Virus record (IMG/VR): IMGVR_UViG_3300045988_036168
Reading direction: 5' to 3' (one strand)
DNA length: 64,000 bases
From: a virus
Shown here: positions 1 to 64,000 of the stretch, in pieces
Position numbering within the stretch: position 1 is the first letter of the stretch
How the letters are laid out: each line of letters begins with the position of its first letter
Position numbers and translations under genes: made by a program
The notes under the pieces: model-generated
The model's input: only the letters and a program-made list of their open reading frames with translations
Databases searched by the model: none
What the model was told of the DNA's origin: nothing

Positions 1-23
1 TGAGGGCCGGCATATCACATCAC

Positions 24-911
24 TCACTTTCCTGCCAGATATTCGGTGGCAAGCATTTCGATCAACTGCCAGCGGTTCTTGCTCGTGATGGCACCGTCCT
101 TCTCGGCCTTCTTGATGGCCTTCGTAATGGTAGCTGCAGACTCCGCAGGGATGGCGTTGCTGCCGAAAATCTTCGTCAGATACGTCCACTCCTCGTCGTC
201 CTTGAAGCCGACCTCGTCCATCTTCTCCGTGACGCTCTCGATCATGGAGTGGATGGCGGCGCCGACGTTGCGGATGTCGGAGAACTTCTGGTAGCGGGCC
301 AGCGCCTCGATGAACTGCTTGCACTGCTCGTAGGGCGCGACACCGATAATCTCAGGTGCCGAGGACTCAAGATTCTTCACCAGCGCATCCATGTCCTTCA
401 CCTGATGCGGCAGGAACGAAAACGTGATGTTCTTGAAGTCGAAATGCACCGCCGGGGACAGCAGCTTATCGTACTGCTCCAGAGGCTCCTCCATGATGTC
501 CTTGCCGATGAAGCTCTCCAGCATATCATCCACGTCGTCGAGCATCTTGCAGATCTCGCGCAGGATGGACGGGTCATCGAAACCGCTGATGGCGTTGTGT
601 GCCAACTGCTTCGATGCGATCTTGGAGCGGGACAGGCCGCTCACGTCGATGATGGCGATAATCTCCTTCATGCCGGCGGCGCGGGCGCTCTTGATGCGGT
701 GGTGGCCGGAGATAATCTCCAGAACGCCGTCTTTCTCCACCAGCAGGGGCAGGCTCTCAAGCTGGCCGCGGTTCTTGATGTTCGCGGTGAGCTGATCCTG
801 CATTTCCTTCCTCATGATGCGGGCGTTGATGTCCTGCTCCCGCACCTTATCAAGCTGGACTTTGGCGATAATCAGGCCGGTGCCCATGTCGTAAATCTTC
901 TCGTAGCTCAT
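24..911 (-). CDS. ParB/sulfiredoxin-like nuclease-domain protein
   Basis: ORF 24..956 trimmed to ATG 911 (ATGA overlap with stop of upstream MTase gene). LEIISGHHRIKSARAAG matches the ParB N-terminal GxxR box. Confidence 0.75.
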   Translation of the reverse strand: MSYEKIYDMGTGLIIAKVQLDKVREQDINARIMRKEMQDQLTANIKNRGQLESLPLLVEKDGVLEIISGHHRIKSARAAGMKEIIAIIDVSGLSRSKIASKQLAHNAISGFDDPSILREICKMLDDVDDMLESFIGKDIMEEPLEQYDKLLSPAVHFDFKNITFSFLPHQVKDMDALVKNLESSAPEIIGVAPYEQCKQFIEALARYQKFSDIRNVGAAIHSMIESVTEKMDEVGFKDDEEWTYLTKIFGSNAIPAESAATITKAIKKAEKDGAITSKNRWQLIEMLATEYLAGK

Positions 912-2302
912 TGCTGTGCTCTCTTCTGCTGCCATTGTTTCTCCCTCCTCAGCCATTCGGCCAACGTAGCCTTCTCGTCACGGCCAGCCACAAGGGCGGC
1001 CTCATAGGTCAGCTTGTACCCGTTCTTCGCGTCCTCCTGCCGGTTGACCAGCTTCATGATGCCGCGAACCTCTTTGTTCTCGGCGTACTTCGTGAGCATG
1101 GCTGTACGCATCTTCGTGACCTTCTCTTGGTCGATGTCGTCGAGCAGCGTGTCCACGAAGCTCTGGTTCTGGGCCAGCATATAGCAGAGACGGCCGAGGC
1201 GGTACAGCTTGTGCGGTGCCTTCATGACGTACCACACAAAGATGGAGTCCGCAGCCATCTTCGAGATGCCGAAGACCGCGGCCACATAGCCGTCGATCAG
1301 GACAGCACGGTTGTAGGTCGCCTGCGAGCCTACGAAGTTGTGCGTCCAGAGCATCCGGTAATACTGCGCGTTGGCGCCGGCGATCTGGATAATTCGGATG
1401 TCGCTGTCCTCTGTGATCTCATAGTCGAGCGGGAGCATACTGCATTTCAGAGGCTCCAGCTTGCCCTCCTGCGGGCGCTTGATTTTCTTCCCTTTGGCAA
1501 GGGCCACGGCTTCCTCTTCCCTGTTCGTCGTGATGTACGAGTTCAGGTCGGCGCGTGTCCCAGAGCGGGCAAAGATGGTGTGGCCGACGGCCTCACCTGC
1601 CCGTTTCTCCTGATAGCACAGGAGCAGAGCGGGAGCGTCCATCATCATGTCATAGAGCTGCTGATGGCCGGTCTCAGGGTCGAACATACCGTAGGGTGGC
1701 TCTTTCCAAGTCATCTTTCCCTGCGTGTCGTAGAACTTCTCATAGCCGGCGAAATACGTCGGCGGATTCGCCACGATGATCGTATGCGGGTCGTCCTTCA
1801 CCTCACGGAGATGATCCCACATATCCAGCGGGCGGTAGCTCATACCACCGAGCAGGCTCTTCGTGGCCTCAAGCTGTCGGCGTATGCTCTCGATGTGCTC
1901 TTCACGCCTGTCGTGCAGGTCGCGCAGGATGTTGTGGAAATACTCGTTCCCTGCGCTCTTCGATGTCCGCAGATAGATTTGCGCGTACAGAGCTACGGCC
2001 GGGTCTAACAGCTCTTCATCGGAGAAGCCCTGCGCGTGGATCTGCAGCGGTTCGAGAGACTGGCCCGTGATGGCGTAGCCCATCACCGAGGTCATCATGT
2101 TCACGTCGCTGGTTTCGATCTGCTCAGGCTTGAACCCCGACTGGACTGCCAGATTCGCCATAGCGAATGTACCGGCGCATGGCTCTACGAACCGCGTGTA
2201 CCCAGAACGCCGAGCGGTCTTAATGAGCTCAATCAAAAACTTCTGCTCAACACCGTTCAGGCACCCGAGGAACATCGCTCCGGGGTCCATAAAAAACGCC
2301 AT
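908..2302 (-). CDS. N6-adenine DNA methyltransferase with about 200-aa C-terminal extension
   Basis: 464-aa ORF. FVEPCAGTFAM (SAM-binding motif I-like) and IVANPPTYFAG (NPPY catalytic motif). AGGAGG RBS upstream of the ATG. Confidence 0.75.
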   Translation of the reverse strand: MAFFMDPGAMFLGCLNGVEQKFLIELIKTARRSGYTRFVEPCAGTFAMANLAVQSGFKPEQIETSDVNMMTSVMGYAITGQSLEPLQIHAQGFSDEELLDPAVALYAQIYLRTSKSAGNEYFHNILRDLHDRREEHIESIRRQLEATKSLLGGMSYRPLDMWDHLREVKDDPHTIIVANPPTYFAGYEKFYDTQGKMTWKEPPYGMFDPETGHQQLYDMMMDAPALLLCYQEKRAGEAVGHTIFARSGTRADLNSYITTNREEEAVALAKGKKIKRPQEGKLEPLKCSMLPLDYEITEDSDIRIIQIAGANAQYYRMLWTHNFVGSQATYNRAVLIDGYVAAVFGISKMAADSIFVWYVMKAPHKLYRLGRLCYMLAQNQSFVDTLLDDIDQEKVTKMRTAMLTKYAENKEVRGIMKLVNRQEDAKNGYKLTYEAALVAGRDEKATLAEWLRREKQWQQKRAQQ

Positions 2303-2332
2303 TGTACTGACCTCCTATCGGTTTCGAGAACA

Positions 2333-2367
2333 CGAAAAAGAGGCGGCGGCCTTGCGGTCGTCACCTC
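2333..2367 (-). terminator. Intrinsic terminator/attenuator between nucleosidase and MTase genes
   Basis: Minus strand GAGGTGACGACC-GCAA-GGCCGCCGCCTC (12-position stem, 2 mismatches, GNRA loop) followed by TTTTTCGTG. Starts 18 nt after the stop at 2385. Confidence 0.45.
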
Positions 2368-2384
2368 TCAGTCGCGGTCTTCAC

Positions 2385-3056
2385 TTACATCTCGTCGATC
2401 AGCTTATCGACGATGTCCAGACAGGTCATCGCTGTCCTGCCCTTCTCATTCCAGTATTCCGCAGCGCCACCCCTAACGCTGTCGGCTACCGTTTTCACCA
2501 TCAGGCACGGAACGTCGTTGCGGTCGCAGGTCAGCAGGATCGCCGCCGCTTCCATATCGCACACATCCGCGCCGAACTCTTTGTTGAGCCAGAGCTTTTC
2601 CTCGGCCTTGCCCATGAACTTATCGCCAGAGGCGCAGCACACATGACGCAGGTTCGGGAACACTCGGCTTGCCATCTCCATAAGCCGTTCATCGGTCTGG
2701 AGCCGCCAGTCTGGGTACTCCATGTATTGACCAACAGGCACACCGTCCACGTCGGATAGGTCGTACTGCCAATGCACCACGCAGTCAACGAGGCAAGGCT
2801 CGTCGGCCATCAGGTCTTCTCTGCAGCCTCCCACTACGCCGTAATTAAGAACCGCAGCGACTTCGTAGCGGTCGATAAGGTATTGTGTTGCGGCGGCCGC
2901 GAAAATCTCACCTGCGCCGCTATACAGGGCGTAGACTTGGCTTTTGGCGGTTTGATAAAGCACTGTGCCGTAGCCGTCGTTCAAATCGTAGCCTTCGCCG
3001 TATTTCTGGCGCATGGCCTCTTCCTCGACCGCTACGATCAGTCCGATCTTCCTCAT
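2385..3056 (-). CDS. mtnN: MTA/SAH nucleosidase-family (PNP/UDP fold) protein
   Basis: ORF 2385..3185 trimmed to ATG 3056 with GGAG RBS. KIGLIVAVEEE, YSGAGE, NYGVVGG, ASGDKF, CDMEAAA and VKTVAD align with the MtnN/Pfs catalytic motifs. Confidence 0.7.
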   Translation of the reverse strand: MRKIGLIVAVEEEAMRQKYGEGYDLNDGYGTVLYQTAKSQVYALYSGAGEIFAAAATQYLIDRYEVAAVLNYGVVGGCREDLMADEPCLVDCVVHWQYDLSDVDGVPVGQYMEYPDWRLQTDERLMEMASRVFPNLRHVCCASGDKFMGKAEEKLWLNKEFGADVCDMEAAAILLTCDRNDVPCLMVKTVADSVRGGAAEYWNEKGRTAMTCLDIVDKLIDEM

Positions 3057-3074
3057 GGAGTCACTCCTCGATGC

Positions 3075-3105
3075 AAGAGAAAAGGCAGCCGGTTCGCCGA
3101 CTGCC
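3075..3105 (-). terminator. Intrinsic terminator closing the tRNA-like array
   Basis: Minus strand GGCAGTCGG-CGAA-CCGGCTGCC (9 bp including one G:U) followed by TTTTCTCTT. Confidence 0.6.
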
Positions 3106-3117
3106 TTTCTCGTATTC

Positions 3118-3191
3118 TGGACCGGGCCCCAGCTTGCGAGGCTGGAACGCCTGCCGGGGAGGCAGGAATGATGCACTTTCACCAAGCCCGG
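3118..3191 (-). ncRNA. Non-canonical tRNA-shaped RNA, unit A (74 nt, loop CUCCCCG, encoded U-CCA)
   Basis: Minus strand folds as CCGGGCT-TG-GTGA-AAGTGCA-TCAT-T-CCTGC-CTCCCCG-GCAGG-CGTT-CCAGC-CTCGCAA-GCTGG-GGCCCGG-T-CCA. This is a full cloverleaf, paralogous to units B and C. Confidence 0.6.
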
Positions 3192-3194
3192 ATA

Positions 3195-3267
3195 TGGACC
3201 GGGAATCCGCTTACGGGGCGGAAACTCTCGACAGGATGCCGAGCGTGATACCTTTCGCTATTCCCGG
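3195..3267 (-). ncRNA. Non-canonical tRNA-shaped RNA, unit B (73 nt, loop CAUCCUG, encoded U-CCA)
   Basis: Minus strand folds as CCGGGAA-TA-GCGA-AAGGTA-TCAC-G-CTCGG-CATCCTG-TCGAG-AGTT-TCCGC-CCCGTAA-GCGGA-TTCCCGG-T-CCA. There is one C:A mismatch in the D stem. Confidence 0.6.
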
Positions 3268-3292
3268 ATGTTGCCCCGATGGTCGGGGCCTA

Positions 3293-3369
3293 TGGCACGG
3301 ACGGTTGGGAATCGAACCCACCACACGCGGTTTTGGAGACCGTGTCGCCACCTTGGGACATTCGCCCGT
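3293..3369 (-). tRNA. tRNA-Trp (anticodon CCA), slightly aberrant
   Basis: Minus strand ACGGGCG..CGGT-CTCCAAA-ACCG..GTGGG-TTCGATT-CCCAAC-CGTCCGT-G-CCA. Has the bacterial Trp-type anticodon loop, A1:U72, G73 and a canonical T loop. Irregularities: a 1-nt bulge in the T stem, an A:C mismatch in the anticodon stem, and an irregular D-arm junction. Confidence 0.65.
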
Positions 3370-3372
3370 ATA

Positions 3373-3446
3373 TGGACCGGAACCCTACTTGCGAGGTAGG
3401 AACTCCCTCAAGGATAGAGGGCGTGATGCTCTTTCACCAGTTCCGG
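3373..3446 (-). ncRNA. Non-canonical tRNA-shaped RNA, unit C (74 nt, loop UAUCCUU, encoded U-CCA)
   Basis: Minus strand folds as CCGGAAC-TG-GTGA-AAGAGCA-TCAC-G-CCCTC-TATCCTT-GAGGG-AGTT-CCTAC-CTCGCAA-GTAGG-GTTCCGG-T-CCA. All four stems are perfect. Confidence 0.65.
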
Positions 3447-3454
3447 GTATCTGA

Positions 3455-3611
3455 TGTGCGGGCGGGGATTTGTCACCCCGCATAGCACAGGCAGCGTACA
3501 ACGTGCTTTCTTCCCGTCCGAGGTAGCTACTTAACCCCAATAGGTCTGCGTTCTGTTGTGCCCTTCTGCGCCGCATACCCTTGCTGCGTCTACCTATTCC
3601 GCCACCGCACA
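3455..3611 (-). ncRNA. 157-nt structured RNA with tRNA-Leu-like 5' D-arm and closing acceptor-like helix
   Basis: Minus strand TGTGCGG-TG-GCGGAATAGGTAGACGC...CGGGG-TGACAAAT-CCCCG-CCGCACA. Has a 7-bp terminal helix, a type-II tRNA-like D-arm, about 100 nt of inserted sequence and no encoded CCA. Confidence 0.35.
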
Positions 3612-3626
3612 TCACCGGCCTGCCGG

Positions 3627-4082
3627 TTACAGCAGGCTCAGTTGCTCAACTTTCTCTTCAGGCGGTTTTGCCGCCTTAGGCTGCTTCAAAGCGTCAGTCT
3701 CAGGCATCTCCTCGATGACCTCGCCGGTGTGGGCCAGCCACCACTCCGCAAACAACGTGCGGTGGCACCAGTTCTCAGGCTTACGGATGTCCTCAAAGCA
3801 GAGCAGAACCAGCTTCTTGTCCTCCTCCTGAGCCTTGGCGTCAAGCCGCTGGACGATGCCGATAATCTTATCGACGCCGATCTTATCCAGCTTCTTGAAA
3901 TACTCGGCCTTGTACTCCTCATAGCCCAGCTTCAGCATATCGTACCGCGGAGCCAGCGCGTAGCACTGTTCACGGATCTCGTACCCAGTTGAAAATCTGG
4001 GCTTGCCGACGCTGATGCCGACGGGATAATACCCATCGTTTCGGAGTTCCTTGTTGCTATACCGACCTGTCATAATTGCCAT
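3627..4082 (-). CDS. DUF488 (YeaO-like) family protein
   Basis: 151 aa. The LLCFED...CHR motif and overall pattern are typical of DUF488. AGGAGG RBS. Confidence 0.65.
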   Translation of the reverse strand: MAIMTGRYSNKELRNDGYYPVGISVGKPRFSTGYEIREQCYALAPRYDMLKLGYEEYKAEYFKKLDKIGVDKIIGIVQRLDAKAQEEDKKLVLLCFEDIRKPENWCHRTLFAEWWLAHTGEVIEEMPETDALKQPKAAKPPEEKVEQLSLL

Positions 4083-4110
4083 GTGATTGCCTCCTGAATA
4101 TCTTTACTTT

Positions 4111-4138
4111 ATTGTACCATACGGCCTACCTAAAGCAA
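4111..4138 (-). promoter_or_regulatory. Sigma-70-type promoter with TAGGTAGG box (drives DUF488 gene and RNA locus)
   Basis: Minus strand TTGCTT-TAGGTAGGCCGTATGG-TACAAT (16-nt spacer), about 25 nt upstream of the ATG at 4082. Confidence 0.55.
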
Positions 4139-4368
4139 GGTTTTACGGTGTCGCTACGCATTTTTGTGACCTTGTTCGGATGCCTCGCGCCTCGCTGTGG
4201 CAGGCTGTGAAATCCCTTTTTAGGGGTGACACATACCCAGCCGATGGCCCTCCGCCTCACCGTTCCGCCGTCGTGGCGTTTTCGATGCAGGTTTCAGGCC
4301 CTCAGGCGCCGTGTGGTTGTGATACTCAGGGGTTCTCACCAAGCAGCGCCTTGCTGGGTCTGTTGCGC

Positions 4369-5538
4369 TTACTTGATGGCTTCGAGCAGCTTCTCCGCGG
4401 TGTCCGTCTGCTCCCAAGTACGCTCCTCGCCGATGACGTTGCCGAAGTGTCCGTAGGCGGAAGTGTTCTTGTAGACGGGCTTGCGAAGGTCAAGCCAGTT
4501 GATAATGCCTCTGGGGGTCAGATCATAGACGGCCTCGACGGCGTCGCAGATCTTATCCTCGGCGTACTTGCCGGTGCCGTAGGTATCGACTCGGATGCTC
4601 ACGGGCTGCGGTACACCGATTGCATAGGCGAGCTGGACCTGACACTTATCAGCGATTCCGGCAGCCACGATGTTCTTTGCGATGTGGCGGGCTGCATACG
4701 CTGCAGAGCGGTCAACCTTGGTGGGGTCTTTACCAGAGAAGGCGCCACCACCGTGCGCGGCATAGCCGCCGTAGGTGTCAACGATGATCTTACGTCCGGT
4801 GAGGCCCGAGTCCGCGGCAGGGCCACCCTTGACAAATCGGCCCGTGGGATTGATGAACAGGCTGTAAGTGACCACGTCCATATCAGGCCGATAGGTCAGC
4901 AGTTCGTCGAGGACAGGCTTGATGACGTGTTTCTGCAGGGGTTCGATCAGATCCTCCGGGGCAACACATTCCTCATGCTGGGTAGAGATGACGACGGTGT
5001 CAACCCGTACCGGGTTGCCCCCCTCGTCATACTCCACCGTTACCTGTGTCTTGCCATCGGGGAGGATGTGAGGGATCGTGCCATCCTTTCTCTTCTTCAT
5101 CAGCAGGTATGCCATCTTATTCGCCAGCGTGATAGGCAGGGGCATCAGATCCGGTGTCTCGTTACAGGCGTAGCCGAACATCATTCCCTGATCCCCCGCT
5201 CCGCCGACTCCATCGTTGGTTCCCATTGCGATGTCGGGACTCTGCTCGTCGATAGCTACCATCACCGCGCAGGTGTTGCCGTCAAATCCCGCCTTGGGGC
5301 TGTCATAGCCGATGTCCTTCAGGACGCCGCGGGCGATACCGGCAAAGTCGATGTAGTGCTCCGTGCTGATCTCGCCCATGACCAGCACCATGCCGGTCGT
5401 GCAGCAGGTCTCGCAGGCCACACGGCCATTCGGGTCATGCTTCATGACCTCGTCGAGCACTGCGTCAGAGATGCGGTCGCACACTTTATCGGGATGGCCT
5501 TCCGTGACCGATTCCGAAGTGAAGAGTATCTTGCTCAT
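4369..5538 (-). CDS. metK: S-adenosylmethionine synthetase
   Basis: 389 aa. [36 protein letters not shown] and [19 protein letters not shown] are hallmark MetK motifs. AAGGAGG RBS. Confidence 0.97.
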
Positions 5539-5722
5539 GCGTTGAACCTCCTTGTTGTCTTTCCGTTTCGTCTGGATTTCTTGTCACCCTCGGACTCTCC
5601 AGATTTTCTATGCTACACGATAATACAGGTTGATGGTGAACTTCAATCCCGTTCGCTCCCCATCAATTCTTGTTACTCTCTTTTTGTCTCTTTTCCTGTC
5701 TTTTACTCCCCGATACAGGTAT

Positions 5723-6010
5723 TCAAATGCGCTCACGGTGGACGGCTTCGCCGTGGAAGCAACACCCGCAGTAAACCCAGACGCCATCCTTGAAGGCGAA
5801 CGTCATAAACGTCGGGCGCCAGCGGCCATTCTCGTCTACCATGTGGTCGTATGCCTCGCCCACCTGCAGATACCCGCTCGACATGGATGCGGGCGGGACG
5901 CAGTCGCGGAAGTCATTGACAATCTGCTCGTCCACGGTGTCTCCGGGCTGTGCCGCTTTGTAGAAGTCCCCGGCCGCCGCCCAAACCTCCCGAGTGATGT
6001 GTTTGCTCAT
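5723..6010 (-). CDS. hypothetical protein (95 aa)
   Basis: ORF-track ORF, co-directional, 4-nt overlap with the upstream gene. No recognisable motif. Confidence 0.55.
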   Translation of the reverse strand: MSKHITREVWAAAGDFYKAAQPGDTVDEQIVNDFRDCVPPASMSSGYLQVGEAYDHMVDENGRWRPTFMTFAFKDGVWVYCGCCFHGEAVHRERI

Positions 6011-6534
6011 GCCTTATCCTCCTTGATGTAGTTTTCATTGAGCCAGTCGATCCATCCAGAGATACCTCCGCAGGCGTCCAGCACGTCATCCGCGTCATCC
6101 ACGATGCTCGATCCGTGCCAATGCCCCTTCGGGTCTTTCACGAATGCCTCGATCCAGCTATTGTTCTCAAATGCCACCTTGTTCTCAGCCGTTTCGTCTG
6201 CGTTGAGGGCGTCCCACAGCTCCGCGTCGCTCTTGAAGGTAGTCCTCAGAGTGTCAGATGCCGCCATGTTCATCGCGCCGGTGTTCTGCTTGTTCTTATA
6301 CAGGAAATCGTGGCCGTTCATGAAGCCGACGATCTCGACGTCTCCATGTACCTCGACGGACACCTCATAGCCCTTGTATCTCAGGCCACCGATATGGCCG
6401 CCGTACCACACGCAATCGAGGTGGTCATCGTCAATGAAAATGCTCTCCTCGGTCAGAAGCTCCGCGCCGAACGCCTTCGCGTCGGCCTGCATCTTGCGGT
6501 AGCGCCGCTCGATCTTATGCCGGCTCATAGCCAT
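6007..6534 (-). CDS. hypothetical protein (175 aa)
   Basis: ORF-track ORF in a coupled minus-strand operon. No recognisable motif. Confidence 0.6.
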   Translation of the reverse strand: MAMSRHKIERRYRKMQADAKAFGAELLTEESIFIDDDHLDCVWYGGHIGGLRYKGYEVSVEVHGDVEIVGFMNGHDFLYKNKQNTGAMNMAASDTLRTTFKSDAELWDALNADETAENKVAFENNSWIEAFVKDPKGHWHGSSIVDDADDVLDACGGISGWIDWLNENYIKEDKA

Positions 6535-7055
6535 CTCTCCTTCACCATCATATAGGCGTACACCGCCTTAACAGTTTCCTCCAGATTGCGGTTGCTGAAC
6601 CACGCATCCGCCATGACGTGCAGGTCCTCAAACTCCTTGGCATCGAACTGCAAGCGCTCTTTCACCGCCTCCGGTGCATCTCCGCGTTCGAGCATTCTCT
6701 CAGTTCTCTCCTCCTGTGGGGCATAGATGGCAATGACTACCACCTCTTTGCTGCCGGAATATCTCTCCCACATATACCGGATTCCAGCGGGGTCGATCAC
6801 ATAGATGTCGTTCTCCTCAATGACAGACTCCGGTACGCCGTAGCGGTAGCCGTTGTAAAGCGTAAACGCGCACATCTTGCCAGCCGCATCGAACTGCTCG
6901 GGCGTAACGAAGATATGGCCGGGTTCGCCATCGAAACGGGGCGGGCGCTCCGTGTATGACCAAACTTCCTTCAGGCCGTACCTCTGCGTCAGCTCGCGGG
7001 CGACGCTGGATTTTCCAGAACCGGACGGGCCGGCAAGCAGGTAGATGTTTTTCAT
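6525..7055 (-). CDS. Guanylate-kinase-like P-loop nucleotide kinase
   Basis: P-loop GPSGSGKSS plus SYTERPPRFDGEPGHIFV, which resembles the guanylate-kinase substrate motif. Confidence 0.7.
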   Translation of the reverse strand: MKNIYLLAGPSGSGKSSVARELTQRYGLKEVWSYTERPPRFDGEPGHIFVTPEQFDAAGKMCAFTLYNGYRYGVPESVIEENDIYVIDPAGIRYMWERYSGSKEVVVIAIYAPQEERTERMLERGDAPEAVKERLQFDAKEFEDLHVMADAWFSNRNLEETVKAVYAYMMVKERWL

Positions 7056-7056
7056 T

Positions 7057-7161
7057 CTATCTTTCCTCCGTCCTTGATTGCTCTGAGCGCGTCTTTAGCT
7101 CACGCAGAGAATGCTCGTGGTCGATCATCCACTGCAACTGGAACTTCTCGTAGTCGCTCAT
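7057..7161 (-). CDS. putative microprotein (34 aa)
   Basis: Not in the ORF track (under 60 aa). Its ATG overlaps the upstream stop as ATGA. Its TAG stop lies 1 nt before the kinase ATG, and the ORF carries that gene's GGAGGAAAG RBS. Confidence 0.4.
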   Translation of the reverse strand: MSDYEKFQLQWMIDHEHSLRELKTRSEQSRTEER

Positions 7162-7490
7162 GTTTCAGCTTCTCCTTTCTTCGGCCAGCTCGGCCCGCAG
7201 TTGAAAACGAGGTACAGGTGCTCACCGTAGTCCTCGATCCTGTCGCCAGACTCTTCGAGTCCATGCAGGTACGCCGTGTTCACCACGTCAACTGCGAGCC
7301 GCAGCTTTCTTGTGACGATGTGGAAATCGTACCCGACCAGCACGATTACCTGATGAATGTCATCAAGGAACCCGTTCAGGTCAAACTCCACATCGGTCAC
7401 ACCGTCGATGCCAAGTAGGTCGCATTCAAGTGATGCGCACTTCTCGGTGATGCCGTACCGTTCGGCGATCCGTGTAGTCTCGTCGTTCAT
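7158..7490 (-). CDS. hypothetical protein (110 aa)
   Basis: ORF-track ORF, 4-nt overlaps on both sides. Confidence 0.6.
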   Translation of the reverse strand: MNDETTRIAERYGITEKCASLECDLLGIDGVTDVEFDLNGFLDDIHQVIVLVGYDFHIVTRKLRLAVDVVNTAYLHGLEESGDRIEDYGEHLYLVFNCGPSWPKKGEAET

Positions 7491-7924
7491 CGAACCGCCC
7501 CTTTCACGTAGTACCGGCCAGCCTCCGCGACCGTGGTATCATCGAAGCAGTCGGTCATCGCACTACTGACCTTGCGGATCATCTCCGGGTCAAGGCCAGC
7601 ACGTTCCATTGCCATGATGGCGTAACCCTTGCAGGCGTCGTTGTTCCACGGTCCCTCAATCATCTGGGCCAGTACGCCAAGTCTTCCGGCTGCATAGCCC
7701 TCTGCTCGGATGCGCTCCACCGTCCTCTCGGGCAAGGCAATGCGCATGGATTTGCAGTCGAAGTCTTCGTCATCCGGGCTGCAGTCGAGCAGGCCAGCGA
7801 GCCTCTCTTCGATTGTGGCATCGTCCACCTCTTCCTCGATGTCCGTCGCCTCGAAGGCGTGATAGGTTTCGTAGGTGTCATGGCTTCTCTCTAAGCCGTA
7901 GTGCAGTTCAATTTCGTATGCCAT
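7487..7924 (-). CDS. hypothetical protein (145 aa)
   Basis: ORF 7487..7990 trimmed to ATG 7924, which is preceded by AAGGAGG. Confidence 0.6.
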   Translation of the reverse strand: MAYEIELHYGLERSHDTYETYHAFEATDIEEEVDDATIEERLAGLLDCSPDDEDFDCKSMRIALPERTVERIRAEGYAAGRLGVLAQMIEGPWNNDACKGYAIMAMERAGLDPEMIRKVSSAMTDCFDDTTVAEAGRYYVKGAVR

Positions 7925-7926
7925 AT

Positions 7927-8793
7927 TCACTCCTCCTTGCCGTACTGCTTGAATGTGCTCAGGTCGTATGCCCCAGCCACGCCGTTGCATTCGATCTCGC
8001 GGTCGATGAAATCCTGATCCGTCAGGCTGATGGTTCCGTCGTTACTCAGGTCTGCCGCCTTTTCTTCGGCATCTTCACGTCCGTCAGCCCAAATAATCAC
8101 GCTTCTGGACAGCGTTTCTCGGACTGTCACGCTGTACGGGCGCAGACCGTCCACCGGCGCGTCCGTGGACTCCATCCAGCCATTCGCAGCGTCCACGAAC
8201 TTGGCCGTCAGTTCCTCCGCTGTCACATGGAGCGTCGGCCGGTCGGCGGTAGGCTCAACGCCTACCCACTCAAACCACGGATGGTCCGCCTCGGTGACGC
8301 TGCCAAAACGGTCATCAGGCAAACCGACCTGCGACGGGATGAAGTAAACGCCTTCATCGAGGCTGTCCTCGATGGCCTTTTCCTGTTCCTCGCTCACGCT
8401 GCCGGCAATCACGACTTCGTGGCGAACCTTGTAGTTGTCTGCGTCGCGGTAAAGGTAGCTGATCTTGGTGTTGACCCGTGCCAGCCAGCCAAGCGTGTCG
8501 TTCATCGCTTCATCAAGCGACGCATACGGGTTTCGGACGTTGGCATTTTCATTGAAGCCGTTGACCACGTGCAACATGGCCTCCTCAATGCTCCGATAGC
8601 GCCTGCAGATGGTTTCCGCCGTTCCCTTGTGGTGCCCAGCAACCCCGAATGTGAACGGCTGGTAGCTGTCGTCCTCCTTGTGAATGCCGAGGCTCCAGTG
8701 CTTGTACTCGAAGAGCTCGTTGTGCCCTGCCTCCCAGCCGCCAGCCTCCTTGAGCCACTGCAGTATCAGTTCTTTTGTCAGGCGTCTGCTCAT
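7927..8793 (-). CDS. hypothetical protein (288 aa)
   Basis: Long co-directional ORF with GAGGAGG RBS. No confident domain. Confidence 0.65.
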   Translation of the reverse strand: MSRRLTKELILQWLKEAGGWEAGHNELFEYKHWSLGIHKEDDSYQPFTFGVAGHHKGTAETICRRYRSIEEAMLHVVNGFNENANVRNPYASLDEAMNDTLGWLARVNTKISYLYRDADNYKVRHEVVIAGSVSEEQEKAIEDSLDEGVYFIPSQVGLPDDRFGSVTEADHPWFEWVGVEPTADRPTLHVTAEELTAKFVDAANGWMESTDAPVDGLRPYSVTVRETLSRSVIIWADGREDAEEKAADLSNDGTISLTDQDFIDREIECNGVAGAYDLSTFKQYGKEE

Positions 8794-8904
8794 GCTTCTT
8801 CCTCCTCGTCTAAATTGTAGTGATGGATAACGGTCGGCTCGTCATGCCCAATGTCATATACGGTTGCCCGCAAGCCCCTTCCAAATCGTTAGATTTGGTG
8901 GGGG

Positions 8905-9375
8905 TTATTGACCAACAATTTTCGTGACCCATTCCGCCTTGATGAGCGGGATATGCGTTACTGGCAGCTCAAACATCTTACCGTTCGGCTTCAGCAAATC
9001 CCGTTTGGCAAGCGGCAAAATCATCGAATCTCCGAAGCCAAAAATAAGGTCGCTGAAACGGTAGAAATCTACTGTAAGTGTTGGAATCTCCTCCGGCACA
9101 TTCACCACCAGCATTTCTCTGCCGGGGAAATATGCCCCGGACGGCATACCGGCCTTTCGGACAGCTTCGCGAAGCGCATTAAGGTTCTCAAAGGCGTAGC
9201 CAAAGATAAGCCCCAGAGCACTTGTCGCGTTGTGCTCGTTAAACGTATCCAATAGATACCGATACGCTTTTGCATTCGGGTCTGCCAGAGGATGCTTCGA
9301 CCAATCAGGAACGACGTCCTTTCCGCATTTGATTGCGGATACCCTGCTGGCAGGCTGCGCTGTATAAAACCTCAT
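8905..9375 (-). CDS. hypothetical protein (156 aa)
   Basis: ORF-track ORF, 4-nt overlap with the upstream gene. Confidence 0.6.
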   Translation of the reverse strand: MRFYTAQPASRVSAIKCGKDVVPDWSKHPLADPNAKAYRYLLDTFNEHNATSALGLIFGYAFENLNALREAVRKAGMPSGAYFPGREMLVVNVPEEIPTLTVDFYRFSDLIFGFGDSMILPLAKRDLLKPNGKMFELPVTHIPLIKAEWVTKIVGQ

Positions 9376-9587
9376 GCCTGCTCTCCTGCGCCAAACAGAA
9401 ATGTCTCCTGCTGGCGGTAGTAGGCCAGCGCTTCTGAGAAGCGGCTTGCCGTAAACGTCTTCGTCTGCTGGGTGTGCGCCTTCTTGTTCCAGACATTGAC
9501 GGTCAGCTCGATATACTCCAGCTCGTAGTTGATGTTCAGGTTCATACTGATGTTGAAGTCCTGCTCGTCCCGGACTTTCAGAATCAT
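9372..9587 (-). CDS. hypothetical protein (71 aa)
   Basis: ORF 9372..9629 trimmed to ATG 9587, which is preceded by GAGGAGGG. Confidence 0.55.
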   Translation of the reverse strand: MILKVRDEQDFNISMNLNINYELEYIELTVNVWNKKAHTQQTKTFTASRFSEALAYYRQQETFLFGAGEQA

Positions 9588-9600
9588 GTCTTCTCCCTCC

Positions 9601-9900
9601 TCAATACTTACACTTGATGCCGAAGTCATTCTCGATACAACTCTGAATGAGCTGGCCCATTCGCCACACCTGATCCGATACGAGCGTGTAGCCGCCGATG
9701 CCCCAGTGCCACGAGAAGCTCTTGCCGTTCTTTCGGAACAACGTGCAGGTCACATCTCTTCCTTTCGTCAGGCGCATCATCACTTCATCGCCATTGAAGC
9801 AGCCGAGCGAGATCAGGTTCATTTCCTGCCCGTCTTTCACCTTCAGTACCACACAGGCATCGTTGTTTGACAACAGTTCCACCATGTCCTTCAGTTTCAT
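9601..9900 (-). CDS. hypothetical protein (99 aa)
   Basis: ORF 9601..9933 trimmed to ATG 9900, which is preceded by AAGGAGG. Confidence 0.55.
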   Translation of the reverse strand: MKLKDMVELLSNNDACVVLKVKDGQEMNLISLGCFNGDEVMMRLTKGRDVTCTLFRKNGKSFSWHWGIGGYTLVSDQVWRMGQLIQSCIENDFGIKCKY

Positions 9901-9913
9901 TTCGCATTCCTCC

Positions 9914-10210
9914 TTATCTCTTATGTACGGCATAGACCGTCATCCCTGCGCTGTTCTTCACAACGCGATCCTCGAACTCCTGCTCCGACATCGGTTCAAG
10001 ATAGAAGCGAACCGTATCCAGATTCCCGTCGCTGTCGTATTCCTTCACGCCGTACAGGACGTGGTCTGCGCCGGTCTCTTTCAGAATCTTGAGGGCTTCA
10101 GCCTCGAACTTCTGAAGCTCCCGCCCAACATCTCGGATCGGCATTTGCCCGAACGCTACCAGTCCGTTCTCTGTCCAATGTCTCCACCGAACCCAGCCGC
10201 CATTTTTCAT
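9914..10210 (-). CDS. hypothetical protein (98 aa)
   Basis: ORF-track ORF, 4-nt overlap with the upstream gene. Confidence 0.55.
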   Translation of the reverse strand: MKNGGWVRWRHWTENGLVAFGQMPIRDVGRELQKFEAEALKILKETGADHVLYGVKEYDSDGNLDTVRFYLEPMSEQEFEDRVVKNSAGMTVYAVHKR

Positions 10211-10575
10211 ACCGCATATCTCCTTCCGCTCAGGACATCGACCACCGTAGTTCCGGCACCGAAAGCCGATCTCATTTCGTGCATCTCTTCGCTGCTGGGC
10301 TGCCGACTGGCGTAACCTTTCAGAGCCTCCCGCACCTCTGCTTCGTAGGTGGCGCGAGTGGCGGACACGTTCACGCAGTCAGGAGCGACCAGCTCAACCT
10401 TTTCGAGCATATCGTCAGCCAGCGCACGGCCAATGCTGTTGCGGGCAACGCCGTCGGCGTCAATGGTAATCTTGCACGAGTCCAAGTCGGACTTCACGCG
10501 CTCAAGTTCCTTCTTGGCTTCGGTCTGCCAGAACTGGCCGAGCTTCCCGCTGAGTTCCATCTGAAATCTGGTCAT
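10207..10575 (-). CDS. hypothetical protein (122 aa)
   Basis: First ORF after the promoter at 10632-10659. AGGAGG RBS. Confidence 0.6.
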   Translation of the reverse strand: MTRFQMELSGKLGQFWQTEAKKELERVKSDLDSCKITIDADGVARNSIGRALADDMLEKVELVAPDCVNVSATRATYEAEVREALKGYASRQPSSEEMHEMRSAFGAGTTVVDVLSGRRYAV

Positions 10576-10631
10576 CGTTATTTCCTCCTACTGGTTATCT
10601 TAAATTATCCATCTGGTTATCTTATGAGTAT

Positions 10632-10659
10632 ATTATACTGCGTTACCTACCTAAGTCAA
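10632..10659 (-). promoter_or_regulatory. Sigma-70-type promoter with TAGGTAGG box
   Basis: Minus strand TTGACT-TAGGTAGGTAACGCAG-TATAAT (16-nt spacer). Followed by the ATTATCCA-containing box at 10604-10611. Confidence 0.65.
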
Positions 10660-10726
10660 TAGATTTACGTTAATTTTTCTATATTATTTCCATAATCATA
10701 AATTATTCCGTTAATGTTATCAGCAG

Positions 10727-10757
10727 GCAGAAAAAGAGCAGGCCGCAAAGCCTGCTC
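10727..10757 (-). terminator. Intrinsic terminator after the sigma-like regulator gene
   Basis: Minus strand GAGCAGGC-TTTGCGG-GCCTGCTC followed by TTTTTCT. Confidence 0.75.
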
Positions 10758-10765
10758 TCGGTTTC

Positions 10766-11284
10766 CTATTCAGTTTCGTCGTAGTCGTCGGGGTTCCACA
10801 TCAGGCCGTTATCTTCGATGTACTGGGCCATGCTCAATAAAGCTCTGCCGTGGAGTTTGAACACCCGCTTGCGGTACATATCCTCCCGTTCCAACAGATC
10901 CTCCTCGTCCCCGTACAGCAGATCCACCACATCGCCCCAGCTTGCCCCGTCGAGGTATCGGCTTCGGATGACAGCCCGCTCGTCGGAGTGTTTCAGCCGA
11001 CGGATGATTTTCTCGAAGAACATCCTCTCCCGCCGTCTGTGTTCCAGCGTCGCCCGGATGTCTTCCTCAAGGTCGAACTTCTGCTGCATCAAGTCTGAGA
11101 TGCGGTCGTTGGATGGGCTCGGCGATTTTGGCATATCCGTGAGGGCTTGGGCTCCCACGCCTACCAGCTTCGTCTCCAACCGCTCCAGCCTCTCGGACTG
11201 ATTTTCGATTTCACGCCTCAGATCACGGAGGTCTATCAGCCGTTGCTTGACGGCCTCGACGTCGTAGTGTTTTTCCTCGTTCAT
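10766..11284 (-). CDS. Sigma-70 region-4-like / DUF1492-type phage transcriptional regulator
   Basis: 172 aa. Coiled-coil N-terminus, MPKSPSPSNDRISD loop, and C-terminal SRYLDGASWGDV..RKRVFKLHGRALLSM resembling region-4 HTH regulators of Firmicutes phages. Confidence 0.5.
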   Translation of the reverse strand: MNEEKHYDVEAVKQRLIDLRDLRREIENQSERLERLETKLVGVGAQALTDMPKSPSPSNDRISDLMQQKFDLEEDIRATLEHRRRERMFFEKIIRRLKHSDERAVIRSRYLDGASWGDVVDLLYGDEEDLLEREDMYRKRVFKLHGRALLSMAQYIEDNGLMWNPDDYDETE

Positions 11285-11333
11285 AGAGTTCGGAAGCCCC
11301 GTTCACCTCACTTTCGCTCTGGCCCCGCGAGGC

Positions 11334-11666
11334 TCACGCCTGCTTGACCCACTCATACCTCTTCTCGAAGGGCTCAAAGTCCTTCTCTCCGAGGATGCCC
11401 TTCAAGTTCATGTCCATCTTGATCTGCCAATAGTCCTGCTCGTCACCCTTCTCCAGAGCGCCGTGGTACTTGTCGAAGACCTTGCCCCACGCCTCCACCA
11501 CGCGGCGGATGCGCTTCTCGCCGAAGACATCCTTCCCCATGACGGCTGGGTCGTTCAAGGTGAGAATGAGCGTATCGGTCATAAACTGGATGTACGTCTC
11601 TTTCTCAGCCTGCCGGTAGACGTTGACCGTGTTCCTCTGCCGTTGCAGGTATCCGTTCTTTCCCAT
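11334..11666 (-). CDS. hypothetical protein (110 aa)
   Basis: ORF-track ORF, co-directional. Confidence 0.55.
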   Translation of the reverse strand: MGKNGYLQRQRNTVNVYRQAEKETYIQFMTDTLILTLNDPAVMGKDVFGEKRIRRVVEAWGKVFDKYHGALEKGDEQDYWQIKMDMNLKGILGEKDFEPFEKRYEWVKQA

Positions 11667-11678
11667 GACTATCCCTCC

Positions 11679-12851
11679 TTATGACGATGCTTTGAAGTTG
11701 TAGATGGGCCTGATAATCTCCAGCACGTCGCAGGTCGGGCCGATGCAGCCCATGATCTCCTTCGTGTCCTTGTAGGCGAACGGCGCCTCGTCTATGGTGT
11801 CGTAGCTGATACAGGAGCTATGCACGTTCCGCATCGTCTCTCGGTAGGCTCCGAGAGAAATAGACTCTCGGGCTTTGCTGCGGGACATCAGGCGGCCAGC
11901 TCCATGCGGTGCCGACTGGTTCCAATCGTCGTTGCCCTTGCCGACGCAGATCAGAGAACCGTCGCGCATATTCATCGGAATAATCAGGCGCTCGCCCTTC
12001 TTAGCAGACACAGCACCTTTCCGCAGGATCATGCTCTCGTGGTCAATGTAGTTGTGCACGGTCGTAAACTGCTCCTGCGGGACGATGTGCATAGCTTTCA
12101 GGATGGCCTTTGCGATGGCCTGACGGTTGGCCTCCGCATAACGCTGGATGATCTCCATGTCGTTCAGGTAATCGTCCATCAGTTCGCCGGTCAGGTACGC
12201 GAGGTCGGGTGCCCCGAAGTCGCTGTGCTGTTTTCTCAGTTCTTCCAGCGCACCGGCGATTTCCTTCTGCCGGCCAGCAGCCTTGTACTCGGTGACAACA
12301 CGGCTGATTTCCTCACTGGTGGGCTTTGTCATGGCCTCCATCGCTCTGCGCTGGTGCCAGTTCGCCACCTCAAGGCCGAGCTTTCGGCTGCCGGTGTGGA
12401 TCACCAGCCAGAGGCCGCCGCTCTTATCCTTGTCAACCTCGATGAAGTGATTGCCACCGCCGAGCGTCCCGATGCTGAGGAGCGCACGGCTGTTGTCGAT
12501 GCCGACGCATTTCAGGCCGCTCAGGTCGAACCACTCCTTCGGGTAGTTGTGAGTACAGAAACCGGCCGGCACATTCCAGCGGATGGCCTTGTCCAGCTCG
12601 TCAAGGTCGAGCCTCACCCGCCCCAGCTTGACGGCCAGCATACCGCAGCCGATGTCCACGCCCACGAGGTTCGGGCAGACGCGGTCGTGAATGGTCATCG
12701 TCGTTCCGATAGTACACCCAGCGCCGGCGTGAACGTCGGGCATGATCCGTACCTTGGAGCCGTCACTCACGGGATGGCGGGACAGCTTCTCAATCTGCTC
12801 CGTCGCTTCCTGCTCGATGGTCTTCGCAAAAATCTTCACATCATTGGTCAT
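11679..12851 (-). CDS. rtcB: RtcB-family RNA ligase (3'-phosphate/5'-hydroxyl)
   Basis: 390 aa. MPDVHAGAGCTIG, GVDIGCGM, GGGNHFIE, HTGSRKLG and NQSAPHGAGR match the RtcB metal/GMP-binding motifs. Confidence 0.9.
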   Translation of the reverse strand: MTNDVKIFAKTIEQEATEQIEKLSRHPVSDGSKVRIMPDVHAGAGCTIGTTMTIHDRVCPNLVGVDIGCGMLAVKLGRVRLDLDELDKAIRWNVPAGFCTHNYPKEWFDLSGLKCVGIDNSRALLSIGTLGGGNHFIEVDKDKSGGLWLVIHTGSRKLGLEVANWHQRRAMEAMTKPTSEEISRVVTEYKAAGRQKEIAGALEELRKQHSDFGAPDLAYLTGELMDDYLNDMEIIQRYAEANRQAIAKAILKAMHIVPQEQFTTVHNYIDHESMILRKGAVSAKKGERLIIPMNMRDGSLICVGKGNDDWNQSAPHGAGRLMSRSKARESISLGAYRETMRNVHSSCISYDTIDEAPFAYKDTKEIMGCIGPTCDVLEIIRPIYNFKASS

Positions 12852-12863
12852 CGTCTTTTCCTT

Positions 12864-13637
12864 TCACTCGCTCCACGGAAACTCTGTGATAATGTCGTCA
12901 CCCCAAATGGGCTTCATACTGTCTTTCATGAACACCGGCTTCCCGGTCGAGCGAGCGTATTCGACAACAGCCTCGATCCACTCGCGTTTCGGAGTGACTT
13001 TGCCTTTCCGGTTTCCTGTTTCAGCTCCGAGTATGAACCAGTCGATGTTCTTCATCTCGTCAGCTACAATCTTTCCGTCGAACGAGCCGAGAACCGGCTC
13101 CATGCTCGCAAAGGTGTGGTGCCGATCAGACCAGAACATCGGCATTTCGTCATCGGTCGCCGTAGATCCGTACCAGTAATCATCCCCCTCCGGCAGCAAG
13201 CCAGCTTTGTAGAGGTCGATGTACCGCTGCGGGTTCTTTGTGAGGAACAGGTATCTGTGTCCGGGAGCTTCCTTGCAGGCGTCGAACACCTTCTTGATCC
13301 ACTCGTCAGGCACCCAGTCCCCGAACAGGTCGGCCATCGAACAAACGAAAATGGTCTTTCCAAGCCCCTTCGTCAACGGGTCGTTGAGGCGGTACTCGTG
13401 GAACGTCGGCGTAAAGCCGAAGGGGTAGGCCGCGTTTCTGGTGACACCGTCCTTGCTGGTGACGGTCAGGCGTTCCTTCAGGTACACCACGTTCTCGTCA
13501 GTCTCTCCACCGGCCGCACAGTCGCAGCCTTTGAAGCGGTTCGCGGTCGATCTGGCATAGCAATACGGACAGGAATGATAGCAGCCGCTCACGGGATTCC
13601 ATGTGCTGTCGCACCACTCGATCTTACTCTTTTCCAT
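12864..13637 (-). CDS. Phage Gp37/Gp68 (DUF5131) family protein with CX3CX2C cluster
   Basis: N-terminus KIEWCDSTWNPVSGCYHSCPYCYA is characteristic of this family. Confidence 0.75.
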   Translation of the reverse strand: MEKSKIEWCDSTWNPVSGCYHSCPYCYARSTANRFKGCDCAAGGETDENVVYLKERLTVTSKDGVTRNAAYPFGFTPTFHEYRLNDPLTKGLGKTIFVCSMADLFGDWVPDEWIKKVFDACKEAPGHRYLFLTKNPQRYIDLYKAGLLPEGDDYWYGSTATDDEMPMFWSDRHHTFASMEPVLGSFDGKIVADEMKNIDWFILGAETGNRKGKVTPKREWIEAVVEYARSTGKPVFMKDSMKPIWGDDIITEFPWSE

Positions 13638-13651
13638 TCGATGCTCTCCTA

Positions 13652-14089
13652 TCAGAACGGGAGTTCGCCGGCGTCATCATCGGCAATCTCCGAAAAATCT
13701 CCGCTTGGCTGCTGGTAGCCGTTGTCGTAACCGCCGCCATAGCCGCCGCCAGACCGATTGCCGCCGTCCTTGTTGCTGTCCCCGAAATAGACATTGTCAG
13801 CCACAACCTCCGCGCTGCGGCGGTTATTGCCCTCCTTGTCCTTCCAGTCGCGGATCTGGAGCCGGCCTTCCACGACGGCCATGCGCCCCTTCGTGAAATA
13901 CTTGCTCACGAACTCGGCGGTGTTTCTCCACGCGACCACGTCGATGAAGTCCGTTTCTTTCTCGCCGCCCTGCCCCTTGAAGTCGCGGTCAACGGCCAGC
14001 GCAAACGAGGTCACGGCCGTCCCGCTTCCGGTGCGCCGCAGTTCGGGGTCACGGGTCAATCTGCCCATCAAGATTATCTTGTTCAGCAT
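13652..14089 (-). CDS. ssb: Single-stranded DNA-binding protein
   Basis: MLNKIILMGRLTRDPELR OB-fold start, glycine-rich tail and acidic DDDAGELPF C-terminus. Confidence 0.92.
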   Translation of the reverse strand: MLNKIILMGRLTRDPELRRTGSGTAVTSFALAVDRDFKGQGGEKETDFIDVVAWRNTAEFVSKYFTKGRMAVVEGRLQIRDWKDKEGNNRRSAEVVADNVYFGDSNKDGGNRSGGGYGGGYDNGYQQPSGDFSEIADDDAGELPF

Positions 14090-14777
14090 TCTCGGTATCT
14101 TCCTTTCGTTTCAGTCTGTATAGCTTGCACAGGTGCTTATCCAGCAGGACGCCTCTCGTGAGGTGGTGCTTCTTCTGGAACGTCAGCCACCCTATTACGT
14201 GGACTTCGGAATGGTGCTCCCTGCAAAGCGGGAGCACCTCCATTCCCTCGTGAATGATCTCCTCGCGGTCGCGGCCCGCGCCGACATGATCGACGTGGTG
14301 CAGGTCGCACGGTTTCCCGCAGATGCAGCACTTCTTGCTCACCAAGCAAGCGTACACATAGTCCTGAACATCATCCACGAAATCGAGCAGAGAGAAGCTG
14401 CACGGAATGTCCCAGTCGAGGATGAACCGCACCAAAAACCGCTGGAACGCACACACAAGGCTCATAGGGGCGTTGCTCAGGGAGAACATCTGGTCAGCCG
14501 TCTCCTGCAGGTCTTCTGCGATGAACTTCAGCTTCATGTACTCCTTGGTCGGGTCAAGCCCCATGCCGGTGTAGTTCGAGATCTCTCGAATGAGCTTGTA
14601 ACAGGTGCGCCTCTGCTTATCGGACAGCGGGCGGCTGTCGATCATCTGGATATTGCACTCCTTGTACTCGCGCTTCAGGAGCATCGGCCAGTCGTCGTAG
14701 CGGGCCTTGATGGTCACGATGCCGTGCTTGTCGATGTCAACGATCCTACCTCGCACTATGTCGATTGGGCTTTTCAT
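14049..14777 (-). CDS. Phage HNH-type nuclease
   Basis: CCICGKPCDLHHVDHVGAGRDR ... LPLCREHHSEVH. Overlaps the ssb start by 41 nt. Confidence 0.6.
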   Translation of the reverse strand: MKSPIDIVRGRIVDIDKHGIVTIKARYDDWPMLLKREYKECNIQMIDSRPLSDKQRRTCYKLIREISNYTGMGLDPTKEYMKLKFIAEDLQETADQMFSLSNAPMSLVCAFQRFLVRFILDWDIPCSFSLLDFVDDVQDYVYACLVSKKCCICGKPCDLHHVDHVGAGRDREEIIHEGMEVLPLCREHHSEVHVIGWLTFQKKHHLTRGVLLDKHLCKLYRLKRKEDTENAEQDNLDGQIDP

Positions 14778-14810
14778 GCCAGCCCTCCTCTCTGCTCAAA
14801 TCGCGGTTCG

Positions 14811-15800
14811 TTACGCCTCGGGTTCGTCGTACTCGTAGCCGTTGGGCTCGTTCTCGTCAGCAGGCTCCTCGGTGACAGGCTCTTCCTCTGCGGCAGCGTC
14901 GGTCGCATCCGTCTCCTCGGTCGGCTCCTCTTCGCCCGAAGCCTCTTCCTCGGCGGCACCCTCCATGCCGACATGGGGAGAGTCGATGTCGAACAGAACC
15001 TCGCTGCAATCCTCACACTCAATGGAGATGTTCACGATCTCGTCATCGCCGTAGCCGACGCACACGACGGCGTGACCGACATGGGGGCTCAGCTTCTCAG
15101 CGGAGCAGTAGAACGGGTTCTCGGGGCTGGTCGCGGAGGACAGGACAACCTTGTTGCCCTGCGTACGGACGGTGTAATTGCCCATCGCCTCGGTGACGTT
15201 CATCGTCTCACCGATGAACTGGCGGAGCCAACCGAAGGGCTTGGACGGATCATGCGCGGGGTCGATGGCTTTCTCCTCAAACTCGCCAGCAGCGTCAGGA
15301 GTGGCATCCTCTGCGTCTGCGGGTGCAACTTCCTCTCCGTTGATGACGTGGCTCTCTGAGGCCGCAGGAAGCCCTCTGGGCCCTTCGTCAACGACGTCAT
15401 ATTGGGTGTTGGCGAAGTCAGCAGAATCGCCGTCACCATCAAAGAGTGTGGTCTGGCCGTTGTCGATGTCGCGGTAGAAATACTGGCCGCTGGCCTTATC
15501 GAAGACCAGCTCGAAGTTACCGGAGAAGCTGCCGCTCTTCTTCTCCTTGCGCTGGATGACGTAGGCGACGGTGTGGTCGAACTTCGGCTTCGTCACCTCT
15601 CTGGTCTGATGGCCGCCGGCCACGGTGTAGTCGGGGGCCGAGTCATCGGTGAGGGTGATTTTGACCTTAATGTTGATCTCGCCGGTGTTCTGCTCCGTCT
15701 CGATCATGCCAGCCAGCACGTCGCGGAGCGTGGTGTCGAAGTCAGCGCACAGGCTGTTGAAAGCCTCGCCTCTCAGGGACAGAGAATAGTCCTTGCTCAT
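14811..15800 (-). CDS. hypothetical protein with strongly acidic C-terminal tail
   Basis: ORF 14811..15818 trimmed to ATG 15800, 8 nt after AAGGAGG. The tail is rich in E/D/P/T. Confidence 0.6.
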   Translation of the reverse strand: MSKDYSLSLRGEAFNSLCADFDTTLRDVLAGMIETEQNTGEINIKVKITLTDDSAPDYTVAGGHQTREVTKPKFDHTVAYVIQRKEKKSGSFSGNFELVFDKASGQYFYRDIDNGQTTLFDGDGDSADFANTQYDVVDEGPRGLPAASESHVINGEEVAPADAEDATPDAAGEFEEKAIDPAHDPSKPFGWLRQFIGETMNVTEAMGNYTVRTQGNKVVLSSATSPENPFYCSAEKLSPHVGHAVVCVGYGDDEIVNISIECEDCSEVLFDIDSPHVGMEGAAEEEASGEEEPTEETDATDAAAEEEPVTEEPADENEPNGYEYDEPEA

Positions 15801-15814
15801 GGTATTTTCCTCCT

Positions 15815-16045
15815 TCATTTTGTCGTGTCGCGGATGTACTTGTTTCGGCAGGCTTCACAGCAGAAGTCGTGCCACTCGCCATCCACCTTCGTCGTGATCC
15901 ATCCGAGCCGCTCCCGCAGCTCTTTCCGGTGGGCCTTCGAGTCGATGTCCTCGCTATCGAACGGGAACGAAACGTCCTTGCCACAGCAGTCGCACGAGTA
16001 CACGGCTTCGCCTTCCCAATAGCCGCTAAACTCCAGATCTCTCAT
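15815..16045 (-). CDS. zinc-ribbon protein (76 aa)
   Basis: CDCCGK...CCEAC cysteine pairs. 4-nt overlaps with neighbours. Confidence 0.55.
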   Translation of the reverse strand: MRDLEFSGYWEGEAVYSCDCCGKDVSFPFDSEDIDSKAHRKELRERLGWITTKVDGEWHDFCCEACRNKYIRDTTK

Positions 16046-16755
16046 TCGTCCGTCCCATCCTCGCCCATGAAGACCGAGCCGGCCCGCATCGCTCTGCGCT
16101 GGATCTCCTCCAGCAGCGTCGCCGTGCTGATGCCGTCAAGGCTGGGCAGGCCATTGCCGCCGCAGCAGTCGCATTCGCCGCAGCAATCTTCCTCAACCTC
16201 GTCGTCCAAAGAGACCAAGAGGTCAGAGTTAAGAAGCAAAGCGGGGCGGATGCCGTTCGAGCTGGATGCGTAGTAGTTGACGTAGTAGCCATCGGTGCTG
16301 ACGTACCACACGAAGCTGGTGTCGTAGGTGATCGGGGAGCGGAGCCACCGACACGCCCAAGGCGTGACGAGCCAGTACCAGTCATCCTCGTTCAGCGGGA
16401 TCAACTCCTTGAACTGGCCGTACTGCCAGAGCGTCAGGGGCGCCGCCTTGACCGTGATGGTGCCGTAGCTCTTGCTACGGTCGGTGCAGCTCAGATCCAC
16501 CTCAAACGGGAGAATGGCCGCGGCCTCCTCCGATGTGCGAGGCAGGGCCTCCACCCACTTGTCGATGCGCTCCTTCAAGGTGGAGCGGGTGTAGTCGTTG
16601 CGGTTCTCCGCATCGTCCTTGTCGTTGAACGGGCAGGACTCCTTGCTCTGAGCCAGCAGGACGAACGTGGAGCCGTCGCGCTGTTCCATAACAACGAACT
16701 TTTCACCGGCGAAGTTGAAAATGCGGCCGGGGCTGAGTTTTGCGAGTTTCTTCAT
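16042..16755 (-). CDS. hypothetical protein (237 aa), DUF6273-like core
   Basis: WYWLVTPW..VWYVSTDGY..GIRPALLL pattern. Cys-rich acidic tail. Confidence 0.55.
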   Translation of the reverse strand: MKKLAKLSPGRIFNFAGEKFVVMEQRDGSTFVLLAQSKESCPFNDKDDAENRNDYTRSTLKERIDKWVEALPRTSEEAAAILPFEVDLSCTDRSKSYGTITVKAAPLTLWQYGQFKELIPLNEDDWYWLVTPWACRWLRSPITYDTSFVWYVSTDGYYVNYYASSSNGIRPALLLNSDLLVSLDDEVEEDCCGECDCCGGNGLPSLDGISTATLLEEIQRRAMRAGSVFMGEDGTDE

Positions 16756-16764
16756 GATTGCCTC

Positions 16765-17187
16765 CTATTCTGTTTCCTGAATTGTCACGACAACCCTCGG
16801 GTCGTCGCTGAAGAACTTTCTTACCTGTGCGTCTACAATCTGGGCGTCATCGTGATAGGCGATGTCGTTCAGGGAGTCGCACACGATTTTGCCGATGTTG
16901 TCGAAGTCGGGCTTCTTCATCGGTCTGATTTTCCGCTCGCGCATGAGCTGCGCTCTCTTTTTGCTGACACTTTTGGGGATGCCGTAGTACGCCGTGATGC
17001 GCACATCAAGCGGTGTGTCCTTGGGGAACTTGAAGTCGTTGCATTGACGGCGGTATTCGAGCCTGACGAGGTTCTCATAGCTGACCGTCTTCTCCGGTGT
17101 GTAGGGCTGAACAAACGCGCCAGCGTTTCGGAATCGCGGCCTGCCTTTGCCCGCCGGTTCTCCAAGGACGGAAAACTTCAGCTTCAT
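16765..17187 (-). CDS. rusA: RusA-family Holliday-junction resolvase
   Basis: ORF trimmed to ATG 17187. GKGRPRF, KKPDFDNIGKIVCDSLNDIAYHDDAQI. Confidence 0.85.
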   Translation of the reverse strand: MKLKFSVLGEPAGKGRPRFRNAGAFVQPYTPEKTVSYENLVRLEYRRQCNDFKFPKDTPLDVRITAYYGIPKSVSKKRAQLMRERKIRPMKKPDFDNIGKIVCDSLNDIAYHDDAQIVDAQVRKFFSDDPRVVVTIQETE

Positions 17188-17378
17188 TTTGGTATCTCCG
17201 CCCCCTCCACCATCGTCTCGCCAATCCAATACTTGACGAGGTATTCGTTGCTTCTCCCGTCCTTCTTCTGCTTCACGGGCTGGACGGAATACCCGTTTCG
17301 GAACAGGATCGAGGCGACCGTCACGCGGTCGGCTTCACTCCCGATTTTGAGGTAGAAGACCTCTTTACTCCCCACCAT
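17184..17378 (-). CDS. hypothetical protein (64 aa)
   Basis: ORF 17184..17423 trimmed to ATG 17378, which is preceded by GAGGAG. Confidence 0.5.
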   Translation of the reverse strand: MVGSKEVFYLKIGSEADRVTVASILFRNGYSVQPVKQKKDGRSNEYLVKYWIGETMVEGAEIPK

Positions 17379-17550
17379 GTTCAGACTCCTCGCTGAGTTT
17401 GAACTGCGGGCCCCACGTTGCAACGATGTGGCGACTCTCCTGATCGACGAACGCGAGCTTCCCGTCGTAAATCGTCATGTTCAGCTTGTACTTGATACAG
17501 GCTCTCTCGACGTCAGCGATAAGATGCTGTACCCGCTGCTTCATTTCCAT
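17365..17550 (-). CDS. hypothetical protein (61 aa)
   Basis: ORF 17365..17676 trimmed to ATG 17550, just downstream of the loader gene stop. Confidence 0.5.
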   Translation of the reverse strand: MEMKQRVQHLIADVERACIKYKLNMTIYDGKLAFVDQESRHIVATWGPQFKLSEESEHGGE

Positions 17551-17563
17551 TTGGCTTCTCCTT

Positions 17564-18451
17564 TCAGTCAATATCGAACAGCTTCTCCATCTCCGTGAAC
17601 CGCCGGCTGGCTTCCTTCTTCCGCCAACTCGGGCCGGTGAACTGCATCGAGTAGCAGGTCTCGAAGATGCGGTCATAAATGCGGCTGTACCGTCTGTCCT
17701 TCTCGTCCTTCATCTCGTCGATGGTCAGGTTCGTGGTCAGGAGCATCGGGAGCTTCCGCCGATACCGGCTGTCGATGATGTTGTAAATCTTCTCAAGCGC
17801 ATAATCGGTGTTGCGCTCAGCACCCAGATCGTCGAAGATGACCAGCTTCGCGCTGTTCATCCGGGCGATGATGTCGCTCTCCTTCTCCTCGCCGCCCTGA
17901 ATGAGTTCCAGCAGCTTCACAAGGGAGGTCATCATCACGGGGACGCCGCGGTTCAGCAGGTGGTTGGCGATACAGGCGGCCGCAAAACTCTTGCCCGTGC
18001 CAACGCTTCCCCAGAAAATCAAACCCTGATTTTTGGACACCATCTCGTCGAACGCCTCAGCGTATCGGCGGCACAGCTTCAGATTTCGGGCGTTGTACTT
18101 CGTGACTTGGAAGCTGTCGAAGGATGCCTCGCGGAGCTTTTCATCCATGAGGCTCGCCTTTTTCAGACGGGCGACACGCTCCATGTCCTTTTTGTTCTGC
18201 TCGGCCTGCTTCTCGGCAGCCTCCTTGTCGCGGTCGCACTTGCAGGAGCGGGTGGCCTTGAACGTCATCTTGTTCTCGGGGTTGCCCTCCATCGGAGCGG
18301 ACACCGTCACCATCCCCTGCCTCGGCTCGCCGCACTTCCCGCACATGAGCATTCCGTCATCGTCGAACCAATCGCCGTGGCGGATCTCCTGCCGTTCAAG
18401 CCCTTGGGCGGCAATACGGGGCAAAATGGTCTGCGGGTCAAATCCTTGCAT
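17564..18451 (-). CDS. DnaC/IstB-like AAA+ helicase loader
   Basis: Walker A GSVGTGKS, Walker B VIFDDLGAE, N-terminal zinc ribbon. Confidence 0.85.
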   Translation of the reverse strand: MQGFDPQTILPRIAAQGLERQEIRHGDWFDDDGMLMCGKCGEPRQGMVTVSAPMEGNPENKMTFKATRSCKCDRDKEAAEKQAEQNKKDMERVARLKKASLMDEKLREASFDSFQVTKYNARNLKLCRRYAEAFDEMVSKNQGLIFWGSVGTGKSFAAACIANHLLNRGVPVMMTSLVKLLELIQGGEEKESDIIARMNSAKLVIFDDLGAERNTDYALEKIYNIIDSRYRRKLPMLLTTNLTIDEMKDEKDRRYSRIYDRIFETCYSMQFTGPSWRKKEASRRFTEMEKLFDID

Positions 18452-18454
18452 TTG

Positions 18455-19321
18455 TCATTCCTCCCCGTATTCCGCAAACGGATTTTTGTTGTCGGGCACC
18501 GCGTCCTCGGGCGGCTGGGCTTTCTTCTTATCTGGCAGATAGTCAAGGAACGGCCGGCTGTCGCTCAGGAACGTCTTCGGGTGCTTGATGTACTGCTTCT
18601 CGGTGCCGAGCCTCTTGCACTGGGTCGCATAGTTCCGAGCGGCCATCAGCAGCTCCTCCGGGGAGAAGCCCTCATGGATGCGGGCCTGATACTTCTTGAA
18701 GGCGTTGCCTTTCTCAGCCTTTTTCGGGTATGCGTCCCAGAACTCGTCGAAGGTCGGCGTGTACTTTGGCGTTGCCGGTTCCGCAGGGGGCTTCGGCGGT
18801 TCAGGAGGCTCGGTCGGCGCTTTTTCGGCTGCGGGAGTCTCTCCCCCGTCGATTTTAAGCTGCTTTTCCTCGCCGTCCGCGGGACCGTCCGTGTGACCGT
18901 CCTTCGCCGCATCCGCTTTTTCCTCGTTTTGGGCCGCCGCTTTGCTGTTCCGCCGACTCTCGCGCTTGCGGGCAGCGTCGCGCTCTCGGGCATCCTTGGC
19001 CTTTTGCCATTGGGCTTGCCAAGTCTCCCAGTCGTGGATGCAGATTCCGCGAGGCGACCAGTCGAGCCAGCCGCTATCGAAGAGTGCATCCACGATTTTC
19101 TTCGGATCGAGCACACAACCTGCGCCGACGCCGTACAGGTATCGCTCGATGTCCTCTTTTTCTGCATACAGTATGAGCCCGTCCCTCTCAGCGTTCGTAA
19201 GCCCCCAGAACCACAAGAAGTTCAGGATGCCCGTCGCCTCGAACTTTGAGCAACCGAGCTGCTTATACAGATTCCGCAGCTTCGGCCCGTCGATACTTTC
19301 GTGTACGCTGATCCATGCCAT
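18455..19321 (-). CDS. Phage replisome organiser / DnaD-like replication protein
   Basis: The N-terminal ILNFLWFWGL pattern, charged low-complexity linker, C-terminal domain and position upstream of the loader all fit this role. Confidence 0.6.
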   Translation of the reverse strand: MAWISVHESIDGPKLRNLYKQLGCSKFEATGILNFLWFWGLTNAERDGLILYAEKEDIERYLYGVGAGCVLDPKKIVDALFDSGWLDWSPRGICIHDWETWQAQWQKAKDARERDAARKRESRRNSKAAAQNEEKADAAKDGHTDGPADGEEKQLKIDGGETPAAEKAPTEPPEPPKPPAEPATPKYTPTFDEFWDAYPKKAEKGNAFKKYQARIHEGFSPEELLMAARNYATQCKRLGTEKQYIKHPKTFLSDSRPFLDYLPDKKKAQPPEDAVPDNKNPFAEYGEE

Positions 19322-19366
19322 TTTCTCACCTGCCTGTCTGTATGACGGCTATGCCGTCGGATCGCA

Positions 19367-20296
19367 TCACTCTTTACCGGGGAAATCGGGCTGGTCGCTG
19401 GCAGGAACGGTATCGCTTGCTTCCTGCGGAGCTTCGGGTTCAGGCTTCTTCTCCTGAGCCATTTCCATGACCTTTTCGGTGATGCGGTGATACACAGACG
19501 TAGGCAGGCCCTCCGTGGACTCGTAGCCCTCGGCGGCCAGCAGGGATTTCAGGATGCCGTTCGCTTCCTGTCCGAAGGCGCTCGTCGCCATCTTGAAAAG
19601 CGTCTGACGCTGATCCTGCGTGATGGGTTCATCCTTTTCAGCCTCGGTCACTTCGCCGGTAGCAGGATCGACCACCAGAGCGAAGCCATCCGTCGGAAGC
19701 TCGCCCATGTCGAGGACTTCCTCCTGACTGTAAATGCCCATAATCATATCGGGGCAGTTCATGCGGCCAAAGAACGAAGCGGCGCGGTACTGGATCATCA
19801 CGTCGGGCATGGTCTTCCACTTGCTGCCGTTTTTGCTCGTCCAGCCTTCGTCGTTCGCCATATTCATCGTGATTTTCGGGCCGTAGACCTTGTGGCCGGA
19901 GTAATCCTCTGCCCAAGCGCGGCAGCTCAGGCCGCCGTCGGCTTTGTCGCGGCCGAACTCGAACTGCAGCTCGGTCTTATACCGGCGGCTGCTGTTAATC
20001 ATGGCGATGATCCACTGGCTCGACCACGCAGGGCGCCCGTTGACGATGTAGAGGTTCTGCATCACCATCATCGGACTGGTGTTGATGCGAGATGCCATCT
20101 CAATAGCGATCATGCAGTTGCCGACGTTTCCGTGGTACTCCTTGGGGACTACCGTAGACGACGCAAGGCACTGGGCCATGCGCAGAGCCGTATTGAAGCT
20201 CGCGCCGTCAGCGAAGACGCTCAAGGCTCCCCCGCCGGCCGTTTTCTGAGCCACAGCCCCAGCGGGCGCCGTGCTCAGTTTGTTTTCGTTGCTCAT
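19367..20296 (-). CDS. recT: RecT-family single-strand annealing recombinase
   Basis: NLYIVNGRPAWSSQWIIAMIN and KWKTMPDVMIQYRAASFFGR core motifs. Confidence 0.85.
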   Translation of the reverse strand: MSNENKLSTAPAGAVAQKTAGGGALSVFADGASFNTALRMAQCLASSTVVPKEYHGNVGNCMIAIEMASRINTSPMMVMQNLYIVNGRPAWSSQWIIAMINSSRRYKTELQFEFGRDKADGGLSCRAWAEDYSGHKVYGPKITMNMANDEGWTSKNGSKWKTMPDVMIQYRAASFFGRMNCPDMIMGIYSQEEVLDMGELPTDGFALVVDPATGEVTEAEKDEPITQDQRQTLFKMATSAFGQEANGILKSLLAAEGYESTEGLPTSVYHRITEKVMEMAQEKKPEPEAPQEASDTVPASDQPDFPGKE

Positions 20297-20321
20297 GTTG
20301 ACCTCCTGTTATTCTCCGGTT

Positions 20322-21068
20322 TTACCGGGTGCTGACGCTGGTGGTGTATGTTTCGCGGAACTTGATACCGGGTATCTCGACCTGGCCCTTGGACATCTTA
20401 ATCAGGCGGAGCACCGCAGCCTTATCGACCGGGCGCAGCTCAATGCCAACGAGGGACACGGGAACCTTAGACCAGTCGCACTCGGACTCGCAGATTTCCC
20501 ACGTCTTGCTCTGGGAGATGCCCTTGACCTTGGGCGTCTGATGCTGGACGCCACCGGCGATGGACACCCCTTCCATCATCTCGGCTTCGGCCATAGCGTA
20601 CTCTGCGCCAACAGCGTCACCGTTAGCCTCAGCTTCGGCAGCTTCATTCAGGTGGCGGTCGATCTCGGCCTGAGCCAGTCGGCGCATGGCCTCCTCCTGC
20701 TCACGGCGCTTGCGCTCCTGCTCCGCGCTGTACTCGTTCACCTTGGTCTTGACGATCTTCTCCGCCTTTTCCAGAGGCTCAATCATTTCCTTTCTGTGGT
20801 TCAGAACCTCGTCGTAGCTCTTCTTGGCGGACACGCGGAGAGGCTCCCAATAGTCATTGACCTGCTTCTGGGCCTGCTTGATCTGCTTCAGGAACAGGCC
20901 AGCGTCCTCGAAATCCGCTCCAGAGGCGACGACGACCGCTTCGGCCCGCTGCTCAATCAAGCTGACTTCTTTGCCGAGCTTGCTCTCTTCAGCGTTCATC
21001 ACGGTCACGTTCTCTTCTGCGGTGTCAAGGACAAGGGCATTGCTTCCGATGGTCTTTGCGTCGTTCAT
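20322..21068 (-). CDS. DUF1351-like phage protein
   Basis: ORF trimmed to ATG 21068, 8 nt after AAGGAG. Coiled-coil middle. Position next to recT is typical for this family. Confidence 0.45.
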   Translation of the reverse strand: MNDAKTIGSNALVLDTAEENVTVMNAEESKLGKEVSLIEQRAEAVVVASGADFEDAGLFLKQIKQAQKQVNDYWEPLRVSAKKSYDEVLNHRKEMIEPLEKAEKIVKTKVNEYSAEQERKRREQEEAMRRLAQAEIDRHLNEAAEAEANGDAVGAEYAMAEAEMMEGVSIAGGVQHQTPKVKGISQSKTWEICESECDWSKVPVSLVGIELRPVDKAAVLRLIKMSKGQVEIPGIKFRETYTTSVSTR

Positions 21069-21086
21069 ACTGACACTCCTTTTCAT

Positions 21087-21704
21087 TTATTTGTAAGACT
21101 GTTCATAGTCGTACAGACATTTCAGCGCCCCGACTACGCGGCATCTGGCGGGGTCTTTGGCCGGGAACTCGCGGAACGACCACTTCCCGTCCTTTTTCAG
21201 ATGCAGGATGTGCTTTCTCTGCGGTGTGATGCCGTGGGAAATAAGTGCCTGCGAGTAGGCTTCAAGCTGGACACCGCAGGCCATTTCCAGCAGCGTGTAC
21301 GTCGTCTTGAAGTCGATAAGCTCCAGCAGGCCGCCAATCTCGCAGAGCAGGTCAATCGTCCCGCCGTAGCGCATCAGCTTATGGTAGATGCGCACCTCAG
21401 AGCCGAAGACCCGCGGTTTATACTGCTTCCACCACTCCACGAAGCCGTTGAAGTAGCCGCGATGCTCCGACGGAATATCGTCGATGCCGAACTTGATCCA
21501 GTTCTCGATGCTGTTATGCACCGCAGAGCCTTTGATGGCGGCGTTCTCAAGCGTCCGCTTGCTGATACCGCCGTAGCACTGGTCTTTCAGCGGCTCCATC
21601 AGCTTCGACACGCTCGGGATGATGTCGCCGTTCAGCCGGTAGATATGGCTGGCCTCGTCGAAGGTCAGCTCGGGCAGTTCAGGAACCTCAACCGTCATAC
21701 CCAT
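21087..21704 (-). CDS. PD-(D/E)XK exonuclease (RecT partner)
   Basis: GTIDLLCE...LELIDFKTT gives the D..(D/E)xK signature. Lies upstream of recT. Confidence 0.65.
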   Translation of the reverse strand: MGMTVEVPELPELTFDEASHIYRLNGDIIPSVSKLMEPLKDQCYGGISKRTLENAAIKGSAVHNSIENWIKFGIDDIPSEHRGYFNGFVEWWKQYKPRVFGSEVRIYHKLMRYGGTIDLLCEIGGLLELIDFKTTYTLLEMACGVQLEAYSQALISHGITPQRKHILHLKKDGKWSFREFPAKDPARCRVVGALKCLYDYEQSYK

Positions 21705-21936
21705 CGGGAATGTCCTCCTCGCTCGCAGTTCTCCATTCTCCGCCCAGCTTCGGTATCAGGACGCAGAGCGGCAGGTCTTCCAAGCAGTCCTCGCACCACG
21801 CCTCACCGTCGATAATGCCGTATTCGTCGCCGGGAATAATCGGCTCTCCGCAGGAGCAGCAGTGCGTTACCGGCGTCGGGTCCGGAGCGTTCGGGCAGCC
21901 GCTCAGGCAAGGGCTGTGCATACAGATGTCGCACAT
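21688..21936 (-). CDS. Cys-rich zinc-ribbon protein (82 aa)
   Basis: CDIC..C..C and CCSCG..CEDC motifs. Confidence 0.5.
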   Translation of the reverse strand: MCDICMHSPCLSGCPNAPDPTPVTHCCSCGEPIIPGDEYGIIDGEAWCEDCLEDLPLCVLIPKLGGEWRTASEEDIPDGYDG

Positions 21937-22169
21937 AAGTTTCTCCTCCCAATCGCATTGATTCTCTCGCGCATCACATAATCTTCCAGCTCGTTTCTGA
22001 ACAGGAGCGGCACATACGCCTCGTCCTTGCCGTTCAGGTCTGCCTTGCGGACGGTGTGCTGCATGATGGCGACCATGTCATCCACATCGAACCAGAAGCC
22101 GGTCTCGTTCTGGACGTCCACGATGATGTTTCCCAGCTCCTCGGTGTTCAGCTTCGCCGTGTCGATCAT
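21903..22169 (-). CDS. hypothetical protein (88 aa)
   Basis: ORF trimmed to ATG 22169 (ATGA overlap with the upstream stop). Confidence 0.5.
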   Translation of the reverse strand: MIDTAKLNTEELGNIIVDVQNETGFWFDVDDMVAIMQHTVRKADLNGKDEAYVPLLFRNELEDYVMRERINAIGRRNLCATSVCTALA

Positions 22170-22894
22170 GCCAGCACCTCCGCCCATGCGTCCGCGTATT
22201 CCATCACCGTGCGGCTGTACGACGTGGTCGTGTAGCCTTTGCTGAAGACGTGCTCCTGAGCGCCGCCCTCGCCGTAGTTGTAACAAATCAAGGCTTTGTG
22301 CCAGTCCCCGTACTTCCCATACAGGTCGCTCAGGATGAACACGCCAGCGCGGATATTCTGGTACGGGTCAGTCAGATCCGTGACTCTGATTTTCTCGGAC
22401 AGCCATTCGGAATTGATGCTGTTGATCTGCATATAGCCGTAGCAGCTTCCGTTTGCGGCTGTGGCCGTGAACGAGCTTTCGGCCTGAATGACGCCCAGAG
22501 CCACGTTCTGAGGGACGCCGTATTCTTCGCAGACCGCAATCAGATGGCACTGCAGGTCGAAGTCCAGCGGGATCTCCTCATGCAGATAGCCTTGCTCCAG
22601 CAGAGCGGCCTCGATTTTCTCGTTCTCGTCCTCTTCCTCTACGGGTTCCGGTTCCTGAGTAGGCTCTGCCGTCATCTGGACGTGCTGATATGTACTGTCG
22701 TGCTCTGCGACCAGCAGAACCGGCTCAGCCTGCAATGCGGGCGGCTGCGGTGTTGGTTCGGGCACCGTTTCGGCTGCCCCCCCCCCTGTCAGGGCTACGA
22801 TGCTGGCCGTGGTCATCGCCAGCACGGCCGCTGTGGTCGCCAGCTTGATTCGCAAGATGCGGCGGCGTCTTCTTCGCCGTTCCATTCGGGTCAT
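22166..22894 (-). CDS. Membrane-anchored lytic transglycosylase (SLT domain)
   Basis: N-terminal TM helix. GVIQAESSF, YGYMQIN and ALICYNYG are SLT motifs. Confidence 0.8.
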   Translation of the reverse strand: MTRMERRRRRRRILRIKLATTAAVLAMTTASIVALTGGGAAETVPEPTPQPPALQAEPVLLVAEHDSTYQHVQMTAEPTQEPEPVEEEDENEKIEAALLEQGYLHEEIPLDFDLQCHLIAVCEEYGVPQNVALGVIQAESSFTATAANGSCYGYMQINSINSEWLSEKIRVTDLTDPYQNIRAGVFILSDLYGKYGDWHKALICYNYGEGGAQEHVFSKGYTTTSYSRTVMEYADAWAEVLA

Positions 22895-23025
22895 GATGCT
22901 TTGTCCTCCTTTGTTTTCTCAGGTGTCGCGCAGAACGGGGCCAGATCCAACGGTTTCATCCGCCGAATGGCCTCCGCAAGCTCCCGTGGGCTTTTGATGC
23001 CATACTCTTCCGCGAGTATAGCCAT
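22894..23025 (-). CDS. putative microprotein (43 aa)
   Basis: Not in the ORF track. Its stop overlaps the SLT gene ATG as ATGA. RBS is weak. Confidence 0.35.
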
Positions 23026-23029
23026 CAGA

Positions 23030-23545
23030 CTACTTTGATCCATGGGCATCACCATCTTCGTTCAGAGCCATCTCTCCGATGGTCTTCAGCTCGCTCACGG
23101 TCTTTGCCAGATCGTCGAGGTAGGCCAAAACCTCTTGAAGCGCCGGTTTCTCGTCTTCGGTGATTTTCCCGTCAGCCGCGATGTCAAGGAGCGTGTCCTT
23201 GACATCTCCGAGCTTTTCGGTCTTCAGGCTCTTCAGCAGCTTGACCGTCACGCGGTCAATGCCCACCACTTCATCGGAGAGCGAATGCCTGCATCCAATC
23301 GGGCACTCGTTCAAGCAGTAGTGGTTCAGCAGCCACGGGGCGTTGTACCTGTCAGCCATGAGCACCGCCTTATCGACCGGCATGAACTTTGTGTTCCCCA
23401 GCTCTGCATCTGCCAGCGAAGATACCGACATTCCGAGTTGCTCAGCCGCGCTCTCACGGCTACATAGCCTGTCATCATATTCAGCAGCCTTTTTTCTGGC
23501 TTGATACCACGGATTTCCCGCCGCTTTCGTAGCGTCACGTCCCAT
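23030..23545 (-). CDS. HTH (XRE-like) regulator with Cys-rich middle domain
   Basis: SRESAAEQLGMSVSSLADAELG looks like an HTH. CLNECPIGC cluster. Confidence 0.55.
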   Translation of the reverse strand: MGRDATKAAGNPWYQARKKAAEYDDRLCSRESAAEQLGMSVSSLADAELGNTKFMPVDKAVLMADRYNAPWLLNHYCLNECPIGCRHSLSDEVVGIDRVTVKLLKSLKTEKLGDVKDTLLDIAADGKITEDEKPALQEVLAYLDDLAKTVSELKTIGEMALNEDGDAHGSK

Positions 23546-23653
23546 TTTCTCTGAGCCTCCAATCGCCTATAATTACCGTAGTGGCAAGATAAATTATCCA
23601 ATCGGCTAATCATCGGGCAAAAAAATATACACCGACGCCGATGATGGCCTCGA

Positions 23654-23872
23654 TTAACCAGTTGGCAACTTGCCGTCGAAGAAAAAGTCGTTCACCTGCG
23701 CATTGTTCAGCGTGAGCAGGCTGGCGACCTCCGGGACTTCATCCAAGGTAAACTCTACTTCGCCTCTCTCTTTTCTCCCATAGGAGACTTCCGTGAGGCC
23801 GAGCTTCTCTGCCATGTACTTCTGCGTAAATCCAAGCCTTGCGCGGGCTCCCTTGATTTCGAGTGGTTTCAT
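23654..23872 (-). CDS. Cro-like XRE-family HTH regulator (72 aa)
   Basis: ORF trimmed to ATG 23872. ARARLGFTQKYMAEKLGLTEVSYGRKERG. Divergent from the CI-like gene. Confidence 0.75.
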   Translation of the reverse strand: MKPLEIKGARARLGFTQKYMAEKLGLTEVSYGRKERGEVEFTLDEVPEVASLLTLNNAQVNDFFFDGKLPTG

Positions 23873-23926
23873 AATGTTCACCCCTTTCAGCCTATCTTTT
23901 TTTGAAGATAATTGACCTATGTGATT

Positions 23927-23955
23927 ATTATAATTATCCACGTGGCTAATGTCAA
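23927..23955 (-). promoter_or_regulatory. Early (Cro-side) promoter
   Basis: Minus strand TTGACA-17 nt-TATAAT. The spacer contains TGGATAAT (the ATTATCCA box at 23933-23940). Confidence 0.6.
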
Positions 23956-23986
23956 TAGTTTTTTGCAGTTTTATCGCAAAAAATGT

Positions 23987-24015
23987 TTGCGATTTTACCC
24001 AAAGAGCTTTACAAT
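23987..24015 (+). promoter_or_regulatory. Repressor-side promoter
   Basis: Plus strand TTGCGA-17 nt-TACAAT, 42 nt upstream of the ATG at 24057. Confidence 0.6.
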
Positions 24016-24056
24016 GGCTAATACAAACAATCACGCTGGCAAAGGAGAAGCACATC

Positions 24057-24395
24057 ATGGAACTCGAACTCGATTTTACCGCCTTCAAGAAGAACCTGCG
24101 CGACCTAATTGAAAGCAGGGGTCTCTACGCCAAGGACATCGCCGCAGAGATCAACGTCTCAACGCCTACCCTGTCGAGATACCTTCAGGGCGTCCGTGAA
24201 CCCGAACTCAAGTACGTCGTTCGGCTCGCCCGCTACTTCGGCGTTTCTGTTGACTGGCTGCTGGGCCTCAGCAACGACCGCTACGAGGCAGTCCCCACAG
24301 AAGTCCGCGAGTTTGCCACTCTGTACGCTCTGGCCTCGCCAGATGACCGTACCATCGTCGAAACTGTACTCAAAAAATATCGAGAGGAGAACTAA
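24057..24395 (+). CDS. CI-like XRE-family repressor (112 aa)
   Basis: ORF trimmed to ATG 24057 (AAGGAG RBS). AKDIAAEINVSTPTLSRYLQGVREP is the HTH. Confidence 0.75.
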   Translation: MELELDFTAFKKNLRDLIESRGLYAKDIAAEINVSTPTLSRYLQGVREPELKYVVRLARYFGVSVDWLLGLSNDRYEAVPTEVREFATLYALASPDDRTIVETVLKKYREEN

Positions 24396-24397
24396 CC

Positions 24398-25315
24398 ATG
24401 ATCTTCGGCAAAGACTTGGGACGTTCTGCCTTCTTTGCCGAAATCGGCTCGGAGGTTGAACGTCTGGACAGCATCCCCAGCAACTACACAAGCCTCGTCT
24501 GCATTGGGCAGGGCGTCAGCCTCACCGATACCGTAGGACGTGAGTATCGCATCGACCTGTTCATCTCGCCCACCGGCTGTATCGCCGTTCGGCTCCCCCC
24601 TCCCCTTGCCGGTGCGTCGCCGACCGACGCCGATCCCAAGCATCTACGCCGCGTTGCCTCCATTGTGCGGGCGTGGAGCGTGGAGCAGCTCAACGAGGTC
24701 TGTGCCGACCATTTCTACCACGCCGAAGGACAGGCCGCCGACATCATCGACGTCCTCGTTCGCGCCGGTCTTGCGGGTTTCTCCGACAAAGGCAATGTCA
24801 GCAAGGCTCTCGCCGCAACGCTGGCCGGTGGCGAATTACTCTTCGAGGTCATCGACTCAGCCTCCGCACACAAGGTCTTTACCAGCCGTGAACTCATTGA
24901 CCGATTCTCTGCCGCAAAAGGCGTTGACCCAGACGACGTGACCGAGTTCATCGGTGCCCTCGAAGTCATGGACGGCTTCAGCGCCGTCTCCATCGGCCGC
25001 GAGATCATCGTTCAATATGCTCCGCTCGGCGACGGCCGCCCGTACCAGCTCTTCAAGTTCACCATCGGGCAGCATCGCTCGGACGTGGTGGCCGAGCCCC
25101 GTGTCACCCGACACCAGCTCCAGAGCAACGGGCGAGGTCCTGCCGAGGCCGACAGTTTCTTTGAGGCCCTCATTCCCTATGCGGACACGGCCTCAATGCA
25201 GCCTGCACCAGACGGCTCCATCAGTGTCTTGCCTCTCAGCATTGACGCCCTGATGGATGGCACGATGGGGCTTGTGGCAGCGGCCAGAGGCTTCGCAAAA
25301 GCAGTCTCGCAATAA
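24398..25315 (+). CDS. hypothetical protein (305 aa), lysogeny-module orphan
   Basis: Starts 2 nt after the repressor stop. No recognisable motif. Confidence 0.65.
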   Translation: MIFGKDLGRSAFFAEIGSEVERLDSIPSNYTSLVCIGQGVSLTDTVGREYRIDLFISPTGCIAVRLPPPLAGASPTDADPKHLRRVASIVRAWSVEQLNEVCADHFYHAEGQAADIIDVLVRAGLAGFSDKGNVSKALAATLAGGELLFEVIDSASAHKVFTSRELIDRFSAAKGVDPDDVTEFIGALEVMDGFSAVSIGREIIVQYAPLGDGRPYQLFKFTIGQHRSDVVAEPRVTRHQLQSNGRGPAEADSFFEALIPYADTASMQPAPDGSISVLPLSIDALMDGTMGLVAAARGFAKAVSQ

Positions 25316-25363
25316 AAACACATACGGGGCATCGCAGCAGCGGTGCCCCAAAACTATATCTAA

Positions 25364-25418
25364 CGGTTACGTTACGTTTACGGTATAGGTTACGGTTACG
25401 GTATGGTTACGGTTATAC
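25364..25418. repeat. About nine degenerate tandem copies of the hexamer GGTTAC
   Basis: CGGTTAC GTTAC GTTTAC GGTATA GGTTAC GGTTAC GGTAT GGTTAC GGTTAT. Confidence 0.8.
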
Positions 25419-25420
25419 AC

Positions 25421-25452
25421 GGAACGTCCGTGGATTTTTGGTCGGACGTTCC
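25421..25452. promoter_or_regulatory. Perfect 10-bp inverted repeat with 12-bp spacer (candidate attP core or operator)
   Basis: GGAACGTCCG-TGGATTTTTGGT-CGGACGTTCC, ending 31 nt upstream of the recombinase ATG. Confidence 0.4.
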
Positions 25453-25483
25453 TATGGAATATCCCGAAAAAGGAGGACTTCGT

Positions 25484-27202
25484 ATGGCTTCTCGCATCGC
25501 CGAGAAACTGGCCGCGAAGAAGGCGGCCATCTATATTCGCGTTTCTACTCATTGGCAGGTGGACAAAGACTCCCTCAAAGTTCAGCGCCGCGAACTTATC
25601 GCCTATGTCACGCTGGTGCTGGGCATCACCGACTACGTCGTGTTTGAAGACCCCGGCTACTCGGCCAAGAACACAGACCGCCCAGAATATCAGGCCATGA
25701 TGGATCGCATCCGCGCAGGCGAGTTTACCCACCTTGTCGTCTGGAAGATTGACCGTATCAGCCGCAACCTGATTGACTTCGCCGCCATGCACGACGAACT
25801 GCAGTCCCTCGGTGTCACCTTCGTCTCCAAGAACGAGCAGTTCGACACCTCCTCCGCCATCGGTGAGGCCATGATGCGCATTATCCTGATTTTCGCCGAG
25901 CTGGAGCGCAAGACCACCGCCGAGCGCGTCACGGCCGTCATGCTCTCCCGTGCCTCAGACGGTCAATGGAATGGTGGCCGTGTTCCCTTCGGCTATTCGT
26001 GGTCGAAGGAAACAAAGACATTCTCCATCGTCCCCGAGGAGGCAAAGGCCATCCGCCGCATGGCCGAACTGTACGAGCAGTACCAGTCCTTGCTCTATGT
26101 CGCCAAGTACCTCAACGACGCCGGTATCGTCACGAAGACGGGCGGCCAATGGACGCCAACCACGGTGCGCACCATCCTGACAAACCCGTGGTACATCGGC
26201 CAGTATGTCTATAACGTCCACTCAGACGGCAAGGGCATCGAGAAGCGCGACTCTGACGAATGGATCACCGTCGAGAACCACCACGAACCCATTCTGAACG
26301 AAGATGTATTCTGCCGCATGAAGTTCCTGCTGACTCGGAACAAGCGCGGCGGCGTTCCCTCTCACAAAACATACGTCAGGAAGAACATCCACGTCTTTGC
26401 TGGCCTGCTCCGCTGCGGTCAGTGCGGCTCCAACATGACAGCCAACCTCGACCGGCGGCGAGCGAACGGCTTCCGCCCCTCCCAATACGCCTGCGGCAGC
26501 CGGCGGCGCAAAGGAACCTCCTGCACCAACAAGTACATCTCCGACACCACGCTCGGCCCGTTCGTCCTGAACTACGTCGCCAACATCATCAGAGCCTCCA
26601 AGAACTTTTCTGAGACCACGACGCCCGATGTTCTGGAGCGTAAGCTGCTCCGCGGCGAAGCGTTCGAGGACGTGGCCTCCGTCAGCACCGACGCTCTGGG
26701 CCAGCTTCTCGATGCGTTCCGATCCGCCGGTGACGCCGTGGAGTACCGCCCGCAAATCGCCTTCTCCGGTGATGACAACTCCATCCGTGAAATTGACACC
26801 CTCCGCGCTCGGCGCCGCAAGCTCGACAACGCCCTCGCTCGTTTGAACGCCCTGTACCTCTACGACGACGAAGCCATGCCAGAGAAAGACTTCGTCATGC
26901 AGCGCGGCCAGATCACCAAACAGCTCGAAGAAGTCAATGCCCGCATTGAGGAACTGCAGAACCAAGAGTCCAGCGAGGAACTGGGCGACGACTTCATCGG
27001 CAAGGCCAGCTACTACATCATGGCGAACAAGCTGATCGAAGACCGCTACATCGACTACGAGAAGTACATCCGAGCCATTGACCCCTCTATCCCGCGCAGC
27101 TTCCTCCAGCAGATCATAGACCACATCGTCGTGAACGATGGCCGCGTCACCTCCATCACATTCAAGAACGGTGCGACCCACACATTCACCTACAAGACAT
27201 GA
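25484..27202 (+). CDS. Large serine recombinase (integrase)
   Basis: 572 aa from ATG 25484 (AGGAGG RBS). AAIYIRVSTHWQ carries the catalytic Ser. Also has a recombinase domain, a CGQCGSNMTA zinc ribbon and a C-terminal coiled coil. Confidence 0.92.
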   Translation: MASRIAEKLAAKKAAIYIRVSTHWQVDKDSLKVQRRELIAYVTLVLGITDYVVFEDPGYSAKNTDRPEYQAMMDRIRAGEFTHLVVWKIDRISRNLIDFAAMHDELQSLGVTFVSKNEQFDTSSAIGEAMMRIILIFAELERKTTAERVTAVMLSRASDGQWNGGRVPFGYSWSKETKTFSIVPEEAKAIRRMAELYEQYQSLLYVAKYLNDAGIVTKTGGQWTPTTVRTILTNPWYIGQYVYNVHSDGKGIEKRDSDEWITVENHHEPILNEDVFCRMKFLLTRNKRGGVPSHKTYVRKNIHVFAGLLRCGQCGSNMTANLDRRRANGFRPSQYACGSRRRKGTSCTNKYISDTTLGPFVLNYVANIIRASKNFSETTTPDVLERKLLRGEAFEDVASVSTDALGQLLDAFRSAGDAVEYRPQIAFSGDDNSIREIDTLRARRRKLDNALARLNALYLYDDEAMPEKDFVMQRGQITKQLEEVNARIEELQNQESSEELGDDFIGKASYYIMANKLIEDRYIDYEKYIRAIDPSIPRSFLQQIIDHIVVNDGRVTSITFKNGATHTFTYKT

Positions 27203-27207
27203 GAAAA

Positions 27208-27236
27208 GCCCCGGCCTCATATACTGAGGTCGGGGC
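27208..27236 (+). terminator. Hairpin terminator after the recombinase gene
   Basis: GCCCCGGCCTCA-TATAC-TGAGGTCGGGGC (12 bp, one G:U) followed by the U-poor CATCTTAT. Confidence 0.5.
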
Positions 27237-27398
27237 CATCTTATGCAGTCTATGCAGTATCGCCGCAACATTATGCGTCAAAAAAGTTGTTCAATTTTAT
27301 AAGCATCCCCTCAAAGCTAACGATGCGTGATGCTTTCCGGTTATCCACGCGGCTTTTTCTGCTTTTTGCGCCGGTTAAGCCGTTTTCCTCGAAAACCT

Positions 27399-27515
27399 TT
27401 ATTTTTCGGGCTTTTCGCCGTTTTCAGCCTTGGATGGCATCACGTCTCCAATGAACATCGCATCACCGATGCTCACGCGAAGTGTGATTTTCGGATTTTC
27501 TGCATAGTAATTCAT
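27399..27515 (-). CDS. putative microprotein (38 aa)
   Basis: Not in the ORF track. ATG lies 4 nt after GGAGGG. No homology clue. Confidence 0.25.
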   Translation of the reverse strand: MNYYAENPKITLRVSIGDAMFIGDVMPSKAENGEKPEK

Positions 27516-27593
27516 CGTTCCCTCCATACTTTGCAGATGCAAGGCGCAGCAGTCAAGACCGCCGCGCCACATTCTGCAATCTTTCTCGTATTT

Positions 27594-27812
27594 TCAGACG
27601 GTGGGTGTCTGGGGCTGCTTCCCTATTTCGGAGCAGAACGCCAGATAGTCGTCCACTGCCTTATGAAACTCTTCCTCCAAGCCCTCTGCATTTGCGGACT
27701 CGAAGTTCACTAAGTCGTTGATGCCGAGGAGCCTTCCGAAGAAGGCCCCGTCCTCGGCGGAGTATTCGGGCCTTGCCGAATACCCCTTGTACGTCATCGC
27801 TGCCTGCTCCAT
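27594..27812 (-). CDS. HicB-family antitoxin, N-terminal domain only (probably truncated)
   Basis: YKGYSARPEYSAEDGAFFGRLLGINDLVNFESANAEGLEEEFHKAVDDYLAFC matches the HicB-like fold. The ORF stops before the expected C-terminal DNA-binding part. Confidence 0.55.
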   Translation of the reverse strand: MEQAAMTYKGYSARPEYSAEDGAFFGRLLGINDLVNFESANAEGLEEEFHKAVDDYLAFCSEIGKQPQTPTV

Positions 27813-27815
27813 AGT

Positions 27816-28091
27816 TCAGAACAGGTCACTGTGGGTTCCAGTTCTGGACAGCAGCAGCAAAAGCTCCTGCTCCCTGTACTGGTACACCAGCAGCCAATCG
27901 GGCGTGATATGGCACTCACGGAAACCGCCGTAATCGCCGGTCAGGAGGTGGTCTTTGTACTTCTCGTCGAGCTTCATGCCGTTGGCAAGCAATTCGATCA
28001 CCTCGAAAATAAGCCTCTGGTCGTACCCACGTTTCTGCACCAGCTTCATATCCTTCTTGAAGCGGGTGGACATCCTCACATCGTACTTCAT
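27816..28091 (-). CDS. YafQ/RelE-family toxin
   Basis: HLLTGDYGGFRECHITPDWLLVYQY..LLLLSRTGTHSDLF. 4-nt overlap with the antitoxin gene. Confidence 0.85.
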   Translation of the reverse strand: MKYDVRMSTRFKKDMKLVQKRGYDQRLIFEVIELLANGMKLDEKYKDHLLTGDYGGFRECHITPDWLLVYQYREQELLLLLSRTGTHSDLF

Positions 28092-28363
28092 GCCTCCAAA
28101 GCCCTCTTCAGGTCTTCCATACTGTGGAAGGTCTCATACTGCTCAGGGTGGTTTACCATGTCATCAGCTTCCCGCATAGCGGCGATGGTGTCCGCATTGG
28201 GAACCTCGCGCTGAATGGAAAACGGGATGCAATTCTCGCGGATCGACTGCCGCAGAAAGATGTTGATTGCGGTGGACAGGTCAAGGCCGAAGTCTGCGAA
28301 CAGAGCTTGAGCCTGTGCTTTCACATCGGCGTCAATGGAAATGCTGGTTGATACTTTCGCCAT
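28088..28363 (-). CDS. DinJ/RelB-family antitoxin
   Basis: ISIDADVKAQAQALFADFGLDLSTAINIFLRQ is the RHH N-terminus. Confidence 0.85.
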   Translation of the reverse strand: MAKVSTSISIDADVKAQAQALFADFGLDLSTAINIFLRQSIRENCIPFSIQREVPNADTIAAMREADDMVNHPEQYETFHSMEDLKRALEA

Positions 28364-28394
28364 CTGAAATCACTCCTTTAATTTCTTTGAGTAT

Positions 28395-28422
28395 ATTATA
28401 TCATATTATACCTCGAAGTCAA
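28395..28422 (-). promoter_or_regulatory. Promoter of the DinJ-YafQ cassette
   Basis: Minus strand TTGACT-16 nt-TATAAT. Confidence 0.55.
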
Positions 28423-28442
28423 TATGTTATACATATTTTGTG

Positions 28443-28479
28443 GCAAGAAAGCAAAGAGGCCGGGAAAATCCCGGCCTCT
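28443..28479 (-). terminator. Intrinsic terminator ending the long 44.8-28.5 kb unit
   Basis: Minus strand AGAGGCCGGG-ATTT-TCCCGGCCTCT followed by TTGCTTTCTT. Confidence 0.7.
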
Positions 28480-28486
28480 CCCCTAC

Positions 28487-28759
28487 TCAGTCTTCGGTTT
28501 TCAAGGTGCCAACGCACCGCCGAACATCGTTGACGGCGTAGATGGCATCCACCACTCGGCAATCTCCAGCCAGACGGTCGAGGTCATCCGACACCTTCCT
28601 GATGGCGTCCCAAAGGGCATAGAAGGCATCCGTTGCCATGTCGGCTCGCGCTCTGTCAGCCGGCGCCACATCCAGCTCCAGATAGGTATTCTCGAAAGCA
28701 AACATGATGGCCTCCACCTTTGCGATGTCGAAAATTGCCTCGTTCAGATTTCTGTTCAT
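28487..28759 (-). CDS. hypothetical protein (90 aa), paralog of 54553..54825
   Basis: ORF trimmed to ATG 28759. Shares FE.TY..LD...AFY...AG...AI.AVN with the 54.5-kb gene. Confidence 0.55.
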   Translation of the reverse strand: MNRNLNEAIFDIAKVEAIMFAFENTYLELDVAPADRARADMATDAFYALWDAIRKVSDDLDRLAGDCRVVDAIYAVNDVRRCVGTLKTED

Positions 28760-28920
28760 TTTCTTTACTCCTTCGTGATGTATTGGCACTCGTACACCGG
28801 GGTAAAGACTTCATTCATAGCGGCACTGTCGGCTGCTCTCATGGGTGGGGAGTTGTTACGGGCCCTGTGCGAGCGTCGAGAGCAACGTCCGTGCCTCTTT
28901 TTTGCTTTCCGCTTCTGTAT

Positions 28921-29352
28921 TTACTTTGCAACGTGAGCCGTCACGAATCGGCCCAGCATTTCTCTCGCGTCCTCCACCCTGCCGGCAGCACAGACGTCGA
29001 AGATGTACGCGCAGTCCTTGGCTGACATGATATGCTCTGGTAGCGTGTCGTCGCGGATCGTGTCGAGGAACAGCTCCTCGCGCTCATGGAGTGTCAGGTG
29101 CGTCTCCCGAACTATGCGGCAAATCTGCTTTGCGAGGCGATCCGCAATGACTGGCTCAGCGTACACGCCGCTCGTGACGAAGTAGAACGTCAGCATTCCC
29201 AGCTTCAGGGCATCGGTGTATCGCTTCTCACTCTCAAGGATCTCAGCCATCTCCATCAGCCATTCGACAGCCTGCGCGATCTGGCCGGCGCGGATGCAGT
29301 CGTTGTACTGTCGTGCGGCGGCCTCGTAGCCACCGTGCTCGCCTGTTGTCAT
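28921..29352 (-). CDS. hypothetical protein (143 aa)
   Basis: ORF trimmed to ATG 29352, 7 nt after GGAGGG. Confidence 0.55.
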   Translation of the reverse strand: MTTGEHGGYEAAARQYNDCIRAGQIAQAVEWLMEMAEILESEKRYTDALKLGMLTFYFVTSGVYAEPVIADRLAKQICRIVRETHLTLHEREELFLDTIRDDTLPEHIMSAKDCAYIFDVCAAGRVEDAREMLGRFVTAHVAK

Positions 29353-29451
29353 AGTCATTCCCTCCGTTATCAAAGAGGCCAAAAGCGTTCGCAAAGCCTC
29401 TGTATTTGTGATTATACCACCAGTAAATGTGATTGTGAAGTCAGGACACCG

Positions 29452-29676
29452 TCAGGAATCGCCTGAAGCCGTCAGTAACGTGTCCGTTTCATTTCCGTGG
29501 GTGTGTGGGTGGGTATCTGTAAAATCGTCGCACGCGGCCTCTACGCCGCTTTTACGCAGGCCGTCTATGATGGCCTCTTCCGATGGGAAGAAACGGAGAG
29601 CTGCCGACTCGTTTCCGTTGATACGCACCGACAGCTCTCCAGTATCAGGCCACGAAAACCGCAGCTCACTTTTCAT
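29452..29676 (-). CDS. hypothetical protein (74 aa)
   Basis: ORF-track ORF. Overlaps the upstream gene end. Confidence 0.5.
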   Translation of the reverse strand: MKSELRFSWPDTGELSVRINGNESAALRFFPSEEAIIDGLRKSGVEAACDDFTDTHPHTHGNETDTLLTASGDS

Positions 29677-30415
29677 CAGGGTCGTCCATCACGCACTGCT
29701 CCCCGTTGGGGAACATCTGACTTCCAATGCGATTGTACTCCTCGAAAATCTTGTCGAACGCCTCCTGCCAGACCTCGTCGTGGTCGTGCTCAACGCCGAC
29801 CGCTACATGGGCAAGTTCGTGTGCAAGGATTTCGACCGCGTTGGCGACCTCAAGGCTCGGCTTGACGAAGACAGCATCAGATCCATCATCGGCAAAGTCA
29901 GTCAGGCCGTACACGGGCTTGCCATCCTCTTCGTCGCGGATCTGCGGCTCCCAGTAAATCTCGCAGTCCTTGTCTGGGTACAACTTCTTGAACGCTCCCC
30001 AGACCATAGCGAACATATCGTTCTGGAACGGCGCGATCAGCCGGTTTTTCAGATCCAGCGGAGAGAGCCGCGTCTCCTCGTACATCCGCAGGCGCTCTCT
30101 GGTCTCTGCGAAGGCCCACGCCATCGTGTAGAGCAGGGCAACCACGCCCTCAATCGTATCAATGCCGTCGAACAGCCACTCAGAGGTCGCACACGAAAGC
30201 TCCAAATCGTCTTTGAGGCGTACATTCTCCAAGGTTTCGGGGCTGTACTTCTGCAGAATGTCCCGCGTCACGTTGCTCAGGGTCGCGTCTGAGAAGTCAG
30301 GCGCCGGCCCATAGCCGCGGACGTAAACCTCTTCGTCCTTGATGAACACCAAGTTCAGCGCCGCCTCCACATTGTCCTGCGGGTCGTCGGTCACAATGGG
30401 CACATACTTTTTCAT
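29666..30415 (-). CDS. Putative zinc metallopeptidase (HExxH)
   Basis: ILAHELAHVAVG motif near the C-terminus. No other domain recognised. Confidence 0.5.
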   Translation of the reverse strand: MKKYVPIVTDDPQDNVEAALNLVFIKDEEVYVRGYGPAPDFSDATLSNVTRDILQKYSPETLENVRLKDDLELSCATSEWLFDGIDTIEGVVALLYTMAWAFAETRERLRMYEETRLSPLDLKNRLIAPFQNDMFAMVWGAFKKLYPDKDCEIYWEPQIRDEEDGKPVYGLTDFADDGSDAVFVKPSLEVANAVEILAHELAHVAVGVEHDHDEVWQEAFDKIFEEYNRIGSQMFPNGEQCVMDDPDEK

Positions 30416-30678
30416 TTCGCTTCCTCCTTCTCCTGCTCCCAGCGCAGGAACTCAACGCTTCCGATGACCCACTTCAGGGTCTTCCCGCCGTACATTTTCT
30501 GCAACTGCTCAAACACGTTTTCGGGGACGCTGAAGCTGTCGCAGACGCAGACCGCCGGCACCTCGCCACGGCTGTTGCGCACCAGTACCAGATCATCCTT
30601 CTTCAAGTCTCTCTCCTCGGGTACTCCGAAAAGGTAGTGCTGCGCATCGTTCAGGTGATGCACGATGACGATTTTCAT
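30412..30678 (-). CDS. hypothetical protein (88 aa)
   Basis: ORF-track ORF, 4-nt overlaps on both sides. Confidence 0.55.
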   Translation of the reverse strand: MKIVIVHHLNDAQHYLFGVPEERDLKKDDLVLVRNSRGEVPAVCVCDSFSVPENVFEQLQKMYGGKTLKWVIGSVEFLRWEQEKEEAK

Positions 30679-31016
30679 TTGAAATCACCTCCTTCGTCGC
30701 GGATCAAGCCTTGCATACGGGCCGCAGACAGCAGTTCTCCGAGCACCGCCTGCATCTTCCGAGGCCGATCCTCTTCGCTGGCACGGTTTGCCTCCGCAGC
30801 CCGCCACGCCAGTTGGCTGAGCACCCCTCTCAGGTGGATCATCCGGTCGTGGTCTTCCTTGGCAGAGGCAGCCATTCGCAACGCCTCCGCCATATCCTCG
30901 TTGTTCCGTCTGGCCGTGTCGTAACGGGTAATGCCAGTCTCCTGATAGTTCTGGAACGCCGTGTCAGCCTTGCGCTGATACCGTTCCGCCAGCTCCAACA
31001 ATTTCTTTTCGTCCAT
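30675..31016 (-). CDS. hypothetical protein (113 aa)
   Basis: ORF-track ORF, helical/charged. Confidence 0.55.
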   Translation of the reverse strand: MDEKKLLELAERYQRKADTAFQNYQETGITRYDTARRNNEDMAEALRMAASAKEDHDRMIHLRGVLSQLAWRAAEANRASEEDRPRKMQAVLGELLSAARMQGLIRDEGGDFK

Positions 31017-31029
31017 GTCTTGCTCCTTT

Positions 31030-32892
31030 CTACACCGCCACCATGTCCAGCAGGGCGGCCATTGTCGTGATGGTGTCGCCTACTTTGGCGACGTATTCGG
31101 GGAAGTTTGCCCTTGCAACAGCCGCAGCCATCGGCGGGCAGACGGCGTTGCCACAGCGGGCGACCTGTTCGTTCTTCGGGTACGGGTTGCCCATGTAATC
31201 GCGGTCGATGATGTAATCGGGTGGGAACCCCATCGCATTGTAAAGCTCTCTCGGGGAGAGCATCCGCAGGCCGATGTCTGCGATGAAGTAGAGCGTCCCG
31301 CCGATGCTCAGAAGCAGCAGGTCGTCATCGGCCAGCTTATAACCGCAGTAGCGGTTCAGCAGTTCGCGGATCAGCGGCCAACGATACAGGTTCTCGTCCG
31401 GGCCAGCCTTGCAAAGCAGCGTGTCGCAGAGGGCGAAGGTTCCTCCGCCGCAAGCCTTTTTCTGGCCCGCGCCTGCCGTTACGGTCTGCATCGGTTCTGC
31501 AGGGCTGCTCCCCAAGTTGTCTCCCTTGAACTTCACCACATGGGCCGCGCACACCGCATTGTGGTCGATGGCCGTCACCGTCGGAAGCGGCTCTTCCATC
31601 TTCTCGCCGACCACACCGCTGTAATACTTCACCAGATTTGCGCAGGTCAGACCGTAGCGGTTCGAGGCATCCACGGTGGGGATTGGAGCGCCGAGGCCAG
31701 AGGCTCGGACGTTTTCTGTCTGCTCGGTATGGTACTGAATGAGCGAGGGCGCCACGATACCGCCCGTATGCTTGGCGGTAATGGTTTTGTATGGGCCACG
31801 CACATCGGCGACGTGGCCGCCTCCTGCGTGATTACATTCGGCCAGATATGGGGTTACAAGCATCTGGTTCCCTGCTGTCGTCACGGTATGTACCGGATCA
31901 CCGGCAGGCGCTCCGACGCTGTTGCTGGTGTTCGTCGCCGTGAACGGTGCCAGCACCGGCTTGCAGAGGTTGTGCTTGCCGCTCCCGACCACCGTAGGCA
32001 GCGGTTCCTCAATGTCGTGTACCCGTGGGGCCTGTCCCTTTCGTTCTCCATAGCCGGTCGGGACGATATACGGCTGGCCGCTCTTGATGGTGAATTTATC
32101 CACGCCGCGGATGATGCGCCGCATGGTGTTGTCCGCCAAAGGCCGCACCGCCTTCAAATTGTACCGCTCCTTGATTTCCTCCTTGGTGTCGAAGATGGAC
32201 GGGCAAGGTAGGCTCCAGTCGATGATTTCCGCCGCACTGCGCCACGGTTTCAGCCTGCCGCTCTTCACGGCTTCGCTGTCCCGCGGAGCGTGGGTCGGTT
32301 CGGGCCACACAATGGGCTTTCCGTCGCAACGGGCAATCAGGACAAACCGCTTGCGGCTGGTCGGTGCGCCATAATCAGCCGCCACCAGCTCACGCCATTC
32401 GACCTCGTAGCCGAGATCCCGAAGCTGACCGATGAACTTTCTGAACGTCGTGCCTGCCAACTTCTTTACAGGCTTGCCCTTTCTGACCGGCCCCCATGTC
32501 TGGAACTCTTCGACATTTTCGAGGAAAATCACTCGTGGCCGCACCAAAGCGGCCCATCTCAGGGTGATCCACGCAAGGCCGCGGATTTTCTTGTCAACGA
32601 GAGCTGCGCCCTTAGCCTTGCTGAAATGCTTGCAGTCGGGCGAGAACCACGCACCGCCCACGGGACGCCCGCGGCATACGTCACGCGGGTCAACATCCCA
32701 AACGGACGCCTGATAATGCTCCGTGTACGGGTGGTTCGTCTTGTGCATCAGGATCGCCGCAGGGTCGTGGTTGATGGCCGCCGCCACCGTAATGCCGAGG
32801 CCGACCTCCATGCCCGTCGATGCGCCGCCACCGCCCGCGAAGCTGTCAACGAAGATTTCGTCGTCGATGCCGATTTGTGCGCAATTTCTCAT
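31030..32892 (-). CDS. DNA (cytosine-5)-methyltransferase, long form (620 aa)
   Basis: FAGGGGAS (motif I), SPDCKHFS (motif IV-like), IFLENVEEF (motif VI), TSRKRFVLIA (motif VIII). Confidence 0.88.
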   Translation of the reverse strand: MRNCAQIGIDDEIFVDSFAGGGGASTGMEVGLGITVAAAINHDPAAILMHKTNHPYTEHYQASVWDVDPRDVCRGRPVGGAWFSPDCKHFSKAKGAALVDKKIRGLAWITLRWAALVRPRVIFLENVEEFQTWGPVRKGKPVKKLAGTTFRKFIGQLRDLGYEVEWRELVAADYGAPTSRKRFVLIARCDGKPIVWPEPTHAPRDSEAVKSGRLKPWRSAAEIIDWSLPCPSIFDTKEEIKERYNLKAVRPLADNTMRRIIRGVDKFTIKSGQPYIVPTGYGERKGQAPRVHDIEEPLPTVVGSGKHNLCKPVLAPFTATNTSNSVGAPAGDPVHTVTTAGNQMLVTPYLAECNHAGGGHVADVRGPYKTITAKHTGGIVAPSLIQYHTEQTENVRASGLGAPIPTVDASNRYGLTCANLVKYYSGVVGEKMEEPLPTVTAIDHNAVCAAHVVKFKGDNLGSSPAEPMQTVTAGAGQKKACGGGTFALCDTLLCKAGPDENLYRWPLIRELLNRYCGYKLADDDLLLLSIGGTLYFIADIGLRMLSPRELYNAMGFPPDYIIDRDYMGNPYPKNEQVARCGNAVCPPMAAAVARANFPEYVAKVGDTITTMAALLDMVAV

Positions 32893-33218
32893 ATCTTCAA
32901 CTCCTCCTCGTGCGGCTGAAGGAACCGGAAGGTCGCCGAGAGCTGCAGATCGTTGTTTTTTTCTTCCTGCCTCTCGTAAACGACAGCGTCGTGTTCCATC
33001 ACATATTCCGCAATGTTGTGCGCAGTCTCCGCTCGGAGCATCTTCTCCATTTCAGCCTCGTGCGTTCTGGCAAAGGCAGGCACGATTTTCACCGTCCTGA
33101 CTGTCTGGATGTCGTAATGGAGAGCCTGCACGATGGGCGCAGAAAACATCGCCTCTGCGCGTGTCAGGCCGCCGAGCGCATGGATGATTTTTGCCTTCAG
33201 CCTGTCAATCCATTTCAT
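32889..33218 (-). CDS. hypothetical protein (109 aa)
   Basis: ORF-track ORF, 4-nt overlap with the upstream gene. Confidence 0.55.
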   Translation of the reverse strand: MKWIDRLKAKIIHALGGLTRAEAMFSAPIVQALHYDIQTVRTVKIVPAFARTHEAEMEKMLRAETAHNIAEYVMEHDAVVYERQEEKNNDLQLSATFRFLQPHEEELKI

Positions 33219-33726
33219 GTGCGGCCTCCTTCATCAGCTTCCCGTTCTGAACTCGGTATGCTTTGTCGTCCCAATACTCAGTCGCGCCGACCTTGCGGGT
33301 TTCATTACCGTAAAACTTCTTCCACGACGGCAAGCTGTCGTTCACGGCGTCGAAATGCAGGCCCCATCTGGCACAGGCTTCGAGCGCGTTCTCAAGCAGC
33401 TCTCCCTCTCGGCACGTCCAGAGAATGAGTCCCGCGCCAGCGATCTGCTCTGCCGCCGCTGCGACGATAATCTCCCAGTTCGGAGCGCCAATGTCTGGGT
33501 ATGCGTTTGCGCAGAGGCAACCGTCAAAGTCGATGGCGATTGCCTTCTGCAGCGTCTGCGCGTACTGTTTCCGACGCTCTTCGTCGTCTGCCCGCATCTG
33601 CTCCAATACCTCCTTTGCCAGTTTCGTCGTGCATCCTCTGCCCTCTCTTAATTTCTCCAGCGGGCATTCCCTGCAGTTCGGCTCAGCACAGCACCTCAGC
33701 GCCTTCACGATAACCCCTCGTCTCAT
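33205..33726 (-). CDS. HAD-superfamily phosphatase-like protein with N-terminal Cys cluster
   Basis: ORF trimmed to ATG 33726 (ATGA overlap). IAIDFDGCLC, LILWTCREG, FDAVND. Confidence 0.55.
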   Translation of the reverse strand: MRRGVIVKALRCCAEPNCRECPLEKLREGRGCTTKLAKEVLEQMRADDEERRKQYAQTLQKAIAIDFDGCLCANAYPDIGAPNWEIIVAAAAEQIAGAGLILWTCREGELLENALEACARWGLHFDAVNDSLPSWKKFYGNETRKVGATEYWDDKAYRVQNGKLMKEAAHEMD

Positions 33727-34409
33727 GCCAGCGCCTCCTCTCTGCCGATCTGCTGGAACTTGTAGACGAAGACCCACGGGTTCGCATACCATCCCAACTC
33801 GTCGAGTTGGTCTGCAGAGATTGTGCTGTTCCAGAGATCCCGAAAATCCATGCGCATCGCTCTGTACGGCTGGTTCCGGTCAATGCCTTCAGCCTTTAAC
33901 CCGCCGCCGTTGATGTCTCCGAGCCTCTCCACGGAAACGTCCACGATTTTCAGGAATGTCCTCGCCGCCTCTTTTGGCATGAAAATCGAGGGGTTCCACT
34001 TGGAGTCGGTACTCCACTTAGCGATAAACTGGTCAAATGCCTCTCTGGATTCCGAGTCGGAGCATCCGCCGGGGAACTGGATTTTCCCGAGCGGGCCACC
34101 TGCTCGGAACTCGATCTTTGCATCCGCCTCGAAGCGGTGCGCAGACTGAACGTGCCACGTCTCTCTGATATAGAGCACGTCGCCGAACCAGAACTTCGGC
34201 TTGACGGTCTCCGCCCAGTCGCAGAAGACGCCGCCGGCCCCGTTGTTTCCGCACATCAGGTCGAACGTCCGGTTCTCTTCATCGCAGTCGAGGACGAACC
34301 GTGCGCCCTCGGGCTGCGGGAGAACTACGCGCCGCGTCTCAGTTTTTTTGCCGGCCATGATTTTCTGCACCATCTCCGTATTGAACAGGATCGGTTTCAG
34401 CTTTGCCAC
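33723..34409 (-). CDS. ASCH/PUA-like domain phage protein
   Basis: KPILFNTEMVQKIMAGKKTETRRV is an N-terminal motif common to ASCH-type phage proteins. Confidence 0.55.
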   Translation of the reverse strand: MAKLKPILFNTEMVQKIMAGKKTETRRVVLPQPEGARFVLDCDEENRTFDLMCGNNGAGGVFCDWAETVKPKFWFGDVLYIRETWHVQSAHRFEADAKIEFRAGGPLGKIQFPGGCSDSESREAFDQFIAKWSTDSKWNPSIFMPKEAARTFLKIVDVSVERLGDINGGGLKAEGIDRNQPYRAMRMDFRDLWNSTISADQLDELGWYANPWVFVYKFQQIGREEALA

Positions 34410-34412
34410 TTG

Positions 34413-34643
34413 CTATCCCTCCTTCTTGTAAAGCGGGTCATCCTTGCCGAGCACGGGGTAGTCTACCTGCCCGCCTTTTTTGATGACGACCCGATATTTT
34501 TTGTTGATCCCCCGCCGCGCCCGGTTTGCCAAGACGTAAAAGCCGTCGAGGCTGGCGCATCCAAGGGCTTTCCGACACTCGGCCGCGTTGCCTCTGGTCA
34601 GCAGTTCGCCGCTGTATCGGTCATAGATTTCGTAATAATTCAT
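34413..34643 (-). CDS. hypothetical protein (76 aa)
   Basis: ORF-track ORF, coupled to neighbours. Confidence 0.5.
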   Translation of the reverse strand: MNYYEIYDRYSGELLTRGNAAECRKALGCASLDGFYVLANRARRGINKKYRVVIKKGGQVDYPVLGKDDPLYKKEG

Positions 34644-35032
34644 CGCTCCACCTTCTCAATGCTGTCCATCGGCACCAACCGCTTCTTGTTCTCGGCGTAG
34701 TAAACGATGGCGAACGGCTTCGGGTTGATTGAGCTACATTGAAAGCCGCTTCTTCCGTACGGAGGGTCATTCCACTCACAAAAAAGTTCCGTGCAGAGCC
34801 ATGTCACGCCGACGAAGACTCCGGTGAACAAAGCCGTTTTCGTGACGAACTTCTCGCAGGACTCGTAATCTTCAATCTCCTCGCCCTCCGTTGCGTCTTT
34901 CCTCCACAGTAGCGCCTTTCCTGCGTCTCCGTTGTCGATCTCGAAGTGATTGCCGCTCGGTCTGATGTATGCGCTGCATGATACTCGATCTCCGAGCCGC
35001 AGCTTCGACATTTCAGTCGTACTCGTAGTCAC
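34640..35032 (-). CDS. hypothetical protein (130 aa)
   Basis: ORF-track ORF. Confidence 0.55.
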   Translation of the reverse strand: MTTSTTEMSKLRLGDRVSCSAYIRPSGNHFEIDNGDAGKALLWRKDATEGEEIEDYESCEKFVTKTALFTGVFVGVTWLCTELFCEWNDPPYGRSGFQCSSINPKPFAIVYYAENKKRLVPMDSIEKVER

Positions 35033-35207
35033 CCAGTTTCACCTCCGTTTCGCAGTCGGGGCATTCGACGTAGCCCCAGTCGTCGCCCCAGCACTCAGGG
35101 ACATCGAGTTCTCGCCACGGAACCGTGACTTCTCTGCCACAGTGCGGGCAAGTAAATGTGACCGATACCGGCTTCACGTCGATGTGGAAGCCTACCGCTT
35201 TGCTCAT
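35013..35207 (-). CDS. zinc-ribbon protein (64 aa)
   Basis: ORF trimmed to ATG 35207 (AAGGAGG RBS). CPHCG...CPDC. Confidence 0.5.
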   Translation of the reverse strand: MSKAVGFHIDVKPVSVTFTCPHCGREVTVPWRELDVPECWGDDWGYVECPDCETEVKLGDYEYD

Positions 35208-35345
35208 GGCCACGCCTCCTTTCTCTGTGGTATTTTGAATTAGCCAAGCGGCAACCAGAGGGTAGAGCAAGGCTCTACATCCTCTGGAGCATCACGCAAT
35301 GATGAAAGTATTGCCGTCCACGGCTGGAATCGCTCTATTCGGGTC

Positions 35346-36107
35346 TTACATCGGCTTTCTGATCTTGACGATGCGGGTAACGACATCTGTGCCACTTTCG
35401 CGGAACGCCCCCGGCTCCAGCTTGATCGTCTGAGCATACACGCTGCCGAGGAAGTCTCTGAACTCTACGGACTTCTTATCGCTGCGGAAGAACGTGCTCT
35501 CGCACATGATTGCAACCAGAACGCCGCCGGCATCCAGCAAATCGTAGGCATGGCGCACATGGTCGATGTCCTGATGGCGCGTAAAGGGCGGGTTCATCAC
35601 GACGCGGTTGATAGCGCCGATTTCCTTCTTCGTCACGTCCAGAAAATCGCGGTAGCTCACGCCATAGGGCTTCTCGGACAGATACCGCTTCATGTCGGTG
35701 TTCAGCTCGAAACAGCACATACCGGCGGGCAAATGCTCCCAAATGACATCCGCCAGTTGGCCGTTGCCGCAGGACGGCTCCAGTACCTCGGATGCGCTGT
35801 CGATCTCTGCCATCTCGCACATTCGCTCGGCGACGGCGCGGGGCGTCGGGAAGAACTGATACTCGCGCTTCAGGTCTTTCACTTCCTGCGTGAGCATGAC
35901 GTTCTCCAGCATCTCCGCCACATTGTCATCCTCAGCGAAGACGTGGGCCTTTGCCTTTCGGTTCCACTTGCCGCCCATGTTCTCCAGAACCTTGTTGACC
36001 TCCGTGTAGGTCTTGCGGTCAAGCTGAACACTCGGCAGGTAAAGCAGGTTTCCGTCCGCTCTGCACTCGCCCAGCACGTTCAGCACATTCTCAGGGATCT
36101 TTGCCAT
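35346..36107 (-). CDS. N6-adenine DNA methyltransferase (gamma-type)
   Basis: FFPTP, LEPSCGNGQL (motif I), VVMNPPF (motif IV). Confidence 0.85.
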   Translation of the reverse strand: MAKIPENVLNVLGECRADGNLLYLPSVQLDRKTYTEVNKVLENMGGKWNRKAKAHVFAEDDNVAEMLENVMLTQEVKDLKREYQFFPTPRAVAERMCEMAEIDSASEVLEPSCGNGQLADVIWEHLPAGMCCFELNTDMKRYLSEKPYGVSYRDFLDVTKKEIGAINRVVMNPPFTRHQDIDHVRHAYDLLDAGGVLVAIMCESTFFRSDKKSVEFRDFLGSVYAQTIKLEPGAFRESGTDVVTRIVKIRKPM

Positions 36108-36121
36108 TTGTTTCGTCCTCC

Positions 36122-36460
36122 TTATTTTTTCACCGGCCGCGCTCCGATGAACTCCTCGGCCAGTTGTTGATACTCTTCTGGCGTGATATACCCACGCCGC
36201 TTCTGCTGCTTCCAGTAGGCCATGATCTCGTCGTACCGAGTCTTCAGCGAGGCGTATCGTCCATAGGCGCCGTTCAGCTCATGGCAGATCCGCTCCAGCT
36301 CAACTCGCTTCTCCGCGAAGTTCTCAGCCAGTTCAAGGCTCGGTGCCCGTCCAAGTCTCGCAGACCCACAGGCGCAACACATCTTCGGCGCTATGCCCTG
36401 CACGGCAAAGGCAGCTCCGCAGTCAAGGCATATCCACTTTTGCTGCCGTCCTCTTGCCAT
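36122..36460 (-). CDS. zinc-ribbon protein (112 aa)
   Basis: CLDCG...CCACG followed by a helical tail. Confidence 0.55.
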   Translation of the reverse strand: MARGRQQKWICLDCGAAFAVQGIAPKMCCACGSARLGRAPSLELAENFAEKRVELERICHELNGAYGRYASLKTRYDEIMAYWKQQKRRGYITPEEYQQLAEEFIGARPVKK

Positions 36461-36475
36461 TCAGGCTACCTCCTA

Positions 36476-36715
36476 TCACACAGGTTTTTTCCACCGGCAT
36501 CCGCGGCAGGCTCCTTCGTGTTCCTGCTTGTACTTACCGCACATATAGCACAGTTCATTGACAGCCGTGCGGTACTCTTGCTCCAGCTTGCGGATCTCGG
36601 CCGGTTCGCGTTCTGTGTCTTCATAGTCGGCCAGCCGGTAAAACACAGCCTCAACCGTCGTGCTGGTCGGCTGCGATACCGTGCCGTCGCTGTTGCGTAT
36701 CGTCAGGCGTTCCAT
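36476..36715 (-). CDS. hypothetical Cys-containing protein (79 aa)
   Basis: ORF trimmed to ATG 36715, which overlaps the upstream stop. Confidence 0.5.
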   Translation of the reverse strand: MERLTIRNSDGTVSQPTSTTVEAVFYRLADYEDTEREPAEIRKLEQEYRTAVNELCYMCGKYKQEHEGACRGCRWKKPV

Positions 36716-36717
36716 CG

Positions 36718-37161
36718 TCACACCTCCTGATACCGGATGGGCCTCTCGCCGCGTTCGTCGAAGTCGAGGCAGGCTTTTTTCGACTGGCAACAATAAAGCG
36801 GCGTCCCAGCTCGCGGGTAATGCTTGTTCTTGCGAACCTCGCAGATGCCTGACGCCTTCATAGGCTCTCTGAGGAAGTGATGGCACTGCCCGCAACATTG
36901 GCCGAGGCTCTCAGGTCTGACCTTCAGCCGCCCCTCCTTCTCCGCTTTGAGCAGGTCGAGAACGTGCTGAAGGCTCATGCCGTCGCGGATCAGCTCGTCC
37001 TCAAACTTCCTGTACTCCGCGCAGGCTTCAGCCGGGATGTTGGCATCCTCGTACATTTTCAACACTCCGAGCGCCTTTTCAACCGTTTTGATCTCCTCAG
37101 GCTCAAAGCAAAAATCCTGCTCATTGATGATGTCTTGCAGCCTCTTCGCGTATTTCTCCAT
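36718..37161 (-). CDS. hypothetical protein (147 aa)
   Basis: ORF-track ORF with a C-terminal Cys cluster. Confidence 0.55.
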   Translation of the reverse strand: MEKYAKRLQDIINEQDFCFEPEEIKTVEKALGVLKMYEDANIPAEACAEYRKFEDELIRDGMSLQHVLDLLKAEKEGRLKVRPESLGQCCGQCHHFLREPMKASGICEVRKNKHYPRAGTPLYCCQSKKACLDFDERGERPIRYQEV

Positions 37162-37162
37162 C

Positions 37163-37504
37163 TCAATACTCCTTTACTTCCGGTTCGTCGAGCCGTGCGC
37201 CGCAATGCTGGCAGAACGGCTCTGTGCAATTCACTTCTTCTCCGCAGTTGGAACAATGCGCATCTCCCAGCCAGTCGATGACGAGGTGTGCGTGGATCTG
37301 CTCCGGTCGGCACTCAATGATACTGCCGCCCTTGCTCGCTCTCCTGTTCCACACTTCGATTTTGTCCGCCTTAATTACAAAACCGGAAAGAACGCAGCCG
37401 TTGTACCAGTGCTTCCACTCCCCACGGTTTGCCGTTCTCATGATTGCGCCCATAGGCTTATTGTCTGCGCCACAGAACGGGCAGGGCTTCAGTTTTACTT
37501 CCAT
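37163..37504 (-). CDS. Lar-family restriction-alleviation-like protein fused to a zinc ribbon
   Basis: ORF trimmed to ATG 37504. KLKPCPFCG ... VWNRRA matches the Lar family. C-terminal CSNCG..CQHCG. Confidence 0.6.
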   Translation of the reverse strand: MEVKLKPCPFCGADNKPMGAIMRTANRGEWKHWYNGCVLSGFVIKADKIEVWNRRASKGGSIIECRPEQIHAHLVIDWLGDAHCSNCGEEVNCTEPFCQHCGARLDEPEVKEY

Positions 37505-37725
37505 TGTTCCGCCTCCATCTGCTCTATCTGGGCGCACAGTTCATCCGTTACGTCATTACCGTAGCTGAGTTCTTCGTAACCCCAGCCACCGCCATCGCTC
37601 AATTTCTCCACATCTATCCCGTTCCGTTCCAACCAGAGTCCCACTTCACGGTCAAGATTGCTTGCCATTCCTGCGTAGAGTGCAATCCGGTGCATCTTCT
37701 CGCGGATATGCTTCGGCACTTTCAT
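37495..37725 (-). CDS. hypothetical protein (76 aa)
   Basis: ORF trimmed to ATG 37725. Confidence 0.5.
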   Translation of the reverse strand: MKVPKHIREKMHRIALYAGMASNLDREVGLWLERNGIDVEKLSDGGGWGYEELSYGNDVTDELCAQIEQMEAEQWK

Positions 37726-37745
37726 TCCGTTTCTTCGCACTCCTC

Positions 37746-38420
37746 TCAATCGCAGTCCACATACCACCATCCGGTGCATCTGTCTTCTTCGCCAGACCGT
37801 GCATCTTCTACCGGGTCGTAATACCCGGTATGAAAAACAACTTCTTCGCCCTGTGCGGCGTAGAGCTGGAAAAGCAGGTCGCACATGGCGTCCACAATGG
37901 CTTCCGTCTTACACATCAGCTCGTCGCCGTTTCCCCAAACCTCGCCATCTGAATAGTCCCGCATCCGACTCAGGAACAACTCGAACCAGTCGATTTTTTC
38001 CCGCGCGTCAATGTGTTTGACGGGCGGATGGTCTGCCGCCCAGAAGTCAACTCCTTGGAAGTTATCAGCGTCGAGGATATACTCGCCATTTTTCCAGCGG
38101 CGTTCAACTTCGCGCAGGGCCGCCTCCTCGCTTTCTGCCTCCACCGCCACCTGTGTCTCAAGTGTCTCGCGGATGTTGATGCTGAACTCTTTCTTCTGCG
38201 GCTGATTCTTCCAGCACTCAGGGCAAAGCACGTTGTCCGTTTCGGACAGCATCTTTCTGAAATCCTCTTCGCCGCAGGCTTTCTTGAAACAGTTCGTGCA
38301 GAAGTGTTTCCCGCACCGTTCGCACTCCCACACATCCCCGCGGTGGTCGTCGTGCGCGTCCCACTTTTCACGGAACCCGCAGATGTCGCACTCGTATTCG
38401 TCACTTCCCATTAAGTACAT
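37746..38420 (-). CDS. Zinc-ribbon protein with DpnD/PcfM-like domain
   Basis: ORF trimmed to ATG 38420 (GAGGAGG RBS). IRETLETQVAVEAESEEAALREVERRWKNGEYILDADNFQGVDF. Confidence 0.5.
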   Translation of the reverse strand: MYLMGSDEYECDICGFREKWDAHDDHRGDVWECERCGKHFCTNCFKKACGEEDFRKMLSETDNVLCPECWKNQPQKKEFSINIRETLETQVAVEAESEEAALREVERRWKNGEYILDADNFQGVDFWAADHPPVKHIDAREKIDWFELFLSRMRDYSDGEVWGNGDELMCKTEAIVDAMCDLLFQLYAAQGEEVVFHTGYYDPVEDARSGEEDRCTGWWYVDCD

Positions 38421-38430
38421 ATCGTCCTCC

Positions 38431-38706
38431 TCAGTAATCGAAACAGGCCATATAGAAGTGAATTTTCCCATCCTTGATTTCGTGGGTGCAGCACTTCCAC
38501 AGGTCGTGGTAGAGGAACCACACGGTTCCCATCTCGTTCAGGTATTCCAGATTGAAGTCCTTCAGGTACTTTCTGAGGACGTCGTTCACGCTCTCGCTGC
38601 CCTTCTGCAGTTCCAGAGGAACATTGAACCACGGAACCTCTGCGGTGATGGGGCCACGGGGCTTGCGCTTCTGGAAGTCAGCGCACAGATCATCAAACCT
38701 CGCCAT
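38431..38706 (-). CDS. hypothetical protein (91 aa)
   Basis: ORF-track ORF. Confidence 0.55.
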   Translation of the reverse strand: MARFDDLCADFQKRKPRGPITAEVPWFNVPLELQKGSESVNDVLRKYLKDFNLEYLNEMGTVWFLYHDLWKCCTHEIKDGKIHFYMACFDY

Positions 38707-38989
38707 CGTCCCCGCCTCCGCAATATTCGTTGTAGATGCGCTTCAGCTCTCGCGCAACGATGCCGTCCTCAATGTCCTCCAACAGATCATCGAGATTCCA
38801 CCGCGCCAACTCAAGCCGCTGCCTTACCTGCTCTTTGTTGGCGCGGCGGTATTCCGCTGGCAGGTCGGGGGCATTTTTGAGGATGCTCTGGCACAGCTCG
38901 ATTTCGCCGCAAAGCTCTTCGAGCCGATGGGCCACCCGCGAAACCATGCAGTCGTCATGCACGAGCAGGGTCTTTCCTTTTCCAATCAT
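38693..38989 (-). CDS. hypothetical protein (98 aa)
   Basis: ORF-track ORF. Confidence 0.55.
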   Translation of the reverse strand: MIGKGKTLLVHDDCMVSRVAHRLEELCGEIELCQSILKNAPDLPAEYRRANKEQVRQRLELARWNLDDLLEDIEDGIVARELKRIYNEYCGGGDDGEV

Positions 38990-39294
38990 TCCGCATTCTC
39001 CTTTCCTACGAAAATGCCGGCGTACACAGCGCCGTCAATCAGGTAATGGTAGAACTGATGTCCCTCAGGAACCTCGTCTACCGCCAGCTTCGTCTTCCGC
39101 ATCACCAGCGGATGGGTGCCGACCATGACAACATACTCGCCATCTGGCACGAGCTGCTTCATCCACTCGCTCGGCTTTTCCGAGCTGTGCGTCGTGTGGT
39201 CGAACAGGCTGATAGCCGGTGTTCCCGTAATGGGCAGAGGTGCAAAGAACGTCATCTGTTCCCACGCTCCACCGGCAATCATGCCGTTACTCAT
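38986..39294 (-). CDS. hypothetical protein (102 aa)
   Basis: ORF trimmed to ATG 39294. Confidence 0.5.
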   Translation of the reverse strand: MSNGMIAGGAWEQMTFFAPLPITGTPAISLFDHTTHSSEKPSEWMKQLVPDGEYVVMVGTHPLVMRKTKLAVDEVPEGHQFYHYLIDGAVYAGIFVGKENAE

Positions 39295-39538
39295 ACTGCG
39301 CACGTCCCTTCTTGGCCTCGGCCATGATTTCCTCGATGTTGTTTCGGAGCAAGAAGCGGTAGTCCTGCATCCGCTCCTCCAAAATCTCGGCCGCCTCTCT
39401 GCGAACAGCCTCAGGTGTGATGCTCTCACAGTTGCAATGTACGGCCAGAATCAGATCCTTGAACGTGAACCCGTCGAGGATGTTGTCCTCGGCGCTCACA
39501 TCGTCGCCCAGCTTCCATCTCTTGCTTTCAGTCTCCAT
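39287..39538 (-). CDS. hypothetical protein (83 aa)
   Basis: ORF trimmed to ATG 39538, 7 nt after GGAGGA. Confidence 0.5.
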   Translation of the reverse strand: METESKRWKLGDDVSAEDNILDGFTFKDLILAVHCNCESITPEAVRREAAEILEERMQDYRFLLRNNIEEIMAEAKKGRAQYE

Positions 39539-39899
39539 CCCTGTTTCCTCCAAATACCGCCTCAATGGCTTCGTACCAAGTCGTATTCTCGCCGACGTTG
39601 CAATCGGTCTTCTGGAAGAAGTAGCTCACGATCTCAGGGATGCTCTCCTTAGCCTCCTCGAAGGTGATGCCGTAACTGGTTTCAAACTCTTTCTCGTATT
39701 CGGCTCGGTCTTCGTCGGAAACGGCGTCCAGATCTTCGATACCGAACGCATACGAGGTCAGCATACGGAGCGCGTCCGCTTTGCGATACTGCATCTCCTG
39801 ATACCGGTACGCCGCCTCGATTTCTTCCGGGGCCATCCGGTAGGACTTGCCATAATACTCGAAGTCGATCAGCTCTCTGGTGTTTTCCATCGTAATCAT
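39528..39899 (-). CDS. hypothetical protein (123 aa)
   Basis: ORF trimmed to ATG 39899 (ATGA overlap). Confidence 0.55.
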   Translation of the reverse strand: MITMENTRELIDFEYYGKSYRMAPEEIEAAYRYQEMQYRKADALRMLTSYAFGIEDLDAVSDEDRAEYEKEFETSYGITFEEAKESIPEIVSYFFQKTDCNVGENTTWYEAIEAVFGGNRDGD

Positions 39900-40858
39900 T
39901 TTGCTTCCTCCTGAATTACCTTCTGAACCAGCTCGTTCATGCAGTCGAAAAACCGCTGTGAGCAGGCAGCGCCTTTGGCCTTGTAATACTGCAGACCGTC
40001 GCACCTGCCGTCTTTGATGGTGACGTTCGCCAGCTTGCTGCAGATCCAACCCTGCGTTCTCAGGGGAACGCCCACTTTGTACCGGCGCATGAGGAGCAAA
40101 ACAATCGGCTCGTTGTGTCCGACATCCCCCACGCGGTAGTCGATGCGGTCGTTGTTCAGGCGCCCACCCTCTCGGATGATTTTGACGGCTGCCTCGATCT
40201 CCTGCTTTGCCTTTGCATTTATCTCCTCGGCCTCTCGGTGCCGCTTCTCCGCCTCTTCTGCGGCTATTTTTTCTTTCTCTTTCTGGATGTACTCCTGATG
40301 GGCCTCAGACAGCTTCACGCACTCGTCTAACTTGTTCAAGACGCAGGCTCCGACATAATCGGGATGTGTCAGGCCGCCGTTCTTCTCGCTCTGGAGATAG
40401 AACTTAACGTGGCTTGCAAGTTGCTTACTGATGCTGGCAACCCACCTCTCAGGCTGGCTCCCAAGGCGCGTAACGACTTCTTCCTCTCGCTTCATTGCCT
40501 CGGACACGCTGGTCGGCTGGTTCCACCCATCCCGTTCTCTCAGCTCATTGAAGAAGGCGATCCGCCCCTCTTTGCTGCCGTACAGTTCGTTCACCGCGGG
40601 CAGGTAGCCGCAGTTGTCGATCATCTGGAACTCCGTCATGCGCAACGGAATCAGGTAATTGTTCACCTCAACGTGCAGTATATAGCGGTCATTGTCGCAC
40701 CGCGGGTACTCTATCTCAGGCTTTCCGTCCTTGCGCCACAGCCGATAGGTCGTGGTTCCGTCGGCAACCTCCTTGATGAACACAGCTCGCATCCGACGGC
40801 CGGTGCGATTATACATACCGCCGTCGAACAGCGGTGTCATCAATTTTACTTCAGGCAT
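39896..40858 (-). CDS. hypothetical protein (320 aa)
   Basis: Long coupled ORF with a central coiled coil. No domain recognised. Confidence 0.65.
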   Translation of the reverse strand: MPEVKLMTPLFDGGMYNRTGRRMRAVFIKEVADGTTTYRLWRKDGKPEIEYPRCDNDRYILHVEVNNYLIPLRMTEFQMIDNCGYLPAVNELYGSKEGRIAFFNELRERDGWNQPTSVSEAMKREEEVVTRLGSQPERWVASISKQLASHVKFYLQSEKNGGLTHPDYVGACVLNKLDECVKLSEAHQEYIQKEKEKIAAEEAEKRHREAEEINAKAKQEIEAAVKIIREGGRLNNDRIDYRVGDVGHNEPIVLLLMRRYKVGVPLRTQGWICSKLANVTIKDGRCDGLQYYKAKGAACSQRFFDCMNELVQKVIQEEAK

Positions 40859-40860
40859 CT

Positions 40861-41412
40861 TTATCCCTCCCTAAAATTCGGATTGAAGGTGTCGCTGTAC
40901 GCGGCTGTTTCATTCCAGTCGTCGTACCGCACCTTCTCGGTTTGCTTCCCATGTCGGAACGTGATGTTCGGGCGGATGTGGTTCCCATCTTCCCACCAGC
41001 CCTGATGCTTATAGCAGGTCAGCCAGCGGGCAAACGGTTCTCTGCAAAGCTGCCGCATGAGGTATCCGCCATTATCCATTCTTCGCCAGATCTCTGTATC
41101 TGTACCTTCCAAGACGCACACAAACTCGACATCAACCGTCTTTGGCGGATTCCGGGTCGTGTCATTCTTGTAGGCGTTCCATGACACCTTCGGGAACCAT
41201 TCGTCGCAGAGCTTGCTATACTCCATCGTCGAGTTCTCAGCGATATACCGCTCACCGAGTACGTCGATTTCTTCCTCTTTCATGTAGAGCTTGCCAGAGT
41301 TGCCGTCGGCGTCGGTGAATACGACCGTCTTGCGCCCCGTCAAAACGGCGCTGTTGTTGCCTCCGTACGGGGCCGCCTCTTCGGGCGTGATGTCTCTGAT
41401 CTCGATTTGCAT
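40861..41412 (-). CDS. hypothetical protein (183 aa)
   Basis: ORF-track ORF. Confidence 0.6.
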   Translation of the reverse strand: MQIEIRDITPEEAAPYGGNNSAVLTGRKTVVFTDADGNSGKLYMKEEEIDVLGERYIAENSTMEYSKLCDEWFPKVSWNAYKNDTTRNPPKTVDVEFVCVLEGTDTEIWRRMDNGGYLMRQLCREPFARWLTCYKHQGWWEDGNHIRPNITFRHGKQTEKVRYDDWNETAAYSDTFNPNFREG

Positions 41413-41416
41413 ATCC

Positions 41417-41821
41417 TCACCTCCATTGAAGCGAACGCATAAACGGAAGGGCTTTCTTCATTCGTTCAACCTCTCTCCACCTCGAACTCCCCGGCTGCGC
41501 CGTCTTATTCTTCTCAACGTAGCGTTCCATTTCCTCCAGAGTTCCGGGACCGTATCCAATAGCGTCGAGGATGGTCTTGGCTCCATCGCAACGTATGGCC
41601 TTCAGCGAATCGAGGTCGATGCTCCGACCGCCCGGAAACGGCTGATACTGTGACAGCCGGCACAGTGGGAGATACTTTCCTGCTATTGGATAGCGGATGT
41701 TCCAGACCATATAGCCATGCGGTACGGCGTTCACGATCTCGTATGTATGCTCAGGGAACGTGCCGAGCCGTTCTGTGACGCGCCGGCCGTCCGCAGAGAA
41801 CGTTACTTCATACTCGTTCAT
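41417..41821 (-). CDS. hypothetical protein (134 aa)
   Basis: ORF trimmed to ATG 41821. Confidence 0.55.
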   Translation of the reverse strand: MNEYEVTFSADGRRVTERLGTFPEHTYEIVNAVPHGYMVWNIRYPIAGKYLPLCRLSQYQPFPGGRSIDLDSLKAIRCDGAKTILDAIGYGPGTLEEMERYVEKNKTAQPGSSRWREVERMKKALPFMRSLQWR

Positions 41822-41834
41822 CTTCCGCTCCTCC

Positions 41835-42275
41835 TTAGAACGAAAATCCCGCCGCTTCGCGTAGCTCCTTTGCCGCCACCTCAAGCCCGTGTCGGAGCCG
41901 CTCGTCGTTTTCGATCCGCTCCATCGTAAAGCCGCAGGCTTCCACGGTTTCCTCGACCTCACAGGTGTAGGTGTACTCGTGATCGCGAAGCTCGTACAGA
42001 AACATATCCTTGATGAACCCATCTCCGGTTTCATCTGCCTGGATGGCGTCCTCCACTTCCTTGAAGTTTCGGGCCAGCGTATCGGCAATCATCTGCGCAT
42101 CTTTGGCGAGGCAGAAGCCGCCGCCAAAGGTATTGCAGAGCTTATCGGTGTCGTTCTTCGTAAGCCCCAGTTCCTTCAGGACTTCGTCGAAGCGTTCCTC
42201 TGTGAACGCCCAGTAAATCGGAAGTGCGTTGACTTCCTCCTGATGGCGTTTCTTCATTTCTGCGTATGTGTTCAC
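41835..42275 (-). CDS. hypothetical protein (146 aa)
   Basis: ORF trimmed to GTG 42275, 9 nt after AAGGAGG. Confidence 0.5.
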   Translation of the reverse strand: MNTYAEMKKRHQEEVNALPIYWAFTEERFDEVLKELGLTKNDTDKLCNTFGGGFCLAKDAQMIADTLARNFKEVEDAIQADETGDGFIKDMFLYELRDHEYTYTCEVEETVEACGFTMERIENDERLRHGLEVAAKELREAAGFSF

Positions 42276-42463
42276 CGTTCGATGGCCTCCTTTGCATTTT
42301 CGTTGACCGTTATCGGCGTCGTATGGTGAAGCCGCGTCCGCTTCACCATGAACTTCTTCTTGCAGTAGAAACACGGAACCTTGTAGTTCCCGTTCCATCC
42401 TACCATGTTCGCTCTCCCGCAATGTGGGCAATCAATGATGCCAAGCACCGGCTTGTTCGCCAT
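42272..42463 (-). CDS. zinc-ribbon protein (63 aa)
   Basis: ORF trimmed to ATG 42463. CPHCG...CFYC. Confidence 0.5.
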   Translation of the reverse strand: MANKPVLGIIDCPHCGRANMVGWNGNYKVPCFYCKKKFMVKRTRLHHTTPITVNENAKEAIER

Positions 42464-42477
42464 AGCTCGTTCCCTCC

Positions 42478-43254
42478 TCAATACCAAATCAGGTTGATAC
42501 CGCCGAGCTGCTCCACGCGGCCGGTCATCGCCTCCACGTCCACAAGTTTCTTTGGCAGCCGCTCGTCTTCGTTCCACGCTCGGATCAGTTTCTCCAACTC
42601 CTTATCGGGAGCTGGTACGGCGAAGTCGCACCCGAAATTGTAGACCATCTGATCGAGCAACTCCTCGTAGATGCCTTCCTTGCCGGCCACAACCTTCTTT
42701 CTCTGGTCGCCGTGAAAATTGATGCTGCCGAGGAACAGTCGCCCGTGCATCATCTTCAGCGCCCGCAACTGTTCGCGGTTCCAGTCGTTGTATGTGGCAT
42801 CAGCTTCTCTCGGTTCCAGATACCCGCCGGTGCTGCGGATGTAATCGAACTGCATCTTTCTGGCGAATGCGAACGTGATGCTGCCCTCCAGCTTGGTCTT
42901 CCAGTCCAGACTTCTCAGGTTCAGTTTTCCGTTGTTTGCCCAGCCCATGTCGAGCTGGCCGTTTGCGTCGCTGTTCTCGAACGACCAGAAATGGTCACGA
43001 TACACGCACTCGCTGTTGACGTTCACGCCCCTGTCCTTGGCCTCAGAGCGGGAATAGCGAACCGGCTGACGGTCAACCTCGCGGTTGTGCTCCTCGTCCT
43101 CCTTCAGATAGAACAAAACCGTGTTCTTATCTCTCTCGGCCCCGTGATAGCTCGGGCGATAAGCGACCACGCCCAGCTTCTCCGCGATCTCGTCGAGGGT
43201 TTTCTGCTGCTGCGTGTACCAGACGTCAGCCGCCGTTACCAACTTCATCGTCAT
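42478..43254 (-). CDS. hypothetical protein (258 aa)
   Basis: Long ORF-track ORF. No domain recognised. Confidence 0.65.
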   Translation of the reverse strand: MTMKLVTAADVWYTQQQKTLDEIAEKLGVVAYRPSYHGAERDKNTVLFYLKEDEEHNREVDRQPVRYSRSEAKDRGVNVNSECVYRDHFWSFENSDANGQLDMGWANNGKLNLRSLDWKTKLEGSITFAFARKMQFDYIRSTGGYLEPREADATYNDWNREQLRALKMMHGRLFLGSINFHGDQRKKVVAGKEGIYEELLDQMVYNFGCDFAVPAPDKELEKLIRAWNEDERLPKKLVDVEAMTGRVEQLGGINLIWY

Positions 43255-43381
43255 CCTCTCCTTTCAAGGTCATTTCGTCTGTGAATATCAGTCGGCCGCA
43301 TCCGTTGCAAACGAACCCGCCGCTGTCGAGCCTGATCCAATCAGTGCAACCGCACTCCGGGCAGGCCGCGAAAATCTTCAT
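43226..43381 (-). CDS. putative zinc-ribbon microprotein (51 aa)
   Basis: Not in the ORF track. ATGA overlap with the upstream stop. CPECG...CNGCG. Confidence 0.45.
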   Translation of the reverse strand: MKIFAACPECGCTDWIRLDSGGFVCNGCGRLIFTDEMTLKGEDDDEVGNGG

Positions 43382-43635
43382 GCCGCCATCCTCCGTTCGT
43401 AGTCCTTGATTTCCTCAAGCGTCAGCCACTCAGGCTTGCCGCTTTCTGGGAAGCTCCACCAAAGGGCTTTCATGTACTCGATATGGTCGGCTACGTTGCC
43501 GGCCCAAAGATACTTCGTGACTCGGTTGCCGCACCCGAGGAAATACTCGCAATCCTGCTTCATACGGTCGAGCATCTGGTATCTGAGCTGCAGGCTCCAC
43601 GCCAGAACCGTGCCGACCTTATCAGCCACGGCCAT
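43378..43635 (-). CDS. hypothetical protein (85 aa)
   Basis: ORF trimmed to ATG 43635 (TAATG overlap). The YQMLDRMKQDCEYFLG..KPEWLT pattern recurs in mobile-element proteins. Confidence 0.5.
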   Translation of the reverse strand: MAVADKVGTVLAWSLQLRYQMLDRMKQDCEYFLGCGNRVTKYLWAGNVADHIEYMKALWWSFPESGKPEWLTLEEIKDYERRMAA

Positions 43636-44282
43636 TACTGTTCGCCTCCAACCAGTGCTTTCCACCCCGGCTCCTCACCGAGCCACATCGCCCGCAGCCA
43701 GTCGTTCTCGCAGAAGTACCGGCGATAGTGGCTCGGCATCGAGTTCACCGCGAAATTGCGGATCTGGCGCTTGCGCTCCTTGCCGGTCTGCAAGCGAGCC
43801 TCCCAGCCGATAAGCTCGGCCTGAGACTCGTTGATGAACTGGCGGTTTCCGTCGACCTCAATACCGATGCGCTCCTCCGTGCAACCGGAGTATGGATTGC
43901 GGCAGGTGCCGCACCAAAAGACCTTGCCAACACTTCCCTTCTTAAACTTGCGGCCGGCGATCACGCGCACTGTATCGCCGACGTGGATTTTCATGGCCTG
44001 CATCCGGTTCGTGCGCCCGTCAAACAGGGACTTGCCGAGCGTCTTCCAGTAGTGGTAGACCTTGCGGAGCACCTCAGGCGTGGCGTCGATCTCAGCGCGG
44101 CCACTGCAGGCGCAGCGGGTGGTGTCGAATAGAACCTTGTCGATGGTCTGCTTCTCTTCGTTCCAGCAGATTGCGTACCAGTCGGAATCGTCGTAGCCGT
44201 TGTGCTCGTACCAGTCGAGGACGCAGCCCTCGTAGTCAGGGGTGTGACCGTCCCCGTAGACGTTGGTGAAAATAGCCATCAC
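43635..44282 (-). CDS. hypothetical protein (215 aa)
   Basis: ORF-track ORF. Confidence 0.6.
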   Translation of the reverse strand: MMAIFTNVYGDGHTPDYEGCVLDWYEHNGYDDSDWYAICWNEEKQTIDKVLFDTTRCACSGRAEIDATPEVLRKVYHYWKTLGKSLFDGRTNRMQAMKIHVGDTVRVIAGRKFKKGSVGKVFWCGTCRNPYSGCTEERIGIEVDGNRQFINESQAELIGWEARLQTGKERKRQIRNFAVNSMPSHYRRYFCENDWLRAMWLGEEPGWKALVGGEQ

Positions 44283-44830
44283 TTGCCCTCCTTCATCATC
44301 AGGTCGTACAGCTTAGCCTTCAGCTCCATGATCGTCATGTCGCGGTCGTGAACCTCCGCTTCGAGCTGGCCGATTTTCTTCTGAGCGGCCTGCTCAGCGT
44401 CAACAGCCTCCCGGCATCTTCTGTGTTCCACATCGCGGTCATCCTTGGCCCGTTTCAGTTCTCCGTTCAGCTCCTTGACCTGCTGGTGAAGCATCTTGTT
44501 CTCTTCCAGCGCATCAATGACCGGGAAGTTGCTGTGCTGATTGTAGAAGCGGGTCGCATCCTCCCAGCTCCAGATCTTAAAAGCTACCTGATAGAAATAC
44601 TTGCTCAGTCCAACGCGGCCAGAGGAATAAGTACCACGCGGATCAGGTTCGCCGTCGAACCCATTCAGGCGGCCGTTGTCATTGGCGAGCCGAATAAGCT
44701 CTTTCACTTCGCTGCGACCGAAAATGTCTTGCGCTCTGCAAATGTCCTCAGGCTTGGTGCTCAGACCGTGTGCCGCTACTTCCTTCAGAAGTTCCTCTGC
44801 GGTTTTGATGCTGTCATACTGGCTTGCCAT
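44279..44830 (-). CDS. hypothetical coiled-coil protein (183 aa)
   Basis: First ORF after the promoter at 44926-44953. AAGGAGA RBS. Confidence 0.6.
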   Translation of the reverse strand: MASQYDSIKTAEELLKEVAAHGLSTKPEDICRAQDIFGRSEVKELIRLANDNGRLNGFDGEPDPRGTYSSGRVGLSKYFYQVAFKIWSWEDATRFYNQHSNFPVIDALEENKMLHQQVKELNGELKRAKDDRDVEHRRCREAVDAEQAAQKKIGQLEAEVHDRDMTIMELKAKLYDLMMKEGK

Positions 44831-44925
44831 ATCGCTGTCTCCTTTTCTTTGTAAGAAAACCGGAGACTTTCCTGAACTGTTGCTCTGGCTATCTCCGATT
44901 ATCCATCTGGTTATTTTGTAACTTT

Positions 44926-44953
44926 ATTATACTGCGATACCTACCTATGTCAA
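44926..44953 (-). promoter_or_regulatory. Sigma-70-type promoter with TAGGTAGG box
   Basis: Minus strand TTGACA-TAGGTAGGTATCGCAG-TATAAT. Lies inside a 57-bp block (44915-44971) identical to 53884-53940. ATTATCCA box at 44898-44905. Confidence 0.65.
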
Positions 44954-45009
44954 TATGTTTTCGTTAATTTTTATGAAGAAATTTTCTATCTATATACGTT
45001 TCGCGATAT

Positions 45010-45126
45010 GCCCGTAAACAGCCCGTACAGGGCCTATACCGCCTCGTAGCGTCAGCGGTGTGAATGGATGCAGAGGGCCGTGACGGTCGTGTGCGTGGCC
45101 GTACGGGGTGCAGCGGGTGTACGGGG
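45010..45126. repeat. GC-rich non-coding tract with GTACGGG-type repeats
   Basis: GCCCGTA at 45010 and 45021. GTACGGGG at 45101 and 45119. The palindrome CCGTACGG lies at 45099-45106. Confidence 0.6.
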
Positions 45127-45135
45127 CATTTGGGT

Positions 45136-45172
45136 ATAAAAAATCACCCTCCCGGTCGTAACCGAGAGGGTG
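45136..45172 (-). terminator. Intrinsic terminator after the HTH gene
   Basis: Minus strand CACCCTCTCGG-TTACGA-CCGGGAGGGTG followed by ATTTTTTAT. Confidence 0.75.
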
Positions 45173-45186
45173 GCTTCATCGTGCGC

Positions 45187-45684
45187 TTATTCTTTTTTCG
45201 GCCCCTTTTCGATCTGGGTGCCATACTTCTCCACGAATGCGGCGGCGACGCTGGATTGGACTGTCCGCAGCCTGTCCTTGGACGTGTCCGTGTGATACTC
45301 CGCCATGAAATACCGGCCTTCGCTGTCAACGTACAACTCAGCGGCTTCGCCGTCTGCATTGAACTCGTTGACGCCGTCCTCATAAAAGCTGTTCGAGATG
45401 GCCTCCGCAGCCGCGGTATCGAACGTAATCTTGTCGCAGTTACCGCACAGCCTGCGGCCGTGCCCGCTGACGTGAGGCTTCAGGATCTCGCCAGTCTTGC
45501 GCATCGTGAAGGTCACATCGACGCCGAGAACGTCCATGAGTGCCAAAAACTCGTCAGCCCTGATGCTGTTCCGGTTCAAACGCAGGTTGAAGTTCTGCGG
45601 AGTCCAACCCATTTGACGGGCGAGCCACGCCTGCGAGTTCTTCGTTTTCGCCAGAGCTGCATCCATAAGTTCTCTCGATGTCAT
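45187..45684 (-). CDS. HTH-domain regulator (165 aa), monocistronic
   Basis: ORF trimmed to ATG 45684 (GGAGGTG RBS). NSQAWLARQMGWTPQNFNLRLNRNS looks like an HTH. Has its own promoter and terminator. Confidence 0.6.
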   Translation of the reverse strand: MTSRELMDAALAKTKNSQAWLARQMGWTPQNFNLRLNRNSIRADEFLALMDVLGVDVTFTMRKTGEILKPHVSGHGRRLCGNCDKITFDTAAAEAISNSFYEDGVNEFNADGEAAELYVDSEGRYFMAEYHTDTSKDRLRTVQSSVAAAFVEKYGTQIEKGPKKE

Positions 45685-45720
45685 ATCTTCACCTCCGTTT
45701 CGAGTATCTCTGTGCTTGCT

Positions 45721-45749
45721 ATGATACATCGAAACAGATGCAAAATCAA
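45721..45749 (-). promoter_or_regulatory. Promoter of the monocistronic HTH gene
   Basis: Minus strand TTGATT-17 nt-TATCAT. Confidence 0.55.
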
Positions 45750-45802
45750 GATTTTCTTTGCCAGCATTATCGTTTCCGTTCATATCGTGGAAATTACTCC
45801 CC

Positions 45803-46159
45803 CTAAATCTTCGGAATAGTGCCGCCGTACACGCCGGCCATTTTCAGTTTCCGCAGCGTCCCAATCTGCTTCCGGTTAATGCTGAGGCCGTAGCAGCAGT
45901 CGTTGTTCCACACAGCCACAGCATTTGCCTGCATACAAAGCCACGTCAGGAAGTCGTAGTAATACTCCCGAGGGCACAGGTCGTTCAGTTCTTGCCGCGA
46001 TACGCCCTTCTTCTGGCAGGCTAAGGCGATCAGCTTCTCTTGGTGCGACGGAACCGCGTATTCCACAGTCCCATCCTCCAAAATCACGACCTCCAAATAC
46101 TGCACATACGTCTGCTTGTGCTTTTCGAGATCGAACGCGCAGTAGATGTCATAGGCCAT
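45803..46159 (-). CDS. hypothetical protein (118 aa)
   Basis: ORF-track ORF. Confidence 0.55.
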   Translation of the reverse strand: MAYDIYCAFDLEKHKQTYVQYLEVVILEDGTVEYAVPSHQEKLIALACQKKGVSRQELNDLCPREYYYDFLTWLCMQANAVAVWNNDCCYGLSINRKQIGTLRKLKMAGVYGGTIPKI

Positions 46160-46163
46160 CGTG

Positions 46164-46694
46164 TCAGGCCCCCGCCGGTGCCGTCGGGATGAACCCGCGG
46201 ATCAGATCCTCGTACAGTCTGCGGTATGTATCACGTTCAGCCTTTACCGTCGCCAGTTCCAAAGCGGCCTTTGTATCGGTCTCCTTGCTGACGACAGCTT
46301 CCCGCTTTTCGACCTGCTGTTCGCGTTCCTTCAGGCGCTCGATCAGGCCGGGGTACTTCTTGAGGCCCAGAGCCGTCGCAACCGCGATGTCGATGTCGCG
46401 CATCTCCTCCGCCGTACAGCGCCCGATGTAATTGCCGAGCCGTTCCAGCGATACCGTATTGATCTGCTCACACATGACCGTGCTCGCCCTTCCTGTACTC
46501 AGGATCTCAACGTGGGTCGGCAGATTGCTCTTCGGCTGCGTCGTGCAAAAGGCCACCTGCACGGTTTCGGAGTAGCGGTTCCCTTCGTCACAGGAAACAA
46601 CCACGCCGGGACGCCCCGTATGTTCCTCGCTTCCGACCTGAATGCCGAACTTGTGGACATAGAAGATGTCGCCACGTCTGATGCTGAAGCTCAC
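46164..46694 (-). CDS. MazF/PemK-fold toxin-like protein with coiled-coil C-terminal extension
   Basis: RGDIFYV..GRPGVVVS..TTQPKSNLPTHVEI..VMCEQINTVSLERL, plus a helical tail of about 65 aa. Confidence 0.7.
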   Translation of the reverse strand: MSFSIRRGDIFYVHKFGIQVGSEEHTGRPGVVVSCDEGNRYSETVQVAFCTTQPKSNLPTHVEILSTGRASTVMCEQINTVSLERLGNYIGRCTAEEMRDIDIAVATALGLKKYPGLIERLKEREQQVEKREAVVSKETDTKAALELATVKAERDTYRRLYEDLIRGFIPTAPAGA

Positions 46695-47101
46695 ACTCCA
46701 TCTCTCCCTTCAAAATATCGGCTTCGCTCTTCCGGTGTAGGCCAGTCTGGGTCGATGCCACGCTTGCGGCGGTTGCGTCGCCAGCCGTTGTAGACCTTCA
46801 CATCGCGTTCGTCAATGCTGTACCCGACGCCGCGTTCGGCGCGGTCGTGGACTAACAGCGGGCGCGGATAGTTCGGGTTCCGCGCCCTCAGAACCTCGTA
46901 TGCGCCAACAGGCTCTTCGAGCTTCCATCCGCTTTGCTTCAGGTATGTTTTGAGGTCGGACAACATCCCGTGCCTGACCGTCACTCTGTTCTTCATCTGC
47001 TCCTCCATTTCCTGCTTCCGGTAAAACCGCTCTCGGTCGAGGAAGCCTTTCGTGGCGTAGTATTCGCCAGCATCCATGCCGCAAAAATCAGCCTCGCTCA
47101 T
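46691..47101 (-). CDS. hypothetical protein (136 aa)
   Basis: ORF-track ORF, 4-nt overlap with the MazF-like gene. Confidence 0.55.
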   Translation of the reverse strand: MSEADFCGMDAGEYYATKGFLDRERFYRKQEMEEQMKNRVTVRHGMLSDLKTYLKQSGWKLEEPVGAYEVLRARNPNYPRPLLVHDRAERGVGYSIDERDVKVYNGWRRNRRKRGIDPDWPTPEERSRYFEGRDGV

Positions 47102-47205
47102 TCGTCATCCTCCATCGGGTGCCAATGGTAGCTGCAGTCCGGGTTCTCGCATTCTCCGTTGAACATGAGTTGTCCACACAGCGGGCAGGTCGTCACTTCA
47201 TACAT
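47098..47205 (-). CDS. putative zinc-ribbon microprotein (35 aa)
   Basis: Not in the ORF track. CPLCG..CENPDC. Its stop overlaps the next ATG as ATGA. Confidence 0.4.
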   Translation of the reverse strand: MYEVTTCPLCGQLMFNGECENPDCSYHWHPMEDDE

Positions 47206-47419
47206 CTGAGATTCCACAGCTTTTCTCCTCCTTGTCCGTCAGCCGCTTCAACGCGGCCGCTTGCTCTTCGATAAGGTCTGCGGCAGCCTTTGCCACCGTG
47301 CCGGCGCATTTGAACCGTGCTGGCCGCTCAAACGCAGGGCATTGCTCCTTCGGGCAGCGTCCTGTTTCGATGGCCGATTGATGGCATCGAAGCGCCAAAA
47401 GAACTTCTTGCGGTGTCAT
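47198..47419 (-). CDS. hypothetical Cys-containing protein (73 aa)
   Basis: ORF trimmed to ATG 47419, which overlaps the MTase stop. Confidence 0.5.
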   Translation of the reverse strand: MTPQEVLLALRCHQSAIETGRCPKEQCPAFERPARFKCAGTVAKAAADLIEEQAAALKRLTDKEEKSCGISDV

Positions 47420-48192
47420 CAGCCCACCTCCTTGCTGTGGCTTCTGCAGCACTCGCGGAGGCGGGTGCGCATCACGTCGCAATACTGCTTTTCATTCTCA
47501 ATGCCTATGTACTGCCGCCCCGTTCTGCAGCAGGCAACACCGATGGAGGCACTTCCAGCGCAGCAGTCGAGCACGACCTCGCCGGGGTTGGTATATGTGA
47601 GCACCAGTCTCTCGCACAGCCATACCGGCTTCTGCGTCGGGTGCAGGTGGCTCGTCTGCTTATCGCTGGGGCCTTTGACAACACTTCGCGGGTAGCGGTC
47701 TGTGTTGCCGCCGCCCTTGACTTCCTTCGTCGCCTTCTGGTAGATCTCAGTGCGGTTCTGCGTGTCGATGTAATGGGTGTAGCTGTTCACCGGCTGATGG
47801 CCGTCCGTCTTCTGCGGGTTGTACGTCGGCTGGCGGCGGTAGAAAATCAGGATGTTCTCATGCGCCCGCATGGGCATTCGCTTCGCATTTAGATGGCCGG
47901 TGGCGTTGCTCTTCTCCCAGATCCACTCGTACCGCAGATTTCTCAGGTTGCTGCATCCCAGCACCTTGTCGAACGGCGTCTGCGCAAACAGAGCTACCGC
48001 TCCATCCTTTTTCACGACGCGGTCGGCTTCGCTCCAGAACGCATCAAGGTCAATCGGCGTGTCCCACTTGCAGTTTGTTCGCCCATACGGCAGATCCGTG
48101 AAAAGGAAATCCACGCTTCCCGCCGGCAGGAGCCGCATCCCGTCGATGCAGTCTCCCAAATAGGTCTTATAGTTCCAGTCTTTGCGCTCCAT
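47419..48192 (-). CDS. Beta-class N6-adenine/N4-cytosine DNA methyltransferase
   Basis: FLFTDLPYG (DPPY motif), HPTQKP, VLDCCAGSASIG (motif I). Confidence 0.9.
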   Translation of the reverse strand: MERKDWNYKTYLGDCIDGMRLLPAGSVDFLFTDLPYGRTNCKWDTPIDLDAFWSEADRVVKKDGAVALFAQTPFDKVLGCSNLRNLRYEWIWEKSNATGHLNAKRMPMRAHENILIFYRRQPTYNPQKTDGHQPVNSYTHYIDTQNRTEIYQKATKEVKGGGNTDRYPRSVVKGPSDKQTSHLHPTQKPVWLCERLVLTYTNPGEVVLDCCAGSASIGVACCRTGRQYIGIENEKQYCDVMRTRLRECCRSHSKEVG

Positions 48193-48204
48193 GTGGCACC
48201 ACCC

Positions 48205-48438
48205 TCACTCGAAGTACCCGCAGGGCGGCTCGTCACAGTAAGCCTCGCGGTCGTGTTCTTCACACCACCCGACACCGTTTGCGTCCTCGTCCCCGAATCG
48301 CTGGCATCCACCGCAGCACATCTCCCGCGGCTCTTTCAGGGCGTGTAAGGCAATGCCGATTGCTGTGTCCAGCTCAGACTCAAAGCAGCCCTTGCTCTGC
48401 TCTCGTTCAATGATGGCGATTGCGTCGCTTCGTTTCAT
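48205..48438 (-). CDS. Cys-rich protein (77 aa)
   Basis: ORF-track ORF. CCGGCQ..C..C. Confidence 0.5.
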   Translation of the reverse strand: MKRSDAIAIIEREQSKGCFESELDTAIGIALHALKEPREMCCGGCQRFGDEDANGVGWCEEHDREAYCDEPPCGYFE

Positions 48439-48441
48439 CCA

Positions 48442-48609
48442 TCACGCCTCCTTCGCGTCGTAGTGCTCGCACCCTACCGATACGTCGAGGCTTTTCTTGG
48501 CGTTCTCGACCTCGTTGTAGCGCCCGGTGACGATGAACATATTGAAGATCGCCAACGACCGCTTCAAGCAGACGTCAACGTGGCGGCAATTCTGACACTT
48601 TCGTTCCAT
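48442..48609 (-). CDS. putative Cys-containing microprotein (55 aa)
   Basis: Not in the ORF track. AAGGAGG lies 8 nt upstream of ATG 48609. Fills the gap between flanking genes. Confidence 0.5.
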   Translation of the reverse strand: MERKCQNCRHVDVCLKRSLAIFNMFIVTGRYNEVENAKKSLDVSVGCEHYDAKEA

Positions 48610-49275
48610 TTACTCCGCCTCCTTGTAGCAGTAGTCGGTGCATCCGTCATCGTTCAGGCCCGGAGCCCTGCCGGTGACGAACGGCGCTTTGCAGATCCCG
48701 TCAGGATTGAACACGCAATGCTCGGAATCGCACTCGCAGCACAAGCTCGTCAAGAACAATGCCTGTGCAACCTCTCGATCCTTTGGCTCGCCCACGAGCA
48801 GCAGCTTTGCAACGCCGCGGCTGTATCGTTCGTCGAACCATTCCCAGACCTCCTCCCGGTTCGTTCCAGCCGGGAAGCAAAGGAACTGAGCCTCGATTTC
48901 TTCCGTCTCGGGGTTCATTGGCACATCCCCAAACTCAGCCCAGAGCCGCTCCAGCCGCTTGTCTCGCTCTTTCAGCGTCGGGATTGCCTTTGCTCTCTGC
49001 TCGTTCAGGTAGGCTTCATAGTATGCGTACTCGTCCTCGAAGGTTTCGCCGCTCTTTCGGAACTCGTCAAGCGTGTTGCAAATCAGGCCGACCACATCAG
49101 CCTCGGGCGTTGCCTTGACGTATTCGTCAGGGTCGAGTTCCTCCGCTTTCAGGTGCCCAAAGTAGAACCAGTTGTCGCCGATCTGGCAGACAGTCCCATG
49201 ATCCATATTCGGATCTTTGACGAAGCGAACGCTTCCGTTGCGGATGCCTTCGCGCACCATATCCTCAGTAATCAT
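48610..49275 (-). CDS. hypothetical protein (221 aa)
   Basis: ORF-track ORF with a C-terminal Cys cluster. Confidence 0.6.
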   Translation of the reverse strand: MITEDMVREGIRNGSVRFVKDPNMDHGTVCQIGDNWFYFGHLKAEELDPDEYVKATPEADVVGLICNTLDEFRKSGETFEDEYAYYEAYLNEQRAKAIPTLKERDKRLERLWAEFGDVPMNPETEEIEAQFLCFPAGTNREEVWEWFDERYSRGVAKLLLVGEPKDREVAQALFLTSLCCECDSEHCVFNPDGICKAPFVTGRAPGLNDDGCTDYCYKEAE

Positions 49276-49667
49276 CCAAACGTCACCTCCCCGAACAAAG
49301 CGAGCTGCACAATCTCGTCAGCGCAGGCAGCGTCGATTTGGCAGCAGTCAACAGTGCCGTCTTTCTGCACAGCCCCGTATTCGTCGAGGCCCTGCTCGAC
49401 CCACAGCTTGAAGCCATTCAGGAACTTCTCCAGATCCAGCTCCCACTTCTCGTCGATGTCCTCGACGTCGTGGAGAACCAGGGCGCCGCCGCGGGCAATC
49501 TGCTCATGCCCCCAGTCGGCACAGCGCCGTTCTTCCACAACCTCGGCTTCGGAGCACCAGTAGTTGATGCCGCCCTCCAAAGCCGCAACCATGATGTCGT
49601 CGATGTCCTCGACCGTCAGTTTGACATCGCGCTCAGTGTGAACGCTGAAGGTTTGCTTCTTCTCCAT
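49272..49667 (-). CDS. hypothetical protein, tandem paralog 1
   Basis: ORF trimmed to ATG 49667 (GAGGAGGG RBS). Shares EDID.I..AL.GG..W ... QLALFGE with the upstream gene. Confidence 0.55.
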   Translation of the reverse strand: MEKKQTFSVHTERDVKLTVEDIDDIMVAALEGGINYWCSEAEVVEERRCADWGHEQIARGGALVLHDVEDIDEKWELDLEKFLNGFKLWVEQGLDEYGAVQKDGTVDCCQIDAACADEIVQLALFGEVTFG

Positions 49668-49678
49668 GTTGTCCCTCC

Positions 49679-50047
49679 TCAAAACTTCGTTTCTCCGAAA
49701 AGGGCGAACTGCACGATCACGTCCGCCTCGTTCGTTGTCAGGTCATCCAGAACCAGCCGTTCATCCTCAATGCGGATGTGGCAGCTCTCCTCTATGTACT
49801 GCTTGATTCCAGCGGTCAGCTTCGCCTTGTCCAGCTCATACCACGTTCCATCGGTTCCTCGGATGGCAATTTCGCCGCCGTTGGACACCTGCTCGCAAAC
49901 TCGCTTGCCCAGAATGTTGCCAACGGCCATCACGCGGTCGGCCCAGCCAGCGATGCCGCCGGCGTTCAGAGCCTCAAACAAAATGACGTCAAGATCTTCC
50001 TTCGTGATCTGTACCGCCACTTCCGCTCTCAGGTTGATGTTGTTCAT
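49679..50047 (-). CDS. hypothetical protein, tandem paralog 2
   Basis: EDLDVILFEALNAGGIAGW ... QFALFGETKF. GGAGG RBS. Confidence 0.55.
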   Translation of the reverse strand: MNNINLRAEVAVQITKEDLDVILFEALNAGGIAGWADRVMAVGNILGKRVCEQVSNGGEIAIRGTDGTWYELDKAKLTAGIKQYIEESCHIRIEDERLVLDDLTTNEADVIVQFALFGETKF

Positions 50048-50339
50048 CCAGATACCTCCTCATTTCTTCCGCATCATCGCGGACTTGTTCGTTGAGCCAC
50101 CGCTTCAACTCAGATCGCTCCCACGATTGCTTCTGCATCGGGCGTACCGGCACCATCGCAGCAATGCCGCCCGTATCTCTGGCAAGCCCTTTAAGAGCGT
50201 CGCACCTTTCCTGTGTGGCGGGTACATCCTCAAAAACCAGCGTTGTGCTGCCGCCAGATGTATATACCGACTTTACCGTGAACGGTTGGTCACTGATGTT
50301 GACGATGTCGCCCGGTTGCAAATCGGCTACCGTCTTCAC
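49989..50339 (-). CDS. hypothetical protein (116 aa)
   Basis: ORF trimmed to GTG 50339, 1 nt after the upstream stop. The 3' end overlaps the next gene by 59 nt. Start is uncertain. Confidence 0.4.
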   Translation of the reverse strand: MKTVADLQPGDIVNISDQPFTVKSVYTSGGSTTLVFEDVPATQERCDALKGLARDTGGIAAMVPVRPMQKQSWERSELKRWLNEQVRDDAEEMRRYLDEQHQPESGSGGTDHEGRS

Positions 50340-50340
50340 G

Positions 50341-50685
50341 TCACTCGTCCTCCTCGTCGTCGATTTCAGGCAGAGCCGAACTCGGGTGCTGCCAGTCGCA
50401 GTACCAGAACAGGTGTCTGGCCTTCTCCACGTCCCCGCCGCACTCTTCAATGAAGTCGTTGCCGGTGTAGCAGCAACCGACGATTTCCTCCACGTCCTCC
50501 GGGCCGTTCGCGGGTTCCGTGACCGGAATCAGGTTCAGGGCAAGGTCGGGAATGTAAATGATGTCGTCGCCCTGTTCAAATCGAGCAGCCTTGAAGATTT
50601 CACAATCCTGACCGTTTCTGAACGCGAACAGGTTGTCCATGATGGCTCCGCCGAGCAATTTCTCGCGCAATTCTGCCTTTGTCAT
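50341..50685 (-). CDS. hypothetical acidic protein (114 aa)
   Basis: ORF trimmed to ATG 50685 (ATGA overlap). Confidence 0.5.
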   Translation of the reverse strand: MTKAELREKLLGGAIMDNLFAFRNGQDCEIFKAARFEQGDDIIYIPDLALNLIPVTEPANGPEDVEEIVGCCYTGNDFIEECGGDVEKARHLFWYCDWQHPSSALPEIDDEEDE

Positions 50686-51191
50686 TCCTGAGTGCCTCCT
50701 CTGCAAAGACTTTCGCCACAGCCGGGGCAGTAGTCGGGGTAATCGGGAGCGTCGCAGTCCTCATACCAGATGTGGTTGCACCGGAGGCATCTATACTGCC
50801 GCAGTTCCACGTCCTCGGCAGGCCCGTCGCCTGTCTCGTATTTTCTCTGTGCTTTTGCCGCCTGAGCGGCTTCCTTTTCCCCGGCCAGCCACATCATGCA
50901 CTCGGTCAGGTCGGGGAACTCTTCCGTCCAAGCGTCGCCGGTGCTATTGTCGATGCCGATGTACTCAACGCCAGTCTCCAGCACGAACAGGCCACGAGGC
51001 CCGCGGTGTTCGATGATGGCGTTTGCCTCCTGCTGGCTGACGTATTTGAACCACCGATAGTCCTCATGTACCACGCCGCAGTTGGGGCAAACCCAAAGTG
51101 GGACGTTGTTGCGCTTCCCGAACCTGCCAAAGTAGATGTCCCGTGAAACGTAGCTTCCGCAGTCATAGCATCTTGTAGCCTGAGCTATCAT
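50682..51191 (-). CDS. double zinc-ribbon protein (169 aa)
   Basis: ORF trimmed to ATG 51191 (AAGGAGG RBS). CYDCG..CPNCG and CLRCN..CPGCG. Confidence 0.55.
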   Translation of the reverse strand: MIAQATRCYDCGSYVSRDIYFGRFGKRNNVPLWVCPNCGVVHEDYRWFKYVSQQEANAIIEHRGPRGLFVLETGVEYIGIDNSTGDAWTEEFPDLTECMMWLAGEKEAAQAAKAQRKYETGDGPAEDVELRQYRCLRCNHIWYEDCDAPDYPDYCPGCGESLCRGGTQE

Positions 51192-51204
51192 TTCCACACC
51201 TCCT

Positions 51205-51393
51205 TCAGTTCCAGCACAAGTTTCGGATCTCTCGATCAGAAAGTCCAATCGTTCCATCCAACATCTCGGTCAGGAAGTCGTACTGTTCGTCGCCTCCCAT
51301 GCGGTCGGCGTACTCCAAAACGTTTCGGAGGATGCGAGCCGCAGCGCCGTCAATGTCGAACTCTTCCAACAGCCACTCATACGCCTTTTCCAT
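51205..51393 (-). CDS. hypothetical protein (62 aa)
   Basis: ORF trimmed to ATG 51393, just after the upstream TAA. Start is uncertain. Confidence 0.45.
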   Translation of the reverse strand: MEKAYEWLLEEFDIDGAAARILRNVLEYADRMGGDEQYDFLTEMLDGTIGLSDREIRNLCWN

Positions 51394-51394
51394 A

Positions 51395-52315
51395 TTAGCG
51401 GCCACCAGCCCTTTCGTATTCATGCACCGTCCGGTGCTCGCCGTCGTCTTCAACATAGGGGCGGTGGATGTCGAACCCGTGGTCGAGCATCACCTGCTGC
51501 ACCGCATCGACAGCCTCGCCGATGTGGTACATATCCCAGTCGAACTCGTCCTCGTCCTGTTCCAGAAGAACCAGCAGGAACCGGTACATAGCGTTGTCGA
51601 TCTCGTCCAGACGCTCAATCTGGCGAGGCGACAGCTCTGCTCGGTCATCTTCGTCATCAGACTTGCCTTGCAGCACATCCTCCATCGCAGACGCCAGCTT
51701 GTTCAGCATCAGTTTGATGTCATCAGCATCCTTCACAAGCGTCTTGAGGTCAGGGACGCCGGACACCCGTCCCTGTGCTTCAATCCACATCTTGGCGTGT
51801 TCCTCAGCGTCGAAGCCATTCGCATAGGAACGAATCTCGCGCACCATGTCGTCCGCGTTGCGGACGTCGCTCGCGCTGATGTCGAAAGAGAAATCTTCAC
51901 CGGCGGGGCTGTTCTGGATGAACTCCCATTCGGTGTCGCTTTCGCGGACGCACCAGCCAAGCTCCTCGGCTTTATCGAGCAGATCGTCGATGTTCACGTC
52001 GTTCCCCAACTCACCGAGGTCAATCTCGATGACGGGCATCTCCTGGCTGAGGCCCACACAGTATTCGCACCAAGCGTCAGTCGGTTCGTCCGTGTCTTCG
52101 TCGTAATCGCAGAGGGCAAGGCTTTCGATGCCAGCGGCCTGCGCAATCTCGCGCATCACGTCTCCATAGCAGGAGCCGTTGCGCTCGAAGCCACGCATCC
52201 GCTCTTTGATGCTCTGCTCAATGTCGTCGGCCTGTTCCTGCGGAACGACCATAACGCTGTCCATCCAGCGGTTCATTTCGGATTTGCACCGAATGGCTAC
52301 CATGTTTTCACTCAT
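51395..52315 (-). CDS. hypothetical, strongly acidic protein (306 aa)
   Basis: Long ORF rich in D/E throughout. No domain recognised. Confidence 0.65.
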   Translation of the reverse strand: MSENMVAIRCKSEMNRWMDSVMVVPQEQADDIEQSIKERMRGFERNGSCYGDVMREIAQAAGIESLALCDYDEDTDEPTDAWCEYCVGLSQEMPVIEIDLGELGNDVNIDDLLDKAEELGWCVRESDTEWEFIQNSPAGEDFSFDISASDVRNADDMVREIRSYANGFDAEEHAKMWIEAQGRVSGVPDLKTLVKDADDIKLMLNKLASAMEDVLQGKSDDEDDRAELSPRQIERLDEIDNAMYRFLLVLLEQDEDEFDWDMYHIGEAVDAVQQVMLDHGFDIHRPYVEDDGEHRTVHEYERAGGR

Positions 52316-52498
52316 ATCGTCTGTCCTTTCCTACACATCCGCATTGACGCGGACGTAATTTCAAATTAGCCGCATGGAAACCAACACCCGTAGAAGCCCC
52401 TGAGAGGCTCTGTATGGCACGTTTCCGTGCGGTGGTGAAAGTGTATGCTTTTCGCCGTAGAGCACGTTCTCGGTCTTGTGCGTCGGTTTTGGCAGGTG

Positions 52499-52783
52499 TT
52501 ACGCCTTGCTGTTGGGACTGCTCAGTAGCTCCAGCTCTCTCTCGATGGTCTCGTCGAGCCTGTGCGAGAGGTTCTGGGTGAGCCACAAATCGGTCGGCGT
52601 GTACTCCGTAACATCTTCCCCAGTCTGCCGGTAGAAGCCATCCATCGCCGCCTGACCCATGCCGTACTCAGCTCTGCTCTCTCGCCAAGCATCAGTCAGC
52701 TTGACCCGATGCCTCTGAAGCTGTTCGAGCGTCATCCGCCCGATGTCCTCGGTAAGCAGCTTCCTCGCCTGTGCTATCTTCAT
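52499..52783 (-). CDS. hypothetical protein (94 aa)
   Basis: ORF-track ORF. GGAGGA RBS. Confidence 0.55.
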   Translation of the reverse strand: MKIAQARKLLTEDIGRMTLEQLQRHRVKLTDAWRESRAEYGMGQAAMDGFYRQTGEDVTEYTPTDLWLTQNLSHRLDETIERELELLSSPNSKA

Positions 52784-52795
52784 CTGTGCTTCCTC

Positions 52796-52975
52796 CTACA
52801 AGATGCCGAGCTGCCGGTTACGGTTATGTACGTCAACGCCGATCTCACCGATGGCGGCGAGCAGGTCGCGCTTCTCTTCTGTGTCGTTGGACTTCTCCCA
52901 GCGGTCGATAGCCTCCTTCAAGGCGTCGATGTAGCTGGCATTCGTGCGGAGCAACTCCACCGCCGTCTTATTCAT
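52796..52975 (-). CDS. putative protein (59 aa)
   Basis: Just below the ORF-track cutoff. ATGA overlap upstream. Its TAG stop is followed by the GGAGGA RBS of the next gene. Confidence 0.55.
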   Translation of the reverse strand: MNKTAVELLRTNASYIDALKEAIDRWEKSNDTEEKRDLLAAIGEIGVDVHNRNRQLGIL

Positions 52976-53346
52976 TCCGACGCCTCCATTTCATCGACCA
53001 GTTCCCACCGGGTCTTGTACTGCTTCTGGATTTTCCAGTCAACGATGCGCATATCGTTGGCGGTGTCCTCGTCAATCACAATGTCGATGCCGAAGCCGCC
53101 ACACATCTGCGTCTGGGTATGGGTGCCTTTGCTGCGTTCGCGGATCAGCGCGTTCAGAGCATCGACTGCGGCCTGCTGGCTCTTGAACGTATGGCGGCCG
53201 ACCCAGTTCATTTCCTGCCAGCCCTTCGCCATGTTCTCCAAAATCCAGAACCCGCGGCCGCTGCGCTTCATCCACGCATCCTGATAGAGAACGCGCCATA
53301 CCGGAATCAGTTCCACGCCGTCAACAACGATCTTCTTGTCTTCCAT
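52972..53346 (-). CDS. hypothetical protein (124 aa)
   Basis: ORF trimmed to ATG 53346. Confidence 0.55.
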   Translation of the reverse strand: MEDKKIVVDGVELIPVWRVLYQDAWMKRSGRGFWILENMAKGWQEMNWVGRHTFKSQQAAVDALNALIRERSKGTHTQTQMCGGFGIDIVIDEDTANDMRIVDWKIQKQYKTRWELVDEMEASE

Positions 53347-53348
53347 GT

Positions 53349-53609
53349 TTACGCTTCCTTTCTGGAGCAAAGCTCCGGTTGATACTGCAGAACCTCTTCG
53401 ATGATGTGCTTGGCCTTGACGATGCCGAACTCCTGAAGAAGCTGCTGCGGCGTGTAGATGTCCGCCATCCTGACCGACCGGCGGCCGGTCGTGTACGCTT
53501 TCTTGAGCGCCGTCTTGCTGGTGTACTCGGTGCTGAACGCCCAGCGCATATACTCGGAACCGCACTGGTTGTTGCCGCTACGCTTGACGAAGTAATACGC
53601 CTTCCCCAT
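53349..53609 (-). CDS. hypothetical protein (86 aa)
   Basis: ORF-track ORF. Confidence 0.55.
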   Translation of the reverse strand: MGKAYYFVKRSGNNQCGSEYMRWAFSTEYTSKTALKKAYTTGRRSVRMADIYTPQQLLQEFGIVKAKHIIEEVLQYQPELCSRKEA

Positions 53610-53620
53610 AGCTGTTCTCC

Positions 53621-53848
53621 TTATCCGTAAATCTGAGTGACGATCTCAACGCCGGCATTGATGGCTGCCGGGATGTCCGTCCCGAGCTGCCGGTAGAAGT
53701 CAGGATGAACAATGCACTCATAAGCTCTGCACATCGTATCTCTCTGCTCCGCCGTGATGTTGATGCGGAAACCCTTTGCAATCCGAAGGGCCTCTTTGAA
53801 GTTGCCCGCGGCTACGGCTTCGCGCACGATGTCAGATTTACGTTTCAT
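53621..53848 (-). CDS. hypothetical protein (75 aa)
   Basis: First ORF after the promoter at 53895-53922. Confidence 0.55.
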   Translation of the reverse strand: MKRKSDIVREAVAAGNFKEALRIAKGFRINITAEQRDTMCRAYECIVHPDFYRQLGTDIPAAINAGVEIVTQIYG

Positions 53849-53894
53849 GGTCTCCGTCCCTTTCTAATTAGCCGGTTGGTTAATTTGTAACTTT

Positions 53895-53922
53895 ATTATA
53901 CTGCGATACCTACCTATGTCAA
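53895..53922 (-). promoter_or_regulatory. Sigma-70-type promoter with TAGGTAGG box
   Basis: Minus strand TTGACA-TAGGTAGGTATCGCAG-TATAAT. The 57-bp block 53884-53940 is identical to 44915-44971. Confidence 0.65.
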
Positions 53923-53990
53923 TATGTTTTCGTTAATTTTACAAATTATTTTTCTGTATCATATTCACATACGTTTATATTCGACAGGCA

Positions 53991-54027
53991 GAAAAAGACG
54001 GCCCCGGCACAAGGCCGAGGCCGCCCA
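53991..54027 (-). terminator. Intrinsic terminator after the antirepressor-like cassette
   Basis: Minus strand GGCGGCCTCGGC-CTTGT-GCCGGGGCCGTC (12 bp, two G:U) followed by TTTTTCT. Confidence 0.7.
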
Positions 54028-54028
54028 C

Positions 54029-54556
54029 TCACGCTTCTGCGGTCACTATGTACTTTTTGAGCTCAAGCAGCTCCAACAAAATCGCGTCGATTCGCCGGTT
54101 GATGGCGTCGCTTCCAGCTTTAGGGGGAGGTGTCGGCTTCTCGGGGACAGCTACCTGCGTCGGTGCTGGCAGCTCCGTCGGCGTCTGCTCGTCTGGCTTT
54201 CCCAGCTTACAGGCGAACACCTTGCCCTCGATCCATGCCCTCGTTTCCTTGCTGCATCCGAAGATGTCCAAAATCATCCGCCCGCAGCGTTCGGTCACGA
54301 AGTACATCGGCACAGACCGGCGGGATGCGCCACCCGTCTTCCCGTTGACCGGAAAAGGCAGTTTCACCAGCTTCACGTCGCTCTCGCTCTTTGCTTCGCG
54401 CTGGCACCACTTGGTCGGATAGGCGCAGCCACAGGCGGCCAGCAGATCCCGTGCCGCATACATCGTCTCGCCTTCGTTCAGGAGAACGCGGACTGCGCTT
54501 CCCTCCTGCTCCACAACGGCTACTCTGCCAATGAAGCTCTTGACGGTCTCGCTCAT
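54029..54556 (-). CDS. Possible Bro-N/antirepressor-like protein with Pro-rich linker
   Basis: VRVLLNEGETMYAARDLLAACGCAYPTKW and MYFVTERCGRMILD..SKETRAWIEGKVF loosely follow the Bro-N pattern. Weak call. Confidence 0.4.
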   Translation of the reverse strand: MSETVKSFIGRVAVVEQEGSAVRVLLNEGETMYAARDLLAACGCAYPTKWCQREAKSESDVKLVKLPFPVNGKTGGASRRSVPMYFVTERCGRMILDIFGCSKETRAWIEGKVFACKLGKPDEQTPTELPAPTQVAVPEKPTPPPKAGSDAINRRIDAILLELLELKKYIVTAEA

Positions 54557-54825
54557 ACCGCACCGCCTTTCTCCGCTTCACGGTTCGCAAAGTTCACCGC
54601 GAAGATGGCGTTGCAGACCTCCATGTGGCCGGCGAACTCTTCCATCTCACCCATCAGCGCGTGAACTCTGTCCTTGATCTCGTAGAAGGCCAAGGCGCCT
54701 CTGTCCCTCTTCTCTGCCTCTCCCTCGGCCATGTCGAGGAAGTAGAAGTAGGTGGACTCGAACATCTCCAGAAATACATCCAGCTTTGCCGCGTCCGCTC
54801 TCAATTTGTCGGGGGTCGTCATCAT
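54553..54825 (-). CDS. hypothetical protein (90 aa), paralog of 28487..28759
   Basis: Same length and shared motifs FE.TY, AFY, AG, AI.AVN. AAGGAG RBS. Confidence 0.55.
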   Translation of the reverse strand: MMTTPDKLRADAAKLDVFLEMFESTYFYFLDMAEGEAEKRDRGALAFYEIKDRVHALMGEMEEFAGHMEVCNAIFAVNFANREAEKGGAV

Positions 54826-54850
54826 AAGTGTATTGCTCCTTTCGTCGTTC

Positions 54851-54879
54851 TTGACAGCGGCCGGCAGCCATGTTACACT
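54851..54879 (+). promoter_or_regulatory. Plus-strand promoter facing the 54983-55010 promoter
   Basis: TTGACA-17 nt-TACACT, located in the 5' leader of the minus-strand cassette. Confidence 0.5.
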
Positions 54880-54885
54880 TACCTT

Positions 54886-54968
54886 GCTCAGAGGTGTGTA
54901 ACGCAGTCACAGGTGGCTGCCGAACCGCCGGAACCCTTGGTGTTGCAAGCACTGAGGGTTCTTTTTTG
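54886..54968 (+). ncRNA. Predicted cis-antisense sRNA of about 83 nt
   Basis: Starts downstream of the 54851-54879 promoter. Ends at GAACCCT-17 nt-AGGGTTC + TTTTTTG (54931-54968). No ATG/RBS inside. Fully complementary to the minus-strand leader. Confidence 0.45.
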
Positions 54969-54982
54969 TTTCCTGTGATTTG

Positions 54983-55010
54983 ATTATAACATTTTACCTA
55001 CCTAAAGCAA
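54983..55010 (-). promoter_or_regulatory. Sigma-70-type promoter with TAGGTAGG box (antirepressor-like cassette)
   Basis: Minus strand TTGCTT-TAGGTAGGTAAAATGT-TATAAT. Followed by a structured leader of about 150 nt. Confidence 0.6.
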
Positions 55011-55060
55011 GATAGGTGCGCGGTAATAACATTTAACCGTTCGGATAACAGCAAAAACGC

Positions 55061-55091
55061 GAAAAAGCCCTGCGTCAGACGACGCGGGGCT
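55061..55091 (-). terminator. Intrinsic terminator after the XRE gene
   Basis: Minus strand AGCCCCGCGTC-GTCT-GACGCAGGGCT followed by TTTTCG. Confidence 0.7.
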
Positions 55092-55120
55092 ATGCTCGTT
55101 TTTACGCTCATATACTTTGC

Positions 55121-55474
55121 CTATCTCTCTTTCAGAATGACCCCGGCCATCTCCGCAAGCATCTCAATCTGGGACGGTGTCGGATCGGACTCAGAAAAAA
55201 TTTTTTGAATTTTTTCGGCCTCCGTGCCTTCCACGAGGTCTGGCAGGATATAATTCGGTGAAACTCGTAATTCGCGGCATAAAGTGGCGAATACCGGCAG
55301 GCTCGGCAACTTCTTTCCGCCCTCAATCTGGCGCAGATACGTCGAATTGATGTTGCAAGCCTCTGCCAGCTTCTCAGCCGTCAGGCCGCGGTCTTTTCGG
55401 GCTTTGTTGATTCTCGTTCCAAATAGCTTCTTGTCCACTTTTTGCTCCTCCAATAATGTATGCCGTCGGTTCAT
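55121..55474 (-). CDS. XRE-family HTH regulator
   Basis: RINKARKDRGLTAEKLAEACNINSTYLRQIEGGKKLPSL. The start could be 55474 or 55489. Confidence 0.75.
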   Translation of the reverse strand: MNRRHTLLEEQKVDKKLFGTRINKARKDRGLTAEKLAEACNINSTYLRQIEGGKKLPSLPVFATLCRELRVSPNYILPDLVEGTEAEKIQKIFSESDPTPSQIEMLAEMAGVILKER

Positions 55475-55503
55475 ACCACCTCTTCTCATAGCTTACAGCC
55501 CCG

Positions 55504-55532
55504 TTGACGCTCACGAAATCCACTGTTAGAAT
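55504..55532 (+). promoter_or_regulatory. Promoter of the PD-(D/E)XK orphan
   Basis: TTGACG-17 nt-TAGAAT, 48 nt upstream of the ATG at 55581. Divergent from the XRE gene. Confidence 0.6.
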
Positions 55533-55580
55533 ATAGGCCATGAGCCAGTAGACTATACCACATGAACGGAGGATATTTTC

Positions 55581-56666
55581 ATGGGTCTTTCAGGGTCTAA
55601 ACTCTACCGCCTTTCCGGTGGCACCGTCATCCCGGCCAGCGAGGCTCTATATCCCGCAGAGGCCGATCTTCAGCAGCTTATTGCAGAAAATCCGCAACTG
55701 CTGCTCAGCTCCCCCAATGAGGGCCAGCGCCTTTACCTGTTGCGTCGAGAACAGCCCGTGCGCGATGCTCCAGATGGGCCAGCCCTTTTCTCCATTGACC
55801 ATCTCTTCATTGACCAAGACGGTCTTCCCGTGCTCGTCGAGGTGAAGCGGAGCACCGACACCAGAATCCGCCGCGAGGTCGTAGGCCAGATGCTCGACTA
55901 CGCCTCCCGTATGCGGGCGTGGAGCGCCAGCGAACTCAGGTCGTCCGCGTCGCTTCTGGATGTTCCAGATGATCTATGGGCCGCTCTCGACGGCAATCTG
56001 AAGGCCGAGCGGATGCGGCTGATTTTCGCGGCAGACTCTATCCCTGGCTCCTTGGCCTCCATGATCGACTTCCTCGACCGCAGCATGGACGCTATCGAGG
56101 TCTGCGGCGTCGAGATTAAGCGGTACGTTTCCGAGGACGGTGCCGAGCTGATCTCCTCCACGATTGTCGGCGGTGGCAATTCGCCTGTCAAGCGGGCTGC
56201 CAGATACTCCACTATCTGGGACGCCGACAGCATGGCCGAGCAGCTCAACCAGCGCGAAAACTCAGCCATCGTTCCGGTTGTCGCCGCTCTCACATCGTTC
56301 GCCTCCAGCGCCGGTCTGCAGATCAGTTATGGCCGCGGGACGAAGTTTGGCGTGTGCAGGGCGCTTCGGAACGGCCGCAAGGTATTTAGTGTGACCTCGT
56401 GGGAAAAGGGCCATACGGGTCTCAGGACAGCCGTTGAGGTATCTTTACCGTCGTTGGTAGACCAGACCTGCGGCACGTTCGAGGAAGGTGCGCTACGCTC
56501 CATGCTCCTGACGTTCCCCGACGCTTCCCCAGCCGACGCCGAGCAATTCATCTTCGGCTCCAGCCAGTTCCAGTATATCGACCTGCGATTACTTGCAGAG
56601 CCATCAAACCTCTCGCATTTCCAGAACGCCATCACTCAAATCGTTCAGGCCATCCCTGAAGAATAA
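55581..56666 (+). CDS. NucS/EndoMS-like PD-(D/E)XK nuclease-domain protein with uncharacterised 230-aa C-terminal region
   Basis: AEADLQQLIAENPQLL ... FSIDHLFIDQDGLPVLVEVKRSTDTRIRREVVGQMLDYA gives the D..(D/E)xK core. GGAGGA RBS. Confidence 0.6.
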   Translation: MGLSGSKLYRLSGGTVIPASEALYPAEADLQQLIAENPQLLLSSPNEGQRLYLLRREQPVRDAPDGPALFSIDHLFIDQDGLPVLVEVKRSTDTRIRREVVGQMLDYASRMRAWSASELRSSASLLDVPDDLWAALDGNLKAERMRLIFAADSIPGSLASMIDFLDRSMDAIEVCGVEIKRYVSEDGAELISSTIVGGGNSPVKRAARYSTIWDADSMAEQLNQRENSAIVPVVAALTSFASSAGLQISYGRGTKFGVCRALRNGRKVFSVTSWEKGHTGLRTAVEVSLPSLVDQTCGTFEEGALRSMLLTFPDASPADAEQFIFGSSQFQYIDLRLLAEPSNLSHFQNAITQIVQAIPEE

Positions 56667-56670
56667 GAAA

Positions 56671-56710
56671 AGCGGCTACGCCCCGAAATGGAGCATAGCC
56701 GCTATTTTAC
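56671..56710 (+). terminator. Intrinsic terminator after the PD-(D/E)XK gene
   Basis: AGCGGCTA-17 nt-TAGCCGCT followed by ATTTTAC. Confidence 0.55.
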
Positions 56711-56788
56711 TGCCCTCTGGAGCCGCTGGAACGTCGCAGAATGATGGATTGTATGCCGGCGGCAACGTAAATCGACCTACGCTGGTCT

Positions 56789-57304
56789 TTACCGATGCCA
56801 CAGCTCCTCGGAAACCTCGACCGACTCTTCTTTGAGTGCAGAGAGCCGTTCCTCGAACTCGTATTCCGTGATTTCGCCCGTCTTCCGCAGGCCGCGGAGT
56901 ATCGAGATCTCCTGCGGGATCTCCGCATAGCGTTTCCGCAGGTGGTCAATGCGGGAGTCCTGCTTCGCAATCTCCTGCCGCCACCCTTCCCAGAGCGGCG
57001 TCGTGAACTCCTTCCATTCCAACTCAGGCAGCGTCACGCTCAGGTCATCCCTCGCCTTGTCGTCCACGTTCAGTGGCGGATGGAGCCGCAGGATGTAGTA
57101 GATCTCGTACAGGTTCATATCCGCTTCGCTCCCCAACTCCGCATACTCGATCTTCGTCACCTGCTCTATGTTGACGGTGCGGTGCATCGGCTTGCTGAAC
57201 AGGTGGCCGCGTATTCTGCTCTGCAGCGGCTGCTTGGTGCGGCCAACGTACACGAGGCAGCCCCCGTACCAGATCCGATAAATCAGGAACCCTTGCACCC
57301 TCAT
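56789..57304 (-). CDS. GIY-YIG nuclease-domain protein (free-standing homing-endonuclease-like)
   Basis: ORF trimmed to ATG 57304. FLIYRIWYGGCLVYVGRT..SRIRGH..NLYEIYYI. Confidence 0.6.
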   Translation of the reverse strand: MRVQGFLIYRIWYGGCLVYVGRTKQPLQSRIRGHLFSKPMHRTVNIEQVTKIEYAELGSEADMNLYEIYYILRLHPPLNVDDKARDDLSVTLPELEWKEFTTPLWEGWRQEIAKQDSRIDHLRKRYAEIPQEISILRGLRKTGEITEYEFEERLSALKEESVEVSEELWHR

Positions 57305-57534
57305 TTGACGCACCTGAAACCAGCAAATTGTGCCAGACCCGCACTCCCGTCCGGGCATTTGCAGGGAATGTGCATCGGCACGTTATTTCGCGTGAACGGG
57401 TTCGCTGCGAGCTGCTGATGCTGGATCACTTTGCCGAGCAGGGCCGGGAGCATTTCCGTCGGCACCTCCTGAGGCTGTGATCTGGACAACAGCCGACCGC
57501 ACAACGGGCATTTGTAAACCGGCTGATACTTCAT
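57301..57534 (-). CDS. zinc-ribbon protein (77 aa)
   Basis: ORF trimmed to ATG 57534. CPLCG...CKCPDG. Confidence 0.5.
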   Translation of the reverse strand: MKYQPVYKCPLCGRLLSRSQPQEVPTEMLPALLGKVIQHQQLAANPFTRNNVPMHIPCKCPDGSAGLAQFAGFRCVK

Positions 57535-58325
57535 TCCGCATACCCCTCCGGTCGTTGCTCCCAATACGCAGAACGCTGCGCAATCGCCATGTCGATCAGC
57601 CAGAACTTTTCACGTTCATCCATCAGGACATCGACCGACCATTGCCCTGTCAGTCCTTGCACATCCCGCATTGCATCAGCGACCTTATCCTGAATGGCGT
57701 CCTTGAAGTGCGCGTACACGCCTTCCAATCTCTCTCGCTCATGCTCAAAAACGATCTTGTCGGTGGCATGGTACAGGTGCGGGTAAACGTAGTCGTAGTC
57801 CCAATAGTTCGCGGTGAAAATCGGCTCTCTGGTGTCGAAGTCGTAGAACACGCGGAACTCGGGCCGTAAGGGTAGGCCGTTGTAGATGCAAGGCGTCATC
57901 CCCACGGAACTTTCGATGAACTTTCGCACCACGATTTCGCCCGCGCCTTCTGCTCCGCAGCATATCGCCTCGTAGTTGATTAGGATGATCGCCCGGTACA
58001 GCTCATGCAGGCCGTACAGGTTGCACGTCCCATTCGCATTGAACTTGTTGCTGAAGCGGCCATTCTTGACGAACACATGGCCGGTCAGCCCCATCTCTTT
58101 CAGCTTCGGGATGACGCGCTCCTCCAGATACACCTTGACAACCTCTTCGTCCTCCTTCGGGTGCTCCATGTAGAACGCCTCATAGAGCCGTTTCGCGTAT
58201 TCCGGTTCCTTCTCCGCACTCGGCAGTTTCGTGTAGAACGTCAGCGGTGTCGGGATGCCGCAGTCCTTAATTTTCGGATACCAGAAGCTAAAGTCGTTCT
58301 CGTGTTCTCTCGTGTAGTCAAACAT
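57531..58325 (-). CDS. Possible ATP-grasp-like enzyme
   Basis: ORF trimmed to ATG 58325 (AAGGAGG RBS). GHVFVKNGRFSNKF and WSVDVLMDEREKFWLIDMA resemble phage ATP-grasp proteins. Weak call. Confidence 0.4.
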   Translation of the reverse strand: MFDYTREHENDFSFWYPKIKDCGIPTPLTFYTKLPSAEKEPEYAKRLYEAFYMEHPKEDEEVVKVYLEERVIPKLKEMGLTGHVFVKNGRFSNKFNANGTCNLYGLHELYRAIILINYEAICCGAEGAGEIVVRKFIESSVGMTPCIYNGLPLRPEFRVFYDFDTREPIFTANYWDYDYVYPHLYHATDKIVFEHERERLEGVYAHFKDAIQDKVADAMRDVQGLTGQWSVDVLMDEREKFWLIDMAIAQRSAYWEQRPEGYAE

Positions 58326-58572
58326 CTTTTGTCTCCTCCTTTTCGTATTCGGTGAACTCCTCCGGCGTGTCGAGGAACTGCACTTGCTGGGCCTCCACCA
58401 GCCCAACCGTGCCATCCCGGCTTTCCAGTACGGCATAGGCGCCAGCAACAACACCACCGCCATGCCCGCCACGTAGGGGCGACGGCGGCACGATCTGCGA
58501 GATTTGCGTGAACCCGTGGAACAGGTAGAGCTCTTCGCCCACTTTGCACGGGCGCAGCTTGTTTGTGTTCAT
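58318..58572 (-). CDS. hypothetical protein (84 aa)
   Basis: ORF-track ORF. Confidence 0.5.
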   Translation of the reverse strand: MNTNKLRPCKVGEELYLFHGFTQISQIVPPSPLRGGHGGGVVAGAYAVLESRDGTVGLVEAQQVQFLDTPEEFTEYEKEETKDV

Positions 58573-58583
58573 TCTTGCCCTCC

Positions 58584-58979
58584 TCAGTATTTCAGTCGCA
58601 CACCCTCAGGCAGCGGCGGCATCTCACGCCAGAACCTCGGCACCCACACAAACGGAACGAACGTCGGGCGTTCAGAGCCGCAAAGCCTTTGCCACACGCA
58701 GCTAAAGATGTGACCGTACGAGTCCTTCGTCAAGACCTCTTGCCCCTCCCGTGGCTTTTGTTCTTTGAGCGTGTGCCATCCATCCTCCAGCATTGGCATC
58801 CACCATTTCACATGAACGTCCGGTTCCAAACCGTCCGGACGGAAGAGCGGCGGTTCCTTCGGGTCGTATACCACGAGGGAGCCATCGGTCACATGGCCCC
58901 ATTTGCTGATAATCAGAACCCTCTCGCCAGCGGGAGGCAACGCCTCCTTTGTGGCCGTCCATCCGTTTGCCATCATCAA
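58584..58979 (-). CDS. DUF551-like phage protein
   Basis: The W..TKEALPPAGERVLI pattern is typical of DUF551. Confidence 0.45.
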   Translation of the reverse strand: MMMANGWTATKEALPPAGERVLIISKWGHVTDGSLVVYDPKEPPLFRPDGLEPDVHVKWWMPMLEDGWHTLKEQKPREGQEVLTKDSYGHIFSCVWQRLCGSERPTFVPFVWVPRFWREMPPLPEGVRLKY

Positions 58980-59395
58980 CCTCCATCGCCGAGCATAAGC
59001 TGGCCGGTCTGGAACACCTCATAGAGTGTCTTCTCATTTCGGTCAATCAGCTTCGGGAAGAACAGCTCGTCCATCGTGGCCTGCTCCGTCTCCACGAGGG
59101 CGACCTGCGCGGCGATCCAGTCCTTCAGGTTGCGCCACGCGATGCGCTCGGCTTGTTCGTCGTCGCACTTGGTACGCTCTTTTGCCATCACTGCCTTAAC
59201 GCCGTCCGGTCGTGCTTCCAGTCGGAAACCATGCAGGGAGCCGCAGCAGTCCAGCGCGAATGTGACTGCCGTGACTTTGCCGTTTTCGGCGTAGTCCATC
59301 ATCACCTTTCGTGCTCCGTGCGCGGCGAGGATGCCTTGGATCTCGCCGACGGTCTGAACCGCCGGCACCTTGGTCGTGTAGTTCTTAATCGGCAT
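58976..59395 (-). CDS. hypothetical protein (139 aa)
   Basis: ORF trimmed to ATG 59395 (GAGGAGG RBS). Confidence 0.55.
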   Translation of the reverse strand: MPIKNYTTKVPAVQTVGEIQGILAAHGARKVMMDYAENGKVTAVTFALDCCGSLHGFRLEARPDGVKAVMAKERTKCDDEQAERIAWRNLKDWIAAQVALVETEQATMDELFFPKLIDRNEKTLYEVFQTGQLMLGDGG

Positions 59396-59409
59396 CTGCA
59401 GTCCTCCTC

Positions 59410-60009
59410 TCAGTCGATGAACCGGATGTTCTCCGCCGCCGTGCTCCACACCTTGCCGTGCTCGTCCTCGACAATGCCCGTTGTGACAGGGACGGCCCCA
59501 TTATCGAACTCCTCGAACGTGCTTCCCCATGTGTGGAACCATGCGACAAATTCATCCTCGCGCCACCCGTCGTTCGTGCGCTCATACACATGGGCGATGC
59601 ACTTACGGCAGGTCGGCACGGGTGGCTTCCCGCGCAAAGGCCCTCCCTCCTGCCACGGGCGGAACTGCTGGATCTTTTCCAGCAGGCCCTTCGGATTGCC
59701 GTCGAAGAGCAAGGCTCGGTCATCGACATAGACCTTCGCAGGTGGCTTTTCCGCCGCCACATCGTCAACCTCAATGCCGTTCTCCCGAAGGTAGCGCCGC
59801 ACCGCTCCCATGCCCTCAGGCGTGGCGCATCTGGTGGACACGACCACCACTCTGTACCCCGCGGCTCTGATCCGCTTGATTTCTTCGTCAATGAGCGACA
59901 CGGGCGGGTCGGGTACAACGCCTGCGCCCTGCCAGCCACTCACATAGGAATGGATGACGCCGTCAAAATCCAGCACCACATTCGGCTGATACTTCATCTC
60001 CCAAGCCAT
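59410..60009 (-). CDS. HAD-superfamily phosphatase-like protein with C-terminal extension
   Basis: VVLDFDGVIHSY (DxD motif I), VVVVSTR, KVYVDDRALLFDG. Confidence 0.6.
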   Translation of the reverse strand: MAWEMKYQPNVVLDFDGVIHSYVSGWQGAGVVPDPPVSLIDEEIKRIRAAGYRVVVVSTRCATPEGMGAVRRYLRENGIEVDDVAAEKPPAKVYVDDRALLFDGNPKGLLEKIQQFRPWQEGGPLRGKPPVPTCRKCIAHVYERTNDGWREDEFVAWFHTWGSTFEEFDNGAVPVTTGIVEDEHGKVWSTAAENIRFID

Positions 60010-60437
60010 TACTGCGCCTCCTTGCCAGTTCCAGTGCTGCCCCAGCCGCCGCGGTTCGGGTTGCCGAGATCCTCGACCTGCTCGAACTCAACAGGCTCGT
60101 CCTGCTTCACGAGGCGGAACTGGCAGATGCGCGTCCCCTTCGGGATTTCCGTATGACGGATGGCAACCGCCGGGAAGCCCCAGATGTCATCGTTACCGCA
60201 GTAGCTATGCTCGATGATGCCCACGCTGTTCGCCATGATGACGCCGAAGTTCTTGCAGGTCGAGCTTCTGGGAACGACCTGCGCATAGTAGCCGGCAGGA
60301 AGTTCCATCGCAATGCCGAGCGAAATGATTTTGCAGTCCAACGGCTCCAGAACGATGTCCTCGGCGGTGTAAAGGTCAACCCACTCGCCATGTGACTCGG
60401 GCAGCGGGTTCCCGTGCGTGTTGATTTTGACTTTCAT
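60009..60437 (-). CDS. dut: dUTP diphosphatase (YncF/YosS-like)
   Basis: ORF trimmed to ATG 60437 (AAGGAGG RBS). WVDLYTAEDI, VVPRSST, GIIEHSYCGNDD, RGGWGSTG. Confidence 0.88.
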   Translation of the reverse strand: MKVKINTHGNPLPESHGEWVDLYTAEDIVLEPLDCKIISLGIAMELPAGYYAQVVPRSSTCKNFGVIMANSVGIIEHSYCGNDDIWGFPAVAIRHTEIPKGTRICQFRLVKQDEPVEFEQVEDLGNPNRGGWGSTGTGKEAQ

Positions 60438-60438
60438 G

Positions 60439-60987
60439 TTAAGCCCTCCTTGATGTTTCGTATCTGTAATCGTAGCCATCGAGCCTGTACGGGTCTTTCA
60501 CTTCACCCGTACATCTGGCCCAGATGGCGTTTTGACTGATGTAGTTCTTCTTGGCCGCCTCTCGTCCAGAAGAGTAAATGGCGACCACTTGACCGTCCTG
60601 ATCGACCTTCATCACGGCCTTGCGCCGGTTTGCGCTGGAGATTTTGCCGCTGACCTGCTTGCTGGCGAACGACAGGTTCACCAGCTCGCAATCCATCTTT
60701 GCGCCGTTTCGATGGATGATGTTGTACCCCGGCCTGCGACCTCCCATGAAGGCGTCGGCCATGAGCCACACAACAGGCACATCTACTTTTCGGTTGTCCG
60801 CTGTCCGCATCTTCACGCAGGCGCGGGTTCGTCCGCTGATGTACGGCTTCAGGACGTACCACTCGCCACTCTCCAGTTCCTTTCGGACGACTGCCTCGCG
60901 GTTGATTTGGTATCGGAAGCGATAGCCGGGGATTTCTACCCATTCCGCGCTGTCAGGAGTTTGGCTTTTACACCGCTTCGCGCTCAT
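60439..60987 (-). CDS. HNH homing endonuclease (NUMOD4 + HNH_3 + C-terminal HTH-like module)
   Basis: WVEIPGYRFRYQINREAVV (NUMOD4), IIHRNGAKMDCELVNL (HNH_3), VVAIYSSGREAAKKNYISQNAIWARC. Confidence 0.8.
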   Translation of the reverse strand: MSAKRCKSQTPDSAEWVEIPGYRFRYQINREAVVRKELESGEWYVLKPYISGRTRACVKMRTADNRKVDVPVVWLMADAFMGGRRPGYNIIHRNGAKMDCELVNLSFASKQVSGKISSANRRKAVMKVDQDGQVVAIYSSGREAAKKNYISQNAIWARCTGEVKDPYRLDGYDYRYETSRRA

Positions 60988-61577
60988 GCCTTGTCTCCGG
61001 TTTCGTCCAGATAGGTCGCCTGCAGATCGGCGATGTGCAGCAAGACGGCCAGCGGGAACTTGTCAAAGGCGTTGCCAACGCTGTACCCGCCGCCTTGGAA
61101 GTCGTTATCCGAGAACCCCATGTGCCAACGGATTGCCATAGCCTCCTCGCGGCTCAGGCGCATAAACCCAGAGATGATGTAGACGCTCTTCTCACCATGC
61201 CCGTAGGGCAGCTTGTCATCGACCACATAGAACGGGTACTGTTCCCACCTGCCCTGATCGTTCTTGCGGTTGCGCATCTCGACCGCGTAGAAGTTCGCCT
61301 TGCAGATGTCGTGAAGCAGACCGCAAACCGCAATCGTCTCCATCGACGGCTCATTGAAGCCCGGAGTGATGGTCGCCTCGTTGGCACAAATTGCCTTCAT
61401 CCGTTCAAATACATGGAGGCTGTGCTCAAGCAACCCGCCGGGGCTGGACAGGTGGAAACGGGTGCTGGCCGGTGCCGTAAAGAAGTCCGAGGACTCGATC
61501 CACGCCAGCAGCTTGTCAGCGCCCGGTCGCGTGATATTCTCTGTGTACGCCTTGATAAACTTGTCTTTCATGCTCAT
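60984..61577 (-). CDS. HD-domain phosphohydrolase
   Basis: HLSSPGGLLEHSLHV, GLLHDICK, YGHGEKS, LHIADL. Confidence 0.75.
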   Translation of the reverse strand: MSMKDKFIKAYTENITRPGADKLLAWIESSDFFTAPASTRFHLSSPGGLLEHSLHVFERMKAICANEATITPGFNEPSMETIAVCGLLHDICKANFYAVEMRNRKNDQGRWEQYPFYVVDDKLPYGHGEKSVYIISGFMRLSREEAMAIRWHMGFSDNDFQGGGYSVGNAFDKFPLAVLLHIADLQATYLDETGDKA

Positions 61578-61584
61578 ATCCTCC

Positions 61585-61743
61585 TCAAAAATACATCATG
61601 CTCAGTGCCCAAGACGCCAGATGCAGAACGCCCGCAGCCGCGAACAGCGCGATATAGACGTGCTTACCTCTGCCGCTCTCGCCGATGACGCCGACGGTTG
61701 CCAGCACCATCACGATCATCGTAAACACCTGAAAGAACCTCAC
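61585..61743 (-). CDS. putative small membrane protein (52 aa from GTG, or 44 aa from an internal ATG)
   Basis: Not in the ORF track. Two hydrophobic segments (MIVMVLATVGVIG, VYIALFAAAGVLHLASWAL). Its stop precedes the GGAGGA RBS of the HD gene. Confidence 0.4.
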   Translation of the reverse strand: MRFFQVFTMIVMVLATVGVIGESGRGKHVYIALFAAAGVLHLASWALSMMYF

Positions 61744-62099
61744 TTCACATACGCCCCCTTCCATGCTTCGATTGCTTCATCGCAGAACTCGCCGTCGCAC
61801 TGACCGACAACGCCCTTTCTGCCCTCGCAGTATTCGCACAGATCCGTTTCGAGCATATCGACGATCTGGTCATCGGTCATGTCCCCGTAATACTCGCCAT
61901 TGGTGAGCTTCACCGCTATGAAAACGCGCCCGCTGTCGATAGCCTGCTGGCAGGTCCTCAACTTCCATTCCAACAGCACAGCCTTGTGCATCGTCTTCGT
62001 TGTGCGATGACCACAATGGACGATGAACCAGTCATGCTCCAGAAGTTCGGCCACGCTGTCAACGCGGTCTCCCTGTTTGTACTTTCTCTTCATTTTCAT
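61740..62099 (-). CDS. hypothetical protein (119 aa)
   Basis: ORF trimmed to ATG 62099 (AGGAGG RBS). Confidence 0.55.
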   Translation of the reverse strand: MKMKRKYKQGDRVDSVAELLEHDWFIVHCGHRTTKTMHKAVLLEWKLRTCQQAIDSGRVFIAVKLTNGEYYGDMTDDQIVDMLETDLCEYCEGRKGVVGQCDGEFCDEAIEAWKGAYVK

Positions 62100-62107
62100 G
62101 TTACCTC

Positions 62108-62956
62108 CTAAAATCCGTTCCATATTTGCTTGCCGTGATACTCGAAGCATTCGGCATCGCAGCAGTCTTCGGGAGTCAGATCCGCAAGCCGCTTTCGGCT
62201 GCGGGAGATGAACAGGTCGGAGTCCATAGGCGGCTTCGGGTTCTTATCCCTCAGCAGCTCGTCTACCTCCAGCAGCTTCGCGTAAGTCTGCGGCTGGTGT
62301 TCCTTGAGGTTCTCGAAGAAATAGTTTCGGTGGAACGGGCAAAAGCAGCAGGCGGACGCCTTGGTGTCCAGCCCCCAGACATCCAGTATGTAGGCGTAGT
62401 TGTCAGCCCTCGTCAGCTCCATGTCCACCAACGGGAAACGGTTCACAAACATCGGGTTCGGGCTGTCCTTGCACCGCTGTTTTTCCTCGAAGCTGAACCC
62501 CATGTGCATCTCGTGGGCCTTCTTGTCCTCGTCGCGGAGCCGCTGGCCTTTCTTGTAGCCGAGCACTTCCCAGCGGACGAACTTTGAGATGCGCTCCACC
62601 TTGTAGTCGAGGGTGCAGTTTCGCGGCATCCTTGACTTGTGACCGTCATCCCGCAGCGTCCACCATGGGATGCTGACCGTGCGGCGTCTCCCGAAGTTCT
62701 GCATCAGATCCCGATGCAGCAGCGCGTCCAGCATCTCATATCGAATACCGGCGGCGTCGCAGGCTCGGTGTACGAACTCGGCCTGTTGCATGACCCACGG
62801 CGGCTCGAAGCCGAGGTCGCAGAAGACGACCAGATCGTAAACCGGAACCAGCGGGTACGGGCGTTCGTGGCCTTTGCGCTCGGCGTCCACATTCTCACAG
62901 GACATCAGGGCCAAGGCCGTCGATTGCATTCCCGCACCGAAGGACAAAATCTTCAC
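62108..62956 (-). CDS. PAPS-reductase/PP-loop ATP-pyrophosphatase-like protein
   Basis: ILSFGAGMQSTAL is an N-terminal PP-loop variant common in phage PAPS-reductase-like proteins. Also has a CCFCPF cluster. Confidence 0.65.
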   Translation of the reverse strand: MKILSFGAGMQSTALALMSCENVDAERKGHERPYPLVPVYDLVVFCDLGFEPPWVMQQAEFVHRACDAAGIRYEMLDALLHRDLMQNFGRRRTVSIPWWTLRDDGHKSRMPRNCTLDYKVERISKFVRWEVLGYKKGQRLRDEDKKAHEMHMGFSFEEKQRCKDSPNPMFVNRFPLVDMELTRADNYAYILDVWGLDTKASACCFCPFHRNYFFENLKEHQPQTYAKLLEVDELLRDKNPKPPMDSDLFISRSRKRLADLTPEDCCDAECFEYHGKQIWNGF

Positions 62957-63609
62957 GTTTGCCCCTCCACGCTTTCCCCGCGCCGGAACTCAGCGGCCAT
63001 CATGTCGGCAGCCTCGCGGCTGATGCCGATTGCCTCGAACTGCTGGTAAATCTCCTCGCAGTCTTCAGGGGCCGCAGAGACCAGCGCAAAGGTCAATTCA
63101 GCATCCGTCGGAGCAGGCTTCTCGGGTTGTTCCTCAGCTTCAGCCTCAAGGTGCCGTGCTACCCTCTCCATGTATTCCTCGATCTTCGGCTTTCCGAACT
63201 CGACCACAGCCGTCATATAGTCCTCGTGCTCGGAAGCGTTTTCCTCGAACTCGCGGCTCCAGTTCAAAATGTGGTGGAACAGGTCGCGGCTGTCGATTTC
63301 TGCGCCGTTCGAGCCGAGCATCTGCGCCGCCAGCGCAGAGAGGTCATAGACGCACTCGCAAAGGCGGATCTCGCTGTCTTCACCCACCGTGGTCACGAAC
63401 TTCTCGCCGGCGTCGCTGTAACCACAGGTCTTGCAGTCCCAGACGTCTTCCCTGTCCGGTTCGTGCGTGACCTCGATGCAGTCATTCAGGCACCGAACGA
63501 ACGTGCCGCTGTCATCCAGTTCCCAGTCCTGCGTAACGTGCGCCGTCGCGCAAAAGGTCTTTCCGCCGCAACGTGGGCAGCGCAGAACCTCATTTTCTTT
63601 CAAAATCAT
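62953..63609 (-). CDS. zinc-ribbon protein with acidic tail (218 aa)
   Basis: ORF trimmed to ATG 63609 (GGAGGAG RBS). CPRCGG...CKTCG. Confidence 0.55.
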   Translation of the reverse strand: MILKENEVLRCPRCGGKTFCATAHVTQDWELDDSGTFVRCLNDCIEVTHEPDREDVWDCKTCGYSDAGEKFVTTVGEDSEIRLCECVYDLSALAAQMLGSNGAEIDSRDLFHHILNWSREFEENASEHEDYMTAVVEFGKPKIEEYMERVARHLEAEAEEQPEKPAPTDAELTFALVSAAPEDCEEIYQQFEAIGISREAADMMAAEFRRGESVEGQT

Positions 63610-63955
63610 CACTTGCTCCTCCATCACTCAGGCGCTTTTTCAGCCCTGCATATACTCCCTCAAGGGTTTCAACGAGTCCATCTGCCTCAAGGCTGTCCGT
63701 CGAAACCAGCCTGCAATCGCTCATGCTGATGTCGTCGATCAGATGGACGCCGTAGAACTGTTCGTCAGGCTCCAAACCGGCCTTGTTCTCAATCAGCGCC
63801 GCCGTTATCTCTCCGTTCTGTTCTTTCTCGGCCTTTGCCACGAGGAAGTAGGTCGAAGAGCGGTCGCCGTTGACCGTGGTTGGGCCGTTGCCCAGATCCG
63901 CCATCATCGCCTCTGCCAGTTCTTTCGGGGCGATTGCAAAATTGAACCTTTTCAT
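63590..63955 (-). CDS. hypothetical protein (121 aa)
   Basis: ORF trimmed to ATG 63955 (ATGA overlap with the upstream partial gene). Confidence 0.55.
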   Translation of the reverse strand: MKRFNFAIAPKELAEAMMADLGNGPTTVNGDRSSTYFLVAKAEKEQNGEITAALIENKAGLEPDEQFYGVHLIDDISMSDCRLVSTDSLEADGLVETLEGVYAGLKKRLSDGGASDDFERK

Positions 63956-64000
63956 CCCTGGAGCCACCCTTCCATTTCTTCCTTGAAGTAGTCCTCGTCG
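63952..64000 (-). CDS. 3' end of a gene that continues beyond the window
   Basis: The in-frame reading ...DEDYFKEEMEGWLQG-stop ends in an ATGA overlap with the next gene. Confidence 0.4.
   Translation of the reverse strand, partial: DEDYFKEEMEGWLQG

Follow-up and report, generated by a model that had tools for sequence, protein, structure and literature searches.

A GNAT-type fold takes the aminoacyl group from a charged tRNA in L/F-transferase, ATE1, MprF and PacB (Leu/Phe, Arg, Lys/Ala); to our knowledge, none of these enzymes has a co-encoded, dedicated tRNA or a DNA-binding methylase-like domain. tRNA-dependent modification of DNA has been shown recently, and for one enzyme, Mom of phage Mu, which borrows host tRNAGly (PMC13219725). 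This GNAT enzyme moves glycine from Gly-tRNAGly onto adenine N6 in double-stranded DNA (N6-carbamoylmethylation), apparently reading the tRNA at its 3' acceptor end (PMC13219725). In Staphylococcus aureus, UCC-type non-proteogenic tRNAGly species (NP1-3), whose T loop is altered and which bind EF-Tu weakly, serve the FemXAB transferases (PMC7826273).

The window analysed here, a 64-kb stretch of viral DNA taken at its full length, encodes on its minus strand three RNAs of 73-74 nt, each with U73, an encoded CCA and an NCC anticodon:

3373-3446, minus strand: unit C, tRNA-Gly-like cloverleaf (covariance model 97.3 bits, and homologues)
3195-3267, minus strand: unit B, tRNA-Gly-like cloverleaf (covariance model 91.8 bits, and homologues)
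3118-3191, minus strand: unit A, tRNA-Gly-like cloverleaf (covariance model 93.8 bits, and homologues)

The original prediction had placed three cloverleaf units here, with their coordinates and sequences; the sequence agrees, and a search of the window with a covariance model of the three units gave exactly 3 matches, at the same places (92-97 bits, E ~1e-19), and no further match there better than E = 3. RNAalifold on the three copies returned a 7/4/6(5)/5-bp cloverleaf with 22 pairs, 10 of which are changed on both sides, in keeping with the compensatory changes that had been claimed between copies, and the G:U pairs named at the time are present. Folded singly, the units gained only modestly over shuffled sequences (z between -1.8 and -2.5), and folding of the plus strand was about as good. 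Strand and structure therefore rest on the CCA encoded in each unit, on the G:U pairs and, most strongly, on the homologues. In an alignment of 41 distinct homologous sequences, 99.9% of the cells were paired and 14 of 21 pairs showed double changes, compared with 28-45% paired cells in slid-partner controls; none of 500 shuffles of this alignment reached the observed values of pairing and covariation. The helices are thus not lost among homologues, a loss that had been named beforehand as grounds for abandoning the prediction, and all four stems (acceptor 7 bp, D 4 bp, anticodon 5 bp, T 5 bp) are present with covariation.

The units escape standard annotation. ARAGORN, which the original prediction had proposed running on them, called none of units A-C, its sole call being a tRNA-Trp at 3293-3369. 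With relaxed thresholds or in mitochondrial mode its calls were overlapping and inconsistent, and we therefore used a purpose-written cloverleaf finder with controls. Rfam gave zero matches in the region at the gathering score, RF00005 included, and nothing for units A-C even at E <= 10. When the region and 20 kb of the window were compared with cultured phages by BLAST, the matches were limited to tRNA-Trp and RtcB fragments, and no close relative appeared. Some distant homologues, by contrast, are called tRNA-Gly(UCC) by ARAGORN, and some carry a canonical U33-UCC-A37 anticodon loop together with a UUCAUCG T loop. The earlier statement that the units belong to no described RNA class therefore holds as far as Rfam is concerned, but not beyond: judged from sequence, they are a divergent tRNA-Gly lineage. 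They share with bacterial tRNA-Gly (RF00005) the cloverleaf geometry, U8, A14, C35, C36, U73, C2:G71 and G3:C70, the last five being the Gly-type determinants whose retention had been predicted, and these common features point clearly to the evolutionary origin of the units. They differ from it in C1:G72 and in the loss, in the window copies, of U33, R37, G18G19 and T54-Ψ55/A58. An interpretation as attP copies of a host tRNA was rejected, as the cloverleaves are whole, show compensatory changes, occur as tandem paralogues and adjoin a terminase, not an integrase.

What is kept and what is lost in these RNAs follows a consistent pattern. The anticodon loops read UAUCCUU in unit C (A33, UCC, U37), CAUCCUG in unit B (A33, UCC, U37) and CUCCCCG in unit A (U33, CCC, C37), and the T loop is CYCGYAA, without TΨC. 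None of the three combines U33, a purine at position 37 and a 7-nt anticodon loop, so that the poor fit to normal decoding noted earlier (A33/U37 in B and C, C37 in A, no TΨC) stands. Common to all three is the acceptor end C1:G72-C2:G71-G3:C70-G4:C69 with U73 and the encoded CCA. No variation is seen among the 41 Gly-type sequences at positions 1-4 and 69-76 or at C35 and C36; U33 is found in 29 and a purine at 37 in 19 of them, and the anticodon-loop flanks vary freely, being the least conserved part. With C35 and C36 as the only fixed loop positions, the earlier suggestion that the loops pair with ribosome-binding sites finds no support. The elbow set (G18G19, T54-Ψ55-C56, A58) is not preserved, GG occurring in the D loop of 6 of 36 Gly-type sequences. 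Of the six elements of the bacterial GlyRS identity set, on the other hand, five (U73, C2:G71, G3:C70, C35 and C36) are invariant, while the sixth, 1:72, is C:G instead of G:C; G1:C72 is a determinant for E. coli GlyRS, from which C1:G72 departs. As in the staphylococcal non-proteogenic tRNAs, features that disfavour EF-Tu and the ribosome thus go together with retained synthetase determinants, and the conservation pattern, as far as sequence can tell, fits charging and acceptor-end recognition, not decoding.

Related tRNAs of other types, which the three-unit covariance model does not reach in the Lys and Arg cases, lie beside homologues of the enzyme encoded downstream of the array (below). 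A Lys(CUU) type with A73 occurs in FP_Brigit-like phages, Arg types (UCG, ACG, GCG, CCG, UCU) in gut, Microbacterium and Streptomyces elements, and a Pro(CGG/AGG) type with A73 is found as well, while prophages of Gemmiger formicilis DFI.6.10 and Oscillospiraceae carry the Gly type, so that the apparent identity (Gly, Lys, Arg, Pro), read solely from anticodon and discriminator, changes with the enzyme clade. CCG at the start and CGG at the end are seen in nearly all of these tRNAs, among them 35 of the 36 Gly-type and 25 of the 26 Arg-type sequences. U73 is atypical for tRNA-Arg. Otherwise the discriminator goes with the anticodon in the manner expected from synthetase rules, U73 accompanying Gly and A73 both Lys and Pro, which argues that charging matters. 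That the RNAs are ordinary phage tRNAs supplementing the host's reading of codons for Gly (or Arg, Lys, Pro) appears highly improbable to us. Such a role would suit the homologues with canonical loops that ARAGORN recognises as tRNA-Gly, as well as the Arg-type members, whose D and T loops are canonical; it does not suit the window units, which have A33 or C37, lack TΨC and go uncalled by ARAGORN and Rfam, nor a family that includes C33 (22 of 26 Arg-type tRNAs) and 6-nt anticodon loops (ValentiniPuff, locus L216 and Streptomyces prophages). Nor would it account for C1:G72 being kept across identities, for the strict synteny, or for three copies with near-identical anticodons beside one single other tRNA.

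The array contains further elements:

3293-3369, minus strand: tRNA-Trp(CCA) with A1:U72, G73 and a canonical anticodon loop, but A8 (ARAGORN)
3273-3289, minus strand: short G+C hairpin GCCCCG/CGGGGC between tRNA-Trp and unit B (-13.6 kcal/mol, z -3.1)
3072-3111, minus strand: intrinsic-terminator-like hairpin with U-tract 3' of unit A, closing the array (-24.5 kcal/mol, z -4.8)
3452-3612, minus strand: fourth RNA of ~160 nt with tRNA-like ends and a large insert

The tRNA-Trp had been described as nearly canonical; ARAGORN does call it, but A8 makes it slightly atypical, its best match in the Rfam clan is tRNA-Sec (36.5 bits, below threshold), and it is restricted to close relatives of the window. 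The TAT spacers between the units, the G+C hairpin and the array-closing terminator were all recovered as described, the last as a hairpin with U-tract that a generic terminator scan did not list. An equivalent terminator-like hairpin follows the tRNA in minimal loci with a single tRNA (L021, L058). The ~160-nt RNA, absent from the original prediction, has a closing helix, a Leu/Tyr-type D arm and a T-arm-like hairpin.

The decisive clue, which the original prediction overlooked, is a Dam-like/GNAT-fold enzyme encoded 800 nt downstream of the array and linked near-universally to such tRNAs. The protein-coding genes around the array are as follows:

908-2302, minus strand: proposed partner enzyme, 464 aa, fusion of a Dam-like and a GNAT-fold domain (Pfam domains, model)
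3627-4082, minus strand: DUF488-N3a-like gene, directly upstream of the RNA array (domain search, model)
24-956, minus strand: ParB N-terminal-domain-like gene, directly downstream of the enzyme, conserved module member
2385-3056, minus strand: MTA/SAH-nucleosidase-like gene (PNP_UDP_1), inserted between array and enzyme, accessory
4369-5538, minus strand: S-adenosylmethionine synthetase (MetK) gene, upstream of the module, accessory

The enzyme consists of an N-terminal Dam-like Rossmann domain (PF22555, E 2.7e-73) and a C-terminal GNAT-fold domain (PF22559, E 1.4e-30) and belongs to a family of ~790 clusters at 50% identity. In Foldseek searches with its full AF2 model (pLDDT 86), the C-terminal GNAT fold matched only generic acetyltransferases, with no match specific to Fem, Mom or L/F-transferase; the fold is therefore silent on tRNA as donor. 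A sequence search against the PDB gave no match, BLASTP and hhalign detected no relationship to Mu Mom, whose family PF25680 is not the one found here, and in NCBIfam the enzyme and the DUF488-like protein are both unnamed. The GNAT-fold domain lacks the Q/RxxGxG/A acetyl-CoA motif and, as read from the alignment, has R-L-x-R-L in its place. At enzyme position 402, E goes with Arg-, Q with Lys- and M with Gly-type tRNAs, a correlation confounded by phylogeny. In the Dam-like domain, G44 of the FxGxG-type motif I is invariant and the acidic motif II residue D66 conserved in at least 90% of the family alignment, and the SAM motif I/II region aligns to motifs I/II of glycine N-methyltransferase (E 0.004). 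Motif IV departs from (D/N/S)PP(Y/F/W): the window enzyme has NPPTY, and the family, with variants such as CMPTY, GLPTY and WCPTY, keeps only P-[TS]-Y. Because the SAM-type motifs I/II are kept and MetK and an MTA/SAH nucleosidase are encoded nearby, the enzyme could, judging by its sequence, simply be a methyltransferase; the UniRef name of one homologue is 'putative antirestriction adenine methyltransferase'. Literature searches on the Pfam names or on a tRNA link, whose reach did not include Burroughs & Aravind 2023, the probable source of the Pfam families involved, returned Mom papers only.

Related loci, gathered with single-protein queries and a 12-sequence alignment, show a conserved order of DUF488-like gene, tRNA, enzyme and ParB-like gene, followed in complete loci by terminase genes. 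The DUF488-like and ParB-like genes are present in all 39 related loci with 10-kb flanks, the MTA/SAH-nucleosidase-like gene in 10 of 39 and MetK likewise in 10 of 39, and also in FP_Brigit. RtcB, encoded in the window and tied in the original prediction to a role of the RNAs as anti-defence decoys or nuclease-resistant mimics of attacked host tRNAs, is found in just 7 of the 39 and was rejected as a functional partner. Lys, Arg and Gly tRNAs are classes targeted by anticodon nucleases or GNAT toxins, which matches the apparent identities seen here, and the altered anticodon loops could confer resistance to cleavage. Yet the flanks that such nucleases read are the least conserved part of the RNAs, tRNAs with 6-nt loops could not rescue translation, and a decoy would have no reason to be locked to one enzyme gene or to keep a constant acceptor end across four identities; we consider decoys quite unlikely. 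Phage tRNAs that counter tRNA-targeting defences, for example those of T5, remain functional in translation and are not known to be tied to one enzyme gene; the RNAs described here resemble them as phage-encoded variants with altered anticodon arms, but include members unable to decode.

The position of the tRNA, always between the two ORFs, would also agree with a processing or regulatory function, either as RNase P/Z 'punctuation' between the DUF488 and enzyme messages or as a gate on translation of the enzyme. Arg-type tRNAs end 3-5 nt before the ATG, with their 3' strand covering the ribosome-binding region, and in Gly- and Lys-type loci a terminator follows the tRNA. As a sole explanation this is very unlikely, since it leaves the invariant C35/C36, the discriminator, the encoded CCA, the CCG/CGG signature and the three tandem copies unaccounted for; it may be an additional function rather than an alternative one.

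The linkage between enzyme and tRNA was seen in both directions. In the forward direction, the three-unit model matched 101 RNAs in 74 loci fetched by the enzyme, all of them on the enzyme's strand and 75-1200 nt upstream. In the reverse direction, a DNA pattern derived from the RNA alone matched 92 places in IMG/VR, 87 of which lie in contigs of this phage group. Some 79 of these adjoin the enzyme gene, and the other 8 are on short stretches cut at the RNA, with only DUF488-like or accessory genes within range; the 5 places lacking that context all fail the covariance model. The cloverleaf finder, an independent approach, was positive in 177 of 217 regions spanning 450 nt upstream of the enzyme, compared with 0/217 reverse complements and 0/217 intragenic regions. 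When 1300 nt were considered, a same-strand tRNA was present in 170 of 177 distinct contexts (~96%), and a few homologous loci are without one (L331-333, L282, L199). The linkage holds at enzyme identities of 27-60%, but the tRNA type changes. Linkage of the enzyme to such tRNAs is thus near-universal, although the locus counts are not independent events, because most loci come from a small number of related phage clades.

Taken together, we put at roughly 55% the reading that the units are non-decoding tRNA-Gly derivatives serving as dedicated aminoacyl donors for DNA hypermodification by the enzyme at 908-2302; we infer the DNA-modification part from the synteny with the tRNA and from the Dam-like domain. 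Non-ribosomal aminoacyl carriers had been among the earlier hypotheses and are favoured by the linkage in both directions, although the original prediction did not commit to them. Transcription of the minus strand, presumably late and beside the packaging genes, would span the array together with the DUF488-like gene and, probably, the enzyme gene, and RNase P and 3' trimming would release RNAs of ~74 nt ending in the encoded U73-CCA. Host GlyRS could charge them via the strictly conserved C35, C36, U73, C2:G71 and G3:C70. The GNAT-fold domain would recognise the tRNA by the clade-independent acceptor signature C1:G72-C2:G71-G3:C70 and take over its aminoacyl group, while the Dam-like domain would bind DNA and present a base, most likely adenine at N6. 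The aminoacylated base, possibly after a rearrangement like that in Mu momylation, may shield phage DNA from host nucleases. Loss of U33, R37, G18G19 and the TΨC loop would keep the tRNAs off EF-Tu and the ribosome, rendering the donor pool private without draining translation. The DUF488-like (rhodanese-phosphatase-type) and ParB-like proteins are conserved and probably accessory, and the Lys-, Arg- and Pro-like partner tRNAs of other enzyme clades would place different amino acids on DNA. More tentatively, and with somewhat less than even confidence, we extend this to the whole phage enzyme family, whose clades would differ in placing Gly, Lys, Arg or Pro on phage DNA via private, non-decoding C1:G72-C2:G71-G3:C70 tRNAs.

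The same tRNA-enzyme linkage would also be expected if the tRNA were bound by the enzyme or the DUF488-like protein in another capacity, as a substrate to be methylated or acylated, as scaffold or guide, or as donor to a protein or DNA end. Burroughs & Aravind 2023 reportedly proposes that the DUF488 superfamily acts on ribose-linked phosphates and RNA ends. In the Foldseek search of the DUF488-like model against the PDB nothing scored below E 0.1, with weak Cys-phosphatase resemblance only. DUF488-like gene and tRNA come and go as a pair, 165 of the 177 distinct contexts having both and 3 having neither, and DUF488 belongs to a phosphatase-type superfamily for which action on ribose-linked phosphates and RNA ends has been proposed (PMC9503650). 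In addition, GNAT toxins such as TacT have Gly-tRNAGly itself as their target (PMC13219725). DNA is nevertheless indicated by the Dam-like domain, by the ParB-like neighbour and by the adjacent terminase, and a discriminator that changes with the anticodon as synthetase identity rules predict speaks for charging, so that we regard such a non-donor or non-DNA role as unlikely, if far from negligible.

As DNA-modifying donors, the units and their enzyme would resemble Mu Mom in pairing a phage GNAT-fold enzyme, devoid of the canonical acetyl-CoA P-loop motif, with a Gly-type tRNA, and in a predicted late-expressed anti-restriction role. Mom, however, scavenges host tRNAGly, all isoacceptors included, whereas here the tRNA is phage-encoded and apparently non-decoding; the present enzyme also carries a fused Dam-like domain, has DUF488-like and ParB-like genes on either side and, in other clades, is accompanied by Lys-, Arg- or Pro-type tRNAs. 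With the staphylococcal non-proteogenic tRNAGly, the units appear to share the UCC anticodon, an altered T loop (no UUC/Ψ55), a poor fit to EF-Tu and the ribosome and, in our proposal, use by a GNAT-fold aminoacyl transferase outside translation. The staphylococcal species are chromosomal, bacterial, encoded away from their transferase and serve a peptidoglycan precursor as acceptor, whereas the units are phage-encoded, syntenic with the enzyme and marked by C1:G72, with DNA as the presumed acceptor. L/F-transferase, ATE1, MprF and PacB would be comparable in taking the aminoacyl group from tRNA via a GNAT fold, with the amino acid varying by member, but have no sequence or specific fold match to the enzyme described here.

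If the donor reading is correct, at least one further and much larger phage enzyme family works on DNA in a tRNA-dependent manner, with phage-supplied carrier tRNAs whose amino-acid identity switches between clades. This would predict new DNA chemistries, for example lysyl-, arginyl- and prolyl-derived adducts, and hence a varied set of aminoacyl-DNA hypermodifications that each rely on a dedicated carrier RNA. 'Pseudo' or unannotated phage tRNAs would then be explained as a class, and natural tRNAs charged by host synthetases yet excluded from translation would become available, a prospect that could interest synthetic biologists. Direct tests are within reach, as Faecalibacterium phage FP_Brigit, with a Lys-type tRNA, and Microbacterium phage ValentiniPuff, with an Arg-type one, are both in culture and carry the module, as do prophages in cultured Gemmiger, Blautia and Streptomyces strains.

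Read on the minus strand at 3118-3446, the three tRNA-shaped units agree exactly, in coordinates and sequence, with the original prediction. All genes around them are also on the minus strand.

Features of the array and its surroundings, in transcription order, followed by two further genes of the window
4369-5538, minus strand: MetK, first in transcription order
3627-4082, minus strand: DUF488-N3a-like gene, second, after MetK
3452-3612, minus strand: fourth structured RNA, about 160 nt, tRNA-like ends, flanked by the DUF488-like gene and unit C
3446->3373, minus strand: unit C, from sequence reading
3369->3293, minus strand: tRNA-Trp(CCA), called by ARAGORN, interleaved in the array
3267->3195, minus strand: unit B, from sequence reading
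3191->3118, minus strand: unit A, from sequence reading; then the terminator
2385-3056, minus strand: MTA/SAH-nucleosidase-like gene, after the terminator
908-2302, minus strand: the enzyme, 464 aa, PF22555 'phage DNA adenine methylase-like domain 1' and PF22559 'phage GNAT-like domain'
24-956, minus strand: ParB-N-like gene, last in order, after the enzyme
11679-12851, minus strand: RtcB
12864-13637, minus strand: DUF5131/radical-SAM-like protein

The TAT spacers noted earlier between adjacent genes of the array, the short G+C hairpin between units C and B, and the strong terminator-like hairpin with U-tract on the 3' side of unit A were all found in place. The predicted compensatory changes were borne out by RNAalifold, which gave the three copies one shared fold with 10 of 22 cloverleaf pairs changed on both sides. 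Single-sequence fold energies gained only modestly over shuffles and the plus strand folded about equally well, so that the structure had to be tested on homologues. ARAGORN called only the tRNA-Trp in the array, and Rfam gave no match at gathering score and none to units A-C even at E<=10. A covariance model built from the three units (R1) matched these and no other place in the window.

Among 74 IMG/VR loci with enzyme relatives (73-100% identity), R1 matched 101 RNAs, all of them on the enzyme strand and 75-1200 nt upstream. In the alignment of 41 distinct homologue sequences, which was fitted to R1 and is thus biased toward the structure, 99.9% of cells were paired, compared with 28-45% in slid-partner controls, and 14 of 21 pairs showed double changes; the structure is also backed by the three-copy RNAalifold result and by a separate, custom cloverleaf finder. 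Allowing at most two mismatches in 450-nt upstream regions, this finder gave cloverleaves in 177 of 217 regions, but in none of the 217 reverse complements or 217 intragenic controls. Most misses at 79% identity or above arise because an inserted gene moves the array past 450 nt, as in the window; when 1300 nt were taken, a tRNA was present in 170 of 177 distinct contexts. In the reverse direction, a DNA pattern of the RNA alone (CCGG…UGGUG.AA…CCGGUCCA) gave 92 matches in IMG/VR, 87 of them on contigs from this phage group. About 79 of these have the enzyme gene next to the RNA; the other eight are short stretches ending at the RNA, with only DUF488-like or accessory genes within range. All five matches outside the module context, about the number expected by chance, fail R1.

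Within the Gly-type set, positions 1-4 and 69-73, the CCA, U8, 10-12 (the 5' strand of the D-stem), A14, C35 and C36 are invariant, U33 occurs in 29/41 and a purine at 37 in 19/41, the D loop carries GG in 6/36, and T loops are short or non-canonical. Arg-type tRNAs have canonical D and T loops and C33 in 22 of 26; several have a 6-nt anticodon loop and the ARAGORN label 'tRNA-???'. The discriminator base conforms to identity rules where the type is Gly (U73) and where it is Lys or Pro (both A73); the U73 of the Arg type is atypical. The parts retained are those used by aminoacyl-tRNA synthetases and acceptor-end readers, whereas those lost are what the ribosome needs. Set against this pattern, and for all the canonical loops of the Arg-type, it is highly improbable that the RNAs are ordinary translational tRNAs, and scarcely more probable that they are processing or regulatory elements.

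The enzyme family comprises 789 clusters at 50% identity and retains its two-domain architecture to about 28% identity; the partner tRNA type, as judged from anticodon and discriminator base, shifts with the enzyme clade.

Partner tRNA types and identity of the associated enzymes
Gly-like: NCC, U73, CCA encoded; enzyme identity at least 73%
Lys-like: CUU, A73; about 58%; includes the cultured Faecalibacterium phage FP_Brigit and an Anaerovibrio prophage
Arg-like: UCG, GCG, ACG, CCG, UCU; 27-45%; gut phages, Microbacterium phage ValentiniPuff, Streptomyces-group prophages
Pro-like: CGG/AGG, A73; a few Clostridia prophages

Nearly all partner tRNAs start with CCG and end with CGG, giving C1:G72, C2:G71 and G3:C70. 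The window's tRNA-Trp, with A1:U72, lacks this signature. A tRNA-Gly(GCC) in a related locus (L268, ~2720-2795, contig shared with L052), about 60 nt upstream of that phage's CCG-type Gly-like RNA, has the canonical G1:C72; the signature is thus not general to tRNAs of these phages. FP_Brigit has no annotated tRNA at RefSeq NC_047909.1 ~13917-13993 (L288:2762-2838); ARAGORN gives tRNA-Lys(CUU) there, between gp20 and gp21, and misses the Lys-like tRNA of the Anaerovibrio prophage.

Aminoacyl-tRNA-dependent transferases belong among the GNAT-fold enzymes. Mom of phage Mu, a GNAT enzyme, was recently shown to transfer glycine from Gly-tRNAGly onto adenine N6 in dsDNA (PMC13219725); the downstream enzyme was accordingly chosen as the lead for testing. 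In the best-supported reading, to which we assign a probability of roughly 0.55, the RNAs would be dedicated non-decoding aminoacyl carriers for this Dam-like/GNAT enzyme acting on phage DNA. What is shown is the cloverleaf structure of the RNAs, how they are conserved and their linkage to neighbouring genes; each mechanistic step is inferred: the enzyme would aminoacylate phage DNA, with the phage-encoded tRNA-like RNA as carrier. Mom is a functional parallel for tRNA-dependent DNA modification, and staphylococcal non-proteogenic tRNAGly (PMC7826273) for the carrier; here, however, the enzyme family is a different one and the RNA is phage-encoded.

AlphaFold2 modelled the enzyme with confidence (pLDDT 86), and the C-terminal domain resembles many GNAT acetyltransferases (E ~1e-4); the structure search gave no Mom- or Fem-specific fold match, and no sequence relationship to Mu Mom was detected. 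At the acetyl-CoA motif Q/RxxGxG/A stands R-L-x-R-L. In the N-terminal domain, SAM-type motifs I and II are retained; a canonical (D/N)PP(Y/F) motif is not. Residue 402 of the GNAT domain is M in 13/14 Gly-type, Q in 4/4 Lys-type and E in 8/8 Arg-type loci, and M or V with Pro-type tRNAs; at this position, highly variable family-wide, the correlation is suggestive of a side-chain specificity determinant and is confounded by phylogeny. Three points count against the carrier reading. The enzyme may be nothing more than a SAM-dependent methylase, GlyRS might charge the RNAs poorly because of C1:G72, and the tRNA is missing from a few homologous loci. That the tRNA is instead substrate or scaffold, or that the acceptor is something other than DNA, we consider unlikely. 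The literature covered, one likely source paper lying outside it, held no link of these Pfam families to tRNA.

In its minimal form the locus runs from the DUF488-like gene across ~10 nt to a single tRNA-like RNA followed by a terminator hairpin, and on to the enzyme and then the ParB-like gene; the window is an expanded form of it; in complete loci the module lies directly ahead of the terminase genes. DUF488-like and ParB-like genes occur in 39/39 long related loci, RtcB in 7/39, and MetK and the nucleosidase in 10/39 each; these last three are accessory to the module, not core. With the enzyme so regularly at hand and RtcB so seldom, we find a decoy role of the RNAs against such defences as target tRNAs quite improbable. 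DUF488 and tRNA are both present in 165 distinct contexts and both missing in 3. The DUF488-like model (pLDDT 85) has no significant PDB match; its weak Cys-phosphatase resemblance agrees with the placing of DUF488 relatives in the rhodanese-phosphatase group.

Close relatives of the window module occur in Oscillospiraceae MAGs, with one Gly-type in Gemmiger formicilis, and the FP_Brigit host is Faecalibacterium prausnitzii; the window phage therefore probably infects an Oscillospiraceae bacterium.

The enzyme homologues at L331-L333, L282 and L199 have neither an upstream tRNA nor a DUF488-like gene; these candidate natural 'knock-outs' may use host tRNA or another mode. In 20 of 26 distinct Arg-type tRNAs (e.g. 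L161:3898-3974) the 3' end lies 3-5 nt ahead of the enzyme ATG, so that the G-rich 3' acceptor strand occupies the expected ribosome-binding site; tRNA maturation and enzyme translation from one transcript may be mutually exclusive there.

The interleaved tRNA-Trp (3293-3369, minus strand), confined to the window's closest relatives (L001, L014, L019), has A8 in place of U8, and its top Rfam clan match is tRNA-Sec (36.5 bits, under gathering score). In the fourth RNA (3452-3612), for which Rfam has no match, a closing helix of 8 bp is accompanied by a Leu/Tyr-type D arm (GCGGAAUAGGUAGACGC) and a T-arm-like hairpin, with a ~100-nt insert at the place of the anticodon and variable arms. Two related phages, L014 and L015, have homologues of it in which the ends are preserved, the T-like hairpin showing two compensatory pairs, and the inserts are longer and different. 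Upstream of this RNA, both phages share a conserved non-coding element of ~110 nt (…GACGCCUACGUGCCAACGC…GAGUAGCGGCGG…CUGAAAACUGCGC…GUGUGACAAUCUAAGCGG; L014:8490-8600, L015:7390-7500) that is absent from the window. Also upstream of the array, L015:7311-7391 is an unusual tRNA whose anticodon arm is too large; ARAGORN labels it 'Ser(aga)' and puts the anticodon at position 37, and the Rfam tRNA model scores it at 44 bits, with 24 nt versus 18 expected.

Follow-up and report, generated by a model that had tools for sequence, protein, structure and literature searches.

Copies of one promoter cassette head lytic-direction operons of a Brigit-like temperate gut phage

Promoters and regulator genes of the window

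The window, the whole stretch of 64,000 nucleotides of viral DNA analyzed here, carries five minus-strand promoters (P1 to P5; Table 1) that share the box TAGGTAGG. The first-pass annotation had located its plus-strand form CCTACCTA at 4125, 10646, 44940, 53909 and 54997; exactly these positions were recovered, and an exhaustive count within the window returned no further copy on either strand. The hexamers had likewise been read correctly (TTGCTT/TACAAT, TTGACT/TATAAT, TTGACA/TATAAT twice and TTGCTT/TATAAT). At all five sites the box lies directly 3′ of a TTGnnn -35 hexamer, and since TAnAAT begins 8 nt past the end of the box, the spacer is 16 nt throughout (TTGnnn-16-TAnAAT), as claimed. 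The reported 57-bp identity between 44915-44971 and 53884-53940 is exact and ends there, and the box is indeed absent from PR, from the RelB/YafQ (DinJ-type) promoter and from the HTH promoter at 45721-45749. Five copies compare with 0.42 expected in the window (mean of shuffles; maximum, 3). All are situated on the gene strand in intergenic gaps of the gene map, with minus-strand genes bearing Shine-Dalgarno sites downstream of each. Copies of the 8-mer with one mismatch were at chance level in the window (18 found, 16 expected); thus, the box stands out only as an exact match within a promoter. Its core, GGTAGGT, is found four times on the gene strand of the window, always within box promoters, with no copy on the opposite strand (0.9 expected). 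The box constitutes a contiguous 4-nt tandem repeat, TAGG-TAGG, within the spacer beside an intact -35.

Table 1. Coordinates of promoters, operator sites and regulator genes in the window
Feature	Position	Strand	Remarks
Promoter P1	4111..4138	-	TTGCTT-TAGGTAGGCCGTATGG-TACAAT; TGn extended -10; without immunity operator
Promoter P2	10632..10659	-	TTGACT-TAGGTAGGTAACGCAG-TATAAT
Promoter P3	44926..44953	-	TTGACA-TAGGTAGGTATCGCAG-TATAAT
Promoter P4	53895..53922	-	TTGACA-TAGGTAGGTATCGCAG-TATAAT; after strong terminator 53996-54026
Promoter P5	54983..55010	-	TTGCTT-TAGGTAGGTAAAATGT-TATAAT; TGn extended -10
Box-less control promoter	28395..28422	-	Spacer TCGAGGTATAATATGA; drives RelB/YafQ toxin-antitoxin pair
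PR, Cro-side early promoter	23927..23955	-	TTGACA-[TTAGCCACGTGGATAA]T-TATAAT; operator fills 17-nt spacer; no box
Second immunity operator	23594..23609		Just downstream of cro
Immunity-operator palindrome, promoter P2	10605..10620		About +5 to +20; ATAACCAGATGGATAA on gene strand
Immunity-operator palindrome, downstream of promoter P3	44899..44914		
Immunity-operator palindrome, downstream of promoter P4	53868..53883		TTAACCAACCGGCTAA
Operator-like palindrome, upstream of promoter P5	55033..55048		Two mismatches; about -60 to -45
DUF1492/LtrB-family late transcriptional activator (LtrB)	10766..11284	-	Last gene of early operon
CI-type XRE repressor	24057..24395	+	Presumed reader of palindrome
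Cro-type HTH protein	23654..23872	-	First gene downstream of PR
YmfL/CII-like early regulator (phrog_6499)	23030..23545	-	Alternative candidate box reader
165-aa N-terminal HTH protein (HTH-165), conserved	45187..45684	-	Second alternative candidate box reader

The core of the cassette is of the host sigma-A type, with a TTGACA/TTGACT or TTGCTT -35, a 16-nt spacer and a TATAAT-like -10, and its copies often carry a TGn or TRTG extended -10; an UP-element-like AT-rich tract is found upstream of P2, P3 and P4. According to the gene map and synteny with Brigit, P1 heads a block that comprises a tRNA array and a ParB-like gene and then runs towards packaging genes beyond position 1. P2 starts 107 nt past the LtrB stop codon, after a hairpin terminator (10736-10757, with a T run), whereas no terminator separates it from its first gene, which lies about 50 nt downstream. 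P5 is followed by a structured leader of about 170 nt and by genes for proteins of 90 and 175 amino acids. The control promoter displays the same cassette (AT-rich upstream tract, AACATA, TTGACT, 16 nt, TATAAT) without box and without operator. Each of the five sites is a copy of a single cassette that heads lytic-direction operons of a Brigit-like temperate phage of about 100 kb; judged from its sequence, this conserved host-type promoter is very strong and starts most lytic-direction operons of the phage.

The product of the last early-operon gene, previously described as sigma-like, does contain a weakly sigma-region-4-like HTH, but its family is that of the DUF1492/LtrB late activators. 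It matches phrog_36 (4e-19), its homologues carry PF07374, and its AF2 model (pLDDT 88) consists of a long helical hairpin and the C-terminal HTH. Of all regulators of the clade, the YmfL/CII-like protein is the best conserved. HTH-165 has its own box-less promoter and sits just upstream of P3. The open frame of CI reaches back to 23949, but a start there would overlap PR.

Conservation of the box and a separate immunity operator

The proposal of a phage-specific promoter class was supported by comparison with related phages and host promoters. Box positions -28 to -19 (approximately) did not vary in any of the 11 TTGAC-type promoters compared, which come from three diverged phages of three host genera (LtrB 56-63% and CI 50-53% identical to those of the window). 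Information content was 1.8 bits at these positions, equal to that of the hexamers, and 0.3-1.1 bits at -17 to -13, the first 8 to 10 spacer bases, TAGGTAGG(TA), being conserved as strongly as both hexamers. Conservation runs the full length of the cassette, UP-like tract and initially transcribed AAAGTTACA included, and the same spacer slot in relatives also hosts alternative sequence families. In G001, the nearest complete genome (3.6 Mb), all six TTGnnnTAGGTAGG-N8-TAnnnT sites lie inside one 70-kb prophage stretch, and the box was present in none of ten G001 host promoters of the form TTGACn-16-TATAAT, the spacers of which mostly start with a T run. GGTAGG-type promoters numbered four in G001, five in G400 and eight in G402, all on one strand, with 0 in reversed-pattern controls. 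GGTAGGT occupies spacer positions 3-9 in the window's lineage versus 6-12 in G402, G405 and G406; this 3-bp shift, which brings it closer to the -35 in the window's lineage, leaves the spacer length unchanged. The P1 orthologues of G400 and G404 carry a degenerate box, TAGGnGGTGTA.

A second element, the palindrome TTAnCCAnnTGGnTAA, fills the PR spacer and recurs after cro and at +5 to +20 of P2, P3 and P4. All 11 copies with a consensus -35 have an immunity operator, whereas none was present at the TTGCTT copies examined, namely P1, P5 and the G400 orthologue of P1. Each phage's PR spacer holds its own palindrome, which is repeated after that phage's cassette promoters and measures 16 bp in the window's lineage versus 14 bp (TTACCnnnnGGTAA) in G405 and G406. 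While the palindrome changes with the immunity type, the GGTAGGT core is common to both types, and the box occurs without a palindrome at P1, P5 and six G406 promoters. The first of two earlier suggestions, that the box is an operator by which one repressor silences five units, is therefore not supported in that form: the immunity operator is the palindrome, which covaries with immunity type in relatives as the box does not, and which P1 lacks. On the same grounds, the box was rejected as the CI/Cro operator. A single repressor probably silences several units, via the palindrome rather than the box. We infer that the box is the address of a clade-conserved, phage-encoded factor that is independent of immunity type.

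Candidate readers of the box

The other suggestion, that the sigma-like protein reads the box, was favored by its late-activator family and by the confinement of the box to the clade, although binding is a prediction and two further conserved regulators, the YmfL/CII-like protein and HTH-165, are no less available for this role. LtrB is the most likely candidate reader, to which we would give not quite an even chance. A cassette promoter follows the LtrB gene by about 80-420 nt in 24 of the 24 loci examined with an LtrB of at least 44% identity. GGTAGG-type promoters occurred only in loci with an LtrB of at least 45% identity (34 on the gene strand, 0 on the other) and in none of about 50 loci with an LtrB of 44% identity or less. 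Phages with distant LtrB proteins (38-41%) carry 7-nt direct repeats after ltrB (GCAGTAA, GACAT), one copy of which is located at the 5′ end of the spacer, the position of the box, and their repeat unit RGTAA resembles AGGTAA. In eight genomes with a YmfL-like regulator and without LtrB, box promoters were not above control level.

Several observations count against LtrB. In three relatives the promoter directly after its gene is without an intact box: the spacer holds an operator-type sequence in G406 and belongs to a different type in G405 and G407. Brigit shows a box-like spacer, CCGGTGGGTAA, after a regulator without hhalign relation to LtrB, and G179 has two box promoters while LtrB was not detected in this 77% complete genome. 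The degenerate box of the P1 orthologues and the contiguous 4-nt tandem repeat, unlike the spaced 7-nt Ltr repeats, also argue against this reader. A face-specific activator should not easily tolerate the 3-bp register shift, whereas an occluding repressor would. Activation should also be superfluous where a promoter combines consensus hexamers with an UP-like tract, and the twin at 28395-28422, which lacks the box, presumably fires unaided. CI, the YmfL-like regulator, HTH-165 and LtrB diverge in parallel and co-occur with the box at the clade level, so that covariation cannot single out LtrB.

Tolerance of the shift, as at an occlusion site, would suit a second, non-CI repressor or shut-off factor conserved in the clade, for which HTH-165 and the YmfL/CII-like protein are the predicted candidates; we regard this as rather unlikely. 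By occupying the spacer, such a factor would exclude RNA polymerase; it would either hold P1 and P5 silent in the lysogen or dampen the whole class at one stage or another of infection. The clade does place repressor sites in spacers (PR and several G405-G407 cassette promoters hold the immunity palindrome there), the best boxes go with the strongest cores, where no activator is needed, and something must silence P1 and P5 in the lysogen, as both have an extended -10 and no CI operator. Every box phage tested had both HTH-165 (47-62% identity) and the YmfL-like protein (55-80%), and in the window, G400, G405, G406 and G179 the HTH-165 gene immediately precedes a cassette promoter; G179 is the genome with box promoters and no detected LtrB. 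However, this repressor would be redundant with CI at P2-P4, the expression of either candidate in the lysogen is an assumption, and there is no apparent way to remove it upon induction. Moreover, XRE-type HTH dimers typically bind inverted rather than direct repeats, and YmfL-like homologues of 38-52% identity occur in genomes without box promoters.

Less probable still is that the box has no dedicated reader and is an intrinsic spacer element tuning host sigma-A RNA polymerase at a 16-nt-spacer promoter, by twist, flexibility or polymerase contacts, its uniformity resulting from promoter-strength selection and cassette copying. This would fit the conservation of the entire cassette rather than of the box alone, the positional freedom seen in the register shift, and the conserved spacer of relatives, which in part consists of TRTG, the extended -10 motif of Gram-positive bacteria. 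Yet the ten G001 host promoters, with consensus hexamers and the same spacer length, contain nothing box-like, the box-less cassette at 28395-28422 indicates that the core can do without the box, and alternative sequence families fill the slot in relatives; ten contiguous invariant bases across three host genera also exceed the usual needs of spacer effects. We consider it very unlikely that the box is an auxiliary CI/Cro half-site cooperating with the palindrome at +5 to +20, a modified form of the operator proposal. The right half of the 14-bp operator (GGTAA/GGTGT) does share its spacer register with the right end of the box, and operator-type and box-type spacers of phages with this operator have positions 8-12, T(A)GGT, in common; but the half-site of the window's lineage, GGnTAA, has no match in the box, which is identical across two immunity types and stands without a palindrome at P1, P5 and the six G406 promoters. 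Recent duplication of one promoter with a functionless box, as the block shared by P3 and P4 might suggest, is highly improbable, being contradicted by P1 and P5, which have only CTTGCTTTAGGTAGG in common and flanks different from those of P2-P4, and by the invariance of the box, next to variable bases, among phages with proteins 50-63% identical to those of the window.

Related systems and a proposed cascade

In phages infecting Gram-positive bacteria, terS promoters are the targets of the Ltr superfamily of late activators (RinA, ArpU, LtrA/Sigma70_r4, LtrB/DUF1492 and LtrC; Quiles-Puchalt et al. 2013, PMC3753634; Ferrer et al. 2011, PMC3152322), the members of which use direct repeats to switch on the promoter immediately beyond their own gene (PMC3753634). 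Here, too, the CI-controlled early operon closes with a DUF1492-family gene, immediately followed by a terminator and by a promoter with a short direct repeat, and the promoter class leads to packaging and morphogenesis genes. In contrast to the described sites, which are two to four spaced 7-nt repeats upstream of one terS promoter, the TAGG-TAGG repeat is contiguous, lies in the spacer and is present in five to six copies over about 80 kb, most of which also bear the immunity operator; LtrB dependence is predicted. In lambda, the Q-binding element of PR′ is placed between -35 and -10. The arrangement of P2 is similar in that a strong constitutive promoter immediately follows a late regulator gene and the (here candidate) site of the regulator is in the spacer; however, LtrB is unrelated to Q, and P2 has no terminator before its first gene. 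Nor does the layout, in which every unit is served by a promoter of its own behind a terminator, point to read-through control. The stoperators of cluster A mycobacteriophages are asymmetric repressor sites in one orientation, many per genome. The box resembles them in its asymmetry, its restriction to the direction of transcription and its several copies per genome, but it always occupies a fixed promoter position, never occurring within or between genes without a promoter, and the immunity repressor here has a separate palindromic operator.

Phage P1, temperate and about 94 kb in size, reportedly contains many dispersed C1-controlled operators, and its Lpa-dependent late promoters are said to share a conserved element centered near -22. 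Both phages are thus large and temperate, with one repressor over several dispersed promoters and a second promoter class marked by a phage-specific spacer-region element upstream of a normal -10. Whereas the direct repeat found here stands beside a good -35, in phage P1 an inverted repeat takes the place of the -35; moreover, the two signals here are combined in individual promoters, the phage infects a Firmicute, and the proteins of the two phages are unrelated. PMC8198154 cites the role of Lpa in phage P1.

With LtrB as the reader, CI would shut PR and the strong copies P2-P4 in the lysogen, while P1 (towards the packaging genes) and P5, with their weak -35, would be silent because LtrB is absent. 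Upon induction, PR would express the early operon, with LtrB as its last gene; LtrB would then bind the box next to sigma region 4, turn on P1 and P5 and boost the other copies. If this holds true, the LtrB step would give the temporal cascade that the first-pass annotation had proposed.

The box promoters and their phage

The first-pass annotation had listed five minus-strand promoters (P1 to P5 in the table) with a common box beside the -35 hexamer. An exact search bore this out: the 8-mer CCTACCTA (plus strand; TAGGTAGG on the minus strand) has exactly five copies in the window, each in the same promoter setting, and none in the opposite orientation. Dinucleotide shuffles of the window contained on average 0.42 copies of the 8-mer and at most 3, and its one-mismatch variants were at chance level (18 versus 16 expected). 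GGTAGGT has four copies on the gene strand, all of them within box promoters, and none on the opposite one; the sub-motifs AGGTA and TAGG are frequent on both strands. All five sites follow the minus-strand layout TTGnnn-TAGGTAGG-8 nt-TAnAAT, the box and these 8 nt thus making up a 16-nt spacer. The 57-bp block common to the P3 and P4 copies, also noted in the first reading, proved exactly identical. A gene map based on codon usage placed almost all genes on the minus strand, and the five box sites are all intergenic, each ahead of a gene that has a Shine-Dalgarno sequence. Our literature search found no paper describing the box.

The box promoters conform to the sigma-A type (-35 near TTGACA, -10 near TATAAT, spacing of 16 to 18 nt). 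P3 and P4 score 12/12 against the consensus and P2 scores 11/12; P1 and P5 combine a TTGCTT -35 with a TGn extended -10. In two 20-kb consensus scans, the sites scoring 11/12 and 12/12, the best there, were exactly the box promoters. Terminators lie upstream of these promoters and not downstream: hairpins identified by scanning precede P4 and, less strongly, P5, and a hairpin with a T run, read by eye from the sequence, precedes P2. The P2 leader of about 50 nt contained no hairpin followed by a T run. The P5 leader (about 170 nt) holds nested hairpins and a good opposite-strand promoter with its own terminator-like hairpin.

Promoters and genes discussed, with positions in the window
Feature	Coordinates	Strand	Box start (plus strand)	Remarks
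gp21-like gene	908-2302			464-aa product
P1	4111-4138	-	4125
P2 leader	10576-10631	-		AGATAACCAG twice
P2	10632-10659	-	10646	TTAnCCAnnTGGnTAA match at +5 to +20
LtrB (DUF1492 family)	10766-11284	-		172-aa product
YmfL/CII-like regulator	23030-23545	-
PR (Cro-side early promoter)	23927-23955	-		TTAnCCAnnTGGnTAA match in spacer
CI open frame	23949-24395	+		ATG with ribosome-binding site at 24057
Box-less cassette promoter	28395-28422	-		TTGACT-TCGAGGTATAATATGA-TATAAT; drives RelB/YafQ toxin-antitoxin pair
P3	44926-44953	-	44940	TTAnCCAnnTGGnTAA match at +5 to +20
HTH-165 (165-aa HTH protein)	45187-45684	-
P4	53895-53922	-	53909	TTAnCCAnnTGGnTAA match at +5 to +20
P5 leader	54826-54982	-
Promoter within P5 leader	54851-54879	+		TTGACA-17-TACACT
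P5	54983-55010	-	54997	two-mismatch TTAnCCAnnTGGnTAA copy upstream
XRE protein	55121-55489

The gene order is that of Faecalibacterium phage FP_Brigit, and the 464-aa protein has 59% identity to Brigit gp21. The minus-strand order runs from a serine integrase through a hypothetical gene, CI, Cro, the YmfL/CII-like gene, exonucleases, RecT, a replisome organiser and a DnaC-like loader to, further on, RtcB, the small regulator and the gp21-like and ParB-like genes; the window ends, at position 1, short of the terminase and virion genes. Comparisons were made with the nearest complete genome (G001) and with viral records. G001 carries the same phage as a prophage of about 100 kb, and a near-identical viral record (G403) of 103.6 kb is rated 99% complete. 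The window is circularly permuted relative to G001:C1:1678000-1783000, with the integrase in mid-window but at the prophage end in G001, which fits a ~100-kb phage assembled in its virion form or as a circle. Megablast of 20 kb against phage records gave no match, and no Rfam family was found in the window.

Homologues of the small regulator were collected from host-family genomes and viral contigs, and the whole records were then scanned. In these relatives, which come from three host genera, the promoter cassette is present in 3 to about 12 copies each, all on the gene strand and with a spacer that is nearly always 16 nt. We compared 11 TTGAC-type promoters from three phages, namely, that of the window and G001 and two relatives (G400 and G404) with 56 to 63% identity to the window in LtrB and 50 to 53% in CI. 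Positions -28 to -19 (TAGGTAGGTA) were invariant in 11/11 and carried 1.8 bits, as did the two core hexamers (-35 and -10); only 0.3 to 1.1 bits were found at positions -17 to -13. GGTAGGT is the core retained in the wider clade; it occupies spacer positions 3 to 9 in the window's lineage and positions 6 to 12 in G402, G405 and G406, where it adjoins a TRTG-type extended -10. The six box promoters of the 3.6-Mb G001 genome all fall within 70 kb; the sixth copy is in DNA that the window does not cover. This comparison indicates that the box is under selection and phage-specific. The earlier proposal of a phage-specific promoter class thus holds, as the box is invariant in diverged relatives, confined to the prophage in G001 and missing from consensus-type host promoters there.

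Other spacers were also seen. In G405 and G407, spacers of a third family, TnnnCGCnCGGT, are found repeatedly. FP_Brigit has a single cassette-like promoter (L007, 13149-13176; TTGACT-CCGGTGGGTAAAGGGT-TAGAAT) downstream of gp18, a regulator whose C-terminus resembles a sigma-region-4 HTH by eye and for which hhalign detects no relation to LtrB.

A separate immunity operator

Between the CI and Cro genes, a 16-bp palindrome (TTAGCCACGTGGATAA) was read from the sequence; it fills the 17-nt PR spacer. The pattern TTAnCCAnnTGGnTAA, with up to two mismatches allowed, has seven matches in the window versus 0.85 expected; in addition to those in the table, matches lie just past cro and, as a weak one, at the cro end. 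PR has no box, which thus is not part of the PR/PRM switch region. The PR spacer of each relative holds that phage's own palindrome, and the same version is found downstream of its cassette promoters; the form is 16 bp in G404 and G400 and 14 bp (TTACCnnnnGGTAA) in G405 and G406. Therefore, the palindrome covaries with immunity type, whereas the GGTAGGT core does not. The box was rejected as the CI/Cro immunity operator because it is missing from PR and its core is the same across immunity types. The first reading had suggested that one repressor could silence all five units through the box. In that simple form the suggestion is not supported; one repressor probably silences several units, through the palindrome.

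In the window's lineage, the operator accompanies 11 of 11 promoters with a consensus -35 and none of the TTGCTT-type promoters examined (P1, P5 and the P1 orthologue of G400), an association that, with few promoters and related phages, is a pattern and not a statistical test. One of the two AGATAACCAG copies in the P2 leader is the left half of the operator, and the second adjoins the Shine-Dalgarno sequence of the first gene; at the equivalent site, G400 has two complete operators in tandem. The 14-bp palindrome, or a degenerate copy, sits in the spacer of some cassette promoters in G406 (L146, L151 and L156) and G405 (L172), and a perfect copy also lies at about +17 to +30 of the same promoters, which gives two operators per promoter. 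The CI open frame reaches back to overlap PR. A short 112-aa form starting at the internal ATG is more likely to be the real protein, since the 36 codons upstream lie in another frame in G403.

Candidate readers of the box

LtrB matches phrog_36 ("transcriptional regulator"; 4e-19). Its own Pfam DUF1492 match is below threshold (17.8 bits versus a cut-off of 21.5), and many of its homologues are annotated as PF07374/DUF1492. An AlphaFold model (28 sequences, pLDDT 88) comprises a long helical hairpin and then a three-helix C-terminal domain. Foldseek returned no match to this model at E < 0.001, and the sole notable fold matches of the C-terminal domain were weak ones to sigma region 4. Searching PDB chains with the LtrB and YmfL-like sequences brought no useful match. 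The DUF1492 proteins form the LtrB family, whose members are made from a CI-controlled early operon and activate the promoter directly distal to their own gene via spaced direct repeats of ~7 nt, present in 2 to 4 copies just distal to the gene (Quiles-Puchalt et al. 2013, PMC3753634). The LtrB gene of the window likewise stands at the end of the early operon, and P2 starts 107 nt past its stop codon. A cassette promoter lies downstream of the LtrB gene in 24/24 loci examined at ≥44% identity. GGTAGG-type promoters were detected only in loci with LtrB at ≥45% identity (34 on the gene strand, 0 on the other) and in none of about 50 loci with LtrB at ≤44%.

Unlike the published sites with their spaced 7-nt repeats, the window has only a contiguous TAGG-TAGG, located in the spacer. 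In distant LtrB phages (38 to 41%; L100-L145), 2 to 4 direct repeats of GCAGTAA, GAGTAAA or GACAT directly follow the ltrB stop, phased at 10 to 12 nt in one phage, and lead into a TTGAAA-18-TGnTATCCT promoter. By its layout, this arrangement resembles a classic Ltr site, here in a clade that has not been studied. For GCAGTAA and GACAT, one of the repeats sits at the spacer's 5' end, immediately past TTGAAA, which is the box position, and the distant unit resembles the box (RGTAA versus AGGTAA). These comparisons suggest that LtrB may read the box as an activator, a reading that we hold at slightly short of an even chance. Against it stand the 3-bp register shift of the GGTAGGT core, the consensus quality of the core promoters, the fact that in G405, G406 and G407 the promoter immediately following LtrB has no intact box, and the box-like spacer of Brigit behind a regulator not linked to LtrB.

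Among known designs, we class the box system as a variant of the Ltr type of late-promoter control. Its distinguishing features are a site placed within the spacer, with an intact -35 next to it, and several dispersed copies of the promoter, most of which also carry the immunity operator. Late promoters of the phage P1 Lpa type consist of a -10 and an inverted repeat near -22 that replaces the -35; the box is a direct repeat, and a -35 is present. A lambda Q-type late promoter has a downstream terminator that the factor overrides, and such an antitermination design was rejected because no terminator lies past P2. In a CII-like design, repeats flank a weak -35 and direct lysogeny genes; this design was rejected because the box promoters face in the lytic direction.

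A second repressor as the reader of the box is an unlikely, if credible, alternative. Besides LtrB, two other regulators come into consideration as readers, and both are present in all box phages: the YmfL/CII-like early protein (55 to 80% identity among them; 54% in Brigit) and HTH-165, encoded just upstream of a cassette promoter in several. One genome (G179) has HTH-165 and two box promoters, with LtrB and the YmfL-like gene not detected in an assembly only 77% complete. Eight genomes with a YmfL-like protein (38 to 52%) and without LtrB had box promoters not above control level. No LtrB match came from 11 additional viral contigs that contain the box exactly; all are ≤81% complete, and by our own estimate about 100 chance matches to the 15-base pattern are expected in the collection from which they come. 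The XRE protein was dropped as a candidate for universal reader, since G405 and G406 lack it. No mosaic phage separating the candidates was found, and CI, the YmfL-like protein, HTH-165 and LtrB diverge in parallel, so that covariation cannot single out the reader.

That the box is an intrinsic polymerase element is rather improbable. The spacers of ten TTGACn-16-TATAAT host promoters in G001 mostly start with a T run, and a box-like spacer was found in none of the ten. A seventh cassette copy, the box-less promoter at the integrase end, lies downstream of a terminator and shares the upstream tract, TTGACT, the 16-nt spacing and TATAAT with the cassette; it has neither box nor operator. The same core with a different spacer indicates that the core cassette can occur without the box. 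This promoter is kept in G001 and G403, and its RelB/YafQ genes are expected to be expressed in the lysogen. We consider it quite improbable that the box is a CI half-site; its core stays the same where the palindrome changes. A box without function is scarcely credible beside its invariance in diverged phages.

A proposed two-layer model

The best-supported model has two layers, a palindrome lock and a box address. CI palindromes would lock PR and the strong cassette copies, and the box would be an address that a conserved phage factor reads whatever the immunity type. More broadly, the fixed 16-nt spacer of a "super-promoter" cassette may hold the immunity palindrome, the GGTAGGT box or TnnnCGCnCGGT; an extra operator slot at +5 to +20 may be optional; the timing of each operon over 100 kb may be set combinatorially; and a DUF1492/LtrB activator may act within the spacer, right beside sigma region 4. 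Taken as a whole, with exchangeable spacer slot, optional operator slot, combinatorial timing and LtrB inside the spacer, this broader reading is doubtful. We know of no description, for Ltr proteins or other Firmicutes activators, of an activator working from inside the spacer beside sigma region 4.

Temperate phages are abundant in the dominant gut Clostridia (Faecalibacterium and relatives), and to our knowledge their gene regulation is essentially unstudied. For one widespread clade of ~100-kb phages, the present analysis yields a regulatory map that is open to testing. It comprises the immunity operator, the promoter cassette and a further conserved signal for which three candidate readers are named. 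From its sequence, the cassette is predicted to be a compact, very strong and repressible promoter that could serve genetic tools in hard-to-engineer anaerobes. If LtrB does read a spacer site next to an intact -35, this would extend the presumed mode of action of the large Ltr/DUF1492 family.
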